A stretch of 64,000 nucleotides of DNA from contig CAWJSJ010000002.1 of NCBI GenBank assembly GCA_963845565.1, positions 448,001 through 512,000 on the forward strand, given 5' to 3'. Below the pieces are notes generated by a model, which saw nothing but the letters and a program-made list of their open reading frames with translations, did not search any database and had not been told where the DNA came from. This DNA comes from an uncultured Methylomirabilota bacterium. Its GTDB lineage: Bacteria > Methylomirabilota > Methylomirabilia > Methylomirabilales > 2-02-FULL-66-22. This document shows, in pieces, positions 1 to 64,000 of the stretch (its first letter is position 1; each line of letters begins with the position of its first letter). The position numbers and the translations under genes are program-made.

Positions 1-848
1 CGCGCGATGGCGGGCGCCAGGACGTTCTTCTCGAAGTCCGCCAGCCGGACCACGAGCGCGACCAGCACGCCGAAGGCGAACCCACCGATGTGCGCCCAGA
101 CCGCGATCCCGCCGCCCGCGCCCGACCGAGCCATGGCGAACTGCTGGAGGAGCCAGAGCGGCAAGGCCACGAAGGCCGGCATGACGAACGTGCCCCGGAC
201 GATGAGGAACCAGTAGAAGAACCGTATCCGCGTCCGGGCGAGCCGGACCAGGAATGCGCCCATCAGGCCTGCGATGGCCCCCGAAGCGCCCACCATGGGC
301 ACGGGGCTGTGCGGCGTCATGGCCGCGTGGAGCAAGGCGGCGACCACCCCGCTGGCCAGATACAGCAGCAGGAAGAGGACGCGCCCCCAGCGGTCCTCCA
401 GGCTGCCACCCGCAAGCCACAGAAACAGCATATTGCCGAGGAGGTGCATCCACCCCCCATGGAGGAACATGGAGGTGAAGAGCGTCAGCAGCCGGGGTTC
501 CGCCGGGACGTAGCCGTAGGTCCGGTAGATGTTACCCTTCGTGCCCGACCGGAGCTCGGCCAGCATCTCGTCGAGCCGCGCCTGCTCCCGGGCGACGGTC
601 TCGGAGGACAGGTCGGCGCGCGGCGGGCCGGGCGGGATCACACGGCGGAGCTCCTCCGAAACCCGCAGATAGGGCCGGTCGGCGGCGTAGCGAACGACCT
701 CCTGGACCCGTTGGCGCGTCTCGGCGGCCTGCTGCTGTGCGACCTGATTGGTGAAGAGAAAGACCAGGACGTTGGCGGCGACCAGAAGGATGGTCACCCA
801 CGGCAGACGCCGCACCTGTTGGTCTTCGTGCCCGATCGGGATCAGCAT
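1..848 (-). CDS. Rhomboid family intramembrane serine protease (runs off left edge)
   Basis: Manual translation from the ATG at 848: MLIPIGHEDQQVRRLPWVTILLVAANVLVF...FTSMFLHGGWMHLLGNMLFLW...MVGASGAIAG...VWAHIGGFAFG. GASG serine motif and AHxGG histidine motif present; GGAGG RBS upstream. Not in the ORF track because it has no stop in the window. Confidence 0.9.
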   Translation of the reverse strand, partial: MLIPIGHEDQQVRRLPWVTILLVAANVLVFLFTNQVAQQQAAETRQRVQEVVRYAADRPYLRVSEELRRVIPPGPPRADLSSETVAREQARLDEMLAELRSGTKGNIYRTYGYVPAEPRLLTLFTSMFLHGGWMHLLGNMLFLWLAGGSLEDRWGRVLFLLLYLASGVVAALLHAAMTPHSPVPMVGASGAIAGLMGAFLVRLARTRIRFFYWFLIVRGTFVMPAFVALPLWLLQQFAMARSGAGGGIAVWAHIGGFAFGVLVALVVRLADFEKNVLAPAIA

Positions 849-1021
849 GCTCTTCCGCCTCCGCGCGGTGCCAGGGTGCCCCGTGTCGGCCAGACGGTAC
901 CATTGATGCCGCCGGTGTCAAGACGAAACCGACGGCTTGTGAGGGGTTCGGGATGAGAGGTGGGTGGAGCGGAGCGCCGCGACCAAGAGCCGCCCTCGGG
1001 TTCCCGCCTTCCGGAATCACG

Positions 1022-1051
1022 TTGACAGTGCCGGGCCACCCTGCCTAGACT
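1022..1051 (+). promoter_or_regulatory. sigma70-type promoter of SBP gene 1
   Basis: TTGACA-N18-TAGACT; the same architecture recurs before SBP2 and SBP3. Confidence 0.7.
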
Positions 1052-1105
1052 GCCGCAACGGCGGACCCATCACCAGACGCACCCTTCAACCCGGGAGGTA
1101 GGCAG

Positions 1106-3178
1106 ATGGCTCGCAATCGAACCGGAGTGACGCGGCGGGAGTTCTTACAGCGGACGGCGCTTGCCTCGGGCGCCGTCGCCTTGGCGGGCGTACCGATCTC
1201 CGGCGCCCTTGCCGGTCAGGCGGAGCCAAAGATCGGCGCCCAGCTCATCGGGAAACTGGAGGGCCCCTCGCTGGTGCTTGACCCGTTGAAGTGGCCCAAG
1301 AAGTACGGGGAGGCGCCGGCGCTGGCCGAGTTGGTCAAGGCCGGCAAGCTCCCTCCGGTGGCCCAGCGCATCCCCGAGGAGCCGATGGTGGTGAAACCGC
1401 TCCACTCCATCGGCAAGTACGGCGGAAACTGGCGTCGTGCCTTCACCGGGCCGGGCGACGGCGAGAATGGCAACCGGATCGTGGCCACGGATAAGATCCT
1501 GTTCTGGGACTACACCGGGACCAAGGTCATGCCCTGCCTTGCCAGGGATTGGCGCCTGAGCGACGACGGCAAGGTCTGCACCATCTTCCTCCGGAAGGGT
1601 CACAGGTGGTCCGACGGACAGCCCTTTACGGCCGACGACTTCGTCTTCTGGTTCGAGGATATCTATTCCAACAAGGACCTGCAGCCCACACCGGACCCGT
1701 TCTTCATGGTCAACGGCAAGCCCGGCCGCCTGTACAAGCGCGACGACCACACGGTCGTGTTCGAATTCCCGGAGTCCAACTACATGTTCGTGGACGTCCT
1801 GGCGGGGAGCACCACCATGGGCGGCGGCCAGGCGCGCGAGCAGCACCTGGGCCGCACCATGGGCGCCTACATGCCCGCCCACTACCTCAAGCAGTTCCAC
1901 CCGAAACACATCGGGAAGGAAGAGGCCGACCGCAAGGCCAAGGCGGTGGGTTTCGACGGATGGCTGAGCTACCTCAAGAACCGCTGGGACTGGCGGCTCA
2001 ACACCGACCTCCCCGTCCTGGGCCCTTGGAAGACCGTCACGCCGATCAACACGCCGACCTGGGCGCTCGAGCGGAACCCGTACTATTACGGCGTCGACAG
2101 CGAGGGCAACCAGCTCCCCTACATCGACCGGATCACCATGGGTCTGGCCGAGAACCTGGAGGTCGTCAACCTGCGCGCCATCGCCGGGCAGTACGACTTC
2201 ATGGAGCGCCACACCAGCCTCGGCAAGCTCCCCGTCTTCCTGGAGAACCGAGACAAGGGGAACTACACCGTGCACCTGGATCCGGCCCTGAACGGCGGCG
2301 ATGCCGTCTTGCACACTAACCAGGCGTACGAAGGCGATCCGGAGATCCAGAAATGGATCCTCACCCGGGACTTCCGCCGCGCCCTCTCCATGGGCATCGA
2401 CCGCGACCAGCTCAACGAGACGTTCTGGCTGGGCGTGGGGACGCCGGGCTCGGTCGCGCCCTCGGAGAGCGCGCCGGAGAATCCCGGTCCCGAGTGGCGC
2501 AAGAAGTGGTCGGTCCTGGACGTGAAGCAGGCCAACCAGCTCCTGGACAAGATCGGCCTGAGCAAGAAGGACGGCGACGGCTATCGCCTGCGGACCGACG
2601 GCAAGGGGCGGCTCCGGATCGAGCTGCAAACCATCGCGGGGGCCTTCATCAACTTCGCCCAGGTCGCCGAGATGATCAAGGAGCAGTGGAAGAAGATCGG
2701 CATCCAGACGGATGTGAAGGACCTGGAGCGCAACCTCTTCTTCACCAAGATCGCCAACAACGAGCACCAGATCGCGATCTTCATCAACGACGGCTCTGAG
2801 CAGATCTACCTCTACCCCCGCTACGCCCTGCCGGTGGACCCGATCCAGTGCCCTTTGGGCCATCCCATCGCCCGGTGGTACGCCAGCGACGGAAAACAGG
2901 GCAAGCCGCCCCAGGACCCGGAACTCTTGCGGGCGCTCGAACTGTTCAGGTCCGCGCCCGGCAAGAAGGCGCCGGAGCGACGGAAGATCGCCCAGGAGAT
3001 CTGGAAGATCCTGGTGGACGGCCAGTTCAGCATCGGCACCGTCGGCCTCTCGCCGGCCGTCATGGGTGTCCGGATCGTGAGCAAGCGGATGGGGAACATC
3101 CCGGCGCGCCAGGTCAACGCGCAGCACGCCCGGACCCCGTGCAGCTCCCATCCGGCGACCTTCTTCTTCAAGGCATAG
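1106..3178 (+). CDS. ABC transporter substrate-binding protein, family 5 (Dpp/Opp/Nik-like), Tat signal; paralog 1
   Basis: TRREFL twin-arginine signal; LPPVAQRIP, GKYGG, WSDGQPFTADD, GNQLPYID and FRRALSMGIDR motifs; upstream of dppBCDF-like genes. Confidence 0.92.
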   Translation: MARNRTGVTRREFLQRTALASGAVALAGVPISGALAGQAEPKIGAQLIGKLEGPSLVLDPLKWPKKYGEAPALAELVKAGKLPPVAQRIPEEPMVVKPLHSIGKYGGNWRRAFTGPGDGENGNRIVATDKILFWDYTGTKVMPCLARDWRLSDDGKVCTIFLRKGHRWSDGQPFTADDFVFWFEDIYSNKDLQPTPDPFFMVNGKPGRLYKRDDHTVVFEFPESNYMFVDVLAGSTTMGGGQAREQHLGRTMGAYMPAHYLKQFHPKHIGKEEADRKAKAVGFDGWLSYLKNRWDWRLNTDLPVLGPWKTVTPINTPTWALERNPYYYGVDSEGNQLPYIDRITMGLAENLEVVNLRAIAGQYDFMERHTSLGKLPVFLENRDKGNYTVHLDPALNGGDAVLHTNQAYEGDPEIQKWILTRDFRRALSMGIDRDQLNETFWLGVGTPGSVAPSESAPENPGPEWRKKWSVLDVKQANQLLDKIGLSKKDGDGYRLRTDGKGRLRIELQTIAGAFINFAQVAEMIKEQWKKIGIQTDVKDLERNLFFTKIANNEHQIAIFINDGSEQIYLYPRYALPVDPIQCPLGHPIARWYASDGKQGKPPQDPELLRALELFRSAPGKKAPERRKIAQEIWKILVDGQFSIGTVGLSPAVMGVRIVSKRMGNIPARQVNAQHARTPCSSHPATFFFKA

Positions 3179-3194
3179 ACTGGAGCCATCCACC

Positions 3195-3229
3195 TTAGGA
3201 GCCGTTACGAAATTCTTTGACAACGGCTT
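3195..3229. repeat. IS/MITE-end-like remnant shared with 13772-13875
   Basis: TTAGGAGCCGTTACGAAAT is identical to 13772-13790, and TTCTTTGACAACGGCTT is identical to 13859-13875. Confidence 0.6.
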
Positions 3230-3230
3230 C

Positions 3231-3270
3231 CACCGGCCGCCACCGTTTTCCGGGGCGGCCGGTGTTATTT
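3231..3270 (+). terminator. Putative intrinsic terminator after SBP1
   Basis: CACCGGCCGCC...GGCGGCCGGTG stem followed by TTATTT. Confidence 0.6.
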
Positions 3271-3338
3271 CGTCCATCCCCTGCGCGGTTGCCACCGAAC
3301 GGACAACGGCTCGAGACTGTCCTTCGCCCAGATTGCCG

Positions 3339-3368
3339 TTGACTTCGCGTTCCCATACTGACTAGACT
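3339..3368 (+). promoter_or_regulatory. sigma70-type promoter of SBP gene 2
   Basis: TTGACT-N18-TAGACT. Confidence 0.7.
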
Positions 3369-3435
3369 TCCAGCAGGGAGTGGGCTGACTGTTCTGTCCC
3401 GAAATTCCCCGTAACGTAGGAAGGAGGCTTTCCTC

Positions 3436-5515
3436 ATGTCGAAGAAGGCAAAAGGCGTCACTCGTCGCGAGTTCCTCCTGGACACGGCGCTCGCCTCGGG
3501 TGCCTTGGCCCTCACGGGCCTTGCGCCCACGACGTCGCTGGCAGGGCAGGCGGAGCCCAAGCTCGGTGCCCAGTTCATCGGGAAGCTGGAAGGGCCGGAG
3601 ATCATCCGCGATGTGGCGAAGTTTCCCAAGCAGTTCGGCGAGGCCCCCATGCTGGCCGAGCTGGTGAAGGCCGGCAAGCTCCCGCCGGTGGCGCAGCGCT
3701 TGCCCGAGCCGGCGGACCTGATGGTCGTCAAGCCCCTGAAGGAAATCGGAAAGTACGGCGGGCGCTGGCGCCGCGGCTTCACCGGGCCCGCCGACACCGA
3801 GAACGGGAACCGGATCGTCTCCACGGACAAGATCTTGATGTGGGACTACACCGGGAACAAGGTCGCGCCCTCCCTCGCCAAGGACTGGCGCCTCAGCGAC
3901 GACGGAAAGGTCTGCACGATCTTTCTGCGCAAGGGGCTCAAGTGGTCGGATGGGCAGCCGTTCACCGCGGACGACTTCCTGTTCTGGTACGAGGAGATTT
4001 ACCAGAACAAGGAGCTCGTGCCGGCCCCGGCCCCGGAGTTCACGATCAACGGCAAGCCGGGGCGGATGTACAAGCGCGACGACTACACCGTGGTCTTCGA
4101 GTTTCCCGAGCCGTACTTCCTCTTCGTGGACATCCTGGCCGGCGACACCCTGATCGGCGGCGGACAGGCCACGGGGATGGCGCGCGCCTCGTTCATGGGC
4201 GGGTACGCCCCGGCCCACTACCTCAAGCAGTTCCTGCCCAAGTACTCTTCGGCCGACGAGGTCACGCGCAAGGCCAAGGCCGCCAGCTTCGACAGCTGGG
4301 TGAGCTACTTCCGCAATCGCACCAACTGGGCGCTGAACCCCGACCTGCCCGTCCTGGGGCCGTGGAAGACCGTCAGCCCGATCAATACTCCGACCTGGGC
4401 CATGGAGCGGAATCCGTACTACTGGGCCGTGGATACGGCGGGGAATCAATTGCCGTACATCGACCGGATCGTCATGAACCTGGCGGAGAATCTCGAGGTG
4501 CTCAACCTGCGGGCCATCGCCGGTGAATACGACCTGCAGGAGCGCCACGTGAGCCTCAACAAGCTGCCGGTCTTTATCGAGAACCAGAAGAAGGGCAATT
4601 ACAGCATCCGCCTGGACACGCAGCAGGCGGGCTGCGACGCGGCCATGCTCGTCAATACCGCCTACGAGGCCGACCCCGAAATCGCCAAGTGGCTCAAGAC
4701 CCGGGACTTCCGTCGCGCCCTGGCCCTGGGGATCGACCGCGATCAGCTCAACGAGGCTTTCTGGCTGGGCATCGGGACGCCCGGCTCGTGTGCGCCGGCG
4801 GACGATTCGTCCAACAGCCCTGGCAAGGAGTATCGGAAGAAGTGGGGCGTGCTGGATCTCAAGCAGGCCAACGACATGCTGGACAAGCTCGGCCTGACCA
4901 AGAAGGACGGCGAGGGCTACCGTCTGCGGACCGACGGCAAGGGGCGGCTCCGGATCGAGCTGATGACGGTGGGCGGCCAGTTCATCCCGTTCACCCAGGT
5001 CGCCGAGATGATCAGGCAGCAGTGGAGGAAGATCGGCATCGACGCCGACGTGAAGGAGACCGAGCGCAGCCTGGCCTTCACCAAGACCGCCAACGCGGAA
5101 CACCACATCATGTTCTGGACGGTCTGCGGGTCGGAGAACCTCTACCTCTTCCCGCGCCACGTCCTGCCGGTGGATACCGCCGAATGCCATCTCGGCATGC
5201 CGTTCGCCCGCTGGTACGCCACCAACGGGGCCCAGGGCAAGAAGCCGGACAACCCGGAGATGCTGCGCGCCTTCGAGCTGTATCCGCTCGGCGGCGGGCA
5301 AGAAAGAGGCCGAGCGGACGAAGATCGCCCAGGAGATCTGGAAGATCATCGTGGAGGAGTGCTGGGTCATCGGCACCGTGGGCCTCTCCCCGGCCTTCAT
5401 GGGCGTGCGGATCACCAAGAACAACATGGGGAACATCCCCACGCGGCAGACCAACGCGCAGCACGCCCGGACGCCGAACACCTCGCATCCGGCAACGTTC
5501 TTCTTCAAGTCGTAA
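3436..5515 (+). CDS. ABC substrate-binding protein family 5, Tat signal; paralog 2 (one frameshift near 5283)
   Basis: Collinear with paralog 1; after the shift the C-terminus continues to ...QTNAQHARTPNTSHPATFFFKS* in another frame. Confidence 0.9.
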
Positions 5516-5535
5516 CGCACGCCCTCGCGCCACCC

Positions 5536-5576
5536 GACACCCGCCCTCGCGACCGCGAGGGCGGGTGTTCTCTTTT
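5536..5576 (+). terminator. Intrinsic terminator after SBP2
   Basis: ACACCCGCCCTCGC-GACC-GCGAGGGCGGGTGT perfect stem followed by TCTCTTTT. Confidence 0.8.
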
Positions 5577-5641
5577 CGGGGTGCCTGTCCGCAGGGTGGT
5601 TACGGGCCAGGGCCTGTTCGCGTTTTGCTCCCAGAATGCCG

Positions 5642-5671
5642 TTGACATCGAGTGTGGGCGCCGACTAGACT
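5642..5671 (+). promoter_or_regulatory. sigma70-type promoter of SBP gene 3 and the permease operon
   Basis: TTGACA-N18-TAGACT. Confidence 0.7.
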
Positions 5672-5807
5672 CCCGCCACAGATTCATATTCCGGCCCTGA
5701 ACGCGCACGAGATGAGTTGCCGATTACCGGGCCGACCTCGTGGGACCGAACGGCCTCCGACGTGGAGGTGTGGCGTGATTCCAGCGAAGCCTGAGGAGGA
5801 AACGACC

Positions 5808-7888
5808 ATGGCGAAGAAGCGAACAGGTGTGACACGGCGCGAGTTCCTGCAGCACGCGGCGCTGGCCTCCGGCGCCATGGCCCTGACCAGCCTCGCCCCC
5901 ACGGCAGCGCTGGCCGCCCAAGCGGGCGAGGCAAAGATCGGGTCTCAGCTCATCGGAAAGCTTGAGGGGCCCAGCTTGATCTTGGATCCTGACAAATGGC
6001 CCAAGAAGTTCGCCGAGGCCCCCATGCTGGCCGAAATGGTCAAGGCCGGCAAGCTCCCGCCGGTGGAAAAGCGCATCCCCGAGGAGCCGATGGTCGTGAA
6101 GCCGCTGCAGAGCGTCGGCAAGTACGGCGGGACGTGGCGGCGCGGCTTCACCGGTCCCGGCGACGGTGAGAACGGGAACCGCATCGTCTCCACCGACAAG
6201 ATCCTCTTCTGGGACTACACCGGAACCAAGATCATGCCGTGCCTGGCCAAGGACTGGAAGGTCAGCGACGACGGTCGGGTCGTCGTCATCACACTCCGCA
6301 AGGGGCACCAAGTGGTCCGACGGCCAGCCGTTCACCGCGGACGACTTCGTCTTCTGGTACGAAGACGTGTACATGAACAAGGACATCCAGCCGAGCCCGC
6401 ATCCCGACTTCATGGTGAACGGCAAGCCGGGACGCCTGACCAAGCGCGACGACTACACGGTCATGTTCGAGTTCCCCGAGCCGAACTACCTGTTCGTGGA
6501 CATCCTGGCGGGGAGCACCGCCATGGGCGGCGGCCAGGCCACCCAGCAGCACTTCGGCCGCACCATGGGCGCCTACATGCCCGCCCATTACATCAAGCAG
6601 TTCCTGCCGAAGTACTCGTCGCGGGACGAGGTGGACAAGAAGGCCAAGGCGGCGGGATTCGACGGCTGGCTGAGCTACATCAAGAACCGCTGGGACTGGC
6701 GGCTGAACCCCGAGTTGCCGACGCTCGGCCCCTGGAAGACCGTCAGCCCGATCAACACGCCGACCTGGGGGTTGGAGCGCAACCCCTATTACTATGGCGT
6801 CGACAGCGAGGGGAACCAGCTTCCCTACATCGACAAGATCAGCATGGGGCGTGGCGGAGAACCTGGAGGTCCTGAACCTCCGCGCCATCGCGGGGCAGTA
6901 CGACCTGCAGGAGCGGCACACCGCCATGGGGAAGATCCCCGTCTTCCTGGAGAACCGCAGCAAGGGCAACTACGACCTCCGCCTCGACCCGGCCCTGAAC
7001 GGCTCGGACGCCACGCTGCAGATCAATCATGCCTACGAGGCGGATCCCGAGATCGCGAAGTGGTTGCACAATCGGGACTTCCGCCGGGCGCTCTCCCTCG
7101 GCATCGAGCGCGACCAGCTCAACGAGACCTTCTGGCTCGGGATCGGCGTCGCCGGCTCCATCGTACCGGCGGACAGCTCGCCCTACAGCCCGGGAGCCGA
7201 GTGGCGGAAGAAGTGGTCCACGTACAACCCGAAGCAGGCCAGCGAGCTGTTGGACAAGATCGGCCTGACGAAGAAGGACAATGAAGGGTACCGGCTGCGG
7301 ACCGACGGCAAGGGGCGGCTGCGCATCGAACTGCAGACGTCGGCGGGGGCCTTCATCCCCCACACGCAGGTCGCCGAGATGATCAAGGAGCAATGGAAGA
7401 AGATCGGGATCCAGGCGGATCCCAAAGAGCTGGAGCGGGCTCTCTTCTTCACGAAGATCAAGGCCAACGAGCATCAGATCGCCATCTGGGCGAATGACGG
7501 CACGGAGGTGCTCTACCTCTTCCCGCGTCACGCCCTGCCGGTGGATCCGGTGGAAGCGCTGATGGGCCACCCGATCGCCGACTGGTTCGCCAGCAACGGG
7601 AAGGCCGGAAAAGCGCCGAAGGACCCGGAGATGCTCAAGGCCCTGGAGATGTTCCGTTCCGCAGGGAGCAAGAAGACGGCCCAAGAGCGCTACAAGGTCG
7701 CCCAGGAGATCTTCAAGATCATCGTGGATAACCAGTTCTCCATCGGCACGGTCGGGCAGTCGCCCGCCACCATGGGCGTGCGGATCGTGAGCAAGAAGCT
7801 GGGCAACATCCCCTCTCGCCAGGTCAATGCCCAGCACGCCCGGACCCCGTGCAGCTCGCATCCGGCCACGTTCTTCTTCAAGGCGTAA
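5808..7888 (+). CDS. ABC substrate-binding protein family 5, Tat signal; paralog 3 (frameshifts near 6305 and 6848)
   Basis: MAKKRTGVTRREFL start with GAGGAGG RBS; three ORF pieces join into a protein collinear with paralog 1; both shifts lie in G runs. Confidence 0.9.
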
Positions 7889-7969
7889 TGGCGCTCTTCG
7901 TGCGCCATCAGGGGCCACCACCCGACTTCCCGTCGGGTGGTGGCCGTCCCTCGTGAGAGGGGGCTCGAA

Positions 7970-8962
7970 ATGCTTGCGTATCTCGTTCGCCGCCTGATCC
8001 TAGCCGTCCTGACGACGTGGGCGGTCTCCGTCCTGTCCTTTGTCGTCATCCAGCTTCCGCCGGGTGACTACATCACCTCCTATATCGCCCAGATGTCCTC
8101 CTCGGGCAGCTTCGTCTCCGAGCAGGAGGCGAACGCCCTCCGTCAGCAGTACGGCCTGGATCAGCCACAGTACATCCAGTACATCCGCTGGATGAAGATG
8201 GTGCTCCAGGGGAACTTCGGCATGGCCCTGGAGTACGGCCGGCCCGTCGCGGAGGTCATCGGGGACCGCATCTATCTCACCATGGTGGTCTCCGTGGCGG
8301 CGATCATCTTCACCTGGTGCGCGGCCTTGCCCATCGGCATCTATTCGGCGGTGCGCCAGTACTCGTTCGGGGACTACGTGGCCACCTTCATCGGCTTCAT
8401 CGGCCTGGCCATCCCCAGCTTCATGCTGGCGCTGATCCTGATGTACTTCGGCTTCACGTTCTTCAACGCCAACATCGGGGGCCTCTTCTCCGACGAGTTC
8501 GCCGAGGCCCCCTGGTCGCTCGCCAAGCTCTGGGACCTGACGAAGCACCTGCCCCTGCCGGCCGCGATCCTGGGTCTGGCCGGGACCGCGCAGCTCATTC
8601 GCATCATGCGGGCGAACCTGCTGGACGAGCTGGGCAAGCCCTACGTCGTGACCGCCCGCGCCCGCGGCCTGTCCGAGGCGCGGCTGATCGTCAAGTATCC
8701 GGTCCGGGTGGCCCTCAACCCCTTCGCCAGCACCATCGGCTACCTGTTCCCGTATGTGGTGTCGGGGAGCATCATCGTCTCGCTGGTGCTGAGCCTGCCC
8801 ACGGTGGGGCCGCTCCTGCTCAAGTCTCTGGTGGCCCAGGACATGTTCCTGGCCGGCACCATCGTCCTGCTGCTGGGTGTCATGACGGTCATCGGCACGT
8901 TCATCTCGGACCTCCTTCTGATGTGGATCGATCCCCGCATCCGGTTCGAGGGGAAGCAATGA
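7970..8962 (+). CDS. ABC transporter permease (DppB/OppB-like)
   Basis: MLAYLVRRLI...LPPGD, YGLDQP, EAA-like loop YVVTARARGLSE, WIDPRIR C-terminus. Confidence 0.92.
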   Translation: MLAYLVRRLILAVLTTWAVSVLSFVVIQLPPGDYITSYIAQMSSSGSFVSEQEANALRQQYGLDQPQYIQYIRWMKMVLQGNFGMALEYGRPVAEVIGDRIYLTMVVSVAAIIFTWCAALPIGIYSAVRQYSFGDYVATFIGFIGLAIPSFMLALILMYFGFTFFNANIGGLFSDEFAEAPWSLAKLWDLTKHLPLPAAILGLAGTAQLIRIMRANLLDELGKPYVVTARARGLSEARLIVKYPVRVALNPFASTIGYLFPYVVSGSIIVSLVLSLPTVGPLLLKSLVAQDMFLAGTIVLLLGVMTVIGTFISDLLLMWIDPRIRFEGKQ

Positions 8963-10117
8963 CCGAGCCCGCAGCCCGCCCGGCTCCGCTGATCGACGAG
9001 GAAGCGCCCCTGGCGACCTCCACCGCCGAGGAGCGCATCTCCGTCGCCACCCAGTGGCAGCTCATGTGGTGGCGCTTCAGGAAGCATCGGCTGGCCATGG
9101 CGAGCACCGTCGTGGTGCTTCTCTTCTACCTGGTGGTGATCTTCGCCGACTTTCTGGCCTACTCCGACCCGCTCGCCTCCGAGGCACAGCGCTCCCTGTT
9201 GCCGCCGCAGCGGATCCACTGGTTCGACGAGGGGCGGTTCTCCCCCCACGTCTACGGCCTCACCGGCGTACGCGACCCGAACACCTTCAAGCGCGTCTAC
9301 ACCCCGGACCCCGGCAAGAAGATCCCCGTCAGGTTCTTCGCCGCGGGCTTCGAGTACCGTTTCCTGGGCATCATCCCCACGAACCTCCACCTCATCGGCG
9401 TAGAGGGCTCGACGCCCGAGGAGTCGCTGTTCCTGCTCGGCACCGACGAGCAGGGCCGCGACCTCTGGTCTCGACTGATGTACGGGACACAGACCTCACT
9501 TATCATCGGCCTGGTCGGCGTCAGCCTCAGCCTGCTCCTGGGGGTCTTCCTGGGAGGGATCTCGGGTCTCTACGGCGGAATCCTCGACACCGTCATCCAG
9601 CGCGTCATCGAGATCCTGCGCTCCATCCCGACCATCCCGCTGTGGATGGGCCTGGCGGCCGCCCTTCCCAACGACTGGAGCATCATCCAGGTCTACTTCG
9701 CCATCACCATCATCATCTCCCTCATCGGCTGGACCGAGCTGGCCCGCGTCGTGCGCGGCCGCTTCCTCTCGCTGCGGGAGGAAGATTTCGTCATGGCGGC
9801 GGAGCTCGCCGGCTGTGGCCAGATGCGGATCATCTTCACGCACCTGGTGCCCTCGTTCCTGAGCCACATCATCGCGGCGACGACCCTGGCGGTGCCGGCC
9901 ATGATCATCAGCGAGACCTCCCTGAGTTTCCTGGGCCTGGGTCTGCGGCCGCCGGCGATCAGCTGGGGAGTCCTGCTGCAGCAGGCACAGAACATCCAGG
10001 CCCTGGCGATCTCGCCCTGGTTGCTGATTCCCGTCGATCCCGGTGACGATCGTCATCCTGGCCTTCAACTTCATGGGGGACGGCCTGCGGGACGCGGCGG
10101 ACCCGTATGGACAATGA
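8959..10117 (+). CDS. ABC transporter permease (DppC/OppC-like), frameshift near 10036
   Basis: ATGA overlap with the previous gene; LGTDEQGRDLWSRLMYG, LSFLGLG, and the C-terminus NFMGDGLRDAADPY in the shifted frame. Confidence 0.9.
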
Positions 10118-10126
10118 TGAAGAAAC

Positions 10127-10214
10127 GACAGGGTGATCCGACAGGGACAGCGACAGCGGAAAGTCGAAATCTCTGGAGTGGGCTTTTTCCCTGTCCCGTA
10201 TCCCTGTCCGTGTC
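10127..10214. repeat. REP-like imperfect inverted repeat in the intergenic spacer
   Basis: (GACAGG/GACAGC)n arm versus (CCTGTC/CGTGTC)n arm. Confidence 0.45.
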
Positions 10215-10263
10215 GAAAGTCGTACGAGCGCGATAATGTCGACCTTGAACGACCGGCAGACGA

Positions 10264-11283
10264 GTGATTGAATTGGCTACTGAGAACGCCGCCGCGCCGA
10301 TCCTGTCGGTGCGCGACCTGAAAACCTATTTCTTCCCGGACGAAGGCACGGTCAAGGCCGTGGACGGCGCGAACTTCGACCTCTACCCCGGGAAGACGCT
10401 GGGGATCGTGGGCGAGAGCGGCTGCGGCAAGAGCGTGACGGCCCGCTCGATCCTCCGGATCGTGGAACGGCCGGGCCGGATCGTGGGCGGTGCGATCCTC
10501 CTCCGCAGGGACGGGACCGAGTTGGATCTGGCCCAGCTCGACCCGCAGGGCCAAGAGATGCGCCAGATCCGGGGCGGGGACATCGGGCTGGTCTTCCAGG
10601 AGCCGATGACCTCCTTCAGCCCCGTGCACACCGTCGGCAACCAGATCATCGAGACGATCCGGCTGCATCACCCCGTCAGTAAACAGGAAGCCAGGGAGCG
10701 AGGCATCGCCGCGTTCCGCTCCGTGGGCATCCCCAAACCGGAACGGCGCATCGACGAATTCGCCTTCGAGCTGAGCGGAGGGCTTCGCCAGCGGGCCATG
10801 ATCGCCATGGCCTTGTCCTGCGGCCCGCGCATCCTCATCGCGGACGAGCCGACGACGGCGCTGGACGTCACCACGCAGGCGCAGATTCTGGACCTCCTGC
10901 GCTCCCTGCAGGAGCGGGAGGGGATGACCATCATCCTGATCACGCACAACCTGGGTGTGGTGGCGGAGATGTGCGACAGCGTGGTGGTGATGTACCTGGG
11001 ACGCGTGGTGGAAGAAGGCCCGGTGGACGCCATCTTCCACAACGCCAAGCACCCATACACCCAGGCGCTCCTCCGCTCCATCCCCAGCATACGCTCTACC
11101 GCCCGGACGAAGCTGCCGACCATCGCCGGCTCCATCCCGCACCCCTACAACCGGCCGGCCGGCTGTCCGTTCTACCCGCGTTGTCCGGATTTCAAGCCGG
11201 GAGTGTGCGACAAGGCGGAACCCGGGCTCACGGTCGTGGGCGACGAGCAGGCGGTGAGCTGTTTCCTTTACGAGCGGACGTGA
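10264..11283 (+). CDS. ABC transporter ATP-binding protein (DppD/OppD-like)
   Basis: GESGCGKS Walker A, LSGGLRQR signature, [13 protein letters not shown] and C-terminal GCPFYPRC. Confidence 0.93.
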
Positions 11284-11285
11284 CG

Positions 11286-12299
<1,014 letters not shown>

Positions 12300-12303
<4 letters not shown>

Positions 12304-12644
12304 GTGGAAGTCGGTTGGTGTACTCCACCGTCGGCGGGCGAGTCCGGCAGCCGGACGAACGCCCCACGGGGCCGGGCCGTTCGGCGGCGAAACCGGCGGC
12401 CCCAACCGACGGCGTGATTCGCATCTCCCGGGAGCGGGGTGGGCGGAACGGCAAGGTGGTGACCGTCATCCGGGGTCTGCCGTCCGGACCGGCGCTCCTC
12501 ACCCTGGCCGCCGACCTGAAGCGGCTCTGTGGTGCCGGCGGCGCCGTGAAAGATGGCGCGCTGGAGATTCAGGGGGACCATCGCGAGCGGCTGGCCGAAC
12601 GACTGCGGGCCCTGGGCCATCCCGTGAAACTCGCCGGCGGCTGA
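12300..12644 (+). CDS. yciH: SUI1 family translation initiation factor/inhibitor (YciH)
   Basis: GTGA overlap; RLVYST...[12 protein letters not shown]...[26 protein letters not shown]...KLAGG. Confidence 0.88.
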
Positions 12645-12781
12645 AGAATGGATGACCACGCCCGATGGGGGACCCCCCGGTGGCGCGTGCGAGCAAAGGA
12701 GCGTGGAATTGAAGCACTTCCGACGGCAGCAAGGCCCAGGGCTGGACCTGGGACGCGGCGCTCTGCGGTATTGTCCCACCG

Positions 12782-13645
12782 ATGATCTCTCCGCTGAACG
12801 AGACCGGCGAACTCGACGGGGACGCCCTGAAGGTTTTGATAGAACATATTCTGGGCGGCGGGTGTAGCGGCCTGTTCATCCTGGGAGGCTGCGGGGAGGG
12901 CGCGTGGCTGACGAGCGGGCAGCGGGCCTCCGTGGTCCGCGGCACGGTGTGGGCCGCCGCCGGACGGGTGCCCGTGCTGGTCGGGGTCATGCTGCCGGCG
13001 ACCGGCCCCGCCATGGATGCGGCGCGACAGGCGGCCGACGAGGGCGCCGACGCGCTCGTCGTGGGCTCGCCGTATTACCTGGGCGTGGATGCCGCCGCGC
13101 AGCAACGCCACGCGGAGGGGATCCTGGGCGCCGTCTCGCTCCCCGTCTTGCTGTACAACATCCCGCAAGCGACGCACAACCCCCTGGCGCCCGCGACCGT
13201 CAGCCGCCTGGCTCAGGATCCTCGAATCCTGGGGATCAAGGACTCGGCAGGGGACTTCGAGGCGTTCCAGGGGTTTCTGGCCATCAAGAAGCGGCGGACC
13301 GCCTTCCGGGTGTTGCAGGGAAACGAGCACTTCGCGTCGGCCAGCCTGCTCCTGGGCGGCGATGGGTTGGTCCCCGGCATGGCGAATTTCGCGCCGGAGC
13401 TCTTCGTGGCCCTGCACCGTGCCGCGGCGAAAGGCGACGCCGCCGACTGCGCGCGGCTGCAGGAGGCGATCACCGATCTGTGCACGCTACACACCCACGG
13501 CCACTGGCTGCCGGCCCTCAAGGCCGCCTGCGCCATGCTGGGTCTGGGGAATGGCGTCCCGTCCCCGCCCCTGCTTCCGGCCACCGAAGAGCAGCGCCGA
13601 ACGATCCGGGCGATCCTGGTCCGCCACAATCTGCTCGCCTCGTAA
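12782..13645 (+). CDS. Dihydrodipicolinate synthase/N-acetylneuraminate lyase family protein
   Basis: GGCGE, LLYNIP, GIKDSAG Schiff-base Lys. In-frame LCGIVPP precedes the annotated Met, so the true start may lie slightly upstream (possible indel). Confidence 0.85.
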   Translation: MISPLNETGELDGDALKVLIEHILGGGCSGLFILGGCGEGAWLTSGQRASVVRGTVWAAAGRVPVLVGVMLPATGPAMDAARQAADEGADALVVGSPYYLGVDAAAQQRHAEGILGAVSLPVLLYNIPQATHNPLAPATVSRLAQDPRILGIKDSAGDFEAFQGFLAIKKRRTAFRVLQGNEHFASASLLLGGDGLVPGMANFAPELFVALHRAAAKGDAADCARLQEAITDLCTLHTHGHWLPALKAACAMLGLGNGVPSPPLLPATEEQRRTIRAILVRHNLLAS

Positions 13646-13771
13646 CCGGAGACGTCGACCCCCGCTGACCTTGCGCACCCACGTGCCCCCTCCGCGTTTG
13701 TGGGGCGCTTCCTGGGACGGAGAGGTCCCGGGGCGGCACGGGCAACCACGCCGCGCTCGCCGCCGACCGGG

Positions 13772-13828
13772 TTAGGAGCCGTTACGAAATAACCTATACA
13801 TCTCTTTCTATTTCGTTACGGCTCCTTA
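13772..13828. repeat. 57-bp miniature inverted-repeat element
   Basis: TTAGGAGCCGTTACGAAATA / TATTTCGTTACGGCTCCTTA arms (18 of 20 complementary) around an AT-rich core. Confidence 0.65.
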
Positions 13829-13873
13829 TGCCGTTTCGGAATGTCTCCGCTCAACTTATTCTTTGACAACGGC

Positions 13874-14866
13874 TTATTGCTTGCCCTCGGCCGGGGTGTC
13901 GGCGTTCCGGTGCGCCCGGATTGCCTCCCGCTCTTGCGCGGCGAGAAGGCAACCCTCCAGACAGGCCGGACGACAACTGCCATCGCAAGGCTCCACGTGG
14001 ATGGTGACCGTCGCCTCGGACAGATGCGCCTTCAGGTCACGGGTGATGGCATCCGCGAGTTGGTGTGCCCGCTCGACCGTCAGGTCCTTGTCCACCACCA
14101 CGTGAAATTCGATGAAGCGGGCAGCGCCCGCCTTTCGTGTGCGCAAGTGGTGGAAGCCGCGCACGGTCGGGGTGAGGGCGCTCACGCGCTCCCGGATCCA
14201 GGCGATTTCCCCTGGCGGCAGGCTGGCATCCAGCAGGTCCCGCCCGGATTCCCGGGTGAGTTTCCAGGCGGCGCGCACGATGAGCAGCGCCACAGCGATG
14301 GCGGCCACCGGATCCAGCCAGAGCAGATCGGTCCCTGGAAGGACCCGTTCCCCCACCAGGATCAGCGCCAACCCGACCATCACGCCCGCCGACGTGTAGA
14401 CGTCGGTGCGCAGATGCCAGGCATCGGCCTGGAGCGCGACGGAATCCGTCTCCCGGCCGACCTTGAAGAGCAGCTCCGAGACGCCGATGTTGACCACGGA
14501 CGACACGAACATGACGGCCACGCCCCACCCGACGGCCCCGATCGGCTCGGGGGCAAGCAGCTTGTGAACGGCCTCGTAGACGATCCAGCCTGCCGCCAGG
14601 AAGATGAGGAGCGCCTCGACCGTTCCCGAGATGTTCTCGACCTTCCCGTGACCGAACGGATGCTCCTCGTCCGCACGCTTGTTGGAGGTCTTGACCGCAA
14701 ACAGGGCGATGACGGCCGCCAGCAGGTCCACGCCGGAGTGGATGGCCTCGGAGATCACGGACACCGAGCCGATGGCGAGCCCGATGATCAGCTTCCCTGT
14801 CACCAGCGCGGTGTTGGAGATGACCGACAACCAGGCCACCGCCGACTTCTGCCGCTGTGCGTCCAT
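13874..14866 (-). CDS. Cation diffusion facilitator (CzcD/FieF-like) metal exporter
   Basis: SEAIHSGVD, HPFGHGKVE, ADAWHLRTD, dimerization domain IHVEPC with a Cys-rich tail (CDGSCRPACLEGC). Confidence 0.92.
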   Translation of the reverse strand: MDAQRQKSAVAWLSVISNTALVTGKLIIGLAIGSVSVISEAIHSGVDLLAAVIALFAVKTSNKRADEEHPFGHGKVENISGTVEALLIFLAAGWIVYEAVHKLLAPEPIGAVGWGVAVMFVSSVVNIGVSELLFKVGRETDSVALQADAWHLRTDVYTSAGVMVGLALILVGERVLPGTDLLWLDPVAAIAVALLIVRAAWKLTRESGRDLLDASLPPGEIAWIRERVSALTPTVRGFHHLRTRKAGAARFIEFHVVVDKDLTVERAHQLADAITRDLKAHLSEATVTIHVEPCDGSCRPACLEGCLLAAQEREAIRAHRNADTPAEGKQ

Positions 14867-14923
14867 CCGATCCCCCTGTTTGCCGAAACACCGCGGAACG
14901 CCGGTGCGCCCCTCGGGATGGAC

Positions 14924-14950
14924 CAAAAAAAGAACCCGCGGAACGGTTCG
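14924..14950 (-). terminator. Riboswitch-associated intrinsic terminator in the CDF leader
   Basis: Minus strand GAACC-GTTCCGCG-GGTTC-TTTTTTT, overlapping the 3' end of the aptamer. Confidence 0.6.
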
Positions 14951-15035
14951 TCCCACGGGATCCCAACGCCCGCTGCCTCGCCACAGAGGCCCGGCCGCAC
15001 CCCGGAATCACCGGGGTCGCCTGCTCTCAACAACA
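14945..15035 (-). ncRNA. NiCo (czcD) metal-sensing riboswitch
   Basis: Minus strand GAGCAGGC-[CCCCGG..CCGGGG]-TGCGGCCGGG-[CCTC..GAGG]-CAGC-[GGG..CCC]-GTGGGAC. Matches the conserved segments of the NiCo four-way junction and lies directly upstream of a CDF gene. Confidence 0.8.
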
Positions 15036-15180
15036 ACGAGCCTATCGGATCATCGACGCAGTGTCAACCTCACCCTCTGGCACCCTGCCTGCCGCCCGTC
15101 GCCGCCACGACCGTTACCGGGCGCTCACCGGGGGACCCCGCTGATCATGGGCTGCCGCCTCGGCCCGTCTCGACTGGGTC

Positions 15181-15357
15181 TCAGCACACCCCGTATTGCG
15201 CGCCCAGGTCTTCCAGCAGTTCGGCCTGCATCTCGGTGATCGGCAGCCCGGTGGCGATCTTGGATTGCAGGTTCACCAGCATATCGGCCTTCTTCTTGGG
15301 AAGCTCCCCGGCCTCGGCCTTTTTGAGGAGCGCCGTCAGGATTTCAAAGCTGTCCAT
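15181..15357 (-). CDS. Small hypothetical protein (58 aa)
   Basis: MDSFEILTALLKKAEAGELPKKKADMLVNLQSKIATGLPITEMQAELLEDLGAQYGVC*; GAGGAGG RBS; GC-rich third codon positions; below the ORF-track cutoff. Confidence 0.7.
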   Translation of the reverse strand: MDSFEILTALLKKAEAGELPKKKADMLVNLQSKIATGLPITEMQAELLEDLGAQYGVC

Positions 15358-15387
15358 CGTGGAGCACCCTCCTCGGTCGGCCGTCGG

Positions 15388-16152
15388 CTACAGGGCCGTG
15401 AACCCGCCGTCCACCACGAACACGCCGCCGGTGCAGTAGCTCGCTTCCTCCGAGGCGAGGAACGCCACCATCGGTGCCACTTCGTCAAAGCGGCCGATGC
15501 GTCCTAGCGGAATCTTTGGGGTGAGGCGTTGCTGGCGCGCCGCCAGGTCGACGGCTTCGCTGTCCGGTGGCGTCTCCATGGCCCCCGGCGCCACCACGTT
15601 GACACGGATGCCGCGCGGAGCGTACTGCACCGCCAGGGAGCGCGCGAAGGCGTGAAGGCCCCCCTTGCTGGAGGTGTAGGCCGGGTTCTGAAACGCAGAG
15701 CCGACGAGGGCCACAATGGATCCGGTGATCACCACGGCTCCGCCGCCACCCTGCGCCAGCATCTGGCGGATTCCGGCCCGGCACACCAGGAAGGCACCGC
15801 GCAGATTGATCGCGTGCGTCTCCTCCCAGGCGGATAATTCCTGTTCGTGGATCGGCTTATCGAGGGCGTGGAGTTGCGTCCCGGCGTTCGACACCACGAT
15901 GTCCAGGCGGCCGAACGCCTTGACCGTCTCCGCCACAGCCCGGTCCGCATCCGCCTCCTTCGACACGTCCCCGCAGACCGCGATGGCACGGCCCTTGGCG
16001 TCGCGGATCTCTCGGACGGTCCGCTCCACGCTCGCTGCCGTGCGTCCCATCACGCCGACTGCGGCGCCTTCTCGCGCCATCAACCGGGCCGATGCCGCTC
16101 CAATGCCGCTCCCCGCCCCGGTGATCAGTGCCACTTTGTCCGCAAAACGCAT
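15388..16152 (-). CDS. SDR family oxidoreductase
   Basis: [28 protein letters not shown]. Confidence 0.92.
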
Positions 16153-16208
16153 GAGATCCCTCCGTTGTGGGCCTGCGCCGGGAATCGGCCGGCCGTTGGG
16201 CGTTGGTG

Positions 16209-16783
16209 TCAGGCGCACACCTTGACGATCGTCCGGGTCAGCGCGGCGCCAAGCCCCTGGATCGCGGCGTGTTGTTTCGCATCCTTGAGTGAGCCGTCGG
16301 CCGCGAACGCCTCGCCCGCGTGGGGCACCGCGATCTGCTCGGGAATCGTAAGCACCCGAATGTTTTGCAGGATGGCGCGAACGTGCACCAGCCCACGCAG
16401 GCCGCCCAGGGCGCCCGGGGAAGCGCTCATCAGTGCCGCCACCTTGCCGTCGAAGCAGTTGAGCGGAGTCTCGCCCGTCACCGGCCGCGAGACCCAGTCG
16501 ATCGTGTTCTTGAGAAGCGGGGTGATCGAGCTGTTATACTCCGGCGCCGAGATCAGCAACCCCTGGTTCGCCAGGAACAGATCCTTCAGCTTGCGGGCAT
16601 TGGCCGGGATGCCGTCCCGCTCCTCCGGTCGCCGTCATAGAGCGGCAGCGGGTAGTCTCGGAGGTCGATCAGCGTCACGTCGGCGCCGGCAGCCCGTGCG
16701 CCGGCGGCGGCGATGGCAATGAGCCGCTTGTTGAAGGAGCCGGAGCGCGCGCTGCCGGCGAAGGCAAGGATGCGTGGTGCCAT
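16209..16783 (-). CDS. NADPH-dependent FMN reductase, frameshift near 16630
   Basis: [14 protein letters not shown], then [19 protein letters not shown] and [10 protein letters not shown] in a second frame. Confidence 0.88.
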
Positions 16784-17138
16784 GGTCGACGTCCTCTCCT
16801 CGTTTTCCTTTTTTCCGCTAACGGGCAACCGGCGCTTGTCCCCTGCCCCTCAGCAGCACCCACGTGACACGGCCTAGGCCCGCATGGCTCTGAGGCGTTT
16901 CCAAGACACAGCGGGCGGGCGACGACACCGGCGACTCATTCCCGGACGGGCTGTCCCGCGATCCCAGGACGTCATCATACCGCCGCAACCTCCATTTGGG
17001 TAGTGCAGCCAGACGTGGCCTGTTGCCTATGGTAAGCGCCGGACTCGCCTGGCAACGTACCGAATTACGCCACATTATACATTTCCCTCAGGAATGTGCA
17101 GGTTTCTGCCGATGGATCAATTATGGAACGTCACCTAA

Positions 17139-17356
17139 CTAGTGTCCTGTCCCAAAGATTCGCCGCATAAGTGAGGGCCTCAGTTCCATCCCGAAGACGC
17201 TGCACCCGCGGCGCGGCCGGGTCCGGCACGGAGGTCACCGTTCTGTGGTGGCCGACCCGGACCAAGGCCGCGCGGTTCTCGACGAGGTGCCAGGCGTCAG
17301 AGGGATGGAACTGAGGCCCGGCAAATTGTCAACGAACTTCGGGGACAGGGCACTAG
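17139..17356. mobile_element. MITE-like element with terminal and nested inverted repeats
   Basis: Ends CTAGTGTCCTGTCCC / GGGACAGGGCACTAG; internal perfect 18-bp IR GGGCCTCAGTTCCATCCC (17175-17192) / GGGATGGAACTGAGGCCC (17302-17319); no transposase. Confidence 0.7.
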
Positions 17357-17400
17357 GTCGTGGTCCTTGTGCGACTCAATACCGGGCAAGGAGGGACGGA

Positions 17401-17799
17401 ATGTCATCGTCTGCAAAATCTTCGGGCGTCGGTGTGCCGGCGATGCCGACTGGGTGCCCCCTCGATCTTTCCAGAGCCTTACGCTGGGTTGACGGGGATC
17501 GGGAATTGCTGGTCGAATTGGTCGACGTGCTGATCGAGGACTACCCTCGTCGGATGGATGCGCTCCGGTCTGCGATTCAGGCCGGCGACAGCGCAATAGC
17601 TCGAGATACCGCCCACAGCTTGAAGGGGGCTGTCGCCGCCCTGGCTGCGGATGCGGCCAGGGAGTGCGCCCAGCACCTGGAAGACCTGTGCGGCGCCGGT
17701 CGCCTCGCTGACATAGAAATCCCTTTGGCGCAGCTTGAACGGGAAACCGACCGGCTGATGGGGTTCTTGAGGACCAAGGACTGGCAAGCCCAGCTCTAA
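17401..17799 (+). CDS. Hpt (histidine phosphotransfer) domain protein
   Basis: GDRELLVELV...AHSLKGAVA motif; GGAGG RBS before the ATG at 17401. Confidence 0.85.
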   Translation: MSSSAKSSGVGVPAMPTGCPLDLSRALRWVDGDRELLVELVDVLIEDYPRRMDALRSAIQAGDSAIARDTAHSLKGAVAALAADAARECAQHLEDLCGAGRLADIEIPLAQLERETDRLMGFLRTKDWQAQL

Positions 17800-17883
17800 C
17801 GGACCCCATGGGATTGGAGTCAGGGTGGCTCTTGTGCCGCGTGCAGATACCTCCGGCCGCCAGAGTCTCAAAAGGGAGTCGTG

Positions 17884-18276
17884 ATGGCAAAACAAGCGCT
17901 CCGGATCGTTCTCGCCGAAGACGATCGATTCCTACGAAAGGCAACCGAAACAACGCTCCGTCGCCGCGGGTTCACCGTGTATTCGGCAGCAGATGGAGAG
18001 GAGGCGCTTCGAATGAGCCGGGACGAAAAACCGGACGCCATTCTCCTCGACATGATCATGCCCAAACTGCAAGGCTTTGAGGTACTGCGGACGCTCAAGG
18101 CCGACCCGGACACCGCGCGCATTCCGATCATCGTACTGAGCAATCTAGGGCAGGATGAGGACAAGCAGGGCGCCTTGGAGTGCGGAGCCGCCGCCTATTT
18201 CATCAAGGCCGATCTGTCCCTGCAGAACCTGGTCGCCCAAGTCGAGCGCGTGCTCGAGGAGAGACCCGCGCAATGA
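17884..18276 (+). CDS. Single-domain response regulator (receiver)
   Basis: LAEDD, PDAILLDMIMP (phosphoacceptor Asp), GFEVL, IIVLSN, YFIKA. Confidence 0.9.
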   Translation: MAKQALRIVLAEDDRFLRKATETTLRRRGFTVYSAADGEEALRMSRDEKPDAILLDMIMPKLQGFEVLRTLKADPDTARIPIIVLSNLGQDEDKQGALECGAAAYFIKADLSLQNLVAQVERVLEERPAQ

Positions 18277-20012
18277 CCGGGCTGCGCGTGACCCCCGAAG
18301 AATTGAAGTCGCTACTGGTGGACCAACTCGGGGTCATCGAGCCTTCGGAGTTCGAGAAGGCCCAGAAGATGGCGGCACGCCTGCGGGTCCCCCTCGAGCG
18401 CAGCCTAGTCGAGCAGGGTCATATCCCGCAAGCCTTCCTCCTGGAGCATCTGGCCCAGCACTGGGGCGTGGGCTACGTCGAGCTCCGGGTCGGGGACGTC
18501 AAGCCGGAGGCACTCCGGACGGTCGGCGAAGATTACGCCAGGGCGAACATGTTGATCCCATTCAGCCGCGTGGACGGCACGGTCCATGTAGCAATGTGGG
18601 ATCCGGGAAACCGAAAGGTCCTCGGCGAGCTCGGACAGATGACCGGGCTACGCGTCGTTCCATGTCTGGCCCCGGAGGGGGCGATTCGCCGCGCGCACCT
18701 TCTGTACAAAGGCGACCTGCGCGAGATGCTGGAGCGTTCGGCGGCGGAGCAGACGTTGGCGATCACGCGAGGCGGCCGCTCCGCGGATGACACGTCGGTG
18801 GTGGAACTGCTGAACCGCATCCTCGTGTACGCCGCCGTGGCGAGGGCGTCGGACATTCACATTGAGCCCTACGAGTTGGAAAGCGTGGTGCGCTACCGGA
18901 TCGACGGGGTGATGCACGAGGTGCTGAGCCTGCCGCCCGCGCTCCATCCCCCGCTGGTATCACGGATCAAGATTCAAGCCGGCATGCGGATCGACGAGCG
19001 GCGCGCCCCGCAGGATGGGCGGTTTGAATCCGACCTGGGAGGGCTGAAAGCCGATATGCGGGCGTCCACGATTCCGACCCTCTGGGGTGAGAAGGTCGTA
19101 CTCCGCGTGCTCTCCAAGGAGACCGTGGTGATTGACCTGGAGAGCCTGGGTTTGGTGGCCGCTGACCACGAGATCGTTCTCCGGAACATCCTCAGGCCTC
19201 ACGGGATGATCCTTTTGACCGGGCCGACCGGCAGCGGCAAGACGAGCAGCCTCTACGCCATGCTCTCACGGATCGGGAACGAGCGGCAGAACATCGTGAA
19301 TATCTCCACGATCGAAGAGCCGGTCGAGTACGTGATTCCCCGCGTGAACCAGGTCCAGGTGAACCATCAGGCAGGCGTGCTTTTCTCCACGGGCCTCCGC
19401 GCGCTGCTCCGGCAGGACCCCGATGTCATCATGGTCGGAGAAATCCGCGATCTCGAGACCGCCGAGATCGCGGTCCGAGCGGCGCTGGTCGGTCGACTCC
19501 TCCTGTCCACGCTGCACACCAACGATTCCACCGGAGCCGTACCGCGCCTGCTGGACATGGGCGTGGAGCCGTACCTGTTAGCCTCGACACTCTCCTTGGT
19601 CGTGGCCCAGCGACTGGTGCGGCGGATCTGCCGGAATTGCCGGGAGAGTGCCGCCCCCGATTCGCGCGTGGTGCATGCGATCACGTCCCGTCCGGACTTC
19701 GAGCGAACGGTCAGCGTGTTGCAGGCGCAGGGCGTCATGGGGAAGACGGGCGATGCCTTGTCCCGGGTTCGACTGTTTCGGGGGAAGGGCTGCGGGCAAT
19801 GCAGCGGAAGCGGATACGTCGGACGGATTGGCGTCTTCGAGTTGTTCGAAGTCGCCGAGGCGACCCGTGACCTGATTATGCAGCGGAGCGCCGCGTCGGC
19901 GATCCGAGCGGCGGCAATCGACAAGGGCATGAAAACCATGTTCCAGGATGGGGTCGCCAAGGCACTGCTGGGAGAAACCACCATGGAGGAGGTCTTCAGG
20001 GTAGCGCTCTAG
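18273..20012 (+). CDS. GspE/PulE/PilB family secretion ATPase
   Basis: ASDIHIEP, PQDGR, GPTGSGKT, TIEEPVE, LRQDPDVIMVGEIRD, TLHTN, CxxC...CxxC; ATGA overlap with the receiver gene. Confidence 0.92.
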   Translation: MTGLRVTPEELKSLLVDQLGVIEPSEFEKAQKMAARLRVPLERSLVEQGHIPQAFLLEHLAQHWGVGYVELRVGDVKPEALRTVGEDYARANMLIPFSRVDGTVHVAMWDPGNRKVLGELGQMTGLRVVPCLAPEGAIRRAHLLYKGDLREMLERSAAEQTLAITRGGRSADDTSVVELLNRILVYAAVARASDIHIEPYELESVVRYRIDGVMHEVLSLPPALHPPLVSRIKIQAGMRIDERRAPQDGRFESDLGGLKADMRASTIPTLWGEKVVLRVLSKETVVIDLESLGLVAADHEIVLRNILRPHGMILLTGPTGSGKTSSLYAMLSRIGNERQNIVNISTIEEPVEYVIPRVNQVQVNHQAGVLFSTGLRALLRQDPDVIMVGEIRDLETAEIAVRAALVGRLLLSTLHTNDSTGAVPRLLDMGVEPYLLASTLSLVVAQRLVRRICRNCRESAAPDSRVVHAITSRPDFERTVSVLQAQGVMGKTGDALSRVRLFRGKGCGQCSGSGYVGRIGVFELFEVAEATRDLIMQRSAASAIRAAAIDKGMKTMFQDGVAKALLGETTMEEVFRVAL

Positions 20013-20064
20013 CGGGCTGCTGACGAAGCCCTATCCGCAGTGTTGGATCGCCCGCGCCTTTCGG

Positions 20065-20874
20065 TCAGGTTCGGATCCGTTTGCCGTCGCACCGCGACAA
20101 GAATGTCATCACGGACTCGCTAAACGCTCCCGCTTGTTCGATGTTGGATAGATGGGAGGCCGACGTCAGGATCACAAGCTCCGATCCCTTGATTCGCTCG
20201 TGAATCGCGCGGGCGGCGGCGACCGGCGTCCCGGGGTCGTCTTCTCCCACCACGATCAGGGTGGGGACGGACACCGCGGCCAGGCGATCGGTCAGGTCGA
20301 GCGCCTTGATCGCATGACAGCAGCCGATATACCCCTGCGGCTCCGTCTCCCGGATCATGGCGCGCACCCGCTCGACGGTCTCGGGATTCTGGGCGATGAA
20401 CGGCGCCGTGAACCAGCGGTTGAGGGTCGGCTCGACATGGGGCTCCATGCCCTCGGCCGCAGCCACCCGAATCCGCTCGTCCCAAACCGGGCGAGCCTCG
20501 GCAGGAACGCGACTGGAGGTGTCACAGAGGACGAGGCTCCGGAGCATGCCCGGACTTTTCAGGGCCAGCATCTGGCCGATCATCCCGCCCATCGAAAGAC
20601 CGACGAAGTGGGTACGCTCGACCCCCAGCCTGTGGAGAAGCGCCACGGCGTCTTCCGCCAGTTGGTCGAGCGAATACGGGCCGGCCGGTGCATCGGTCCC
20701 GCCATGCCCGCGCGTGTCGTATCGCAGAACCCGGTAGCGCGCCGCCAGGGCGGCCGCCTGCGGCTCCCACATGCTCAGATTCGTCGCCAGCGAATGGCTG
20801 AGCGTAACAACCGGCGCGGAGGCGGGGCCGTTCAGCGTGTAGTGGATGCTGATCCCATTGGCGGTGATGCGCAT
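20065..20874 (-). CDS. pcaD: 3-oxoadipate enol-lactonase-like alpha/beta hydrolase
   Basis: LSHSLATNLSMW, RYDTRGHG, GLSMGG nucleophile elbow, RWFT, SHLSNIEQ. Confidence 0.8.
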   Translation of the reverse strand: MRITANGISIHYTLNGPASAPVVTLSHSLATNLSMWEPQAAALAARYRVLRYDTRGHGGTDAPAGPYSLDQLAEDAVALLHRLGVERTHFVGLSMGGMIGQMLALKSPGMLRSLVLCDTSSRVPAEARPVWDERIRVAAAEGMEPHVEPTLNRWFTAPFIAQNPETVERVRAMIRETEPQGYIGCCHAIKALDLTDRLAAVSVPTLIVVGEDDPGTPVAAARAIHERIKGSELVILTSASHLSNIEQAGAFSESVMTFLSRCDGKRIRT

Positions 20875-20956
20875 GTGCGTCTCCTCTGGGGTAAGAACAC
20901 CCGCGTCGCCGAATGTTGCTCTCCTGATCGGAGAACCGGATTCTGCCCGGAGCGCA

Positions 20957-21589
20957 TCACGCTGACGAGCGGCCCAGCCGGTCGAGTTGCGCCTGATGAT
21001 ACCGGCCGAGAGTGAGCTGGGCAGTGATGCTTCCCACCAGGGCGAGGAACATATCCCACTGCGTGTCCCACACGTCACCCTGCGTTCCGAGGAACGCCGT
21101 TCCGGTCTCGGGGGACGTGAGCAGCGCCGCCCACCATTCGACCAGCTCATAGAATGCGCTGATAGCGAGGCAGACGCAACACGTGAGGAAGAACAGCCAC
21201 TTGCCCCGACGCAACGGAGATGTCCGGAGCAGGACCTCCCGCGCCACGATCGCCGGCACGAACCCCTGCGCGAAGTGGCCGACGCGGTCGTAGTGGTTGC
21301 GGGACAGGGCCAGCGTGTCGCGGAGCCAGTTGAACAGGGGCACTTCCGCGTAGGTGTAGTGCCCGCCGATCAGCAAGATGACGGCGTGCAGCCAGATCAG
21401 AACATAGGCCAGCGGCGTAAGGGGAAAACGGCGATAGGTCACGACAAGCAGCGGGACGCCGACGATCACCGGCATCACCTCGAGCCACCAGGTGGCGACT
21501 TCCCGCGGATTGATGCGGGACCAGACGAATACGGCAGCCAGGCTACCGCCAAGCGCATACAGGTAGCCGGGAATGCGGGTGCGCGGCAC
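20957..21589 (-). CDS. DUF2238 (YjdF-like) inner membrane protein
   Basis: GGHYTYAEVP, RNHYDRVGHF, YELVEWW, FLGTQGDVWDTQWDM. Confidence 0.85.
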   Translation of the reverse strand: MPRTRIPGYLYALGGSLAAVFVWSRINPREVATWWLEVMPVIVGVPLLVVTYRRFPLTPLAYVLIWLHAVILLIGGHYTYAEVPLFNWLRDTLALSRNHYDRVGHFAQGFVPAIVAREVLLRTSPLRRGKWLFFLTCCVCLAISAFYELVEWWAALLTSPETGTAFLGTQGDVWDTQWDMFLALVGSITAQLTLGRYHQAQLDRLGRSSA

Positions 21590-22194
21590 TACTCTTCCAC
21601 CGTTTGCTCTTCAAGGGACAAATAGAGGCCACCCGCAACGGAAATCGCGAGCGCCAGGACCCCCAGAAAGAACACCAGATTCCCGAGGGTCTGGTCCCAG
21701 CGAAGCAAGTGCAGCCTGCCGAGGAGCCAATTCCAGTCGTGGGTCACGTCTTCCCCGCCCAATAGCGGCAATGCTTGGGCCCGGGCGTCCTTGACGTACA
21801 CCGAGACGTTGAACAGGCTCTGGCCTACCCAGAACAACGTCACCATCCCGGACCACCGTTGATTATAGAGGATGAAATAGCCCGTGACGATTGCTGGGAT
21901 CAAGACCTGCATCAGGCTGCCGCCCAGGACGCCGATGAACTCCCCGAAGAGCCCGAAGATCAGGTGGCCGGCCTCGTGAAAGACGAGATCAACCCTGTCC
22001 AGAAACCGGTAGGTCTTGGGATTGACGGCGCAGACGACCCCGTAAAGACCGACGGCCAAGATGAAGCCGGCCTTGAAGTAGTTGAGGCGCACGCGGGCAG
22101 CCGGTGGCGTCGGGTGGAGCCGCGGTCCGAACGCCGTGACGGGCCGCCGGGATTGCGGGGCCTGTGGCGTGGGCCGCCCCTGGGGATCACTCAT
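21589..22194 (-). CDS. Membrane protein with HExxH motif (putative zinc metalloprotease)
   Basis: FHEAGH, GGSLMQ, YVKDAR, HDWNWLL; several hydrophobic segments. Confidence 0.7.
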
Positions 22195-22582
22195 CGCCCC
22201 GCCAGGCTCCCCAGGCCATGAGAAGCCAGCCCGCGATGAAGGCCGCGCCACCGATCGGCGTGATGGCGCCGAACGTCCGCACCCCTGTCAGGCACAGGAC
22301 GTACAAGCTGCCGGAGAACAAGACCACGCCGACCACGAACAACCAGCCCGCCGCTCGAACAGCGCCAGAGGTCCAGCGACCCGCTGCCCACCCGACAGCC
22401 AAGAGGCCAAGTGCATGGACGAGTTGATACCGGACCCCCGTCTCGAAGACCGCCAGGATCTCAGGAGGCAGCCGCCCCTTTAACGCGTGCGCCCCGAAAG
22501 CCCCGGCGGCGACACCAAGGGCCCCGCATACCGCGCCGATGACGAAGAAAGTCCGCTCCGCGCCTCTTTCTTTCACGTTCAC
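22187..22582 (-). CDS. DUF423 (YgdD/TMEM256) membrane protein
   Basis: [31 protein letters not shown]. Confidence 0.88.
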
Positions 22583-22690
22583 GACGTCCTCTCAACAAGG
22601 CGAACCCGTTTTCTTGACGCTTCGCGCATTCTACGGTCCTGCAAAGCGCAAAGACAAGCGTTTTCCCGAGACTTCGGCGAATACGGAACG

Positions 22691-22732
22691 CGAAACGGGG
22701 GCATGCCCCGTCGTGGCCATGCCCCCGTTTCG
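22691..22732. terminator. Hairpin downstream of fba
   Basis: 15-bp perfect stem CGAAACGGGGGCATG / CATGCCCCCGTTTCG. Confidence 0.6.
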
Positions 22733-22772
22733 TTCTCGCTGACCGTTGAAAGCTGATATCTGACCGCTGGCC

Positions 22773-23747
22773 CTAATACCTTCCCGCCGATCCCAGCACG
22801 TTCGTGTTCTTGTGCTTGATGACCTCCATCAACTCCTTCCGCGCCGGGCCGAGGTACTTGCGCGGGTCGAACTCCTTCGGGTTCTCGATGAACACCTTGC
22901 GGATGATGGCGGTGACCACCATCCGGCCGTCGGTGTCGATGTTGATCTTGCACACCGCCGAGCGGGCCGCGTCGCGGAGCTGCTCTTCCGGCACGCCGGC
23001 AGCGCCCTCGAGCTTGCCACCGAATTCGTTGATCATGGCCACGTACTTCTGGAGCACGGAGGAGGCGCCGTGAAGCACGATGGGGAAGCCGGGCAGCTTC
23101 TTCTCGATCTCCTTCAAGATGTCGAAGCGCAGCGGCGGGACGGTCTCGCCGGGCTTCAGCTTGAACTTGTAGGCCCCGTGCGAGGTCCCGATCGAGATCG
23201 CCAGGCTGTGAACGCCCGTCCGGCCCACGAAGTCCTGAACCTGCTGGGGGTCGGTGTAATTGGACTTCTCGGCCACCACGTCGTCCTCGATGCCGGCCAG
23301 GACGCCCAGCTCGCCCTCTACGCTGACGTCATACTGATTCGCGTACTCCACCACCTGCTTGGTGAGCTTGATATTCCCCTCGTACGGCAGGTGCGAGCCG
23401 TCGATCATCACCGAGGAGAAACCGGACTCGATACACGACTTGCACAGCTCGAAGGAGTCGCCGTGGTCCAGGTGCAGGGTGATGGGAATCTTGGAGCCCA
23501 TCTCCTTGGCCATCTGGACCGCGCCCATCGCCATGTAACGGAGAAGGGTCTGATTGGCGTACTCCCGCGCCCCCTTGGACACCTGGAGGATCACCGGCGA
23601 TTTCGACTCGACGCAGCCGATGATGATCGCCTGGAGTTGCTCCATGTTGTTGAAGTTGTACGCGGGGACGGCGTAGCCGCCCTCCATGGCCTTCTTGAAT
23701 ACGTCCTTTGTGTTCACCACGCCGATCTCTTGATACGGGGCCTTCAT
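22773..23747 (-). CDS. fba: Class II fructose-1,6-bisphosphate aldolase
   Basis: PAYNFNNME, LHLDHG, SVMIDGSH, GTSHGAYK, VLHGAS, KINIDTD, FDPRKYL. Confidence 0.95.
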   Translation of the reverse strand: MKAPYQEIGVVNTKDVFKKAMEGGYAVPAYNFNNMEQLQAIIIGCVESKSPVILQVSKGAREYANQTLLRYMAMGAVQMAKEMGSKIPITLHLDHGDSFELCKSCIESGFSSVMIDGSHLPYEGNIKLTKQVVEYANQYDVSVEGELGVLAGIEDDVVAEKSNYTDPQQVQDFVGRTGVHSLAISIGTSHGAYKFKLKPGETVPPLRFDILKEIEKKLPGFPIVLHGASSVLQKYVAMINEFGGKLEGAAGVPEEQLRDAARSAVCKINIDTDGRMVVTAIIRKVFIENPKEFDPRKYLGPARKELMEVIKHKNTNVLGSAGRY

Positions 23748-23980
23748 CTGCCTCTCCTTTCACGCAACGCGTCAGAGCGAAACACTACTTTCCCAGGACG
23801 ATAGCTGCTATCGCCGGGTTCCTTGGCTCGGATTGACTATGCTCTCTTTACGGTCCGGGGACAAGACGAAACCGCGTCAGGTCCGCATCGGGACACCAAT
23901 TCTCCCACAGGTTTTGTGGAAACCCCAGACCGCGAAGATCCCACAGAATCGCATCTCGGCTTGTGGCGCTCGGCTCTTTC

Positions 23981-24649
23981 CTATTCCACCATCGCCACCG
24001 CCCGAACCGGGGAGCCGTCGGCGCCTTCCACGGGCAGTGGGAGCGCCACGAACCGGCATCGAGGAGTGCCGATCTGGTCGAGGTTGGTCAGGTACTCCAC
24101 GACGGTGATTCCAGCCGGGAAGAACGCCTGGTGCGTGGTGTTGTCTTCGCGCGTCAGCTTCTTCTGCGGCTCGAAGGTCATCGTCCGGACGCAATAATCC
24201 GGGGGATAGTCATACCCGACCGCCTTCACCTTGCGTTGAATCAGCCAGTCGCAGGCGCTCTGTCCGGTAAAAGGCGCGTCCCGCCAGAACGTCTCCGTCT
24301 CCACACTCACCCGCCTGGGCCAGTCGGTGCGAAGCAGGACGATGTCACCCGCGCGGACGTGCTGTCCGTGCTGTTCCAAGTCCGCCGCGGTCACCTCGCC
24401 GTTCTCCGGGACATGGGTCAGGTCCACGACAGCCGCCTCACCCACCCACTGATCCACCGGCATCTGGGTGATGTGCTTTGCGCCGGGCAAGAAGTGAATT
24501 GGGGCGTCCACGTGCGTGAACGCATGGCAGTGAATCGTGAGCACCGTCACGTTGAACAGGTCGCCCCTGGCGTGAGCGGCCTTCAGTTCGGTGGCGACCT
24601 TCCAGCGAAAGTGCGGCTTGATCGGAAAGGTCAGGTCAATGACACGCAT
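23981..24649 (-). CDS. Cyclase family metal-dependent hydrolase (kynurenine formamidase-like)
   Basis: HAFTHVDAPIH (HxxTHxDxPxH), VEYLTNL, GADGSPVRAVA. Confidence 0.88.
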   Translation of the reverse strand: MRVIDLTFPIKPHFRWKVATELKAAHARGDLFNVTVLTIHCHAFTHVDAPIHFLPGAKHITQMPVDQWVGEAAVVDLTHVPENGEVTAADLEQHGQHVRAGDIVLLRTDWPRRVSVETETFWRDAPFTGQSACDWLIQRKVKAVGYDYPPDYCVRTMTFEPQKKLTREDNTTHQAFFPAGITVVEYLTNLDQIGTPRCRFVALPLPVEGADGSPVRAVAMVE

Positions 24650-24683
24650 AGTCGCGCCTCCGCATGAAATTGCCTTCCAGTGA

Positions 24684-25125
24684 TCAGCGTATCGACTGGA
24701 AGAGGTTGGGAACCGCCATCACCATTCCCGGCCAGTACGTCGAAAGGGCTAGTACCGCGAGCAGGGCGATCAGGAGAGGTGTGACTTCTCGAATCACGGC
24801 GTCGATCGGGACCGCCGCCATCTCTGCCGACATGAACAAGAGATAGCCGACTGGAGGTGTCAGGAGTCCGATCATCAGGTTAAGCACCACAACGAGTCCG
24901 AAGTGGACTGGGTCGATATGCAGGTGCTTGATCAGCGGCATAAAGACAGGGATGAAGATCAGCATTCCGGCCAGCGGATCCATCAGACACCCGACGACCA
25001 AGAAGAACAGATTCAGCAGCAGCAGGATCATCCAGGGACTCTGCGTGAAGGCCGTGACCCCCGATACCACCACCTCGCCAATGCGCAGGTTGGCGACCAG
25101 CCATCCCATCACCCCGCTGCAAACC
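24684..25125 (-). pseudogene. dctM: TRAP large permease DctM, C-terminal fragment only
   Basis: IDPVHFG...IGLLTPPVG motifs; only about 147 aa against about 425 aa for the intact DctM copies in this window. Confidence 0.8.
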
Positions 25126-25423
25126 ATGCGAGGACGATCAGGAACGCGCCGGTCCCGGCGTGAACGGCGACCTCGCAGGGTCGCCGGAGGCGCGCCGGAA
25201 GTCGGTCAACGACGAAATCGAACCGGATGTGCCCCGCCCTCGCCATGGCGGCGGCGGCTCCAAGCCACACGACCCACAGGAAGAGCAGACGAGCCGCCTC
25301 TTCGGTCCACGGGACGAAGATCAGGCCCGTATACCGCCCGAAGACCTGCAGGAAGCCGACCACCACCATTAGGCAGAGCAGGAGTCCCGCTGCCCACTCG
25401 AGAAGGCGTTGTAACCAGCGCAT
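25109..25423 (-). pseudogene. dctQ: TRAP small permease DctQ, C-terminally truncated
   Basis: QVFGRY...WTEEAARLLFLW...GHIRFD; ends abruptly at the junction with the dctM fragment. Confidence 0.75.
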
Positions 25424-25430
25424 CGCGTAT

Positions 25431-26417
25431 CTACCGGGTGTTCCGGATCTTGTCCACGACTTCGCGGCCGAATTTCTTCACGTACTCCTCCGCCGTGGCG
25501 TCCGCCACGACCTTCCGGAACGCCTCGCGGTCTGGGTTCTCCTCAACCTGCACGCCGGCCGACTTGATCTTCGCCAGTGCCTCGCCATCCAGTTGCCGAT
25601 TCAGCTTTCGCTCCCAGTCCCGCGCTTCGGCCATGGACTCAACGAGCACCTTCTGGTGCTCGGGCTTCAATTCCTGGAATTTCTTCAGGTTCATGACCAC
25701 ATTGGCCATGGTGTAGGCGTGGAAGGTCAGGGACATGTATTTCTGGACCTCGTGGAACTTCAAGGCGTAGATGTGGGCGATGGGGTTTTCCTGTCCATCC
25801 ACGGCACCGGTCTTCAGGGCGAGATACACCTCGGTGATCGGCATGGGCGCCGGGTTCGCCCCGAGCAGGCGGAACGCCTGAAGGTGGGCCGGATTCGGGG
25901 TTGTCCGGATCTTGAGACCCTTCACGTCATCCGGCATCTTCACCGCTTTCTTGTTGTTGGTCAGGTTCCGGAAACCGATTTCCAACACGCCAATCGGCAT
26001 CATACCGTTCTTTTCCAGCCCATTTCGCAACTCCTGACCAATGGGGCCATCGATGACCTTGTACGCGTGATCGAAATCTCGGAAGAGATACGGAAGGTCA
26101 AAGGCGTTCATTTCCGGGGCGAAGGAGGTGAAGAAGGGGTTCCCTGTCATCCCAATGTCGATCGTGCCCAGCTTGACCCCTTCCAGCGTCTTCGGATCGT
26201 TGCCAAGCTGCCCGGATGGAAACACGTCGACCTGGATGGCGTTGTTGGTCCGCTGCGCCACCTTCTTGGAAAACTCGAGGAGCGCCAGATGCATAGCGTC
26301 CTCGGGGCTGATGGTGTGTGCAAGGCGTAGCTTCGTCTGGGCGCTCGCAGCCCCGGCGAAACCTGCTACGGCAACACACACGAGAAACAATCCGAACCAA
26401 CGCTTCACGCTTCGCAT
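25431..26417 (-). CDS. dctP: TRAP transporter substrate-binding protein
   Basis: Signal peptide, FPSGQLG, DLPYLF, GLKIRT, VDGQENP. Confidence 0.93.
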   Translation of the reverse strand: MRSVKRWFGLFLVCVAVAGFAGAASAQTKLRLAHTISPEDAMHLALLEFSKKVAQRTNNAIQVDVFPSGQLGNDPKTLEGVKLGTIDIGMTGNPFFTSFAPEMNAFDLPYLFRDFDHAYKVIDGPIGQELRNGLEKNGMMPIGVLEIGFRNLTNNKKAVKMPDDVKGLKIRTTPNPAHLQAFRLLGANPAPMPITEVYLALKTGAVDGQENPIAHIYALKFHEVQKYMSLTFHAYTMANVVMNLKKFQELKPEHQKVLVESMAEARDWERKLNRQLDGEALAKIKSAGVQVEENPDREAFRKVVADATAEEYVKKFGREVVDKIRNTR

Positions 26418-26516
26418 GATCGTCCTCCTCCGTTTCGGATCTGTGCCCGGGATTGGGCCCTGCCGTGAGCTGGGCCGACACGCCAGCGATCACGGAACGG
26501 TAGCCTGCCAGTAGAC

Positions 26517-27906
26517 TCAACTCAACCCGAAAGTCTTTTCCATCTCTTTCCGCAGCCGCCACAGCAACGACTCCTTCGGGGGCTCCACCATCTCCGCTGC
26601 GATCACCGTACCGGCCGGGACGTCTCGCAACAGGCGGTTGCCGGCCATCAGATAGAAGGGGATCGGGTTGGCGCCGGTCGCCGCCCGGGCGGGAACCAAG
26701 AGGCCGTCAATGCCGTCGATCTGGTGGTGGTGGCCCGTGGCCTCGAGGACGGTCCCTGCTCTGAGCGGCTTGTTGGTCCTCCCGACCACATCGAAGCGAG
26801 GCTGCATGTCGTCCGGCCCCGAAGATCTGCCGTGCAGGACGGCAGACAGCACCGTCGTCGCCGATTCCACGCCGAGCAGGTGCGACGGCCGGTAGATCAT
26901 GGCCGCATCGCCGGAACGACTCACGACGTGCCCCTTGGCCCGCAGGACCTCCCACGACTTGCGATCCTCGCACCGGACCACCACGAACACGCCACCGGCA
27001 AAGCTGCCTCATCCGGACGCCGGAGCGAGTTGACGACGTCCACCCGCCCCGTCCCGTGGAGGATGCCACCCATCTCGGTCGGGACGAGCACGTCCGCGAT
27101 CTCGGGTGTCCGCGCGATGGGCGCATGGAAGGCGGGCACATCCGGGGCCAGCCCGTGGCGTTGGCCACGAGCCCCATCTCCACCAGGTCGGGAACCGTGT
27201 GCTGGGGGATCGCCGTCAGCGCGTCGGCCCGCGCCTGGAGCACGCGCCTCACATCCCGCGCGCCGAACTCCCAGAGGGCGTCCACCGCCGCGCCGTCGGC
27301 GACCCTGCCCAGGCTCGTCACCCGCTTCGTGGCCGGGTCGTACACGAAGTCGTACTCGCTGGTCTTGCCGGCGCAGAGAATCTCCAGCCCGAGGACCCGC
27401 GCCCACACCACGAGCTGCATCAGCAGACTGGGCTGGTCCCCGTCCACCGGCGTGTAGACGAGTCCCGCCGCTTTGGCCTTGCGGTGGAAGAGCGGCCCAA
27501 CGACAGAGTCGGGCTCCTTCGACACCATGGCGACGTGCTTCCCGTGCGTGAGGGCCGCCTCGGCATGAACCGCGGCGGCTTCGGGAGCACCCGTAGACTC
27601 CACCACGATGTCAAGCGGCAGTTGCATCAGCATCAGGGCGTCGTTGGAGACGACGACCTTTCCGGCTGCCAGCGCCGCCTGGGCGGTAGCCAGGTTGCCG
27701 CAGATCCGGATCGTGTCTTCGGGCAGGCCCGCGTGCCGGAAGGCTGCCACGCCCCGCTCCTCCCGCCGGGCGTAGACGGCGGACACGACAAGGCCCGGCG
27801 TGCGGCACGACTGGGCAAGGAACGACAAGCCGTACTCCCCGGCCCCCATCAACAGGACGCGGACGGTGCGATCTTTGGCTGAGCGCTGCAGTGTCTCCAA
27901 GTACAT
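26517..27906 (-). CDS. NAD(P)-dependent oxidoreductase with C-terminal SAF domain (homoserine dehydrogenase-like), frameshifted
   Basis: GAGEYG Rossmann fold, VESTG, GKHVAMVSKEPDSVVGP, GDQPS, C-terminal RLLRDVPAGTVI SAF-like segment; indels near 27010 and 27150. Confidence 0.75.
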
Positions 27907-28072
27907 GCGGACCTCCGTCGTTTGGTTTGGGCACGGCGCGTCAGTAGGCAAGCAAAATTTGCCACACCGACGCAATCCTTGCCCGTTCCCTCCGCGCGGG
28001 CCGAAACATGACACCGCCGGCAACACGCGATTACTTGAGGGGTTGTCGGCCCGGTGTGCCGCAAGCTCGAGG

Positions 28073-28088
28073 TGGCACCGCCCTTGCT
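28073..28088 (+). promoter_or_regulatory. sigma54 -24/-12 consensus with no obvious downstream CDS
   Basis: TGGCAC-CGCCC-TTGCT with exact GG-N10-GC spacing in an intergenic region. Confidence 0.5.
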
Positions 28089-28319
28089 TCTGCTATAGGG
28101 CACGAGATCACGAAGACCTCAGCAAACGCCAACCCGCTGGCAAAGGAAAGGGGGTAACCAGTAGAGATTCCGCCGGAGCACTTTCCAAAAACTGAATATT
28201 GGCAGCACCGATCGCAGGGCAAGAAGAGCCTGCGATGTCTAGCCCCCGAGAGGGGATAGCCGCCCACCAGATGTGCTCTGGTGGGCGTTGCTGTTTTCAA
28301 CCCCTTCCCGTCGTGCCCT

Positions 28320-29865
28320 TCACCGATCTGCGTACACCTTCACGATCGTTGGCCGTGCACCAATTTCCGCGCTCGCGAGTCGCCACACGGCGGTGAAAAC
28401 GGGGAATGCGAAGCAAAGGAGCGCCAGGGTGGCGACTCGTCCCGCCAGCGGGTTCGACCAGAAGACTGCCAGCGATCCCTTGGAAAGGATCATGGACTGA
28501 CGAAACGCGTCCTCGGCCCGGTCGCCGAGGACCATGGCGAGGACCAATGGCGCGACGGGGTATTCCAGGCGGCTCATCATGTAGCCGACGACCCCGAACA
28601 GGAGGACGGACCAGAGATCAGCGGTGTTGGACGCCACGGTCCAGGCGCCGACCACGCAGACGATGACGATGAGCGGCGCCGTGATGGTCAGGGGAACCCG
28701 GAGGAGCGCCGCGAAGACCGGCACCGTGGTCAGGGCCATGATCACGGCCGACCACGTTCGAGACGTACATGGACGCGATCAAGCCCCAGACGAAATCGGG
28801 CCGCTCGGTGAAGAGGGAGGGTCCGGGGGTGAGCCCCCAGATCATCAGTCCGCCCAGCAACACCGCGGCCGTCGCAGAACTCGGGAGCGCCGAGAGCCAG
28901 CATGGGGAGCATGGCTGCGCGACCCCGAGGCCTGGTCCGCCGTCTCGCAAGAGACCAGCCCCTCGGGCTCTCCTGTGCCGAAGCGGGCGCCGGCCCGGGA
29001 GAACCGCTTGGCAATTCCGTAGCTCATGAAGGTGGCCGCCGTCGGCCCACCCGGCGTGATCCCCATCCAGCAGCCGATGCAGGCGCTCCGGAGCAGCGCG
29101 AGCCAATAGCGCGGCCAGATGAGCGCCGCGGCCAGCACCTCCCGGGGACTGAGCCGCGTGGCCACCGGTTCTGCCGTGACCGGGGGCCTGCATCGTCGAG
29201 CACAGCTCCCCGATTCCGTACAGCCCGATCACCACGACCAGCAGGCTGATTCCCCGGCTGAGGTCGGCGATCCCATAGGTGAGGCGCATGGAGCCGGACA
29301 CCGTGTCCATGCCGATGCTCGCCCATCGCGAAGCCGATGCCCGATCGAGACGATCGTCTTGAACGGGGAGCCGCCGCCGAAGGCGACGAAGCTCCCGAAC
29401 GCCAGCATGAAGACCGTGAAGTACTCGACCGGCGAGAACTGCAGCGCGAATCGGGTGGCCCACGAGGAGAGGAGCGTAACCATCGCCACCCCGAAGAGGG
29501 CGCCGAAGCCGGAGGACAGGAAGGCGTCGGTCAGCGCCTCGGTCGCGCGGCCGGCCTTCGCCATCGGGTAGCCGTCGAAGGTGGTCGCGACCGACGACGG
29601 CTCGCCGGGGATGTTGAACAGGATCGAGGTCGTCGAGCCGCCGAACAGCGCGCCCCAGTACATGCTGGTGAGCAGGATGATGGCGGACACCGGGTTCATG
29701 CGCGAACGTCAGCGGCATGAGCAACGTGACGCCGTTGGGCGCTCCCAAGCCCGGCAGCACGCCGACCAGGATGCCCAGGAAAACCCCGACCATCATCAAC
29801 AGGATATGGTAACCCGTGATCGCGACCGCGAAACCGTTCGCGAGGAGCTGGAGATTATCGAACAT
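28320..29865 (-). CDS. tctA: Tripartite tricarboxylate transporter large permease, multiple frameshifts
   Basis: GVLPGLG, GGSTTSILFNIPGEPSS, TFDGYPMA, WGLIASMY found across several frames. Confidence 0.85.
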
Positions 29866-29880
29866 GTCGCCTCTCCGCCA

Positions 29881-30383
29881 TCAGTACCAGCCGAACACCG
29901 CCTCGAGCGGGGCCCTTCAACAATGGTGTGCGGAACACGTATCTCGAACAGGACGAACAGGACGAGCGGGAAGCCGAGCGAGACGCCGAGCGTGACCGGC
30001 AAGCGGTGCCGCGCCACGAGGCCCACGGTGAACAGCAGGTAGAGCGCCGAGGCGACGTAGACGCCTAGGACCATGACAATGCCCACAAAGGCGAGGACAG
30101 GGAGCGCGAAGGCGACAAGCCGCCGTCCCTCCTCCCCGGTCAGGATGATTTCCACCGCCGCGCGGCGCCGCTTGACGGCCCGGACGAGGTTGACCAAGGA
30201 GGCCAGGACGATGAGGGTGCCTATTCGGAACGGGAAGTAGCCGGCTTCCGGACCGATCTCGCCCCACCCGATGCTGAATTCGAGCGCGCCCGAAATGACG
30301 GTCGCCCCGAAGGCCATCGTGAGGAGGGCGAACGCCACCTCCATCGCGGAGCGGGAAACGAGGGTGGACGAGCGGTCTGACAT
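29881..30383 (-). CDS. tctB: Tripartite tricarboxylate transporter small permease, frameshift near 3' end
   Basis: IGWGEIGPEAGYFPF, four TM segments, LKGPLE-like C-terminus; lies between tctC and tctA. Confidence 0.8.
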
Positions 30384-30400
30384 GGACGTGGCTCCTCACG

Positions 30401-30432
30401 GGGCCGGGAGGCCGGTGCCGGCCTCCCGGCCC
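30401..30432. terminator. GC hairpin between tctC and tctB (stability or attenuation element)
   Basis: GGGCCGGGAGGCCGG-TG-CCGGCCTCCCGGCCC. Confidence 0.5.
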
Positions 30433-30461
30433 GCGCGGTATCGAACAGGCGAGGTCGTCGC

Positions 30462-31456
30462 CTACTTCACAAGCCAGCCTTCCTCCTCGAAGATCTTATG
30501 CGCGCGTTCCTGGTCGGCCCTGATGAAGGCCTGGAACTCGGGGCCCGCCATGTAGCTCGAGGTCTGCGCGGTGCGGGCGATATAATCGGCCCACTCGGGG
30601 GTCTCGCTCACCTTCTTGATCACCTGCGCGTAGTAGGCCACCGCGGCCTCGGGCACGCCGGGCGGCAGGAAGATGTCGCGCGGCATCTTGTACTCGTCGA
30701 CGGGAATGCCCTGCTCCTTGCAAAGCGGGATGTCGGACCAGCCCATCGTCGCCGTCACCTTGGGCCCGGCCGGCAGCCGGGTCTTGCTGAAGACGCAGAG
30801 CGGCGTGCCCTGGCCGCCCTTCCACTGACCGACGTTCTCGGCCGGATTGTTGGTGTTCGAGTCGATGTGGCCGCCGGCGAGCTGTACCGCCGCCTCGCCG
30901 CCGGACTTGAAGGGTACGTAGGTCAGCTTGATGCCGGCGGCCTTCTCGAAGATGCGCGTGAGGAGTCTGATCGGTGTCTTTCGACTGGCTGCCGCCCATC
31001 TGGATGTCGCCGGGCCGCTTCTTGGCGTCGGCGACGTACTCGCTCGCCGTCTTCCAGGGGGCGTTGGGGCGCACCCAGAGCAGGAACTCGTCGAAGGCCA
31101 TGGCGGCGACGGGGTTCAGCTCGTCGTACTTCCAGGCGACCTTCGCCACCATGCGGCAGCATCCACTCGTTGTTGGTGCCGAACACCATCTTATGCGGAT
31201 CGCCGGTGGCCGACTTGACGTACACGAAGCCCTCGGCGCCGGAGCCGCCTCCCTTGTTGAGGACGACGATGGGCTGGGGCATGAGATTGTACTTGGTGAT
31301 GATGGACTGCACCGTTCGCGCGAAGATGTCGGTGCCGCCGCCGGCGCCCGACGCCACCACGAACTCCACCGGCCGGTTGGGCTGCCAATCGGCGGCGGAG
31401 GCGACGACGGGTAGCAGCGCCGCCGCGACGGTCAGGGCTAATAAGAGTTTTCGCAT
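30462..31456 (-). CDS. tctC: Tripartite tricarboxylate transporter substrate-binding protein (Bug/TctC), frameshifted
   Basis: WQPNRPVEFVV..GAGGGTD, NKGGGSG, YVPFKSGGEA; indels near 30970 and 31155. Confidence 0.85.
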
Positions 31457-31537
31457 GTGATCCTCCTCTGTGCTCCTCGGGTTTCGGGTTCGCGGGTTTT
31501 CGCTGTCAGGTGTCTGACGCAAGACGGCGTGGTGACG

Positions 31538-32242
31538 TCACGACGCGGCCGCGGTCGCAACTCCGGCGCGCGCGCGATCCTCGGGTGGCTTAATTCGGCT
31601 GCGGAGATGTCGGATGCTCGACTGATCGTGCGCCGCCGCAAGTGCCACAGCCTGGTCGGCATTTCTCGCCTGGAGCGCTCCCAGGATGGCTCGGTGCTGC
31701 GCCAAGCCCCGCCGGGCGTTCTCCACGTTGCTCAAGGCCAGGACGCGGTATCGGTAAGAGCGATCCCATAGGTTCTTGGCAACCCTGGTCAGCTCCGGAT
31801 TCGCGGACGCGGCATAGATGAGGTAATGGAATTCGGCGTGCGCCTGTACGATGCCTTGCAGGTCATTCGCCGTCGTAACCCGCTCGGTCTCATCCACGAT
31901 TTGCTGCAGGCGCTTGAGATCCTCCTCGCCTATTCGCTCGCAGGCCAGACGCGTACACGCGGTGTCCAGGATGGCGCGGAGTTCATAGATGTCCGCCATC
32001 TCTTGCTCTGTCGCCTCAGCGACCACCACGCCGCCCGCGCGCGACAGGGTTTGGACCAACCCTTCGGTCTCCAGGCGATTGAGGGCGTCGCGAATCGGGG
32101 CCCGGGAGACGCCAAGTCGGCGAGCCAAGTCGTCCTGATTGAGTCTGGTCCCCGACTCGAACTCGCCGGAAAAGATCGCATCCCGGATGGCTTGGTAGGC
32201 CAGATTGCCCATCCGCGTGAATTCGAGCGTGTTGAGCGCCAT
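31538..32242 (-). CDS. GntR family transcriptional regulator (FCD domain)
   Basis: AYQAIRDAIFSG..GTRL..LARRLGVSRAPIRDAL HTH; AEFH...QHRAIL FCD domain. Confidence 0.92.
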   Translation of the reverse strand: MALNTLEFTRMGNLAYQAIRDAIFSGEFESGTRLNQDDLARRLGVSRAPIRDALNRLETEGLVQTLSRAGGVVVAEATEQEMADIYELRAILDTACTRLACERIGEEDLKRLQQIVDETERVTTANDLQGIVQAHAEFHYLIYAASANPELTRVAKNLWDRSYRYRVLALSNVENARRGLAQHRAILGALQARNADQAVALAAAHDQSSIRHLRSRIKPPEDRARAGVATAAAS

Positions 32243-33005
32243 CAGGTCCCCTTTAGAGCGTTCTGTCGCCCGTATACAGCATACGGTAGGCGTGATTATT
32301 CACCAGCCGCCTGCCATCCGTCAAGGAGGAATTGAGCGGTGACCTCTCCGCTGGTCGTGCGCGAAGCCGTGGGCCCCGGAGTCCGAACAGGCAAGCGAGG
32401 AACGATTCGGTCGGTCGTGCCGAGTCGGTCCCGTTTCGACTGTGGTCCCTCTTCAGCACGCGACAGGAGAATCCTACCGCTTGACACCGTAGCCTCACGC
32501 TGGGCATTCGCTCGCGGCGGTCTCCGTGCCGATGATCTCCCACACGAAACGAGAAGTGAATCGACACAGCGCTTCGCCCCTCCCCGATCAACGCTCACCG
32601 CGTCAGGCGGCCGAACCACCACAGGGCGACCGCGCTCAACCGACAGAACGGTCGCCCTGGGACATGGGTGGCGTCGCCCCCGCGGAGGCTCGCGTCCGTC
32701 CCCCATGGAAGTCCACGGGCAACGGACCCCTTCGTTGTGGGCGCTGGCCGAATGCGCCTGATTCAAGGTGCGAACAAAGTCTCCGATCCATTATGCCGTG
32801 CGCGATTTACGCCTTGACAGCCGGACCTCGTGTGCGACAGGATGGTCGCCGTTACGAAACCTTTGTGGGGCTGTGCGAGGAATCCTTCGGGTGTTCGGGG
32901 CCGGATTGTACTGCCTCAACGTGGCGCGACTCCGGCAGGCTTCAAGAACAGATACCCACCTCTCACCCCGCATCGAATGCCGCAAACCCATTTCGAGGAG
33001 GCACC

Positions 33006-34019
33006 ATGAAATTGCGTAACCGCACCATTGGTAGGATGTTGCTGCTTCTCGTACTGGCCCTGGGCGTGGTCGGCGCCGGCCTGCAGGAAGAAGCCGCGGC
33101 CGGCGCGGCCGTGCAGGTCGTGAAGTTCTCCTCCCCCGTGGCGCCCGATCACCCGAACAATATCGCCGCGCTGAAGTTCGCCGAGATCGTCAACAAGGAA
33201 TCGGGCGGGCGACTGAAGGTGGAGGTGTTCCCGGCGAACCAGCTCGGGAACGTCAAGGACGTGATCGAGAACGTCATGACGGGCAGCGTGCACATGTACA
33301 TGGGGGGCACGTCTGAGACGAGCCTGTTCCAGCCGGAATTCGCGGTCATGGACGCCCCCTACCTGTTCCGCGACTACGATCACCTGATGAAGGGCGCCAA
33401 GAGTGATGTGGTGAAAGAGATGGGCGCCAAGCTGGAGAAGAACCGTGGGGTCACGCTCCTGACCGCCGAGATCTACTACGGTGCCCGGCATCTCACCACC
33501 CGCAACAAGCCGATCAAGACCCCGGCCGACCTCAAGGGGATGCTGGTTCGGGCACCGGATCAGCCGATCTATTTGGAGGCCGTGCGCGCGATGGGCGCCA
33601 CACCGACGCCGGTCGCGTTTTCGGACCTGTACATGGCCCTAAAACAGGGTGTGGTCGATGGGCAGGAGAATCCCATTCCGACTATCTACACTTACAAGTA
33701 CTATGAGGCGCAGAAGTACCTGATGCTGACCGGCCACATGCTCCGCGTCAACGTCGTCGGCGCCGACGCATCCTGGTACAACAAGCTCTCCCCCGAGCTC
33801 AAAGGGATCATCCGCAAGGCCCTGGATGAGGCCGTCAAGCTGAACAATGAGCTGACGCTCAAGCAGGAAAAGGACATGTTGGAGGAGCTCAAGAAGCTCG
33901 GCATGGAGGTCGTGCAGCCCGACGTCGAGGCCTTCCGCGAGGCTGCCAAGGGCATTCCGGCCAAGTTCGAGGACAAGTGGGGCAAGGGAACCTTCGACCG
34001 GCTCAAAGCGGCGAAGTAG
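33006..34019 (+). CDS. dctP: TRAP transporter substrate-binding protein
   Basis: Signal peptide, FPANQLG, DAPYLF, DLKGMLVRAP, VDGQENP. Confidence 0.93.
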   Translation: MKLRNRTIGRMLLLLVLALGVVGAGLQEEAAAGAAVQVVKFSSPVAPDHPNNIAALKFAEIVNKESGGRLKVEVFPANQLGNVKDVIENVMTGSVHMYMGGTSETSLFQPEFAVMDAPYLFRDYDHLMKGAKSDVVKEMGAKLEKNRGVTLLTAEIYYGARHLTTRNKPIKTPADLKGMLVRAPDQPIYLEAVRAMGATPTPVAFSDLYMALKQGVVDGQENPIPTIYTYKYYEAQKYLMLTGHMLRVNVVGADASWYNKLSPELKGIIRKALDEAVKLNNELTLKQEKDMLEELKKLGMEVVQPDVEAFREAAKGIPAKFEDKWGKGTFDRLKAAK

Positions 34020-34044
34020 GGCGTTTCCCGACGGATTCACTCGG

Positions 34045-34080
34045 CCGCGGGACGGGAGATGGCTCCCGCCCCGCGGTTTT
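34045..34080 (+). terminator. Hairpin plus T-tract between dctP and dctQ
   Basis: CCGCGGGACGGGAG-ATGG-CTCCCGCCCCGCGG-TTTT. Confidence 0.55.
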
Positions 34081-34106
34081 CCGGCTCAGGCCGGCAGGGA
34101 CCCGAC

Positions 34107-34580
34107 GTGAAAAACATCTTGGATGCCACCGACCGGGCGACCGACGTCCTCTGCCTCATCCTCATGAGCGTCGGCTTCGTGATCACCTTTTTCCACATCA
34201 TCGGGCGATACATCCTCAAGGCGCCGATTTTCTACTCCGAGGAGCTGGCTCGCTACTGCTTCATTTGGGCGTGCATGCTCGGGGCGTCGGTCGTCAATCG
34301 AATGGACGAGCACACCAGCGTCAACTACTTCACCACGTTCCTGCCGAAGCGTGCCCAGGGATGGTTGTATATCGGCCGCCAGATTGCCATCCTGCTCCTA
34401 CTGGCGGCGCTGATCTATTACGGCGTCGCCCTCTCGATTAAGATGAACACGGTCCACTCGGCGGCGCTGGACATCTCCTGGTCATACATCTACATGGCGC
34501 TTCCGGTCGGCTCGCTGCTCTTGATCCTCACGACACTCAGGCTCATCGCCGCCAAGGGGCGGGAACTCAAAACGCTGTAA
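34107..34580 (+). CDS. dctQ: TRAP small permease
   Basis: GTG start; RY...SEELARYCFIW...EHTSV; four TM segments. Confidence 0.88.
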   Translation: MKNILDATDRATDVLCLILMSVGFVITFFHIIGRYILKAPIFYSEELARYCFIWACMLGASVVNRMDEHTSVNYFTTFLPKRAQGWLYIGRQIAILLLLAALIYYGVALSIKMNTVHSAALDISWSYIYMALPVGSLLLILTTLRLIAAKGRELKTL

Positions 34581-34593
34581 GAGGGATCTCGCC

Positions 34594-35865
34594 ATGCTGT
34601 TTCTCATCGGAGGATTCCTGCTGTTGGTCGTCCTGGGATTCCCGATCGTGTTTTCGCTCGCCATCACCTCGCTGCTCTATCTGGCCGTGTTCGACATTCC
34701 GGTCATCACCATGGCCCAGAAGATGATCTCCGGCATCGACACGTACGCCCTGCTGGCGGTGCCGTTCTTCATCCTGGCCGGCAATCTGATGAACACGGGG
34801 GGCGTGACCCGGCGGCTCTTCCGTTTCGCCTCGGCCATGGTCGGCCACATCCCGGGCGGCCTGGGGCACGCCAACGTCCTGGCAAGCATGATCTTCGCCG
34901 GCATGTCGGGCGCGGCCATCGCCGACGCGGGCGGCCTGGGAACCATCGAGATCAAGGCCATGCGCGACGAAGGCTTCGACATCGGCTTCTCGGCTGCGGT
35001 CACGGCCGCGTCATCGACAATCGGTCCGATCATTCCGCCCAGCATTCCCATGGTCATCTACGCCTCGATCGCCAGCGTGTCGGTCGGCAAGCTCTTCCTT
35101 GCCGGTGCCGTGCCGGGTATCCTGATGGGCTTGGCGCTCATGATCATGATCTACTTCGTGGCCAAGAAGCGGAGTTATCCGGTACACGCCGCATTCAGCG
35201 TCAAGGAGGCCGTGTTCTCCTTCGTCGACGGTTTCCTGCCGCTGCTCACCCCGGTGATCATCCTGGGCGGCATCCTAGGCGGCGTATTCAGCCCGACTGA
35301 GGCGGCCATCGTGGCTTCGACCTGGGCGCTTGTCCTTGGCATGCTGGTGTACAGGGAGATCAAGTTCCGGGACCTCATCCCCGTTGTCATGGACACCATC
35401 AAGACGACCAGCATGGTGGTCTACATCATCTCGGCCGCCGCCATCTTCGGCTGGCTGCTCGGCCGCGAGCAAGTCCCCCAGAGTGTGGCCCAACTGCTCT
35501 TCTCGATCTCAAAAGACCCCAATGTCATCTTACTTATCATTATCATCTTCCTGCTGATCATCGGCTGTGTCATGGAGACCACGGCGGCACTGATTTTGCT
35601 CACGCCCATCCTGGTTCCGCCCGTGATCCAACTCGGCATCGATCCGGTCCACTTCGGCCTGGTGATGGTCCTCGCTCTGATGATCGGCCTCCTGACCCCG
35701 CCGGTGGGGGTAGTGCTGTATATTACCTCGAGCATCGCCAAGATCTCTTTCGAGGAGATGTCGCGCGTGACCGCGCCGTATCTGATCCCCCTCGTGATCG
35801 TGCTGCTCATCTCGGCCTTTATCCCGGCCGTGACGATGACTCTGCCGAATCTCTTGATCCGGTAA
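34594..35865 (+). CDS. dctM: TRAP large permease
   Basis: LLAVPFFILAG, FAGMSGAAIAD, IIPPSIP, PTEA, IDPVHFG, TPPVG. Confidence 0.94.
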   Translation: MLFLIGGFLLLVVLGFPIVFSLAITSLLYLAVFDIPVITMAQKMISGIDTYALLAVPFFILAGNLMNTGGVTRRLFRFASAMVGHIPGGLGHANVLASMIFAGMSGAAIADAGGLGTIEIKAMRDEGFDIGFSAAVTAASSTIGPIIPPSIPMVIYASIASVSVGKLFLAGAVPGILMGLALMIMIYFVAKKRSYPVHAAFSVKEAVFSFVDGFLPLLTPVIILGGILGGVFSPTEAAIVASTWALVLGMLVYREIKFRDLIPVVMDTIKTTSMVVYIISAAAIFGWLLGREQVPQSVAQLLFSISKDPNVILLIIIIFLLIIGCVMETTAALILLTPILVPPVIQLGIDPVHFGLVMVLALMIGLLTPPVGVVLYITSSIAKISFEEMSRVTAPYLIPLVIVLLISAFIPAVTMTLPNLLIR

Positions 35866-36131
35866 GGCTGTGGGGCGCTTGTCCGATACCGATTCCCGTG
35901 GGCGAGATCTCCACCAGCCCCAGGAGGGGAATCGCCGACAACGGCAGGAGGATGGCGCAACCCAGGGGTGTGGGCACTGTGGCGGCACGTGAAGTCAGGG
36001 CGTTCCGGGAAATCACGACGAACATCAACGACCGGTCCGATCAATCTTGACCACGAGTGAGCCTGCGGCCTCCTATCTCCTTTGTGGAAGTCCGCTGCCC
36101 TTGTGGCCGGTCGCAGAGCGAGGAGCCGGAC

Positions 36132-37190
36132 ATGAACAGTCGCGAGCGTTACACGCGGGCGATCACCTTCTCCGGACCGGACCGGGTCCCCGTCATGCAT
36201 CGCACGATCCCGGGCGCCTTCCGCCGCCACGGCGGAAGGCTGGAGGCCTTGTACGAGCGGTATCCCAGCGATGTGCTCCTCTCTCCGTCCACGCGTGCCT
36301 GGTTCGCCTTCAAGCGCGGCGTCGTGGAGTCAAGCGGAGCGCTCAAGGGCGTGACCGATGAGTGGGGCTGCGTCTGGGACAGCCTGAACGACGACTACCT
36401 GGGGCAGGTATTCGGTCACCCGTTGGACGACTGGGAGAAGTGGACCGGCTTCAAGTCGCCGGAACCCACGGTGGGCATCGCGGGCGTCCATGAGATGGTG
36501 GAGGCGGTGAAGGCGGACAGGCACCAACACTATTGCCTGATCGAGGTCGGCACCCTGTGGCACCTGACCAACTGGCTGCGCGGTTTCGAGAACTCGCTCG
36601 TGGATGTGGTCGAGGACCGGCCCGAGATGTACGAGCTCCGCGACCGGATCACCGATTTTCTGCTGAAGCGGGTCGAGATCCTGCTGCGCCATCGGGAGCA
36701 TATCGACGGCATCCTGGTGAACGACGACTGGGGAACCCAGGAGACCCTGATGATCCGCCCCGAGTACTGGCGGAAGGTGTACAAACCCGCGTACGCGAAG
36801 ATCGTGGCGGCCATCAAGAGCGGTGGGTGCTTTGCCCACCTCCATTCGGACGGCGTCACGGATGCGATCATGGACGACCTCATCGAGATCGGCTTTGACG
36901 AACTGAATCCACAGATGTCCTGCATGGACGTCGAATCAGTGGGGCGCCGCTTCGGCGGGCGCGTCTGCTTCCGGGCGGACATGGACCGGCAGTATGTGCT
37001 GCCGTTCGGAACGCCTGCCGACGTCTCTGCCTTGGTGGAGCAACTCGCGACCGCCTTTGGCTCCAAACGGGGCGGCTACATCGGCTACGGCCAGATCAAC
37101 ACCGACGTACCCATCGAGAATGCCGAGGCCATGTTGGCGGCGTTTGCAGGCATCCGGTTCCCGGCGGGAGGCGCGCCGGCCTCGAATTAG
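36132..37190 (+). CDS. Uroporphyrinogen decarboxylase/MtaA-CmuA superfamily protein (putative corrinoid methyltransferase)
   Basis: MNSRER...PDRVP, DEWG, LRGFEN, DDWGTQ, HSDG, LPFGTP, VPIEN. Confidence 0.85.
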   Translation: MNSRERYTRAITFSGPDRVPVMHRTIPGAFRRHGGRLEALYERYPSDVLLSPSTRAWFAFKRGVVESSGALKGVTDEWGCVWDSLNDDYLGQVFGHPLDDWEKWTGFKSPEPTVGIAGVHEMVEAVKADRHQHYCLIEVGTLWHLTNWLRGFENSLVDVVEDRPEMYELRDRITDFLLKRVEILLRHREHIDGILVNDDWGTQETLMIRPEYWRKVYKPAYAKIVAAIKSGGCFAHLHSDGVTDAIMDDLIEIGFDELNPQMSCMDVESVGRRFGGRVCFRADMDRQYVLPFGTPADVSALVEQLATAFGSKRGGYIGYGQINTDVPIENAEAMLAAFAGIRFPAGGAPASN

Positions 37191-37339
37191 ACCGGCCCGC
37201 CCACTGAATCGTATTCCGCGCTTGCCGAACGGGTGCTTCCAGACTAGACTTCGCGAACCTGGTCTGCGAAACGCGCGTCATCGGTGCAGATCCCGGCGGC
37301 CTCCGCGGGGAAACACGAGAACCCAGTCGGGGTGTAGGC

Positions 37340-38464
37340 ATGACCAACCGTGAGCGTATCCTCGCCGTCCTCGACAAGAAGAGCCCGGACCGTGTTCCTT
37401 GGATCGCCCGGCTGGACCTGTGGTACCACGCGCGCCTCGCCGAGGGGAACCTGCCGACCCGGTTTCGGGGGATGAATCTCGTTGAGGTTGGACGCGCGCT
37501 TCGCACGGGCAACCCCGCCCGAGACGGCAAGATCTTCAACGTCCGCTACGAGGGCCTGGAGGTCCGCCAAGAGCGGGCGCCCGGCGTGGCGCGCCAGCGC
37601 TTCATCACGCCGCATGGGGAGGTCACCTTCGGGCGCATCCTCAGCGAGACAGTGTCTGGGACGACGGATCAAGGCCTGCCGCTGGAGCACCCGATCCATT
37701 CGGTAGAGGACTACAAGGTCCTGGAGTACATCGCCGAGCACACCTACTACGACCCCTGCTACAACGACTACCTGGCCTACGAGGCCGCGGTGGGAGACGA
37801 GGGATACCCCATGGTCTCGTGCGGGGACGTCCCGTTCCATTACTTCCTCCTGCACCTCGCCGGGTACAATCAGGCCTATTTCGAGATGGTGGATCATGCC
37901 GAGGAATTCGAGCACCTCATCGCCCTGATGGAGCAGGTCGACCGGGAGCGGCTGTGGCCCGTGGTCGCTGACTCGCCGGCGCGCCTCATCTTGCACGGGG
38001 TCCACTTCGACTCGCAAATGACGCCACCCCACATGTTCCGCAAGTACATGACCCCGTACTACAAGGACTTCAGCGCGTTGCTCCATGCGCGGGGGAAATC
38101 GCTGGTCTGGCACGCGGACGATGACTCCAAGGACATCCTGGCCGAGGTCAAGGACGCCGGTTTCGACATGTCCGAGTGCTTCTGCACGGCGCCCATGGTC
38201 GAGGTCACGCTGGAAGAAGCGCGAGCCGCCTGGAAAGGCGACGTCGCCATCTTCGGCGGCGTACCCTCCATCATCTTGGAGCCCACGTTCCCCGAAGTGG
38301 AGTTCGAGGAATACATGCGCGGCGTGTTCCGGACCATTGCGCCGGGTGACGCGTTCATCCTCGGCGTGGCGGATAACGTGATGCCGACCTCGATCATCGA
38401 GCGAGTGGAGCGGATTTCTGACCTCGTGGAACGACACGCAGCGTACCCGATCCAACCATACTGA
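37340..38464 (+). CDS. URO-D/MtaA superfamily protein (divergent)
   Basis: MTNRERILAVL..PDRVPW, FRKYMTPYY, HADD, IFGGVPS, FILGVADNV. Confidence 0.8.
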   Translation: MTNRERILAVLDKKSPDRVPWIARLDLWYHARLAEGNLPTRFRGMNLVEVGRALRTGNPARDGKIFNVRYEGLEVRQERAPGVARQRFITPHGEVTFGRILSETVSGTTDQGLPLEHPIHSVEDYKVLEYIAEHTYYDPCYNDYLAYEAAVGDEGYPMVSCGDVPFHYFLLHLAGYNQAYFEMVDHAEEFEHLIALMEQVDRERLWPVVADSPARLILHGVHFDSQMTPPHMFRKYMTPYYKDFSALLHARGKSLVWHADDDSKDILAEVKDAGFDMSECFCTAPMVEVTLEEARAAWKGDVAIFGGVPSIILEPTFPEVEFEEYMRGVFRTIAPGDAFILGVADNVMPTSIIERVERISDLVERHAAYPIQPY

Positions 38465-38535
38465 CGCTGCCCGCAGCCGGGCGGACTGACTGAGCGACCG
38501 GTAGTGCAACTCCCCCCAACGTCAAGGAGGATCCC

Positions 38536-39171
38536 ATGGCCGACTACGATGGATTGAAGCAAGCCGTGATCAGCGGGAAGGTGGCCCAGGTCAAGGAGCT
38601 GACCCAGAAGGCCCTCGACGAAGGCCGGAATTGCCAGGAGGTGCTGGACCAGGGCCTGATCCCGGCCATGGATATCGTGGGCGAGAAGTTCTCCTGCCAC
38701 GAGTTCTACATCCCCGAGATGCTGATCGCCGCCCGGGCCATGCAGGCCGGCATCGGTCTCCTGAAGCCCCTCCTCGCCGCCCAGGGCGGGAAGCCCCGCG
38801 GCAAGGTGGTCATCGGGACCGTGAAGGGGGACCTCCACGACATCGGCAAGAACCTGGTCGGCCTCATGCTCCAGGGCAGCGGCTTCGAGGTGGTGGATCT
38901 CGGCGCCGACGTGAAGCCCGAGCGGTTCGTGGAGGCGGTCAAGACCAGCCAGCCCCACTTCGTGATGATGAGCGCGCTGCTCACCACCACCATGCTGTCC
39001 ATGAAGGACACCGTGGAAGCCCTCAAGGCCGCCAACCTGCGCACCGCGGTCAAGGTGGCCGTGGGCGGCGCCCCGGTGACCCAGCGCTTCTGCGACGAGA
39101 TCGGGGCCGACTTCTATGCCGCCAACGCCACCGGCGCCGTCACCAAGGCGAAGGAGCTGCTGCCGGTCTAG
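38536..39171 (+). CDS. Corrinoid (B12-binding) protein, MtaC/MetH cap plus cobalamin-binding type
   Basis: Cap domain GLIPAMDIVG...PEMLIAARAM; GTVKGDLHDIGKNLV (DxHxxG), SALLTTTM, GGAPVT. Confidence 0.93.
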   Translation: MADYDGLKQAVISGKVAQVKELTQKALDEGRNCQEVLDQGLIPAMDIVGEKFSCHEFYIPEMLIAARAMQAGIGLLKPLLAAQGGKPRGKVVIGTVKGDLHDIGKNLVGLMLQGSGFEVVDLGADVKPERFVEAVKTSQPHFVMMSALLTTTMLSMKDTVEALKAANLRTAVKVAVGGAPVTQRFCDEIGADFYAANATGAVTKAKELLPV

Positions 39172-39311
39172 CAGGCTGCTGAACAAGGCCCATCTGCGGC
39201 GTTGACCCGCCTCGCCGCTCGCTGCGGCGTACCTCGTACGCCTCTCACTCGGCCTCGGGTACATCCGAGGACGGGGTGCCGCCTTGCATCTGGACCTTTT
39301 TGAGCAGCCTG
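39172..39311. mobile_element. MITE/REP-like element, copy 1
   Basis: Terminal IR CAGGCTGCTGAACAAGG / CCTTTTTGAGCAGCCTG; internal GCGTAC..GTACGC hairpin; homologous to 58520-58642. Confidence 0.7.
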
Positions 39312-39367
39312 AGTAGGAACGAGCTCTCCAGCGGGCGCTAGAGCCGAGCGCTAACAAGGGGACAACC

Positions 39368-40429
39368 ATGATCGAACCGAATTTCGAGCGGTTCCGGACG
39401 ATGCTCCTGCGTCGCGGGGAGCCCGACCGGGTTCCCCTGGGTGATATCAGCGTCCACCCCATGCTGAAGGCCGGGGTGCTGGGCCGTCCGGTCCGCACCC
39501 CGGAGGACGAGGTCGCCTTCTGGGCCACGGCCGGTTTCGACTACGTCCCCATCGAGCAGGGGTTGCAGCTCACGGACGTGATCAAGCGGCAGTCCATGCA
39601 CGAGGTCGAGGCCCAGTACGCCGCGGATACCGCCGACACCCAGGTCCGCTCGTGGGCGACCGAAGGCAAGGGCCTGATCGCCACCCGCGCCGATCTCGAC
39701 GCGTTTCGCTGGCCCGACCCCGATGCCCTCGACTACGGCGCCTTCGAGCGCCTCGCGCCCCTCCTCCCGCCGAAGATGAAGGTCTTTGCTGTGGTGGGGA
39801 AGGTCTTCACCTGCGTGTCGTGGTTGATGGGCCTGGAGGGCCTGAGCTTCGCCCTCGCCGACGATCCCGAGCTGGTCGCCACGATCTGCGAACGAGTGGG
39901 ACGGTTTCAGCACCGGGTCGTCGAGACCCTCTTGCGCTACGACACGGTCGGCGCCCTCTGGCACGCCGACGACATCGCCTTCAAGACCCAACTCCTGGTG
40001 AGTCCTCGGCTCCTCCGAAGCCACGTGTTCCCTTGGTACACGGAAATGAACCGGATGGCGCATGCCAAGGGCGTGCCGGTGGTCTATCACAGCGATGGCG
40101 CGCTCCAGGAAGTGGTGGAGGACATCATTGGCTGCGGCTTCGACGGCCTGAACCCCATCGAGCCGCCGGCCATGGACATCACCGCCGTCAAGCGGCAATT
40201 CGGGAAGCGAATCGCCATCATCGGCAACATCGACCTCGGCTACACGTTGACGCGCGGCACCCCCGCCGAGGTCCGGGCCGAGGTCCGCCAGCGCATCCGC
40301 GACCTCGCCCCGGGCGGCGGCTATGCCGTGTCGTCCAGCAACTCGGTCCCGGAGTACGTCCCGCTGGCAAACTTCAACGCCATGCGCGAGGCAACGTTCG
40401 AATTCGGGCGGTATCCGATCACGGCGTAA
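39368..40429 (+). CDS. URO-D/MtaA superfamily protein
   Basis: PNFERF...EPDRVP, WPDP, LMGLE, ADDIAFK, HSDG, IGNID, GTPAEV, APGGGY, SNSV. Confidence 0.85.
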   Translation: MIEPNFERFRTMLLRRGEPDRVPLGDISVHPMLKAGVLGRPVRTPEDEVAFWATAGFDYVPIEQGLQLTDVIKRQSMHEVEAQYAADTADTQVRSWATEGKGLIATRADLDAFRWPDPDALDYGAFERLAPLLPPKMKVFAVVGKVFTCVSWLMGLEGLSFALADDPELVATICERVGRFQHRVVETLLRYDTVGALWHADDIAFKTQLLVSPRLLRSHVFPWYTEMNRMAHAKGVPVVYHSDGALQEVVEDIIGCGFDGLNPIEPPAMDITAVKRQFGKRIAIIGNIDLGYTLTRGTPAEVRAEVRQRIRDLAPGGGYAVSSSNSVPEYVPLANFNAMREATFEFGRYPITA

Positions 40430-40464
40430 GCGTGCGGATGCGTCCGCACCACGGAGGGAAGGTC

Positions 40465-41466
40465 ATGAGCAGATCGCGGCTGGTATTCGTGGGAGTCCTT
40501 CTTGCGGTCGCCGTCGCAGCGGGCATGATTGCCGTCCCCGCCCCTGCCCCGGCCGCCGAATTCGTCATCAAGCTCGGGCACGTGCTACCCACCAACGAGC
40601 CGATCCATCAGGCGAACGAGCGCATGGCGCAGCGGGTCAAGGAGAAGACCAAGGGCCGAGTCGAGATCCAGGTCTTTCCCGCGTCCCAGATCGGCTCTAA
40701 CCGGGACACCTACGAACAGGCGCGCATGGGCGCCCCCGTGATCTGTCACATCGACCCGGGCTATGCCGCCGAGCTGGGGGATCTCGACATCGCCATCATG
40801 AACGGGCCGTTCCTGTTCGAGAGCTGGGACCAGGCCAAGAAGGTCCTGTCCTCTCCGCTGGTCGGCGCGATGAACCAGAACCTCTTGAAGAATGGGAAGA
40901 TCCGGGTCCTCTCCTGGGGCTACTACTTCGGCCAGCGCCACATCATCAGCGACAAGGGGTATCCGACGCCGGCGGACATCAAGGGCAAGAAGGTCCGCGT
41001 CCCGCCAAACGTGATGTGGGTCGAGACCTTCAAGGCCATGGGTGCCGTCCCCACGCCGCTCCAGTGGGCCGAGGTCTATCAGGGGCTAGGCCAGGGCGTC
41101 GTGGATGCCGCCGAGGCGCCGCTTTCCACCCTGCTGGGGTCGAAGCTCCATGAAGTGAAGAAAGTGATCACCCTGACCGGCCACTTCAAGGCGGTTGTGG
41201 GCCTGGCCATCGGCGAACAGTATTTCCAGAGTCTCCCCAAGGACATCCAGCAACTCCTTATCGAGGAGGCCGAGGAGAACGGCCGCTGGGTGTCGCCCAT
41301 CACGATCCAGAAGGAAGACGAATTCAAGCAGGCCCTCGCCAAGGGCGGCGTGACGTTCGTCCAGGCCGATACCGAGGCCTATCGGAAAGCCACCCTCGCG
41401 ACCTACCAGGCGTTCCCCAAGTGGACCCCTGGGTTGTACGAAAAGGTCCAGGCGGCCATGAAGTAA
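40465..41466 (+). CDS. dctP: TRAP transporter substrate-binding protein
   Basis: Signal peptide, FPASQIG, DIKGKKVRVP, WAEVYQGL..GVVDAAE. Confidence 0.92.
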   Translation: MSRSRLVFVGVLLAVAVAAGMIAVPAPAPAAEFVIKLGHVLPTNEPIHQANERMAQRVKEKTKGRVEIQVFPASQIGSNRDTYEQARMGAPVICHIDPGYAAELGDLDIAIMNGPFLFESWDQAKKVLSSPLVGAMNQNLLKNGKIRVLSWGYYFGQRHIISDKGYPTPADIKGKKVRVPPNVMWVETFKAMGAVPTPLQWAEVYQGLGQGVVDAAEAPLSTLLGSKLHEVKKVITLTGHFKAVVGLAIGEQYFQSLPKDIQQLLIEEAEENGRWVSPITIQKEDEFKQALAKGGVTFVQADTEAYRKATLATYQAFPKWTPGLYEKVQAAMK

Positions 41467-41467
41467 G

Positions 41468-42037
41468 ATGGCGGCATCCTCAAGTCCCGCCCTTTCCCCC
41501 CAGCACCCCGGGTTTTCCCCGGGGTGCTGGGGGTTTCTTCCGCTGCTCTTCCACCGCTTCGAGGAGATTGTCGGCGGGGCCGCCTTCGTCGCCATGACAG
41601 TGATGGTGTTCGTCAACGTCGTCTGCCGTTATGTCTTCGATAGCCCCATCGCCGGCTCCGACGAACTCGCGACTCTTGCCTTCACCTGGGCCACGTTCCT
41701 GGGCGCGAGCCTCGGCATCAAACGACAGATCCACTTGGGGATCGAGTTCGTCACGCGGCTCTTTCCGCTGCGCCTCCAGGCGCTGTGCGGGGTCATCGTG
41801 TCGGTGCTGGTCGCGGTCTTTGCCATGCTCCTGCTGGTCTATAGCTGGCAGATCATGCGCAGCGCGCATTTGAAAGTCACGCCGGTCCTCCAGTGGCCGT
41901 ATACCATCGTGTATCTCGCGGTTCCCGTCGGCGCCCTGCTCATGCTCCTGCGGCTCGCGCCTGTCGTCCGGGCGCAGGTCCGGCTCCTGTCCGGGCGGGG
42001 CGAGCGCACATCGTCCGCGGAGGCGGTTCCGCTATGA
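41468..42037 (+). CDS. dctQ: TRAP small permease
   Basis: FEEIV...NVVCRY...SDELATLAFTW..FLGAS...HLGIE. Confidence 0.85.
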   Translation: MAASSSPALSPQHPGFSPGCWGFLPLLFHRFEEIVGGAAFVAMTVMVFVNVVCRYVFDSPIAGSDELATLAFTWATFLGASLGIKRQIHLGIEFVTRLFPLRLQALCGVIVSVLVAVFAMLLLVYSWQIMRSAHLKVTPVLQWPYTIVYLAVPVGALLMLLRLAPVVRAQVRLLSGRGERTSSAEAVPL

Positions 42038-43323
42038 CGATGAGCTTGGTCTTTGCCAGCATGGCCGGGCTTCTGGCCTTCGGTTTGCCCATCGCGTTTT
42101 CCCTCGGGTTGGCGGCGTGCGTCTTTTTCCTGAGCGCGCCGGGCGTCTCTCCGGCGTTCATGATTCAGCGCATGGTGGCCACGACCGAATCCTTCCCGCT
42201 GCTCGCCGTCCCGTTTTTTATTTTCGCGGGTGCCGTCATGACCCAGGGCGGGATCACGGAGCGGATCTTCGGCCTGGCGGACGCTCTCGTGGGCCACCGG
42301 GTGGGCGGGCTGGCCCAGGTCAATGTCCTGAACAGCGTCTTCATCGGGGGGATGTCCGGCTCGGGGAACGCCGACGCGGCGATTGACTCGAAGACGCTGG
42401 TCCCCGTGATGGTATCCAAGGGCTACAGCAAGCCCTTCGCGGCTGCCGTGACGGCGGCGTCCGGCGTCATCGCGCCCATCATTCCGCCGGGAATCGGAAT
42501 GTTGATCTACGGCTTCATCGCGGATGTGTCCGTGGGACGGCTTTTCATCGGCGGGATCGTGCCCGGACTCCTGCTCGCGCTTGGTCTCATGATCGTCGTG
42601 CATATCGTTTCGAAGCGCCGCGGGTACGGGCGGCAGCGAGGGCACCGCGTTCCGTTCCGCGAGGTGCTCGGCCATGTGCGGCACGCGGCGTGGGCGCTGA
42701 TGCTGCCCGTGCTGATCCTCGTCGGTCTGCGTTTCGGGGCCTTCACGCCGACCGAGGCCGGCGCCGTGGCCGCCGCCTACGCGGTGTTCGTGGGGATGGT
42801 CGTCTACCGGGAACTCCACTGGCGGGACCTGGGACCGATCGTGGCCGAATCGCTGGCGGCGACCGCAGTCGTCATGCTGATCCTGGCCACCGCCAACGCG
42901 CTCATGTGGGCCCTCACGTGGGAGCGGATCCCCATGCAGATGGCCCAGGCGCTTTTCGCCCTGTCGGACAATCCCTACGTGATCCTGTTGCTGATCAACA
43001 TCCTCCTGCTCTTCCTCGGCTGTGTGATGGAGGGAACGGCGATCCTGATCATCCTCACGCCGATCTTGGTTCCCGTCATCGTCAAGCTTGGCATCGATCC
43101 CGTTCATTTCGGTCTGGTCTTCGTCATCAACCTCACCATAGGCGCGGTCACGCCGCCGGTGGGGACGATTCTCTACACGGTCTGCTCCATCGTCGGGGTC
43201 ACGGTAGAGGAGTTCACTCGAGAGCTCTGGCCGTTCCTGATAGCCTTGGTGGCGGTCCTCTTCCTGGTGACCTACTTCCCGCCCACCGTGCTGTGGCTTC
43301 CGAACCTCGTGATGGGAAAATAG
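42034..43323 (+). CDS. dctM: TRAP large permease
   Basis: ATGA overlap; LLAVPFF, GGMSGSGNAD, IIPPGI, FTPTEA, IDPVHFG, TPPVG. Confidence 0.93.
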   Translation: MTMSLVFASMAGLLAFGLPIAFSLGLAACVFFLSAPGVSPAFMIQRMVATTESFPLLAVPFFIFAGAVMTQGGITERIFGLADALVGHRVGGLAQVNVLNSVFIGGMSGSGNADAAIDSKTLVPVMVSKGYSKPFAAAVTAASGVIAPIIPPGIGMLIYGFIADVSVGRLFIGGIVPGLLLALGLMIVVHIVSKRRGYGRQRGHRVPFREVLGHVRHAAWALMLPVLILVGLRFGAFTPTEAGAVAAAYAVFVGMVVYRELHWRDLGPIVAESLAATAVVMLILATANALMWALTWERIPMQMAQALFALSDNPYVILLLINILLLFLGCVMEGTAILIILTPILVPVIVKLGIDPVHFGLVFVINLTIGAVTPPVGTILYTVCSIVGVTVEEFTRELWPFLIALVAVLFLVTYFPPTVLWLPNLVMGK

Positions 43324-43377
43324 AGGCCGCGACGCGCCGCCTTGGCCCCGTTCTGGCCCGGCCGGTCCGGCACAGGT

Positions 43378-43489
43378 ACACCGTCAAGGTGTTCTGGATC
43401 TACGTCCTGGTCCTGCTGTCCGGCCTCCTCGTCGTCGCCTTCTTCCCCGCCATCACGCTGGTTGCCCCGAAACTCGTTCCGGTCAGCTA
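43378..43489 (+). repeat. 112-bp direct repeat, left copy (3' end of a dctM-like gene)
   Basis: Matches 59997-60108 with 2 mismatches; encodes TVKVFWIYVLVLLSGLLVVAFFPAITLVAPKLVPVS*. Confidence 0.9.
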
Positions 43490-43807
43490 GCCCCAACCCG
43501 AGACAACAGGGGCGAGGGCGTTTCGGATCGGAGTTGACCAGGTCAGGATTGGGGTGGACGAAATCGCCGGAAGTCGCGTGGCCATCGTTGGTTGCAGAAA
43601 ATGCTGTGAAATTCTTGGTACCTATGTGGACGCTTAAACGAAATGTGTCGCCGTTAGCTCACCCAGCCCGCGTCCCGTGCAGACTCGACCGGCTCGAGCA
43701 TCGCCTCGGCAAGATCATTGCCGAACTCGGGCACCTCCATGACCCCGCAATGTGAGCACAGATTGGCCGGTCAAGTGGAATGTAGCCATTGATCGAGACG
43801 CGGGGTG

Positions 43808-45692
43808 TCATGCCGCAGGCCGGCTCCGGCCCAGTGCGCGCAGGACGGTGGGGAAGTGCGAGGCCTCGGTGTGCGGGAGGAATGTGGCCTGAACGTAGCT
43901 GTCCATGTAGCGAGGGTCCGAGCTGAGGTCGAGGTAGGTCATGCGCGAGGCGATCTCGTCGAGCAGCCGCCGGTGCTCGCGGGACAGGAGCGCGATGTAG
44001 GCGCCGGTGAGCGCCGAGTTTCCGATGTAGCGGAAGTGCGTGCGCGGCAGGTCCGGCAGCATGCCGATCAGCACGGCGTCGGCGACGTCCAGGTAGCGCC
44101 CGAACCCCCCGGCAATGTAGACCCGCGCGATGTCGGCCCAGGACAGCCCGACGTTCTGCAGGATCAGGGCGCAGGCGGCGTAGATCGCCGCCTTGGTGCG
44201 GATGAGGTTGTCGATGTCCGCCTCGGTGAGGATGAGGTCCTCGCCGCTGGCGGTCTGCGCGCCCGTCTCCAGCCGGAAGCCCGGTCCCTGCCCCGTCTCC
44301 ACCAGCCGATCCGCCCCGCACTCCGGCTGCAGGTGGCCCGCAGAATCGACGATGCCGCGCAAGAACAACTCGCCCAGCAGGCAGATCAGGCCGGACCCGC
44401 ACATGCCCGCCGGACGCCGCCCGCCGATCACCTCGTAATCGCACGCGGTGGAGGTCGGGGCCGATCTCGACGTGCTCGATCGCGCCGCGGTGCGGCGCGC
44501 ATGCCGCACTTGATCCCGGAGCCCTCAAACGCCGGGCCGGCGGAGCAGGCGCAGCCCACCATCCAGTCGGCGTTGCCGATGACGATCTCGCCGTTGGTGC
44601 CGATGTCCATGAAGAGAAAGACCTCGTCGCGGGTCCGGGGAAATTCGGTCGCGAGCAGCCCGGCGGTGATGTCGCCGCCCGACGTAGCTGCCCACGCCCG
44701 GTGCGCACTCGCACCGGGGCCTGCGGGCGCGATCTCGAGCCCCACCTCGCCGGCGAGGAGCGGCGGGACGGGGTTCACGGTGGGCACGTACGGCGCCTCG
44801 CGGATGTGGCGCGGCGGCAGCCCCAGCAGCAGATGCATCATGGTGGTGTTGCCGGCCACGAACGCCGCCCGGATCCGCTCGCGCGGACGTCCGCCGCCAC
44901 CTCCCCGATCAGCCCGTTGATCGTCTCGAGCACCAGGCCGCGCAGCTCCTCCTGCCGCTCCGGCGTGCGCGCGTAGTCGATGCGGCTGATGATGTCCGCG
45001 CCGCGCCGGATCTGCTGGTTGTACGCCGGTGGCGGTCGCCAGGATGCGGCCGTCGGCAAGATCCACGAGTTGCGCGGCGACCGTCGTGGTGCCGATGTCG
45101 ATCGCGAGGCCGTAGGCGGGCGCGGACATCGAGGCCGGCCACGAGCTCCGTCACCCGACTGCCCGCCGGACCCTCCTCGATGCCGACCGCGACCCGGCCG
45201 TCTTGCTCCCGCAGCGTCTGCGGCCAGCTCCTGCAGCACGCCGAGGCCTGCCGCGATCGGTGTCGGGCAGCCGGCGCGTTCGAGTCCGCGGACCAGACGC
45301 AGCCAGTCGCTGTAGTGCTCTTCGATGGACGCGGGGGGCACGGTGAGGGACAGGTGGCGGAACAGGGGTGAGAGCGTACTCGCATCCGGCAGCGCCGCGG
45401 GTCCCGTCAGGAAGTGGCTGTCCCCGACCACCTCGCATGGCCAGGTCCTGCCGCTCCGGGATGCGAACCGTCACGTCCTCGCGGACCTTCGTCTGGCATG
45501 CGGGGACCAGGCGGCGCGCATCACCGCCCGACGACGCGACGATCTCGACCAGGCACAGTCCGCACGTCCCCTGCCCGCCGCAGGGCAGTTCGAGGTCCGC
45601 GATGCCCGCCCGGATCGCCGCCTCGTGAATCAGGCGTGCCCGCGGGCACCTCTGCCCGGACGTCCGCGGGCAGGAAGCGTAACCCAGGGCAT
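43808..45692 (-). CDS. acsV: RACo/AcsV (ASKHA, DUF4445) ATP-dependent corrinoid reductive activator with N-terminal 2Fe-2S domain; heavily frameshifted
   Basis: PCGGQGTCGLC...ACQ ferredoxin; YGLAIDIGTTT, GNTTMMHL, DIGTNGE, SAGPAFEG, GMCGSG, IAGGFG, IGNSAL across frames. Confidence 0.88.
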
Positions 45693-45695
45693 GGC

Positions 45696-47047
45696 TCACC
45701 GGCGGCGTGCCTCTTCAGGAAGGGGCCGAGGTCCGACGCCTCCTGCGGCCCGACCACCACTTCCCAGCCCGGCAGGCTTCCTCGAGCTCGCCGCTGATCT
45801 GCGCGACGTAGCCGGGGATGATCAGCCGGCGCGTCTGTCACCTGCTCCTCGAGCCCGCTGGCCTTGAGGCAGGCGGCGATCTTCGCGCCGCAGAACTTGC
45901 CCGCCGCCCAGGCGGTCAGCACGCTCATCCCCTCGCATTCGACGATCGACCAGGTGCGCCGGCACGCCGGAGTTCTCGATCTCGCCCGACACCAGGAAGT
46001 AGGTCAGCGAGAAGTTGGTGGTGACCAGCACCGGCGAGTCCGGGCCCGGCTCGCCGATCGGGTAGACCTTCGGCTCCACCTGGATCGGCTTCTGCGGGTC
46101 GGTGTAGATGTTCTGCCGCAGCATCATCAGCGGCAGCAGCACCTGGTACTGCAGCGTGTCGACCACCAGGATCGACGCGTACTTGCAGAGCAGCGTGCGA
46201 CGCGTCCGCCACCAGCGACGGCAGGTCCCGCCCGGTGACGAAGTTGATGATCGGGTAGCCCAGCGGCTCGAAGACTCGCCTTCAGCGCCATCTTGCGGAT
46301 GATGGTGTTGTACTGCAGCGCGGCGGCCGGATTCTCGGCCGGCAGGTCCAGCACGATGTCCTGCACGCCCAGTGCCGGCCAGCTTGGCGGTGAGCGCGGC
46401 CAGGGCGTCCGAGCGTCGCGGCACGCGCCACCAGCGGCGCCTTGTACTTCAGCGCCAGCGCGGCCGATCCGCTCGGCATTCTCGGGCGTGGCGGCGTGGA
46501 TCAGCGGGCGCTGCCCGTCCAGCGCCTGGAGCGCCGCTTCCAACGCCTCGGGGTTGTCGCTCTTCAGGATCATGCCCGGCCCGTCGCGCCGGCCACGGCC
46601 TTCACGGCATCGCACGAACGGCTCCACCGCGCCGCTGGTGTTCTCGACCAGCACCAGATCGAGGCGCAGCTGCTCGCCGACGCGCTCCAGGCAGTACTCG
46701 CGGACCTCGGCCATCTGGTGGCACAGCTCGCTCAGCGGCTGGTCGTCGGAGAAGGCCATCGCGATCGCCGTCGGGTGCACGAAGGTCTTCTCGTGCCGGA
46801 ACATCACCGTCTCGTTCCCGACGGCCACTTCGCGCTCCGGCGGGCCGATCTTCACCAGCCGGATGGGCGGCTTGCTGGCCGCCCCGACTTGGTCTTCTTG
46901 GCCTCCTCGGACGCGTACGGGCAGGCGCGCCAGCTCCGCGTTCTTCGCCGCCAGCTTCATGGCGAACGCCATGCACGTGGGCACGCCGCACTCGCCGCAG
47001 TTGGTCTTCGGCAGCAGCTTGAAGATGTGTAGACCGGTCAGCGCCAT
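45696..47047 (-). CDS. acsC: Corrinoid iron-sulfur protein large (gamma) subunit; frameshifted
   Basis: MALTGLHIFKLLPKTNCGECGVPTCMAFA 4Fe-4S motif, ETVMFRHEKTF, LRQNIYTDPQKP, VTTNFSLTYF, SVLTAWAAGKF. Confidence 0.92.
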
Positions 47048-47059
47048 GGTCCCGCTCCC

Positions 47060-48035
47060 CTACACCGCCACTGCGGTCATCTCGTCGATCTTGCGCTTCA
47101 CGGTCGTGGCCGCCAGCGGGATGGTACAGGATCAGCAGATCGGCGCCGGCGTTGAGCAGGCTCATCGCCGTGGCGATCTCGAGCAGCGCGCCGCGCTCCT
47201 CCTCCGGGCCCCACAGCGGGAAGGCGCTGTCGCGGCGCCCTGCTCTCCTTGGTCTTGGCCACCTCGTAGCCCGGCGTGCCGAGCATCGGCATGGCCAGCA
47301 TCGGGTCGCCGGTGAAGGCCGACGGTGCGGATGCGCTCCATCACCGAGTAGGTGTACTCCAGCCCGTAGCCGAGCGCGCCGGTCATGGCGTCGATGACGA
47401 TCTTCTCCGGCGCCACCCCCATGTTGGTCAGCAGGATGTTGAGCTGCTTGGCCATGTTGACGTCGATGGGCGTCTGCGCCGACCACGCAGTGGTTGTAGC
47501 CCATGGCGGCGGCGGCGATGGTCTTGTAGTTGTCGGTCTCCACCCAGTTGAGCAGCAGGTTCTCGCCCGGCGAACGCCGCGGCGATCTGCTTCATCACGG
47601 CGTTGTTCTTCTCGAAGTGGCTCGGCCCGGTGACGATGAGCGGCACGCCGACCGCCTTCAGCACCGCACCCACGACCTCGGCCGCCTGCTTCGGGCGAGC
47701 GGTCGCCGTTGTCCGGATGCGTGCCGCCCAGGCGCACGCTGATCAGCTCGGCGCCCAGCTCGCTCGACGCAGTAGCGCGCCATCGCCGCGGGGTCCTCGA
47801 GCAGCGCGCCGTAGGCCTCGCGCAGGCTGTCCGGGTAGCCTCTTCGGCGGCTGGTCGAAGACTTCCATCGCGACGACCGGCGGCCGGCCCGGATCGCCCT
47901 CGAAGTGGCGGAACGGCAGCGCCGCGGCGCCGCCGATGGTGACCGCCGAGGTGCGCGTGCCGCTGCCGCCCAGCGTCACCGTGCGCACGGTGCACATTGA
48001 CCTTCTCCGGCGGCACGCGTGAAGGTCGTGGGGCA
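47060..48035 (-). CDS. acsD: Corrinoid iron-sulfur protein small (delta) subunit domain; no independent start seen, possibly fused to AcsB; frameshifted
   Basis: VTIGGAAALPFRHFEG, AMEVFD, GTHPD, NYKTIAAAA, PIDVNMAKQLN, ALGYGLEYTYSVMERIR; TAG at 47060-47062; 5' boundary approximate. Confidence 0.88.
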
Positions 48036-48590
48036 CCAGGATCGCGGCGGACACGAGCGGCCGCTCGGCCGCGGCCGGCACGACCGGGGCCGGTGCGGCG
48101 AGCACGGCGCAGCCGGCGGCGCGAGCTGGCTGTCGGCGTCTCGACGCGGAGCGGCGCCACGGCGGCGGCGCTGCGCGACCGGGGCGGCGGCGACCGGCAG
48201 CCTGGCGCCGAGCGCGCCGCTGTACATCAGCAGCATGTTGGCGCCGGCGTGCAGCAGGTTGCAGCGCGGTGGACATCTGCAGCGCCGCCATCTGCTGCTC
48301 CGGCGTCATCGCCGGCTGCGCCGGCGTCGGCACGGCGCGTGCCGCAGCCTGCTCCAGCACCGAGATGACGTACGCCAGCCCGTCGCCGGCGTGCAGGTGC
48401 CGGTCGGCGCCGGTGCGCGGCGGCGCGGCGCACCGGACTGCGGCGTCGGGCGACCGGAACTCGGCGGCTGCCGACCTCGCGGCCGGCTGGCCGCTCCGGC
48501 GGCGCGACCGCGCGCTGCGGGCGCTGCGGCTGCCGCCTCGGCGCTGCGCCGCGCTCGCCGCATCGCCGCCGCGGCTTCGGGCGACGGCTG
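48036..48590 (-). other. Ala/Pro-rich low-complexity coding linker between AcsB and AcsD
   Basis: Open frame 47743-48606 runs from the AcsB end (AMWDIT) into the AcsD core; AAAAPAA, APAPVVPAAA and one amphipathic island (LAYVISVLEQ...MAALQMSTAL). Confidence 0.55.
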
Positions 48591-50790
48591 CGGTGATGTC
48601 CCACATCGCCAGCGCCGGGATGACTCACCTTCTCCATGTAGCGCGCGCACCGACGCCGGCATCCGTCCCGACCGTCTCATCGGCGATCATGTCGACGAAG
48701 TCCTCGATGCCCAGCCGCTCGCCGATCGGCTCGCAGCTCCTCCCGCAGCGTCTCCTTCAGCTCGCGCGGCATCCAGACGATGCGCTGGTGGCCGCCCTCG
48801 GCGGAGATGAACTTGCGGCTGGCGATGTACGCCTTGCCGACGCCGATGAAGCCCGGCGTCTGCTGCCCGCCGCCGGTCATGCCCGCCAGCGTCGAGAACT
48901 TCATGCCCGCCGGGCGTCTCGCCGGTGTACTCGCGGTTGACGATCATGACGCCGTTGCACTCCGGCAGCAGCGCGACGATGGCCTCGAAGCAGCCGCAGC
49001 TCGTCATCGGGTGCTCCAGCATCGAGTAGGCGTTGAAGCGCTCGAATGGTCTGCTTGGAGTTCGCGTAGACGTAGTCGTTGATGTTCTTCCCACTGGCCG
49101 CGCACCGGGTCGATGCACTCGCCCTTGACCAGCGGCTGGTTCGGGCCGGTCGGGTCGATCTCGTAGGCGGCCTTGCCGTCCAGCCAGTTGTAGGCGCCGC
49201 ACAGCCCGAGCCGCTCCGGCGTGATCACGCAGACGTGGTTCGGCGCGAAGCTCTGGCACAGCAGGCAGGAGTAGAACGTATCCACGCTCTCGTCGGTCAG
49301 CGATTCCATGCGCTGGTTGCGCTCGCGGTAGACCTGCCGCGCCTCGCCGATGCGCGCTCTCGACTTCCGTCGAGGTCGGTGAAGAGCGTCACCTGCACCT
49401 TGTCCACGATGGCCGGGTACTCGTTCAGGAACTTGGCGTGCAGGATCTCGCCGAGGTGCCGGATGCGTGAAGCCCTTGGCCTTGGCCGCCTTGCTGATGC
49501 GGATCCAGATGATGTCGCGCTGGCCCATGTGCCAGACGCCTTCGGCGCCGTTGATCAGGTGGTGGATCTGGCGCTCGAGGATCGGCTCGAAGTCGGCCTG
49601 CATCTTGCGCCCGGCCACCTCCACCCAGATGCGCCAGCGGCAGCGCGCGTGCCCTCCTCGACATCGTCGACCTCCGGGCCGACCACGGCGATCTTGCCGT
49701 CCTCGACCTCGTCCAGCTCGCGCGTGGTCACGTACTCGAAGGCCGGCGTGCGGTTGCCGCCGAACTCGACGTAGGTCTGCTCCTTGCGGATGCGCTCGCC
49801 CTCGAACGCCGCGCCGTAGGCCACCGGGATCGGCACCTTGGCGATCTTGATCTTGCAGCCGCGCACCTCCAGGCACTTCTCGACGATGCGGTCGAGCGGC
49901 ACGTTGCGAGACCACGTGCTCGTAGGTGCAGATGCCGGTGGGCAGGATCTGCGGGATGTCGGTGTCGGCGATGGTCGGGAAGCCGTAGGAGATCGCGCCC
50001 GCCGCGGCGGCGTACTTCTCCTCGGTCACCTCGCCCAGCGCCATCACGAAGGCGAAGATGCGGTTCTTGTTGTACCGCAGGTTGCGCGCGTAGTCGCCCG
50101 GCTGCACGCCGCCGAAGCTGAGCGCCGCGCGGTTGGCGAAACCGAGCGCGTAGATCGCCGCCGAGATGTCCTTGCCGAAGGGCACCAGCCGCGTCTCCCA
50201 GCCCAGCTCGCACGCCGGCCTCCTGCCAGCTGCTCGGCGAACGAGACGCCGTTGGTGTGGCCGGCCATGAAGACGTAGAGGTTCTTCTCCTGCAGTTCGC
50301 GGGCGATGCGGACGGCCGTCTCCTTGTCCGGGGCGGCGCCCGACCACGGCGGCGAAGCCCGGGGCCGAGCCGTCCACGAACTCGATGCCGCGCTCGCGGA
50401 TGATCACGTCGTCGCCGCGCCCAGCCAGATGCCCGTCCACCGGGTTCGGGCCGATCAGGTACTTGCAGGCCTCGATGATCTCGAAGGCGAACAGCGTGGC
50501 CATGCCGGCGTCGAGCGTGCCGCCCAGATACGGCAGCCAGACGTCGTCGGTCGGGAACCGGCGGCAGCAGCGTGCGGCACTCCTCGAGCACCGGCTGCAT
50601 GTCCGACGAGCTTCTCCACCGTCGGCCCGAGCAGCGAGTAGATCACCGGCAGGTAGTAGGCCGTGTCCGGGAAACCCGACCGGGCAATCGGCGCCCTTGG
50701 CCGCGATGGCCCGCGCCACGCATCTCCTCGGCCTGCCGTCACGATCTCGTGCGCGCCGCGAATGGCGGAGGAGGCGATGATCTTGCTCAT
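48591..50790 (-). CDS. acsB: Acetyl-CoA synthase, bacterial type (ACS); frameshifted
   Basis: MSKIIASSAIRGAH N-domain, TAYYLP, ERGIEFVDG, A-cluster ligands YSCLLCQSFAPNHVC...LCGA and PMTSCGCFE, GGGQQTPGF, HPALAM end; 3' boundary approximate. Confidence 0.92.
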
Positions 50791-52761
50791 TCCAGCTCCC
50801 TCCTCTCCTTCATGTCGAAGAGCTTGCGCTCCTGCTTGCTCGTTGATGCCGCAGCGCGTCGCGCTTCTTCTCGATGTGCTCCAGGATCTTCTCGGCGGCC
50901 TGCACCGGATCGGGCTCCCAGTCGAATCGCCCGCCGGTGATCCCCTCCATCTCCTCGCAGAGCAGCTTGGTCACGTTCTCGCTGCCCTCGACGTAGAGCG
51001 GATGGCCCAGCACGACGTACATGCCCGCTGGCGACGAAGTAGTGGCCGATGGCGACCGCCTTCTCGCTCATCCACTCCGGCGCCGCGCCCGCCACCGGCA
51101 GGTCGGAGAGGTCCTCGCCCAGCCCGCCTTCGCTGCAGCACGTTGGTGGCGGCCATGCAGGATGCGGCTGTTGTCCACGCAGGAGCCCATGTGCAGCACC
51201 GGCGGGATGCCCACCGCCTCGCAGACCTCGCGCAGCGAGGCGCCGGCCTTCTCCAGCGCCGCCTCCGGCACCAGCAGCCCCGCCTTGGCGCAGGCGATGG
51301 CCGCGCAGCCGGTCTGCAGCACCAGCACGTTGCGCTTGATCAGCTCCTCGGCCAGCCGCACGTGCGCGTCGTCCGCCATCACCTTCGGGTTGCTGCAGCC
51401 GACGATGCCCGCCACGCCGCGGATGCGGCCGTCGATGATGGCGTCGTTCAGCGGGCGGAAGGTGCTGCGGAAGCGCCCGCCCAGCATGTGGAAGATGGTC
51501 TCGTTGGAGAAGCCGGCCACCAGCTCCATCGACTCGCTGCGGGATGTGCACCCGCGCCCGGTCGCGGTTGCGCGAAGTTGTCGATGGCCGCGCGGATCAG
51601 GTCGCAGCGCGTGCTCGTAGCCGTGCTGCCACGTCGAAGGTGATCTGCTCGGCGTCGAAGGTCTGCGCGATCTCCGAGGTGCTCACCAGCTTGGTGTGGA
51701 AGCACTTGGCCACCTGCGGCCAAGCGACGGCATCACGCACTGCACGTCGACGATCATCATCTCGACCGCGCCGGTGAGGATGGCCAGCTCCTGCTGCAGG
51801 AAGTTGCCGGCGATCGGCAGGCCGTGGCGCATCAGCACTTCGTTCGCCGTGCAGCAGATGCCGGCGATGTTGATGCCCGCGGCGCCCTTCGACTTGCGCG
51901 TAGGCCAGCAGCTCCGGGTCGCTGCGAGGCCACCGCCAGCATCTCGGAGAGCGTCGGCTCGTGGCCGTGGACGATGATGTTGACCTTGTCCTCGGCCAGC
52001 ACGCCCAGGTTCACCCTGCTGCGGATCGGGCTTGGGCGTGCCGAACAGGATGTCGCGAGACCATGGTCGCGATCATCGAGCCGACCCAGCCGTCCGCCAG
52101 GCTGCACTTCAGCCCGCCCATGATCAGGTGGCGGTAGTCGTGGTCCACGCCCATGTGGGTGCGGTGCATCAGTTCGACGACCGCGGAGTCGATGCCCGTT
52201 CGGCTCGATCTCCAGCTTCTTCCAGAGCGCCTGCCGCTTCTCCGGCGCCAGCCTCAGCGTCGCGTTGGGCTCCTCGGACCAGGCGAACTGGCGCCATGAA
52301 GAAATCCGCCAGGTCGCCGGCGATCTCCAGGTCGCCGCGGCCGTCCGTCGCGATCTCGAAGAACCGCGCCGCCTCCCGCAGCCGGCGCGGATCGGTGATC
52401 TTGTACTCGCCGCCCTTGCCCTCGCGCCACCAGCTTCAGCGTCGCACCAGCATGCGCCCGTGGTCGGAGTGCGCCGCCGTCCCCGCCGCGATCTCGCGCA
52501 GCAGGTTGCGCGCGACGATGGTGTCGGCATCGGCGCCGCAGATGCCCGAGCTTGGCCTTGGGCGTGATGCGGCACGGCCCCATGTGGCACAGCCGGCAGC
52601 AGACGCCCGTCCGTGCCGAACTTGCACTGCGGCTGCTGGCTCTTGTAGCGGTCCCAGACCGTGGGGATCTCCTCGGCTCTGGCGATGTTGCACCATCTCG
52701 TTGATGGCCGGGTCGCGCGAGACCTGCCTTCACGACCGGGCTGTTCGAGCTCGGTTGACAT
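50787..52761 (-). CDS. cooS: Ni,Fe carbon monoxide dehydrogenase catalytic subunit; frameshifted
   Basis: QCKFG..GVCCRLCHMGPC (D and B clusters), AAHSDH, HGHEP, GICCTANE, DVQC, GCSN, TGCAA, GSCVD, EWMSEKA; all C-cluster ligands recognisable. Confidence 0.93.
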
Positions 52762-52773
52762 CAGTCCCCTCCC

Positions 52774-53552
52774 CTATCCGACCTGCGCTGTCGCGAATAG
52801 CCTCTCCATCAGCGCGTCCACGGCGCGCCGCGCCGGCGCGTCCTGCGGGATCGTCTGCACGCTCATCCCGCCGGCGTCCATCGCCGCGACGGCCGGGTCC
52901 AGCGGGATCGCCGCCAGCAGCGGCAGCCCGGTCGCCCCGACCTCCGCCGTCAAGCGCCGCCGGCAGGACGCCCTCCGGCACGCGGTTGACGATCAGCCCG
53001 CGCGTCCTCGCCGGCGAGTCCCACCTCATCGGCCAGCGTCGGAGATCCGTCGCGGCCGTGCGCACGCCGCGCACGCGTGCAGTCGGAGACGATCAGCAGG
53101 TAGTCGAGCGCAAGCAGCGTGCGGCGCGAGATGTGCTCCAGCCCGGCCTCGCTGTCGAGCACGATGTGCTTGTAGTTGCCGCGACAGCCGGTCGAGCACG
53201 TCGCGCAGCACGTTGTTGGCGAAGCAGTAGCAGCCCTGGCCCTCCGGGCGCCCCATCACGATCAGGTCGTAGCCGTGCCTGCTCCACCAGCGCCTCCTGC
53301 ACGCGCAGGTCCAGGAACTCCTGCTTGGCGATGCCCGGTCAGCCGCGCCGCGTCGCTCCGGGCACTCTCGCGGATGCCGCCGACGGTGGCCGCGTAGGAG
53401 ACGCCCAGCGCCTCGTGCAGGTTGGCGTTGGAGTCGGCGTCCACGGCCAGCACGGGCGCCTCGCCCCGCGCCACCAGCCAGTCGATGGCCAGCGCCGAGA
53501 GCGTCGTCTTGCCGACGCCGCCCTTGCCGGTCATCGCCATCGTGAATCCCAT
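52774..53552 (-). CDS. cooC: CooC/AcsF nickel-insertion ATPase; frameshifted
   Basis: TGKGGVGKT, VDADSNANL, MGRPEGQGCYC, DSEAGLEHISR. Confidence 0.9.
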
Positions 53553-53662
53553 GCGGTGCCCTCGATTCCAACCGTCAATCCCCAGGCGAGGGGCGGCCAG
53601 GCTCCGGAGCGCCGCACCCTGCGGTCGAGCCGTTCCCGGCACGAGCCCCGGCGGCGGGACAG

Positions 53663-54732
53663 TCAGGCCACTCCCAGCCGCGTCCGCAGGATCCGGCTCG
53701 TCTGGCCGAGCAGCTGGAAGACGCGCTCCGCGTCCGCGACCGGCAGCGAACCGGTGCCGCAGGAGGGCGTGATCACCGCCTGCCGCATGATCAGCTCGCG
53801 GCTCGAGCCCGGTGGCCTTGGCCAGGTTGTCCACCAGCCGCGTCGAACTTCGCCACCAGGCTCTCCGACCGTCTGCGCCTGGATCTTGGCGCTGTTGGTC
53901 GGCACGACGCCCCACGCCAGCGCCTTGCCGGCTTCGAGGTGGCGCTTCACCGCCTCCGGATACAGGGCGATGGTCTCGCCGTAGTCGAACGCGTCGAAGT
54001 TGACGATGATCCACGCCGGCGTCGATCAGGATCGACCACTCGGTGTTGCCGCAGCAGTGGACGCCCGGCCAGCGCGCCCTCGGCGTGCACGGCCTCGATC
54101 ACCTCGCCCAGCTTCGCCACCACGTCGTCGCGCGTGACGCTGACGTAGGTGGAGGAGCCGAAGGCCGACAGGATCGGCTCGTCGATGAAGCAGATGACGC
54201 CGCTCGGCGTACGGGCTGAACTTGCGGATCTGCCAGCGGCACTTCATCGCCAGCGCCTTGACCACCACGTCGACGAACTCCTCGTTGTAGTAGATGGCGC
54301 GCTTGTTCTCGTCGACGATGGTCAGCCCGAAGCTGATCGGCCCGGTGGTCTGCACCTTCACGAACGGGCGCTTGCCGCCCGGCCGCCTTCAGCGCCGCTT
54401 CCATCGCGTAGATGCCCTTGCGAGAACTCCGGCGTGATCGCGGAAGCAGTCGACGTTCTCGGCCAGGAACTTCTCGTAGAAGGTGGCCAGATCCATCGAA
54501 GTGTCGCCGGTGGTGTCGATGTACATGCGCTCCTTCTCGCGGTCGATCACCACGCGCGGCAGGCCCTCGGAGTACTGGATCTCCATCTGCTCGTTCAGCC
54601 CGCTGCGCCGGCAGCTGCGGCCAGATCGGGGCGTCGGGGATGTTGTCGAGGACGACGCGCACGGCGTCTTCGGCCTTGGCGTGCGGCAGGCTGCCGATAG
54701 CCGGTGGCCAGACATCGGGGCTGGAAACTCAT
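53663..54732 (-). CDS. Core (folate-independent) methionine synthase, MesB-like single-barrel MetE homolog; frameshifted
   Basis: GSLPH, PIWPQLP, KVQTTGPISF, FIDEP, VHCCGNTEW, AWGVVPT, ITPSCGTGS. Zn-type HxC...C ligands; no MetE N-terminal barrel. Confidence 0.75.
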
Positions 54733-55550
54733 GGGAGCGCTCCTTCTCTGATCCTCGAACCGTTGGGTCAGCATCCGCTGCATCGCGCGGAATGGGGCGA
54801 GCAGATCGTCCTGGCCCGCAGTCCACCAGCGATTGACCGTGCCGGTCGGCCTGCGCGATGCGCGGATCGAACGGGATCGCAGCCGAGCAGCTGCGTCGGC
54901 GCCGAATTCCTCGACCGATCCAGCGCGTGTCCTCCGCGATCGCCGTCGATTTGTTCAGCACGACCGCGAAGCGCCGGATGCCGAGCGCGGCGGCCATCTC
55001 GCGCACGCGGTGCGCCGTCTCGACGCTGCGCCGCCCCGGCTCCACCACCACCAGCATCAGGTCGACGCCCATGGCGGTGCCGCGCCCGAGGTGCTCGATG
55101 CCGGCCTCCATGTCCAGGATCACCACGTCGCTCGCGGCGCAGCACCAGGTGCGCGCACCAGAGCCTTCAGCAGCACGCTCTCCGGGACAGGCGCAGCCGC
55201 CCGCCGCGCGCTGCGCCGCGCCCGAGCACCAGCAGATCGACGTCCCGGCGTGGCGCGTGCCGTACTGCTCGGCGATGCCGCTCACGTCGGGGTTCAGCCT
55301 GAACATCTGCCCGAACTCGCTGCACCTTGGCCCCGGTGCGCTCCTCGATGAGCTGCCGCTCCTCGGAGATGGTGTGGATCGAGCGGCGCAGCTCTGCGGG
55401 CACGCCCAGCGCCGAGGCCAGGTTGGCATCCGGGTCGGCATCGATGGCCAGCACCCGGCGCCCCTCGGCCGCGAACAGCCGCGCCAGCGTCCCGGCCAGG
55501 GTGGACTTCCCCACCCCTCCCTTCCCCGTGATGGCCAGCTTCAGTCCCAC
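54729..55550 (-). CDS. cooC: CooC nickel-insertion ATPase (second copy); frameshifted
   Basis: KLAITGKGGVGKST, IDADPDANLA, FRLNPDVS, GGCACP, DMEAGIEHLGRGT. Confidence 0.9.
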
Positions 55551-55591
55551 CGTTCCCCCACAATCCCCGAATCGCCCAGTCGCCGACTCGC

Positions 55592-56509
55592 CTACTTCCC
55601 CCGCCGCCCGCGCACCACCCCCGCGATGGCCTTGATGTGCGCGGGCGTGCTGCCGCAGCAGGCCCCCACGATCCGTGCCCCGGCGTCCAGGATCGCCGGG
55701 AACGCGGCCGCCATGCCCTCGGGCGAGAGATCGTAGACCGTTTTGTCCCCGACGATCTTGGGGATGCCGGCGTTGGGGTAGGCCGCCAGGAAGCCGGGAG
55801 TCGCCGTTCGCATCTCCGCCAGGATGGCCGGTACGCGCCCCGGCCCCCCGTCGCCGCAATTGCAGCAGACGATGTCGGCGCCGGCCGCGACCAGCTGCCG
55901 GGCAGCCTCGGCGGGGCTGGTCCCCCACATGGTCCGGTCGGTGCCCTTGGCGGCGTTGTACTGGAAGGTCATGCTGCACATCACCGGCAGCCCGGTCGCC
56001 TCCTTGGCCGCCTTGATGGCCAGCACCGCCTCGTCCGGGATCATCATGGTCTCGATGGCGAACAGATCCACACCGCCCTCGGCCAACGCCACGGCCTGCT
56101 CGCGGAAGCTCTCGTAAAACAGCTCCGCCGGCGTGTCGCCCAGCGGCTCGAAGGTGTCGGGCAGGTGACCCGTCGGGCCGACGGAGCCCGCCACCAAGCC
56201 GCCCGCAGGGCAGACGGCCCGAGCCAGGCGCGCCCCCTTTTCATTCAGCTCCCGACAGCGCTCCGCCAATCCATAGGCCTTCAACTTGAGCTGGGTTCCC
56301 CCGAAGGTGTTGGTCTCGATCATGTCGCTGCCCGCCTCGAGGTAGGCGCGATGGACACCCTGGAGGACCTCCGGCCGCTCCGCGTTCCACAATTCCGGAC
56401 AGGCGCCGGGCGCCAGCCCCGCGGCGAACAGCATCGTTCCCATCGCCCCGTCGAAGACCAGCACCTCGGACTGCAGTCGCTCCAGCAAGCCCTTCCCCCG
56501 AGATTCCAT
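55592..56509 (-). CDS. Stand-alone homocysteine S-methyltransferase domain (MetH N-terminal-like)
   Basis: DGAMGT, ETNTFGG, GSVGPTG, IETM, CNCG, PNAG, GACCG Zn ligands; about 305 aa with no pterin or B12 domain. Confidence 0.9.
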   Translation of the reverse strand: MESRGKGLLERLQSEVLVFDGAMGTMLFAAGLAPGACPELWNAERPEVLQGVHRAYLEAGSDMIETNTFGGTQLKLKAYGLAERCRELNEKGARLARAVCPAGGLVAGSVGPTGHLPDTFEPLGDTPAELFYESFREQAVALAEGGVDLFAIETMMIPDEAVLAIKAAKEATGLPVMCSMTFQYNAAKGTDRTMWGTSPAEAARQLVAAGADIVCCNCGDGGPGRVPAILAEMRTATPGFLAAYPNAGIPKIVGDKTVYDLSPEGMAAAFPAILDAGARIVGACCGSTPAHIKAIAGVVRGRRGK

Positions 56510-56695
56510 GCCCACACACTCCTTCTCATGAGTAGGACGGGAAGACGATCGTTGTCGCAGGCGGTTGTCCCACCGGAAGCACATTATCCGGAGGCGGCCT
56601 GGTTTGGTATAGACGCGGATGGTCGAAAGATGGAACACTCTTGCTGTCATCCGAGCCATGGGGCGGGATTTTTCCACAATTTCGGGCATCGCGGC

Positions 56696-57922
56696 ATGAA
56701 ACATCGATCGTTGTTGCCACCGGGCACCCTCCGGCGGATCCGCGGAGAATACCGTCGGCGCTACGGGCTGGAGGCCCATCCGGTCTCCTGCGACGGCTCG
56801 GTCCTGAACGGACCCTCGTCCGCCGTCCGCAATCTGCCCCTTCTGAAGCGGGCCCGCGCCGACGCCCTGCAAGAGAGCGTGCGCTGGGGGGAGCCCTACT
56901 CGTTTTTCCTGACCCCCGGGATCGTCTCCTGGATCGTGCCGGGGGTGGACGGCGAGGTCGTGCACGGGGGCCTCGGCGGAGGCGAGGTGCGCTCCCACGA
57001 GGACCCGCAGGACCGCAGCGAGGCCGTCAATTATCTCCTGAGCGCGGGCGCGACTCGTCCCGCAGCCGAACGCTATGTGAGCGGCCTACCGATCTGGCCT
57101 CAGTCCCGCACACCTGAGGCGGAGGCCTGGCTGCTCGCGCGCCTCTACATTCTGACAGGCTGGAAGCCCACCCTTCTCGATCGCAATCGCGAGAACGCCC
57201 AGCAGCAAGGACAGATCGCCGAGGAGATCCACCGGCGCAAGACCGCCGATCCGGGCGCCTATCCGCTGGATCAGGAGCGGGAGCTCCTGGCCCTGATCCG
57301 GGTCGGCGATCGGGTTGGCGTGCGCCGCGGCCTGAACCGGCTGATCGCCCACGTCTTCGTCCATTCCACGCGAATCCCCCTGGTGCAGGCCCGCATGATC
57401 GAGCTGCTGGGGTACCTGGTGCGGGCCGCGGTGGAGGACAATCCCGCGCTCGATTCCCTGGTCGAGCGCCACATCCAGTGGATCGAGCGCGTGATCGCCG
57501 CCAAGGACTTCGAGGGCTCCTGCGCCGCCCTGCGCGAGGCGCTGGACGAGTTCATCGACCAGATCGGGCTCCAGGGGTTCAACCGGCACAACCGCCACGT
57601 CAGCCGGATCCTGGAATTCCTCTCGCAGAACTACACGCGCACGATCCGCCTGGACGAGGCCGCCGCGCGGGCCGGCCTGAGCCGGTTTCGCGTGGCCCAC
57701 CTGGTCAAGGAATGCACCGGGAAGACCATCCAGCAGCACATCAAGCGCCTGCGCATCCAGAAGGCGCGGACCTGGCTGGAAGAGACCGACAAGGACTTCG
57801 CCGACATCGCGCACGAATTGGGGTTCTCGGACCAGAGCCACTTCATCCGCCATTTCCGCGACGTGACGGGTCTGACGCCCGCCCGGTACCGGCGCACCGT
57901 CGCCCTCGGGAAGACCTCATGA
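56696..57922 (+). CDS. AraC family regulator with N-terminal PocR-like sensor domain
   Basis: N-terminal WGEPYSF...GIVSWIVP...GGLGGGEV; C-terminal double HTH LDEAAARAGLS...IAHELGFSDQSHFIRHFRDVTGLTPARYR; divergent from the CODH/ACS operon. Confidence 0.85.
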   Translation: MKHRSLLPPGTLRRIRGEYRRRYGLEAHPVSCDGSVLNGPSSAVRNLPLLKRARADALQESVRWGEPYSFFLTPGIVSWIVPGVDGEVVHGGLGGGEVRSHEDPQDRSEAVNYLLSAGATRPAAERYVSGLPIWPQSRTPEAEAWLLARLYILTGWKPTLLDRNRENAQQQGQIAEEIHRRKTADPGAYPLDQERELLALIRVGDRVGVRRGLNRLIAHVFVHSTRIPLVQARMIELLGYLVRAAVEDNPALDSLVERHIQWIERVIAAKDFEGSCAALREALDEFIDQIGLQGFNRHNRHVSRILEFLSQNYTRTIRLDEAAARAGLSRFRVAHLVKECTGKTIQQHIKRLRIQKARTWLEETDKDFADIAHELGFSDQSHFIRHFRDVTGLTPARYRRTVALGKTS

Positions 57923-58518
57923 GCCTGCAGGATGCGCAGCGCGAGGCCGTGCGCCGCGCCGCCGCCGATCTTGTCGGGGTCGAGATGGCTTCGCGCTGCC
58001 GGCTGCTCGGGCTGCCCCAGCCGCAGGCGGGCGCGGTTCGCTTCCGGGCCTTCGGCCTGAACCTGGTCCTGCGCCTCCCAGGTTTCGATCTCACGCTGGC
58101 CGAGGGGAGCGCGCCCGCCCGGCTCGGAGATCAACTGCTTGTCTTGCACTACCTGCGGTGCGCCGTGTCGCCGGCGCCGACCGGCGAGCCGATCAACTTC
58201 CGAGATTTGCCGGGCGGCCGGGTCTACTGGCAGCCGTTCCTGTCCCGCAGCATCGCGCCGCTGCTGCGCGCGATCGGCAACGATCTGGAGCGGCTCACGC
58301 GCCACCTGGACCGCTTCGACTGGCAGCCGGTGGCGGCGGGGGACCTGGGGGCCCGTATTCACGCCCTCGGCAGGATCGAGGCCACGCTGGTCTATCGAAA
58401 AGGCGACGAGGAGTTCGGGCCGACCGCAGAGTTGCTCTTCGACGCCTGCATCAGGCGCGTCTACACGACAGAGGACGTGGCGTACCTCGCGGGCCGAATC
58501 TGCCTCGGCTTGCTATGA
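57919..58518 (+). CDS. DUF3786-like protein
   Basis: LLVLHYL, INFRDLPGGRVY..PF, GDEEF..AELLFD..I...TEDVA; ATGA overlap with the regulator. Confidence 0.75.
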   Translation: MSLQDAQREAVRRAAADLVGVEMASRCRLLGLPQPQAGAVRFRAFGLNLVLRLPGFDLTLAEGSAPARLGDQLLVLHYLRCAVSPAPTGEPINFRDLPGGRVYWQPFLSRSIAPLLRAIGNDLERLTRHLDRFDWQPVAAGDLGARIHALGRIEATLVYRKGDEEFGPTAELLFDACIRRVYTTEDVAYLAGRICLGLL

Positions 58519-58519
58519 T

Positions 58520-58642
58520 GGGTCGCTGAAAAAGGCCCATCTGTGTCGTTGGCACGCCTCGGCACTCGCTGCGGCGTACCTCCAGTACGCCTCGCTCGGC
58601 CTGTGGCGCGCCGCCTTGCATCTGGACCTTTTTGAGCAACCC
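58520..58642. mobile_element. MITE/REP-like element, copy 2
   Basis: GGGTCGCTGAAAAAGGCCCATCTG...GCCGCCTTGCATCTGGACCTTTTTGAGCAACCC, homologous to 39172-39311. Confidence 0.7.
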
Positions 58643-58690
58643 AAGCGTACGCAGATTCGTCAGCAGACTGCAGGGATGAGAGGAGAGTCG

Positions 58691-59290
58691 ATGATGCCGC
58701 GCTGCCCGGGTCAGGATCTGCGCTTCTGGACCCCCAAAGATATCTTCGACGTCGGCTGTCCGCACTGCGGCAGGACGATCGAATTCTGGAAGGACGACCC
58801 CAGCCGCCGCTGCCCCGGCTGCGGCCGCGAGGCGCGCAATCCGCGTCTGGATCTGGGTTGCGCCGAATGGTGCAAGTACGCCGCGGAGTGCCTCGGGCAG
58901 GGCGCGGTGGGCTCAGCCGCGGTGGCGCCGGTGATCGACCGGCTGGAGCTGCTCCTCGACGGCTACTGCGCGACCGATCCGCAGGCCGGGCCCCGCGCCC
59001 GCCGCTGCCTGGGCCGCGCCCAGCAGATCATCCTGGCGGACCAGGTCGACCCGTGCGTCCTGCAGACCGCGGCACTCCTGGTGGGAGCGCTGGCCGAGCG
59101 GGGCGCCCCCGGCCCCGAAGAATCCACAGCCATCCAGGCCATGCTGGAACGGGCCGGCATCGCCGCGGAGGTCGCGCGCCGGATCCGCGACCTGGTGCAG
59201 GCGGTACGCTCCAGCAGGGCCCTCCCCGGCCCGGAATATCGCGCCCTGGCGAAACTCTGGAGCCTGGAGGGGCCCTCCCCCGGCGCCTAA
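58691..59290 (+). CDS. Hypothetical protein with N-terminal Cys-rich (zinc-ribbon/Fe-S-like) domain
   Basis: CPGQD...CPHCG...EFWKDD...RCPGCG...NPRLDLGCAEWCKYAAECLG; AGGAG RBS. Confidence 0.7.
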   Translation: MMPRCPGQDLRFWTPKDIFDVGCPHCGRTIEFWKDDPSRRCPGCGREARNPRLDLGCAEWCKYAAECLGQGAVGSAAVAPVIDRLELLLDGYCATDPQAGPRARRCLGRAQQIILADQVDPCVLQTAALLVGALAERGAPGPEESTAIQAMLERAGIAAEVARRIRDLVQAVRSSRALPGPEYRALAKLWSLEGPSPGA

Positions 59291-59400
59291 CCCGGACCAT
59301 TCATGAACACGTAAGGAGCATCTCATCTCATCAGGCTCACGCGCGCGGCGCGGGACGGAACGCGTGTCCGGGCGAGCGCGAGGGCAGCCTCCTTCCGCAA

Positions 59401-60109
59401 TTTGGCCTGATGTTGCTGATCAACATCAAGGCGCGCCGCGGGAACTGGCCGCGGCCAACCGAGCGGGTCGCGGCGGCCGACGTCTGGCGCGCCGGCCGCC
59501 GAGCCATTATTCCCCTGATGACCCCCCAACATCATTTTCGGCGGGATCTTCTCGGGGGCCACGACCATAACCGAGTCGGCCGTCCTGGCCGTCGCCTACG
59601 CCGTGGTCGTGGGAACGATGGTCTTCAAGGAGATGTCCTGGCGGGCGACCTGGCGGATTTTCGTGGCGTCGGCCAGCACCAGCGGTATCGCCATGCTCTT
59701 GGTGGGAACGGCCACCGTGTTCGGCTGGAGCCTTGTCACCCAGCGGCTGCCCCACATGATCGCCGAGTGGATGGGGTCCGTCTCCAGCTACCCCTGGGTC
59801 TTCCTGGCGCTCACCATCCTCCTCTACCTGATCTTCAGCGATCTTTTGGAGGGACTTCCGGCCCTCTTGATCTTCGCGCCCATCCTCTACCCGACCGCCG
59901 AGCAGCTGCACGTGGATCCGGTCCACTTCGGCATCGTCTCGATCGCCGCGCTGGGCCTCTCCCTTTCCTGCAGCCTGGCCGGGGCGAACATGAGCGACAC
60001 CGTCAAGGTGTTCTGGATCTACGTCCTGGTCCTGCTGGCCGGCCTCCTCGTCGTCGCCTTCTTCCCCGCCATCACGCTGGTTGCCCTGAAACTCGTTCCG
60101 GTCAGCTAA
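59401..60109 (+). pseudogene. dctM: Degraded TRAP large permease (C-terminal half)
   Basis: IIPLMTP/IIFGGIFSG..TESAVLA...VDPVHFG; N-terminal half missing, frameshift near 59525, TPPVG segment absent; no cognate dctP or dctQ. Confidence 0.8.
59997..60108 (+). repeat. 112-bp direct repeat, right copy
   Basis: Matches 43378-43489 with 2 mismatches. Confidence 0.9.
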
Positions 60110-61803
60110 TTTCCCCGCTCGACGAAGAGGTTCGCCAAGAGCTGATCCACCGGCGCGAAGTCGTCGGTCAGGGTGAGCGCCCGCCCCGAGGCGAGGTAGG
60201 CCGCCAGTCGCGCCTCGGGCAGGGCCACGGTGCGGAGGGCGGGCTCGGCGGACGTCGCCGCCGCGAGCCTGGCCCGGTCCAGCGGCTGTCGGCCGGCCAG
60301 GATCACGTAGGTGTTCCGGTCGAACGGCAACAGATCGTCGCTGCGGGCCAGGATGTGGACATGGGGGAAGACCCGCCGAAGCGCGTTGGCGTACGCCTTG
60401 AGGAATTCGCCGCCCTCCAGCTTGTCGATCACGTTCGCCAGGTAGATGCCGTCGGGCTTCAGCCGGGTGGCGAGCATCCGGTTGAACTCGACCGTCGTCA
60501 GGTGGTAGGGGATCGACAGGTCGTTGAAGGCGTCCCCGTAGATGATGTCGTACCGCTTCGGGTCGGCCCACTCCAACAGGAACGCGCGGGCGTCGTGGTT
60601 GAACGACCGGATCCGCGTCTCCCGCGAGAGCCCGAGGTGCTCGTGGGTCGCGCGCGTGACGGCGGGGTCGATCTCGATGACGTCCACGGACGCGTGGGGG
60701 TAGACCGCCTCGACGTAGCGCGGGAAGGTGTAGCCGCCCCCGCCGATGAAGAGGGTGTCCAGTCCCGTCCGCCCCGCCGCGTGCATCGCGGTCAGCTCGG
60801 CGTAGACCCGCTCGTAGCCGTAGCCCAGGACCGTCGGATCGTCGAGAACGACGTAGCTGTGGACGAGGCGGTCGAGCATGAGCGAACGCGCGCCGCGACC
60901 CCCCGCCGTCGCCTCCAGGATCTGGATGCAGAAGTAGTCGGATTCGATCCGACAGGGCGCGCGGTAGTGGCCGATGCTCCACCCCAGGCCGACCAGGGCG
61001 GCGATCGCGATCGCAACCCCGCCACTCCCAGTCGCGATCCGGCGCCAGCGCAGGCCGCCGGCAAGGATCAGCGCGGGGCCGAGGAGGACCGCCGGTAGGG
61101 CAAACAGCTCGACCGCCCGCCACGTGATTCCCGAGAGCGCCCCGCGGACCTCCAACAAGAAGGCCGCCGCGACGCCGAGCCCGGTCAGCGCAACAATCCC
61201 CAGGCCGCGACGCGGGCGCAGGAAATCGCCGACGGCCAATCCGATCAGCAGGAGACTCCCGCCCACGCCCCAGACGATCATCCGGGTTCCGAGCCAGGAG
61301 ATGAGCCAGAAGCCGGTGAGGAAGGTGCCGACGATCGAGCCGACCGTCGACACGGCGTAGATAGTGCCCACCGTGCTCCCCGTGCGCCCGAGATCCGCCA
61401 GGACGAGCTTGACGACGACGGGCGACACCATCCCGAGCACCAGGCTGGGGAGGAAGAAGATGGCCGTCGTGTAGAAGACGATCCGCGGCAGGATCGACAA
61501 CGGGAGGCGGGCGGCGACCACCAGGTCCGTCACCACCAGGATGCCGAGGCTGGCGATGCCGGCCGCGAGGAAGATCAAGCCGAGCGTCCGCCGGGACGGG
61601 GCGCGGTCCGCGACCCGGCCGCCCAGGTAGTTGCCGACCGACATGCCGGCCAGGACGATGCCGATGATGCTCGTCCAGGTGTACAGGGAGACCCCGAGGT
61701 AGGGGGCCATGATGCGCCCGGCGATGAGCTCGATGACCAACGTGCACGCGCTGCTCAAGAAGACGATCAGATACGCGATCCAGATTCGCCCGTTCGCAAA
61801 CAT
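60106..61803 (-). CDS. Fused membrane (MFS-like)/spermidine synthase-like protein
   Basis: ELIAGRIMAPYLGVSLYTWTSII TM region; FIGGGGYTFP, VIEIDPAV, DAR, YDIIYGDAF, PYHLTTVEF, LTDDFAPVD. Confidence 0.88.
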   Translation of the reverse strand: MFANGRIWIAYLIVFLSSACTLVIELIAGRIMAPYLGVSLYTWTSIIGIVLAGMSVGNYLGGRVADRAPSRRTLGLIFLAAGIASLGILVVTDLVVAARLPLSILPRIVFYTTAIFFLPSLVLGMVSPVVVKLVLADLGRTGSTVGTIYAVSTVGSIVGTFLTGFWLISWLGTRMIVWGVGGSLLLIGLAVGDFLRPRRGLGIVALTGLGVAAAFLLEVRGALSGITWRAVELFALPAVLLGPALILAGGLRWRRIATGSGGVAIAIAALVGLGWSIGHYRAPCRIESDYFCIQILEATAGGRGARSLMLDRLVHSYVVLDDPTVLGYGYERVYAELTAMHAAGRTGLDTLFIGGGGYTFPRYVEAVYPHASVDVIEIDPAVTRATHEHLGLSRETRIRSFNHDARAFLLEWADPKRYDIIYGDAFNDLSIPYHLTTVEFNRMLATRLKPDGIYLANVIDKLEGGEFLKAYANALRRVFPHVHILARSDDLLPFDRNTYVILAGRQPLDRARLAAATSAEPALRTVALPEARLAAYLASGRALTLTDDFAPVDQLLANLFVERGN

Positions 61804-61924
61804 CTGCCTCCTCCCATATTCGAGTTGCGCGGGGCAACATACAGGGGAGAAGGCATCGCTGTCAATCGCGGCGAAGGTGTTCGACCATCCCTGAGGTCGA
61901 GAGCTGGCCGACGGGGCCGGCACA

Positions 61925-62734
61925 TCACGACGGCGACAGGACCATCCCGCCGCAGACGCAGACCACCTGGCCGGTGACGTAGTCGGAGAGGTCGGTCGCG
62001 AGGAATTCCACGACTTTGGCGCAGTCCTCGGGGGTTCCGAGCCGGCGTAGCGGTATCCGCTTCTCTTGCTCAGCGGTCTTGACGGGGTCCACGCCGCGGC
62101 CGAACTGGACCATGGCTCGCGAGGTGATCACTACCCCGGGCGCAATCGCATTGACGGTGACATTATGCGGGCCCAACTCGCCCGCCAGGAGGCGCGTGTA
62201 CTCGGCGACGCCGGCCTTGGACACACAGTAGTGGGCGAGGGCACCCGTATCGTTTCCCCGCAGTCCGGCCTGGGACGAGACGTTGATGATCTTGCCGCTC
62301 TTCTGCGCCTTCATGTGCGGTGCGACCGCCTGGCAGCAGAAGATCGTGCTCATCAGGTTGACGTCCAGGATGAACCGCGCGTCCGCCTCGGGCATCATCG
62401 AGGCGAAGCCCCGCTCGAAGGGCGTCAGCGCGCCCCCGGCGTTGTTGACCAGGATGTCGATCCGCCCGAGTTCGCGCACGATCTGCTCGACCATGACGTC
62501 CACCTGGTCTTTCCGGGTGACGTCGGCCTGAATGCCGAGCGACCGCCCGCCGCAGGCGCGGACCTCGTCCATCACCGTCGGCGCCGAGAGCGGCTCGTTG
62601 AATTCCCGTGCGGCGTCCAGGTTGACGTCGTTGATCACCACGTCGGCGCCGGCCGCCGCCAGGCGCAGGGCGTAGGCCCGCCCAAGACCCCGCCCGCTCC
62701 CCGTCACCAGCGCAACCTTCCCGCGAAGCTTCAT
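61925..62734 (-). CDS. SDR family oxidoreductase
   Basis: TGSGRGLG, NNAGG, YCVSKAG, NAIAPG. Confidence 0.92.
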   Translation of the reverse strand: MKLRGKVALVTGSGRGLGRAYALRLAAAGADVVINDVNLDAAREFNEPLSAPTVMDEVRACGGRSLGIQADVTRKDQVDVMVEQIVRELGRIDILVNNAGGALTPFERGFASMMPEADARFILDVNLMSTIFCCQAVAPHMKAQKSGKIINVSSQAGLRGNDTGALAHYCVSKAGVAEYTRLLAGELGPHNVTVNAIAPGVVITSRAMVQFGRGVDPVKTAEQEKRIPLRRLGTPEDCAKVVEFLATDLSDYVTGQVVCVCGGMVLSPS

Positions 62735-62748
62735 TGAGGCCTCCCCTG

Positions 62749-62834
62749 GAACCACAGATTCCGCAGATTACGCAGATGTCTTCGGACTGGGCCCCGTTTT
62801 GGAGAATCTGTGCAATCTGTGAAATCTGTGGTTT
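62749..62834. repeat. REP-like palindromic element built from 9-bp units
   Basis: AACCACAGATTCCGCAGATTACGCAGAT ... AATCTGTGCAATCTGTGAAATCTGTGGTT inverted arms. Confidence 0.65.
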
Positions 62835-62870
62835 CCGTTGCTCCACCCCCGTCGTCCTCGTCCAATTCGT

Positions 62871-63812
62871 CTATGCCGTGACCCGCTTCAGGTAGGCCAC
62901 GGAGCGCTCGAATTCCGCCAGTTCATACGCCCGAAGCTCCGCAGCCGGCGCGCCCCGCTCGTGGGGGATACGATAGTCTTCACCGACAGGTCGAGCCCTC
63001 GGCAGGACGGCGCGAAGCGCCTCTAGGAGATCGGGCACCCGGCGCGGTGGGTAGTCGGTCCACCAATCCTCAGCGAGCAGCTCCACATGGCGGGCTTGGC
63101 GGGCGCCCAGCTCGATGCTCATCGGGAGATCCGGCTGGTCGGCAAAGAGATCGAACAGGGAAGGGAAATCGACAACGCCGTCGCCGATGGCGCAGGTGGA
63201 GAGCCGATAGCCGGTCGGCGACAGGAAGACGTGATAGTCCTTGAGGTGCACGTTCCGCACCATCGGCTTGACCCGGCGCGCGAATCCGAGCGGGCTTTCG
63301 CCCACGGCGAGCGCGCTGCCCGTGTCGAACGTGATGCCGATGTGGCGACCGCCCACCGCTTCGCAGAGCCAGAGCAGCTCGTCGGAGGCGATGTCCTGGT
63401 GATTCTCGACGGCGATCGTCACGTCGTGCGCCTCGGCCAGCGGCCGGACCGCCGTCAGGGCATCCCGGGCGCGCTCCAGGTGCGCGCGCCAGCCGCCATG
63501 CATCTCCCGGCGGTTCCCACCCAGGATACGGCTGACGATCACGCGGAGCACCGGCGCGCCGAGCGCGGCGGCCTGTGGGATCCAGCGGCGGAGCGCCGCC
63601 TCCTCGATCGGGCCCCCGTCCGCGACGATCCCCAGGCTGCGCTGGCAGGCGTGTGCCCGCGCTCGCCCGCACTCTTCGAGTGTGGCTGCCGGCAGGCTGT
63701 CCTCCGGCGGAAACTCGACGCCGCGAAGCCCCGAGGCCGCGGCCAGGTCCATCAGCGCGTAGGCGTCACCCCGGGCCTCCTTGAAGCTGTAGATCACCAG
63801 GCCAAGTCGCAT
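62871..63812 (-). CDS. Sugar phosphate isomerase/epimerase (xylose isomerase-like TIM barrel)
   Basis: IAVENH, TFDTGS, NVHLKD, GDGVVDF, SIE metal ligands. Confidence 0.85.
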   Translation of the reverse strand: MRLGLVIYSFKEARGDAYALMDLAAASGLRGVEFPPEDSLPAATLEECGRARAHACQRSLGIVADGGPIEEAALRRWIPQAAALGAPVLRVIVSRILGGNRREMHGGWRAHLERARDALTAVRPLAEAHDVTIAVENHQDIASDELLWLCEAVGGRHIGITFDTGSALAVGESPLGFARRVKPMVRNVHLKDYHVFLSPTGYRLSTCAIGDGVVDFPSLFDLFADQPDLPMSIELGARQARHVELLAEDWWTDYPPRRVPDLLEALRAVLPRARPVGEDYRIPHERGAPAAELRAYELAEFERSVAYLKRVTA

Positions 63813-63874
63813 CTCCGCGTCTCCTTCGTGCGGCGTGCGGAGCCTCCCGGCGACTCCCGCACGTTCCGGACGTC

Positions 63875-64000
63875 TCAGGAGGTCTGCCCGCACAACTCAG
63901 ATACGGACATCAACTCGTACGGCTCGAAGGGCTGATGGATCCAGGGGCTCTCGGCCAGGAAGTGCACATGGTAATCGGGCGCACAGGTCGAGCAGGCCTT
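63875..64000 (-). CDS. C-terminal end of an unidentified CDS entering from the right edge
   Basis: Open frame ...DYHVHFLAESPWIHQPFEPYELMSVSELCGQTS*; too short to assign. Confidence 0.35.
   Translation of the reverse strand, partial: KACSTCAPDYHVHFLAESPWIHQPFEPYELMSVSELCGQTS

Follow-up and report, generated by a model that had tools for sequence, protein, structure and literature searches.

A CODH/ACS operon with a MesB-like methionine synthase in the place of AcsE, beside a URO-D/corrinoid cassette in an uncultured Methylomirabilota bacterium

Gene content of the locus

The window analyzed here is a 64,000-nt stretch of the genome of an uncultured Methylomirabilota bacterium (assembly GCA_963845565.1, contig CAWJSJ010000002.1, positions 448,001 to 512,000). 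On its plus strand lies a cassette of URO-D family, corrinoid protein, and TRAP transporter genes, which converges on a minus-strand operon encoding Ni-CO dehydrogenase, ACS, and CFeSP. The features are as follows, where G012 is a relative from the same genus with an intact acs operon, G020 is a relative that lacks acs, and the 80 loci are those compared below.

33006..35865, plus strand: TRAP transporter 1 (dctP 33006-34019, dctQ 34059-34580, dctM 34594-35865; Pfam)
36132..37190, plus strand: URO-D family protein 1, H-S-D zinc site, putative O-demethylase (MT1) (PF01208)
37340..38464, plus strand: URO-D family protein 2, H-A-D site (Pfam)
38536..39171, plus strand: stand-alone MtaC/MtgC-like corrinoid protein, DxHxxG at residue 99 (Pfam B12-binding)
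39368..40429, plus strand: URO-D family protein 3 (aligns to MtaA, 4ay7)
40468..43323, plus strand: TRAP transporter 2 (dctP 40468-41466, dctQ 41468-42037, dctM 42034-43323; Pfam)
43378..43489, plus strand: left copy of a 112-nt direct repeat, the 3' end of a dctM gene
43808..45690, minus strand: RACo/AcsV corrinoid activase, ends approximate owing to assembly frameshifts (Pfam, tblastn with G012)
45701..47047, minus strand: acsC, CFeSP large subunit with Fe-S motif (Pfam, G012 match)
47063..50790, minus strand: predicted acsB::acsD, ACS, Ala/Pro-rich linker, and CFeSP small subunit (G012 colinearity)
50793..52761, minus strand: cooS, Ni-CO dehydrogenase with C-cluster ligand motifs (Pfam Prismane, G012 match)
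52780..53550, minus strand: cooC/acsF-like ATPase, inner copy (Pfam)
53666..54732, minus strand: mesB-like core methionine synthase, in the place of acsE (tblastn, family alignment, fold)
54815..55550, minus strand: cooC/acsF-like ATPase, outer copy (Pfam)
55592..56509, minus strand: stand-alone homocysteine methyltransferase (HMT; MetH N-terminal module) (Pfam S-methyl_trans)
56604..56649: conserved 46-nt element 5' of the AraC gene, common to G012 and G020, candidate regulator site or promoter
56696..57922, plus strand: AraC-family regulator, divergent from the operon
57919..58518, plus strand: DUF3786 protein, adjoining the operon in 8 of 80 loci
58694..59290, plus strand: protein without a Pfam/NCBIfam match, its N-terminus rich in Cys; homologs adjoin the operon in 19 of 80 loci
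59404..60109, plus strand: 3' remnant of a dctM gene, with the right repeat copy at 59997-60108

Pfam matches on the minus strand (S-methyl_trans, CooC-like ATPases, Prismane, CdhC/ACS, two CdhD, and RACo) and tblastn searches with the intact G012 operon gave the order HMT, cooC, mesB, cooC, cooS, acsB, acsD, acsC, RACo. The same searches bore out the gene content and order that had been read for both blocks from the letters alone, including two methionine synthases (the HMT and the MesB-like protein). The G012 orthologs of CooS, AcsB, AcsC, and AcsD pass TIGR01702, NF040764, NF003195, and NF003376, and the window is colinear with them. The A-cluster cysteine motifs are present in the window acsB, and the RACo is the only one in the host genome. 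In G012, acsB and acsD form a single ORF of 1213 aa; frameshifts hide the corresponding ORF in the window, so that a fusion there is suggested by colinearity with G012 only.

Relative to G012, the acs block contains ~120 frame-shifting gaps, with 101 one-base insertions and 8 one-base deletions. Such gaps, together with the direct repeats that bracket the block, its GC content (69% vs 64% in the cassette), and its presence in 3 of 21 genus genomes, could be read as signs of a decaying or silent island that came to lie here by chance. This reading deserves very little credence, however, and pseudogenization was ruled out: the gaps are nearly all one-base insertions, the extra letters are missing, at the places listed, from contigs of up to four independent runs, the catalytic motifs recovered in the window are intact, and an unbroken operon is found in G012 and in many phyla. 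The ~100 single-base insertions are thus assembly errors rather than decay. Two RNA-labelled runs yielded contig pieces on both blocks, mostly those of relatives; such contigs are no proof of transcription, and the runs may include DNA.

Independence of the cassette and the acs block

The sequence-only reading presented the URO-D/TRAP block as joined to acs and named a lack of conserved synteny as grounds for giving up that view. Synteny was not conserved. The cassette occurs without acs in six relatives (G004, G006, G013, G016, G018, and G019) and lies away from acs in G012 and G002, both of which carry an acs operon; AcsB is lacking in 18 of the 21 genus genomes. Conserved linkage can therefore be ruled out, and by gene neighborhood the cassette and the acs block are not a conserved unit. 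The 112-nt repeats that bracket the acs block are 98% identical and have no further copy in the genome, and a longer ortholog of the dctM remnant at 59404..60109 closes the URO-D cassette in the acs-less G013. The acs operon is patchily distributed and was probably acquired. In the best explanation, two separately inherited modules would stand side by side, an older demethylation cassette and an acs operon inserted next to it; we consider this architecture highly probable.

A homolog of the AraC-family regulator occupies the equivalent position in G012 and heads a URO-D/corrinoid operon in the acs-less G020. Co-regulation of both blocks by this regulator was examined with a profile of the 46-nt element, weak in that it comprises three upstream sequences only, and rejected: the score was 60 at its own site, never exceeded 20.7 in the rest of the genome, and was negative upstream of dctP1, URO-D1, and the second HMT and corrinoid genes. 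The absence of the motif in front of the cassette is a further point against a joined unit. A sigma-70/terminator scan of the cassette-acs junction gave no match, and none of the contig pieces listed bridges the junction at 43.3-43.8 kb, which is known from a single assembly.

The cassette as a putative O-demethylation system

URO-D1 scores below the MtaA and CmuA cut-offs and has orthologs in relatives (77-88%); orthologs of URO-D2 occur in 12 of 20 genus relatives and those of the corrinoid protein (76-91%) in 11 of 20. TRAP transporter 2 follows URO-D3 in G002 and G004 too, while TRAP transporter 1 was not found beside the cassette in the relatives examined. A PDB sequence search gave sialic-acid binders and other DctP proteins as the nearest solved relatives of the TRAP 1 DctP; these matches leave the substrate unfixed.

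In URO-D3, both zinc cysteines of MtaA are replaced and the site reads H-S-D. This, together with the H-x-D sites of the other URO-D proteins, fits O-demethylases under the rule for O-type zinc sites taken from PMC10418091. The cassette combines URO-D-fold MT1 candidates bearing O-type sites with a corrinoid protein; a THF-methylating MT2, whether a stand-alone pterin-binding protein or MtrH, was not found. Type 1 mlp clusters (PMC10418091) are similar in holding several URO-D-superfamily genes, a corrinoid protein, and transporters, with no nearby folate methylase. However, the Mlps of type 1 clusters bear a His-Cys-Cys zinc site and are ~30% identical to MtaA/MtbA (PMC10418091), whereas the window proteins carry H-S-D, H-A-D, and H-S-D and resemble MtaA weakly. 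The layout differs as well: type 1 clusters place two or more Mlps along with a corrinoid protein and Ram, all in the same orientation and within 2 kb of one another, whereas the window RACo lies on the opposite strand, in the other operon, and >3 kb beyond URO-D3.

These sites also bear on the proposal, made from the letters alone, that URO-D proteins pass methyl groups straight from corrinoid protein to CFeSP. Transfer to CFeSP/ACS by a URO-D protein or by direct protein contact, with no thiol involved, would avoid the energy well of the thioether; moreover, in the two genus genomes whose contigs are long, a corrinoid protein is encoded ≤10 kb from the operon, and the sole RACo of the host sits in the acs operon. 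The O-type sites argue against such transfer, as do the independence of the cassette from acs, the number of URO-D genes (~22 in the host, 11-19 in acs-less relatives), and the finding that matches to the window URO-D proteins adjoin only 3 of 80 loci, while it is mesB that goes with the loss of AcsE. We regard this route as improbable.

MesB in the place of AcsE

AcsE is absent from the host genome (G000, 98.7% complete), where an AcsE alignment matched only MetH, and PF00809 matched only FolP and full MetH. MtrH, Fhs, MetE, and a stand-alone pterin-binding methyltransferase were likewise not found genome-wide, and MtrH, sought as a hidden folate link (MT2), was also not found in G002 or G012. 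No known enzyme for methyl exchange between CFeSP and THF is therefore encoded in the host. Measured against the bacterial Wood-Ljungdahl pathway, CooS, AcsB, AcsC, AcsD, FolD, and MetF are present, whereas AcsE and Fhs are lacking. AcsE, a pterin-binding domain, fhs, folD, and metF had been noted from the letters as lacking in the window. Queries for AcsE, MetF, FolD, and the MetH pterin domain indeed gave no match there; genome-wide, AcsE, MtrH, and Fhs are lacking, whereas MetF, FolD, GlyA, and a full MetH are encoded elsewhere, as is MtaB.

These folate enzymes, and the 30-35% identity between the MetH pterin domain of the host and AcsE, leave room for an incomplete Wood-Ljungdahl route in which the MetH domain or an unrecognized protein does the work of AcsE. 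Such a cryptic folate link is quite improbable: among the 49 genomes with the MesB-type operon, 48 have no AcsE-level match (in the exception, G285, a further acs cluster carries cooC-acsD-acsE), seven carriers lack such a domain, and the host lacks Fhs.

The operon belongs to a widespread type, cooC-mesB-cooC-cooS-acsB::acsD-acsC-RACo, often with a stand-alone HMT. Among 80 loci chosen by likeness to an AcsB::AcsD query, so that the counts describe that clade only, 61 encoded MesB only, 6 AcsE only, none both, and 13 neither (mostly loci cut by contig ends); the 44 fully bracketed loci comprised 39 with MesB, 5 with AcsE, and none with both. MesB and AcsE are thus mutually exclusive by gene content, and MesB rather than URO-D tracks the loss of AcsE.

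In the family alignment, the zinc set H222, C224, D243, and C320 and the homocysteine-binding residues S14 and D181 do not vary among 24 MesB proteins of such operons, with zinc-ligand spacing of +2/+21/+98 as against +2/+21/+97 in Dehalococcoides mccartyi. The window mesB retains the H-x-C...D...C zinc set and the homocysteine Asp motif; the Ser motif was unrecovered by pattern search in this error-rich stretch. A model of the G012 ortholog (pLDDT 92) resembles MetE, MesD, MtaA, and UROD at TM 0.51-0.65, as expected of a MetE C-terminal/URO-D barrel without a folate domain, and AcsC and AcsD, which a MesB genome should encode, lie in the same operon. PDB sequence searches with MesB returned spurious repeat-protein matches only.

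Corrinoid proteins and the origin of the HMT

Among the 49 MesB-type genomes, 42 encode a stand-alone corrinoid protein (31 of these without a stand-alone pterin methyltransferase), five encode none, and two more have fragments only. In a control within one family such a protein occurs in 4 of 4 MesB genomes vs 58 of 297 without MesB, kin rather than independent cases. The folate-bypassing link of the sequence-only reading thus survives in part, in that the operon type goes with such corrinoid proteins; the place of AcsE is, however, taken by a homocysteine enzyme. Donor modules flank several operons: two MttB and a corrinoid protein in G012, a corrinoid protein and MtaB in 5 Acidobacteria loci, MtaB in L108, and URO-D in L090, L104, and L115. 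Rnf genes adjoin the operon in L109 and L114.

The window HMT is 87% identical to a second host copy (G000:C2:67559-68467) and clusters with the HMTs of its own genus (support 100/95), apart from those of other acs operons. On this phylogeny it derives from the corrinoid-linked HMTs of the host and was recruited separately from those of other acs operons. Among the 39 bracketed MesB loci, 30 include an HMT, which takes one of three positions, and 9 lack one in the stretch fetched. In acs-less relatives the HMT directly adjoins a corrinoid protein (G011, G015, G017, and G019) or belongs to an MtmB-corrinoid-RACo cluster (G015). A search of viral contigs for a relative of the HMT found none.

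Direction of methyl flow

Tentatively, and with somewhat less than even confidence, we favor the reading that homocysteine/methionine replaces folate as the methyl carrier and that methyl groups run toward acetyl-CoA through MesB working in reverse. The cassette, found across the genus, would contribute TRAP import, URO-D O-demethylases, and a corrinoid protein of a kind that, in this genus, would be unloaded onto homocysteine by a stand-alone HMT rather than onto folate. MesB would couple CFeSP to homocysteine/methionine in an operon without AcsE, and homocysteine/methionine, free or held on MesB, would stand in for THF between the two corrinoid systems. Under anoxia, the methyl group of CH3-X would pass to the corrinoid protein, by HMT to methionine, and by reverse MesB to CFeSP and ACS, with CO from CooS and acetyl-CoA as the product. 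The outcome would be a form of methyl-reducing acetogenesis that lacks a folate branch and disposes of both methyl groups and electrons.

The direction of flow, which we infer, is the weak step of this explanation. Handing a methyl group from a thioether on to a corrinoid costs roughly 25-30 kJ/mol, so that flux through reverse MesB would be limited, and we know of no reverse activity of a MesB. Counted in favor of this explanation were, besides the corrinoid proteins, HMTs, flanking donor modules, and Rnf genes described above, the retention of CooS and the presence in the host of MtaB and of genes resembling ADP-forming synthetases; counted against it were, besides the loci without an HMT and the genomes without a whole corrinoid protein, the lack of acetate kinase and Pta in the host genome and of a regulator motif common to both blocks. 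A further point against it is that most members of the genus have the corrinoid/URO-D/HMT set while lacking acs, so that for this set methionine suffices as an end point. For methionine gamma-lyase, an exit for excess methionine, nothing exceeded the TIGR01328 cut-off in 5 genomes.

Alternatively, the operon may supply methionine: ACS would cleave acetyl-CoA, CooS would remove the CO, and MesB and HMT would both make methionine, the latter from a corrinoid protein loaded by URO-D, MtaB, or MttB enzymes, with nothing passing to acetyl-CoA. We graded this possibility close to the reading we favor. As far as the available text of these sources goes, it is what has been proposed for Dehalococcoides, which lack AcsE and MetF, with flow opposite to that toward acetyl-CoA (PMC7005905; PMC7857596), and the only direction measured: the sole characterized MesB was assayed from methylcobalamin to homocysteine, with no mention there of the reverse (PMC7005905). 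The zinc and homocysteine residues fit the MesB pattern, HMT-corrinoid pairs are known without acs, and an uphill intermediate would matter less at a small biosynthetic flux. Moreover, 7 of 49 genomes have neither MetH nor a stand-alone pterin domain (MetE lay outside that search), so MesB and HMT may be their methionine synthases. Against a role in methionine supply, a MetH-length pterin-domain frame occurs in 34 of the 49 genomes, MetF in 41, and both in 32 (the host included), which makes the operon redundant as a methionine source in most carriers. No SAM riboswitch was detected at the gathering threshold in 10 sources scanned, nor any methionine/SAM-cycle family among 115 proteins neighboring sampled operons. 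Repeated recruitment of an HMT beside a gene with the same product would go unexplained, and cleavage of acetyl-CoA would burden a fermenter with extra reduced ferredoxin.

Comparison with known systems

The incomplete Wood-Ljungdahl pathway of D. mccartyi, as described in the available text, likewise has AcsB/C/D without AcsE and a MesB-type zinc enzyme proposed to act on the CFeSP methyl group, and in some methanogens mesB is clustered with acsC/acsD (PMC7005905; PMC7857596). The window differs in its CooS and two CooC within the operon, predicted AcsB-AcsD fusion, and co-located second homocysteine methyltransferase, and its host in retaining MetH and MetF and having corrinoid demethylase systems. 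MetH may also occur split into stand-alone homocysteine, pterin, and B12 modules. The term "split MetH" is used in PMC7857596, and the window HMT agrees with it in being a homocysteine module on its own and in requiring a separate corrinoid protein; the host, however, lacks a stand-alone pterin module, and its corrinoid proteins sit with URO-D demethylase genes. Methylotrophic acetogenesis in Acetobacterium woodii, going by the portion of PMC10284823 available, shares MT1-like enzymes, a corrinoid protein, RACo, CODH/ACS, and CFeSP, and converts methyl groups to acetate alone when H2 or CO is supplied. In contrast, the host of the window has no THF-directed MT2 (pterin-binding or MtrH), AcsE, Fhs, or Pta/Ack, and homocysteine enzymes stand at both positions usually held by folate enzymes.

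Implications

A broader proposal, possible and put forward with more reserve than flow toward acetyl-CoA in this host, is that homocysteine/methionine may serve as a catabolic one-carbon carrier instead of tetrahydrofolate: HMT would load it from methanol, methylamines, and methyl ethers, MesB running backwards would methylate ACS-tethered CFeSP, and CODH would give CO. Heterotrophs of at least 12 phyla, among them many soil and wetland bacteria that respire oxygen, would on this view turn methyl groups plus CO2 or CO into acetate, a folate methyl branch being absent. In genome surveys, CODH/ACS lacking acsE and fhs is counted as either a broken Wood-Ljungdahl pathway or a methionine side route. 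The operon type is common among uncultured bacteria from soil, peat, sediment, and gut, and the majority of these already possess MetH and MetF. If the flow is toward acetyl-CoA, it would constitute an unrecognized sink in anoxic soils that takes up methanol, methyl ethers, CO, and electrons and rivals methanogens and, to our knowledge, the first methionine synthase family to run backwards in energy metabolism. If the flow is instead toward methionine, the operon would be the clearest test case for the MesB-CFeSP proposal.

Host genome and state of the acs operon

A Pfam search of both strands of the window agrees with the gene list of the sequence-only reading. The features discussed here are:

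13874-14956: apparent cation-efflux (CDF-like) transporter gene; at its 5' end lies a NiCo riboswitch match (RF02683, 14946-15039, minus, 42.9 bits, gathering 37), fitting nickel/cobalt handling
26528-30361: error-rich patch
33006-43323, plus: cassette, TRAP-(URO-D)2-corrinoid protein-URO-D-TRAP
39178-39255 and 58525-58602: 78-nt intergenic repeat, REP/MITE-like, with 148 blastn matches across the genome
about 43808-56509, minus: acs operon, encoding a stand-alone homocysteine methyltransferase (HMT), CooC, a MesB-like core methionine synthase, CooC, CooS, a predicted AcsB::AcsD fusion, AcsC and RACo
58694-59290, plus: unannotated protein
60106-61923, minus: fused MFS-like/spermidine-synthase-like protein, directly past the right 112-nt repeat

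The source genome, G000 (5.36 Mb, 6 contigs, 98.7% complete, 6.4% contaminated), in which the window occupies C2:448001-512000, has haem-copper oxidase genes. Its host is probably a member of the Methylomirabilales (NC10), because its 16S gene presumably resembles that of NC10 and because, among the best 80 of at least 578 stretches, the named record most identical to the AcsB query from the same-genus relative G012 (L074, 88%) is labelled Methylomirabilales. The minus-strand acs block is rich in frameshifts; aligned to the intact operon of G012, it has 101 single-base insertions against 8 single-base deletions. At the places listed in the comparison, the surplus bases are absent from contigs of four public runs, two of which yielded contigs identical to the clean flanks of the block. 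Since those runs lack the extra bases and the motifs found intact include those of ACS, CODH, CFeSP (the AcsC/AcsD corrinoid protein), MesB and HMT, we regard the operon as intact, with the G012 proteins as its stand-in. The patch at 26528-30361 (42 gap openings across 3858 nt aligned to the acs-less relative G004) disrupts both a dehydrogenase-like gene and a transporter of the tripartite tricarboxylate type, each intact in G004; assembly noise extends beyond the acs block.

Methyl-transfer enzymes of the host

The sequence-only reading had proposed a folate-free methyl flow. Genome-wide searches uphold the absence of AcsE and Fhs but recover MetF and FolD, along with GlyA, MtaB and ADP-forming-synthetase-like genes; MtrH, MetE, Pta and acetate kinase gave no match. 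A profile of seven AcsE proteins matches MetH only, and the pterin-binding family is represented by FolP and full-length MetH alone. So the host has folate one-carbon metabolism, but, with AcsE and MtrH unfound and the pterin family so restricted, neither CFeSP nor the corrinoid proteins are linked to it by a known enzyme. The genome further has about 22 URO-D genes (23 matches), a pair of stand-alone corrinoid proteins and a pair of near-identical HMTs; RACo occurs once, in the acs operon. The second corrinoid protein lies with URO-D and DUF1638 (G000:C2:1265469-1274918), beside genes whose translations are succinyl-CoA-synthetase-like and 2-oxoacid:ferredoxin oxidoreductase-like. An MtaB-like methanol methyltransferase (G000:C6:18828-20198; 45% to that of locus L108) is distant from both corrinoid genes.

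In the MesB-like protein, S14, D181, H222, C224, D243 and C320 are invariant and the same as the residues given for Dehalococcoides mccartyi MesB, and its modelled fold resembles the MetE catalytic barrel. The window URO-D proteins have H-x-D sites and, under a rule in excerpts of PMC10418091, look like O-methyl rather than thiol transferases. The window HMT falls, in a tree of 60 rows, within the HMTs of its own genus, beside the second genomic copy, and separate from the operon HMTs of other phyla (37, of which three form a further long-branched group of unsure placement). In acs-less relatives HMT adjoins corrinoid genes; one such cluster (G015:C39, L234:7012-15505) combines HMT, a GcvT-like dimethylglycine dehydrogenase, an MtmB-family protein, a corrinoid protein, RACo and a MetH activation-like domain; no folate MT2 was seen in this cluster, which may be a methylamine-to-methionine module. 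We infer that HMT most likely unloads the corrinoid proteins and that MesB most likely partners CFeSP.

Independence of the cassette and the acs operon

The sequence-only reading had joined the cassette to acs as a candidate route by which methyl groups could pass via corrinoids directly to ACS. Relatives show no synteny between the two blocks, an outcome which that reading had named as refuting the join: cassettes occur both without acs and apart from it. Three of 21 genomes in the genus encode AcsB, as do 4 of 251 in the phylum, the fourth having a canonical acsE cluster. Among 20 genus relatives, by comparison, 12 carry URO-D2 orthologs, 11 the cassette corrinoid protein (at least 76% identity) and 14 a stand-alone HMT; six acs-less genomes (G004, G006, G013, G016, G018, G019) have URO-D/corrinoid cassettes. 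The G012 cassette is on a separate contig, of which the 40 kb examined contain no acs gene, and in G002, the other same-genus relative with acs, other genes border the cassette and the acs genes are found on different contigs. In the window, two 112-nt repeats (98% identical), each the 3' end of a dctM gene whose longer ortholog closes the cassette in G013, bracket the acs block. Given these repeats, a GC content of 69% versus 64% for the cassette, and closest non-genus relatives that, among fetched loci, are mostly acidobacterial (up to 84%), we read the block as a putative insertion or rearrangement at the cassette end. Direct URO-D transfer to CFeSP is very improbable in our view. Partial support for a link between the blocks comes from the G012 operon, less than 10 kb from a same-subfamily corrinoid gene with two MttB genes, and from a homolog of the operon's AraC regulator that leads a URO-D/corrinoid operon in acs-less G020; the AraC upstream element was not found ahead of the window cassette. 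A PYLIS_3 match (45.4 bits; L012:19556-19655, G012:C25) lies within an MttB gene with an uninterrupted frame that contains no amber stop.

Distribution of the operon type

Searching GTDB genomes with the AcsB::AcsD protein of G012 yielded at least 578 confirmed stretches. The best 80, whose counts apply to the AcsB::AcsD-like clade only, comprise 61 loci with MesB and no AcsE, 6 with AcsE and no MesB, none with both and 13 with neither; the fusion occurs in most MesB loci and in 0 of 6 AcsE loci. Where at least 1.5 kb was available on both sides (44 of these 80), 39 loci are MesB-type (30 with HMT) and 5 AcsE-type. Operon records are labelled Acidobacteriota, Planctomycetota, Verrucomicrobiota, Lentisphaerota, Kiritimatiellota, Bacteroidota, Armatimonadota, Synergistota, Bacillota, Thermodesulfobacteriota, KSB1, SAR324 and others. 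One labelled Akkermansia muciniphila (L104), perhaps wrongly, has the full operon and a near match to the HMT of locus L107. Homologs of the 58694-59290 protein (Cys-rich N-terminus) adjoin the operon in 19 of the best 80 of at least 578 loci, making it a candidate accessory factor.

Genome-wide searches covered 50 of the 80 loci, picked for longer contigs, plus the source genome, G002, G012 and G042. Of these, 49 are MesB-type, including G002 by likeness (its contig stops before mesB). Only one, G285, has an AcsE-level match, from a second cluster. By hand tally of the search tables, 34 of the 49 have a MetH-length frame (plus a frameshifted one in G261), 41 have MetF, 32 have both, and 7 lack MetH as well as any pterin protein; 42 encode a stand-alone corrinoid protein, and 31 of the 42 lack a stand-alone pterin protein. 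In a control on the family around G255, MesB occurs in 4 of 301 genomes and the corrinoid protein in 4 of 4 versus 58 of the 297 without MesB, although the four may be one clade. Operon neighbours include corrinoid proteins with MtaB, cobamide salvage genes, carbohydrate genes and, in two Synergistaceae, Rnf. No methionine or SAM-cycle family was found among 115 neighbour proteins scanned (from 156 candidates), and the 10 sources scanned for SAM riboswitches gave none.

Direction of methyl flow

Both corrinoid systems would end on homocysteine, making methionine either their shared product or the link between them. The conversion of methionine, CO2, H2 and CoA to acetyl-CoA and homocysteine lies close to equilibrium (roughly -5 to -11 kJ/mol), with methyl-CFeSP well above both ends in energy. 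Ferredoxin potential, acting through CooS, would therefore set the direction: acetyl-CoA in fermenting cells, methionine if CO is drained. We lean tentatively, at somewhat under an even chance, towards flow to acetyl-CoA with methionine linking the two systems, because most carriers need no further methionine synthase, HMT goes back to at least two separate recruitments, modules for methyl donors recur next to the operon and the neighbour and riboswitch scans gave no signs of a methionine regulon. That both enzymes instead make methionine is a serious possibility that we rank a close second: MesB assays so far are only in that direction, the uphill step to methyl-CFeSP would limit flux toward acetyl-CoA, in most genus members the corrinoid/HMT set works in the absence of acs, and no HMT lies nearby in 9 of the 39 bracketed MesB operons (best 80 of at least 578 loci).

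An AcsE-less ACS with MesB has already been published for Dehalococcoides (excerpts of PMC7005905, PMC7857596), a termite-gut genome with CODH/ACS minus acsE has been interpreted as anabolic (excerpt of a 2026 preprint, 10.64898/2026.10.06.756956), and URO-D/corrinoid clusters without a folate methylase have been described (excerpts of PMC10418091). Neither an operon of CooS, AcsB::AcsD, MesB and HMT nor a methionine relay was found in the literature searched, which covered few subscription papers. The window adds a Methylomirabilales example of this operon type, a neighbouring cassette that is independent of acs and a host origin for its HMT, and the study adds genome-wide counts for the operon type with one control.
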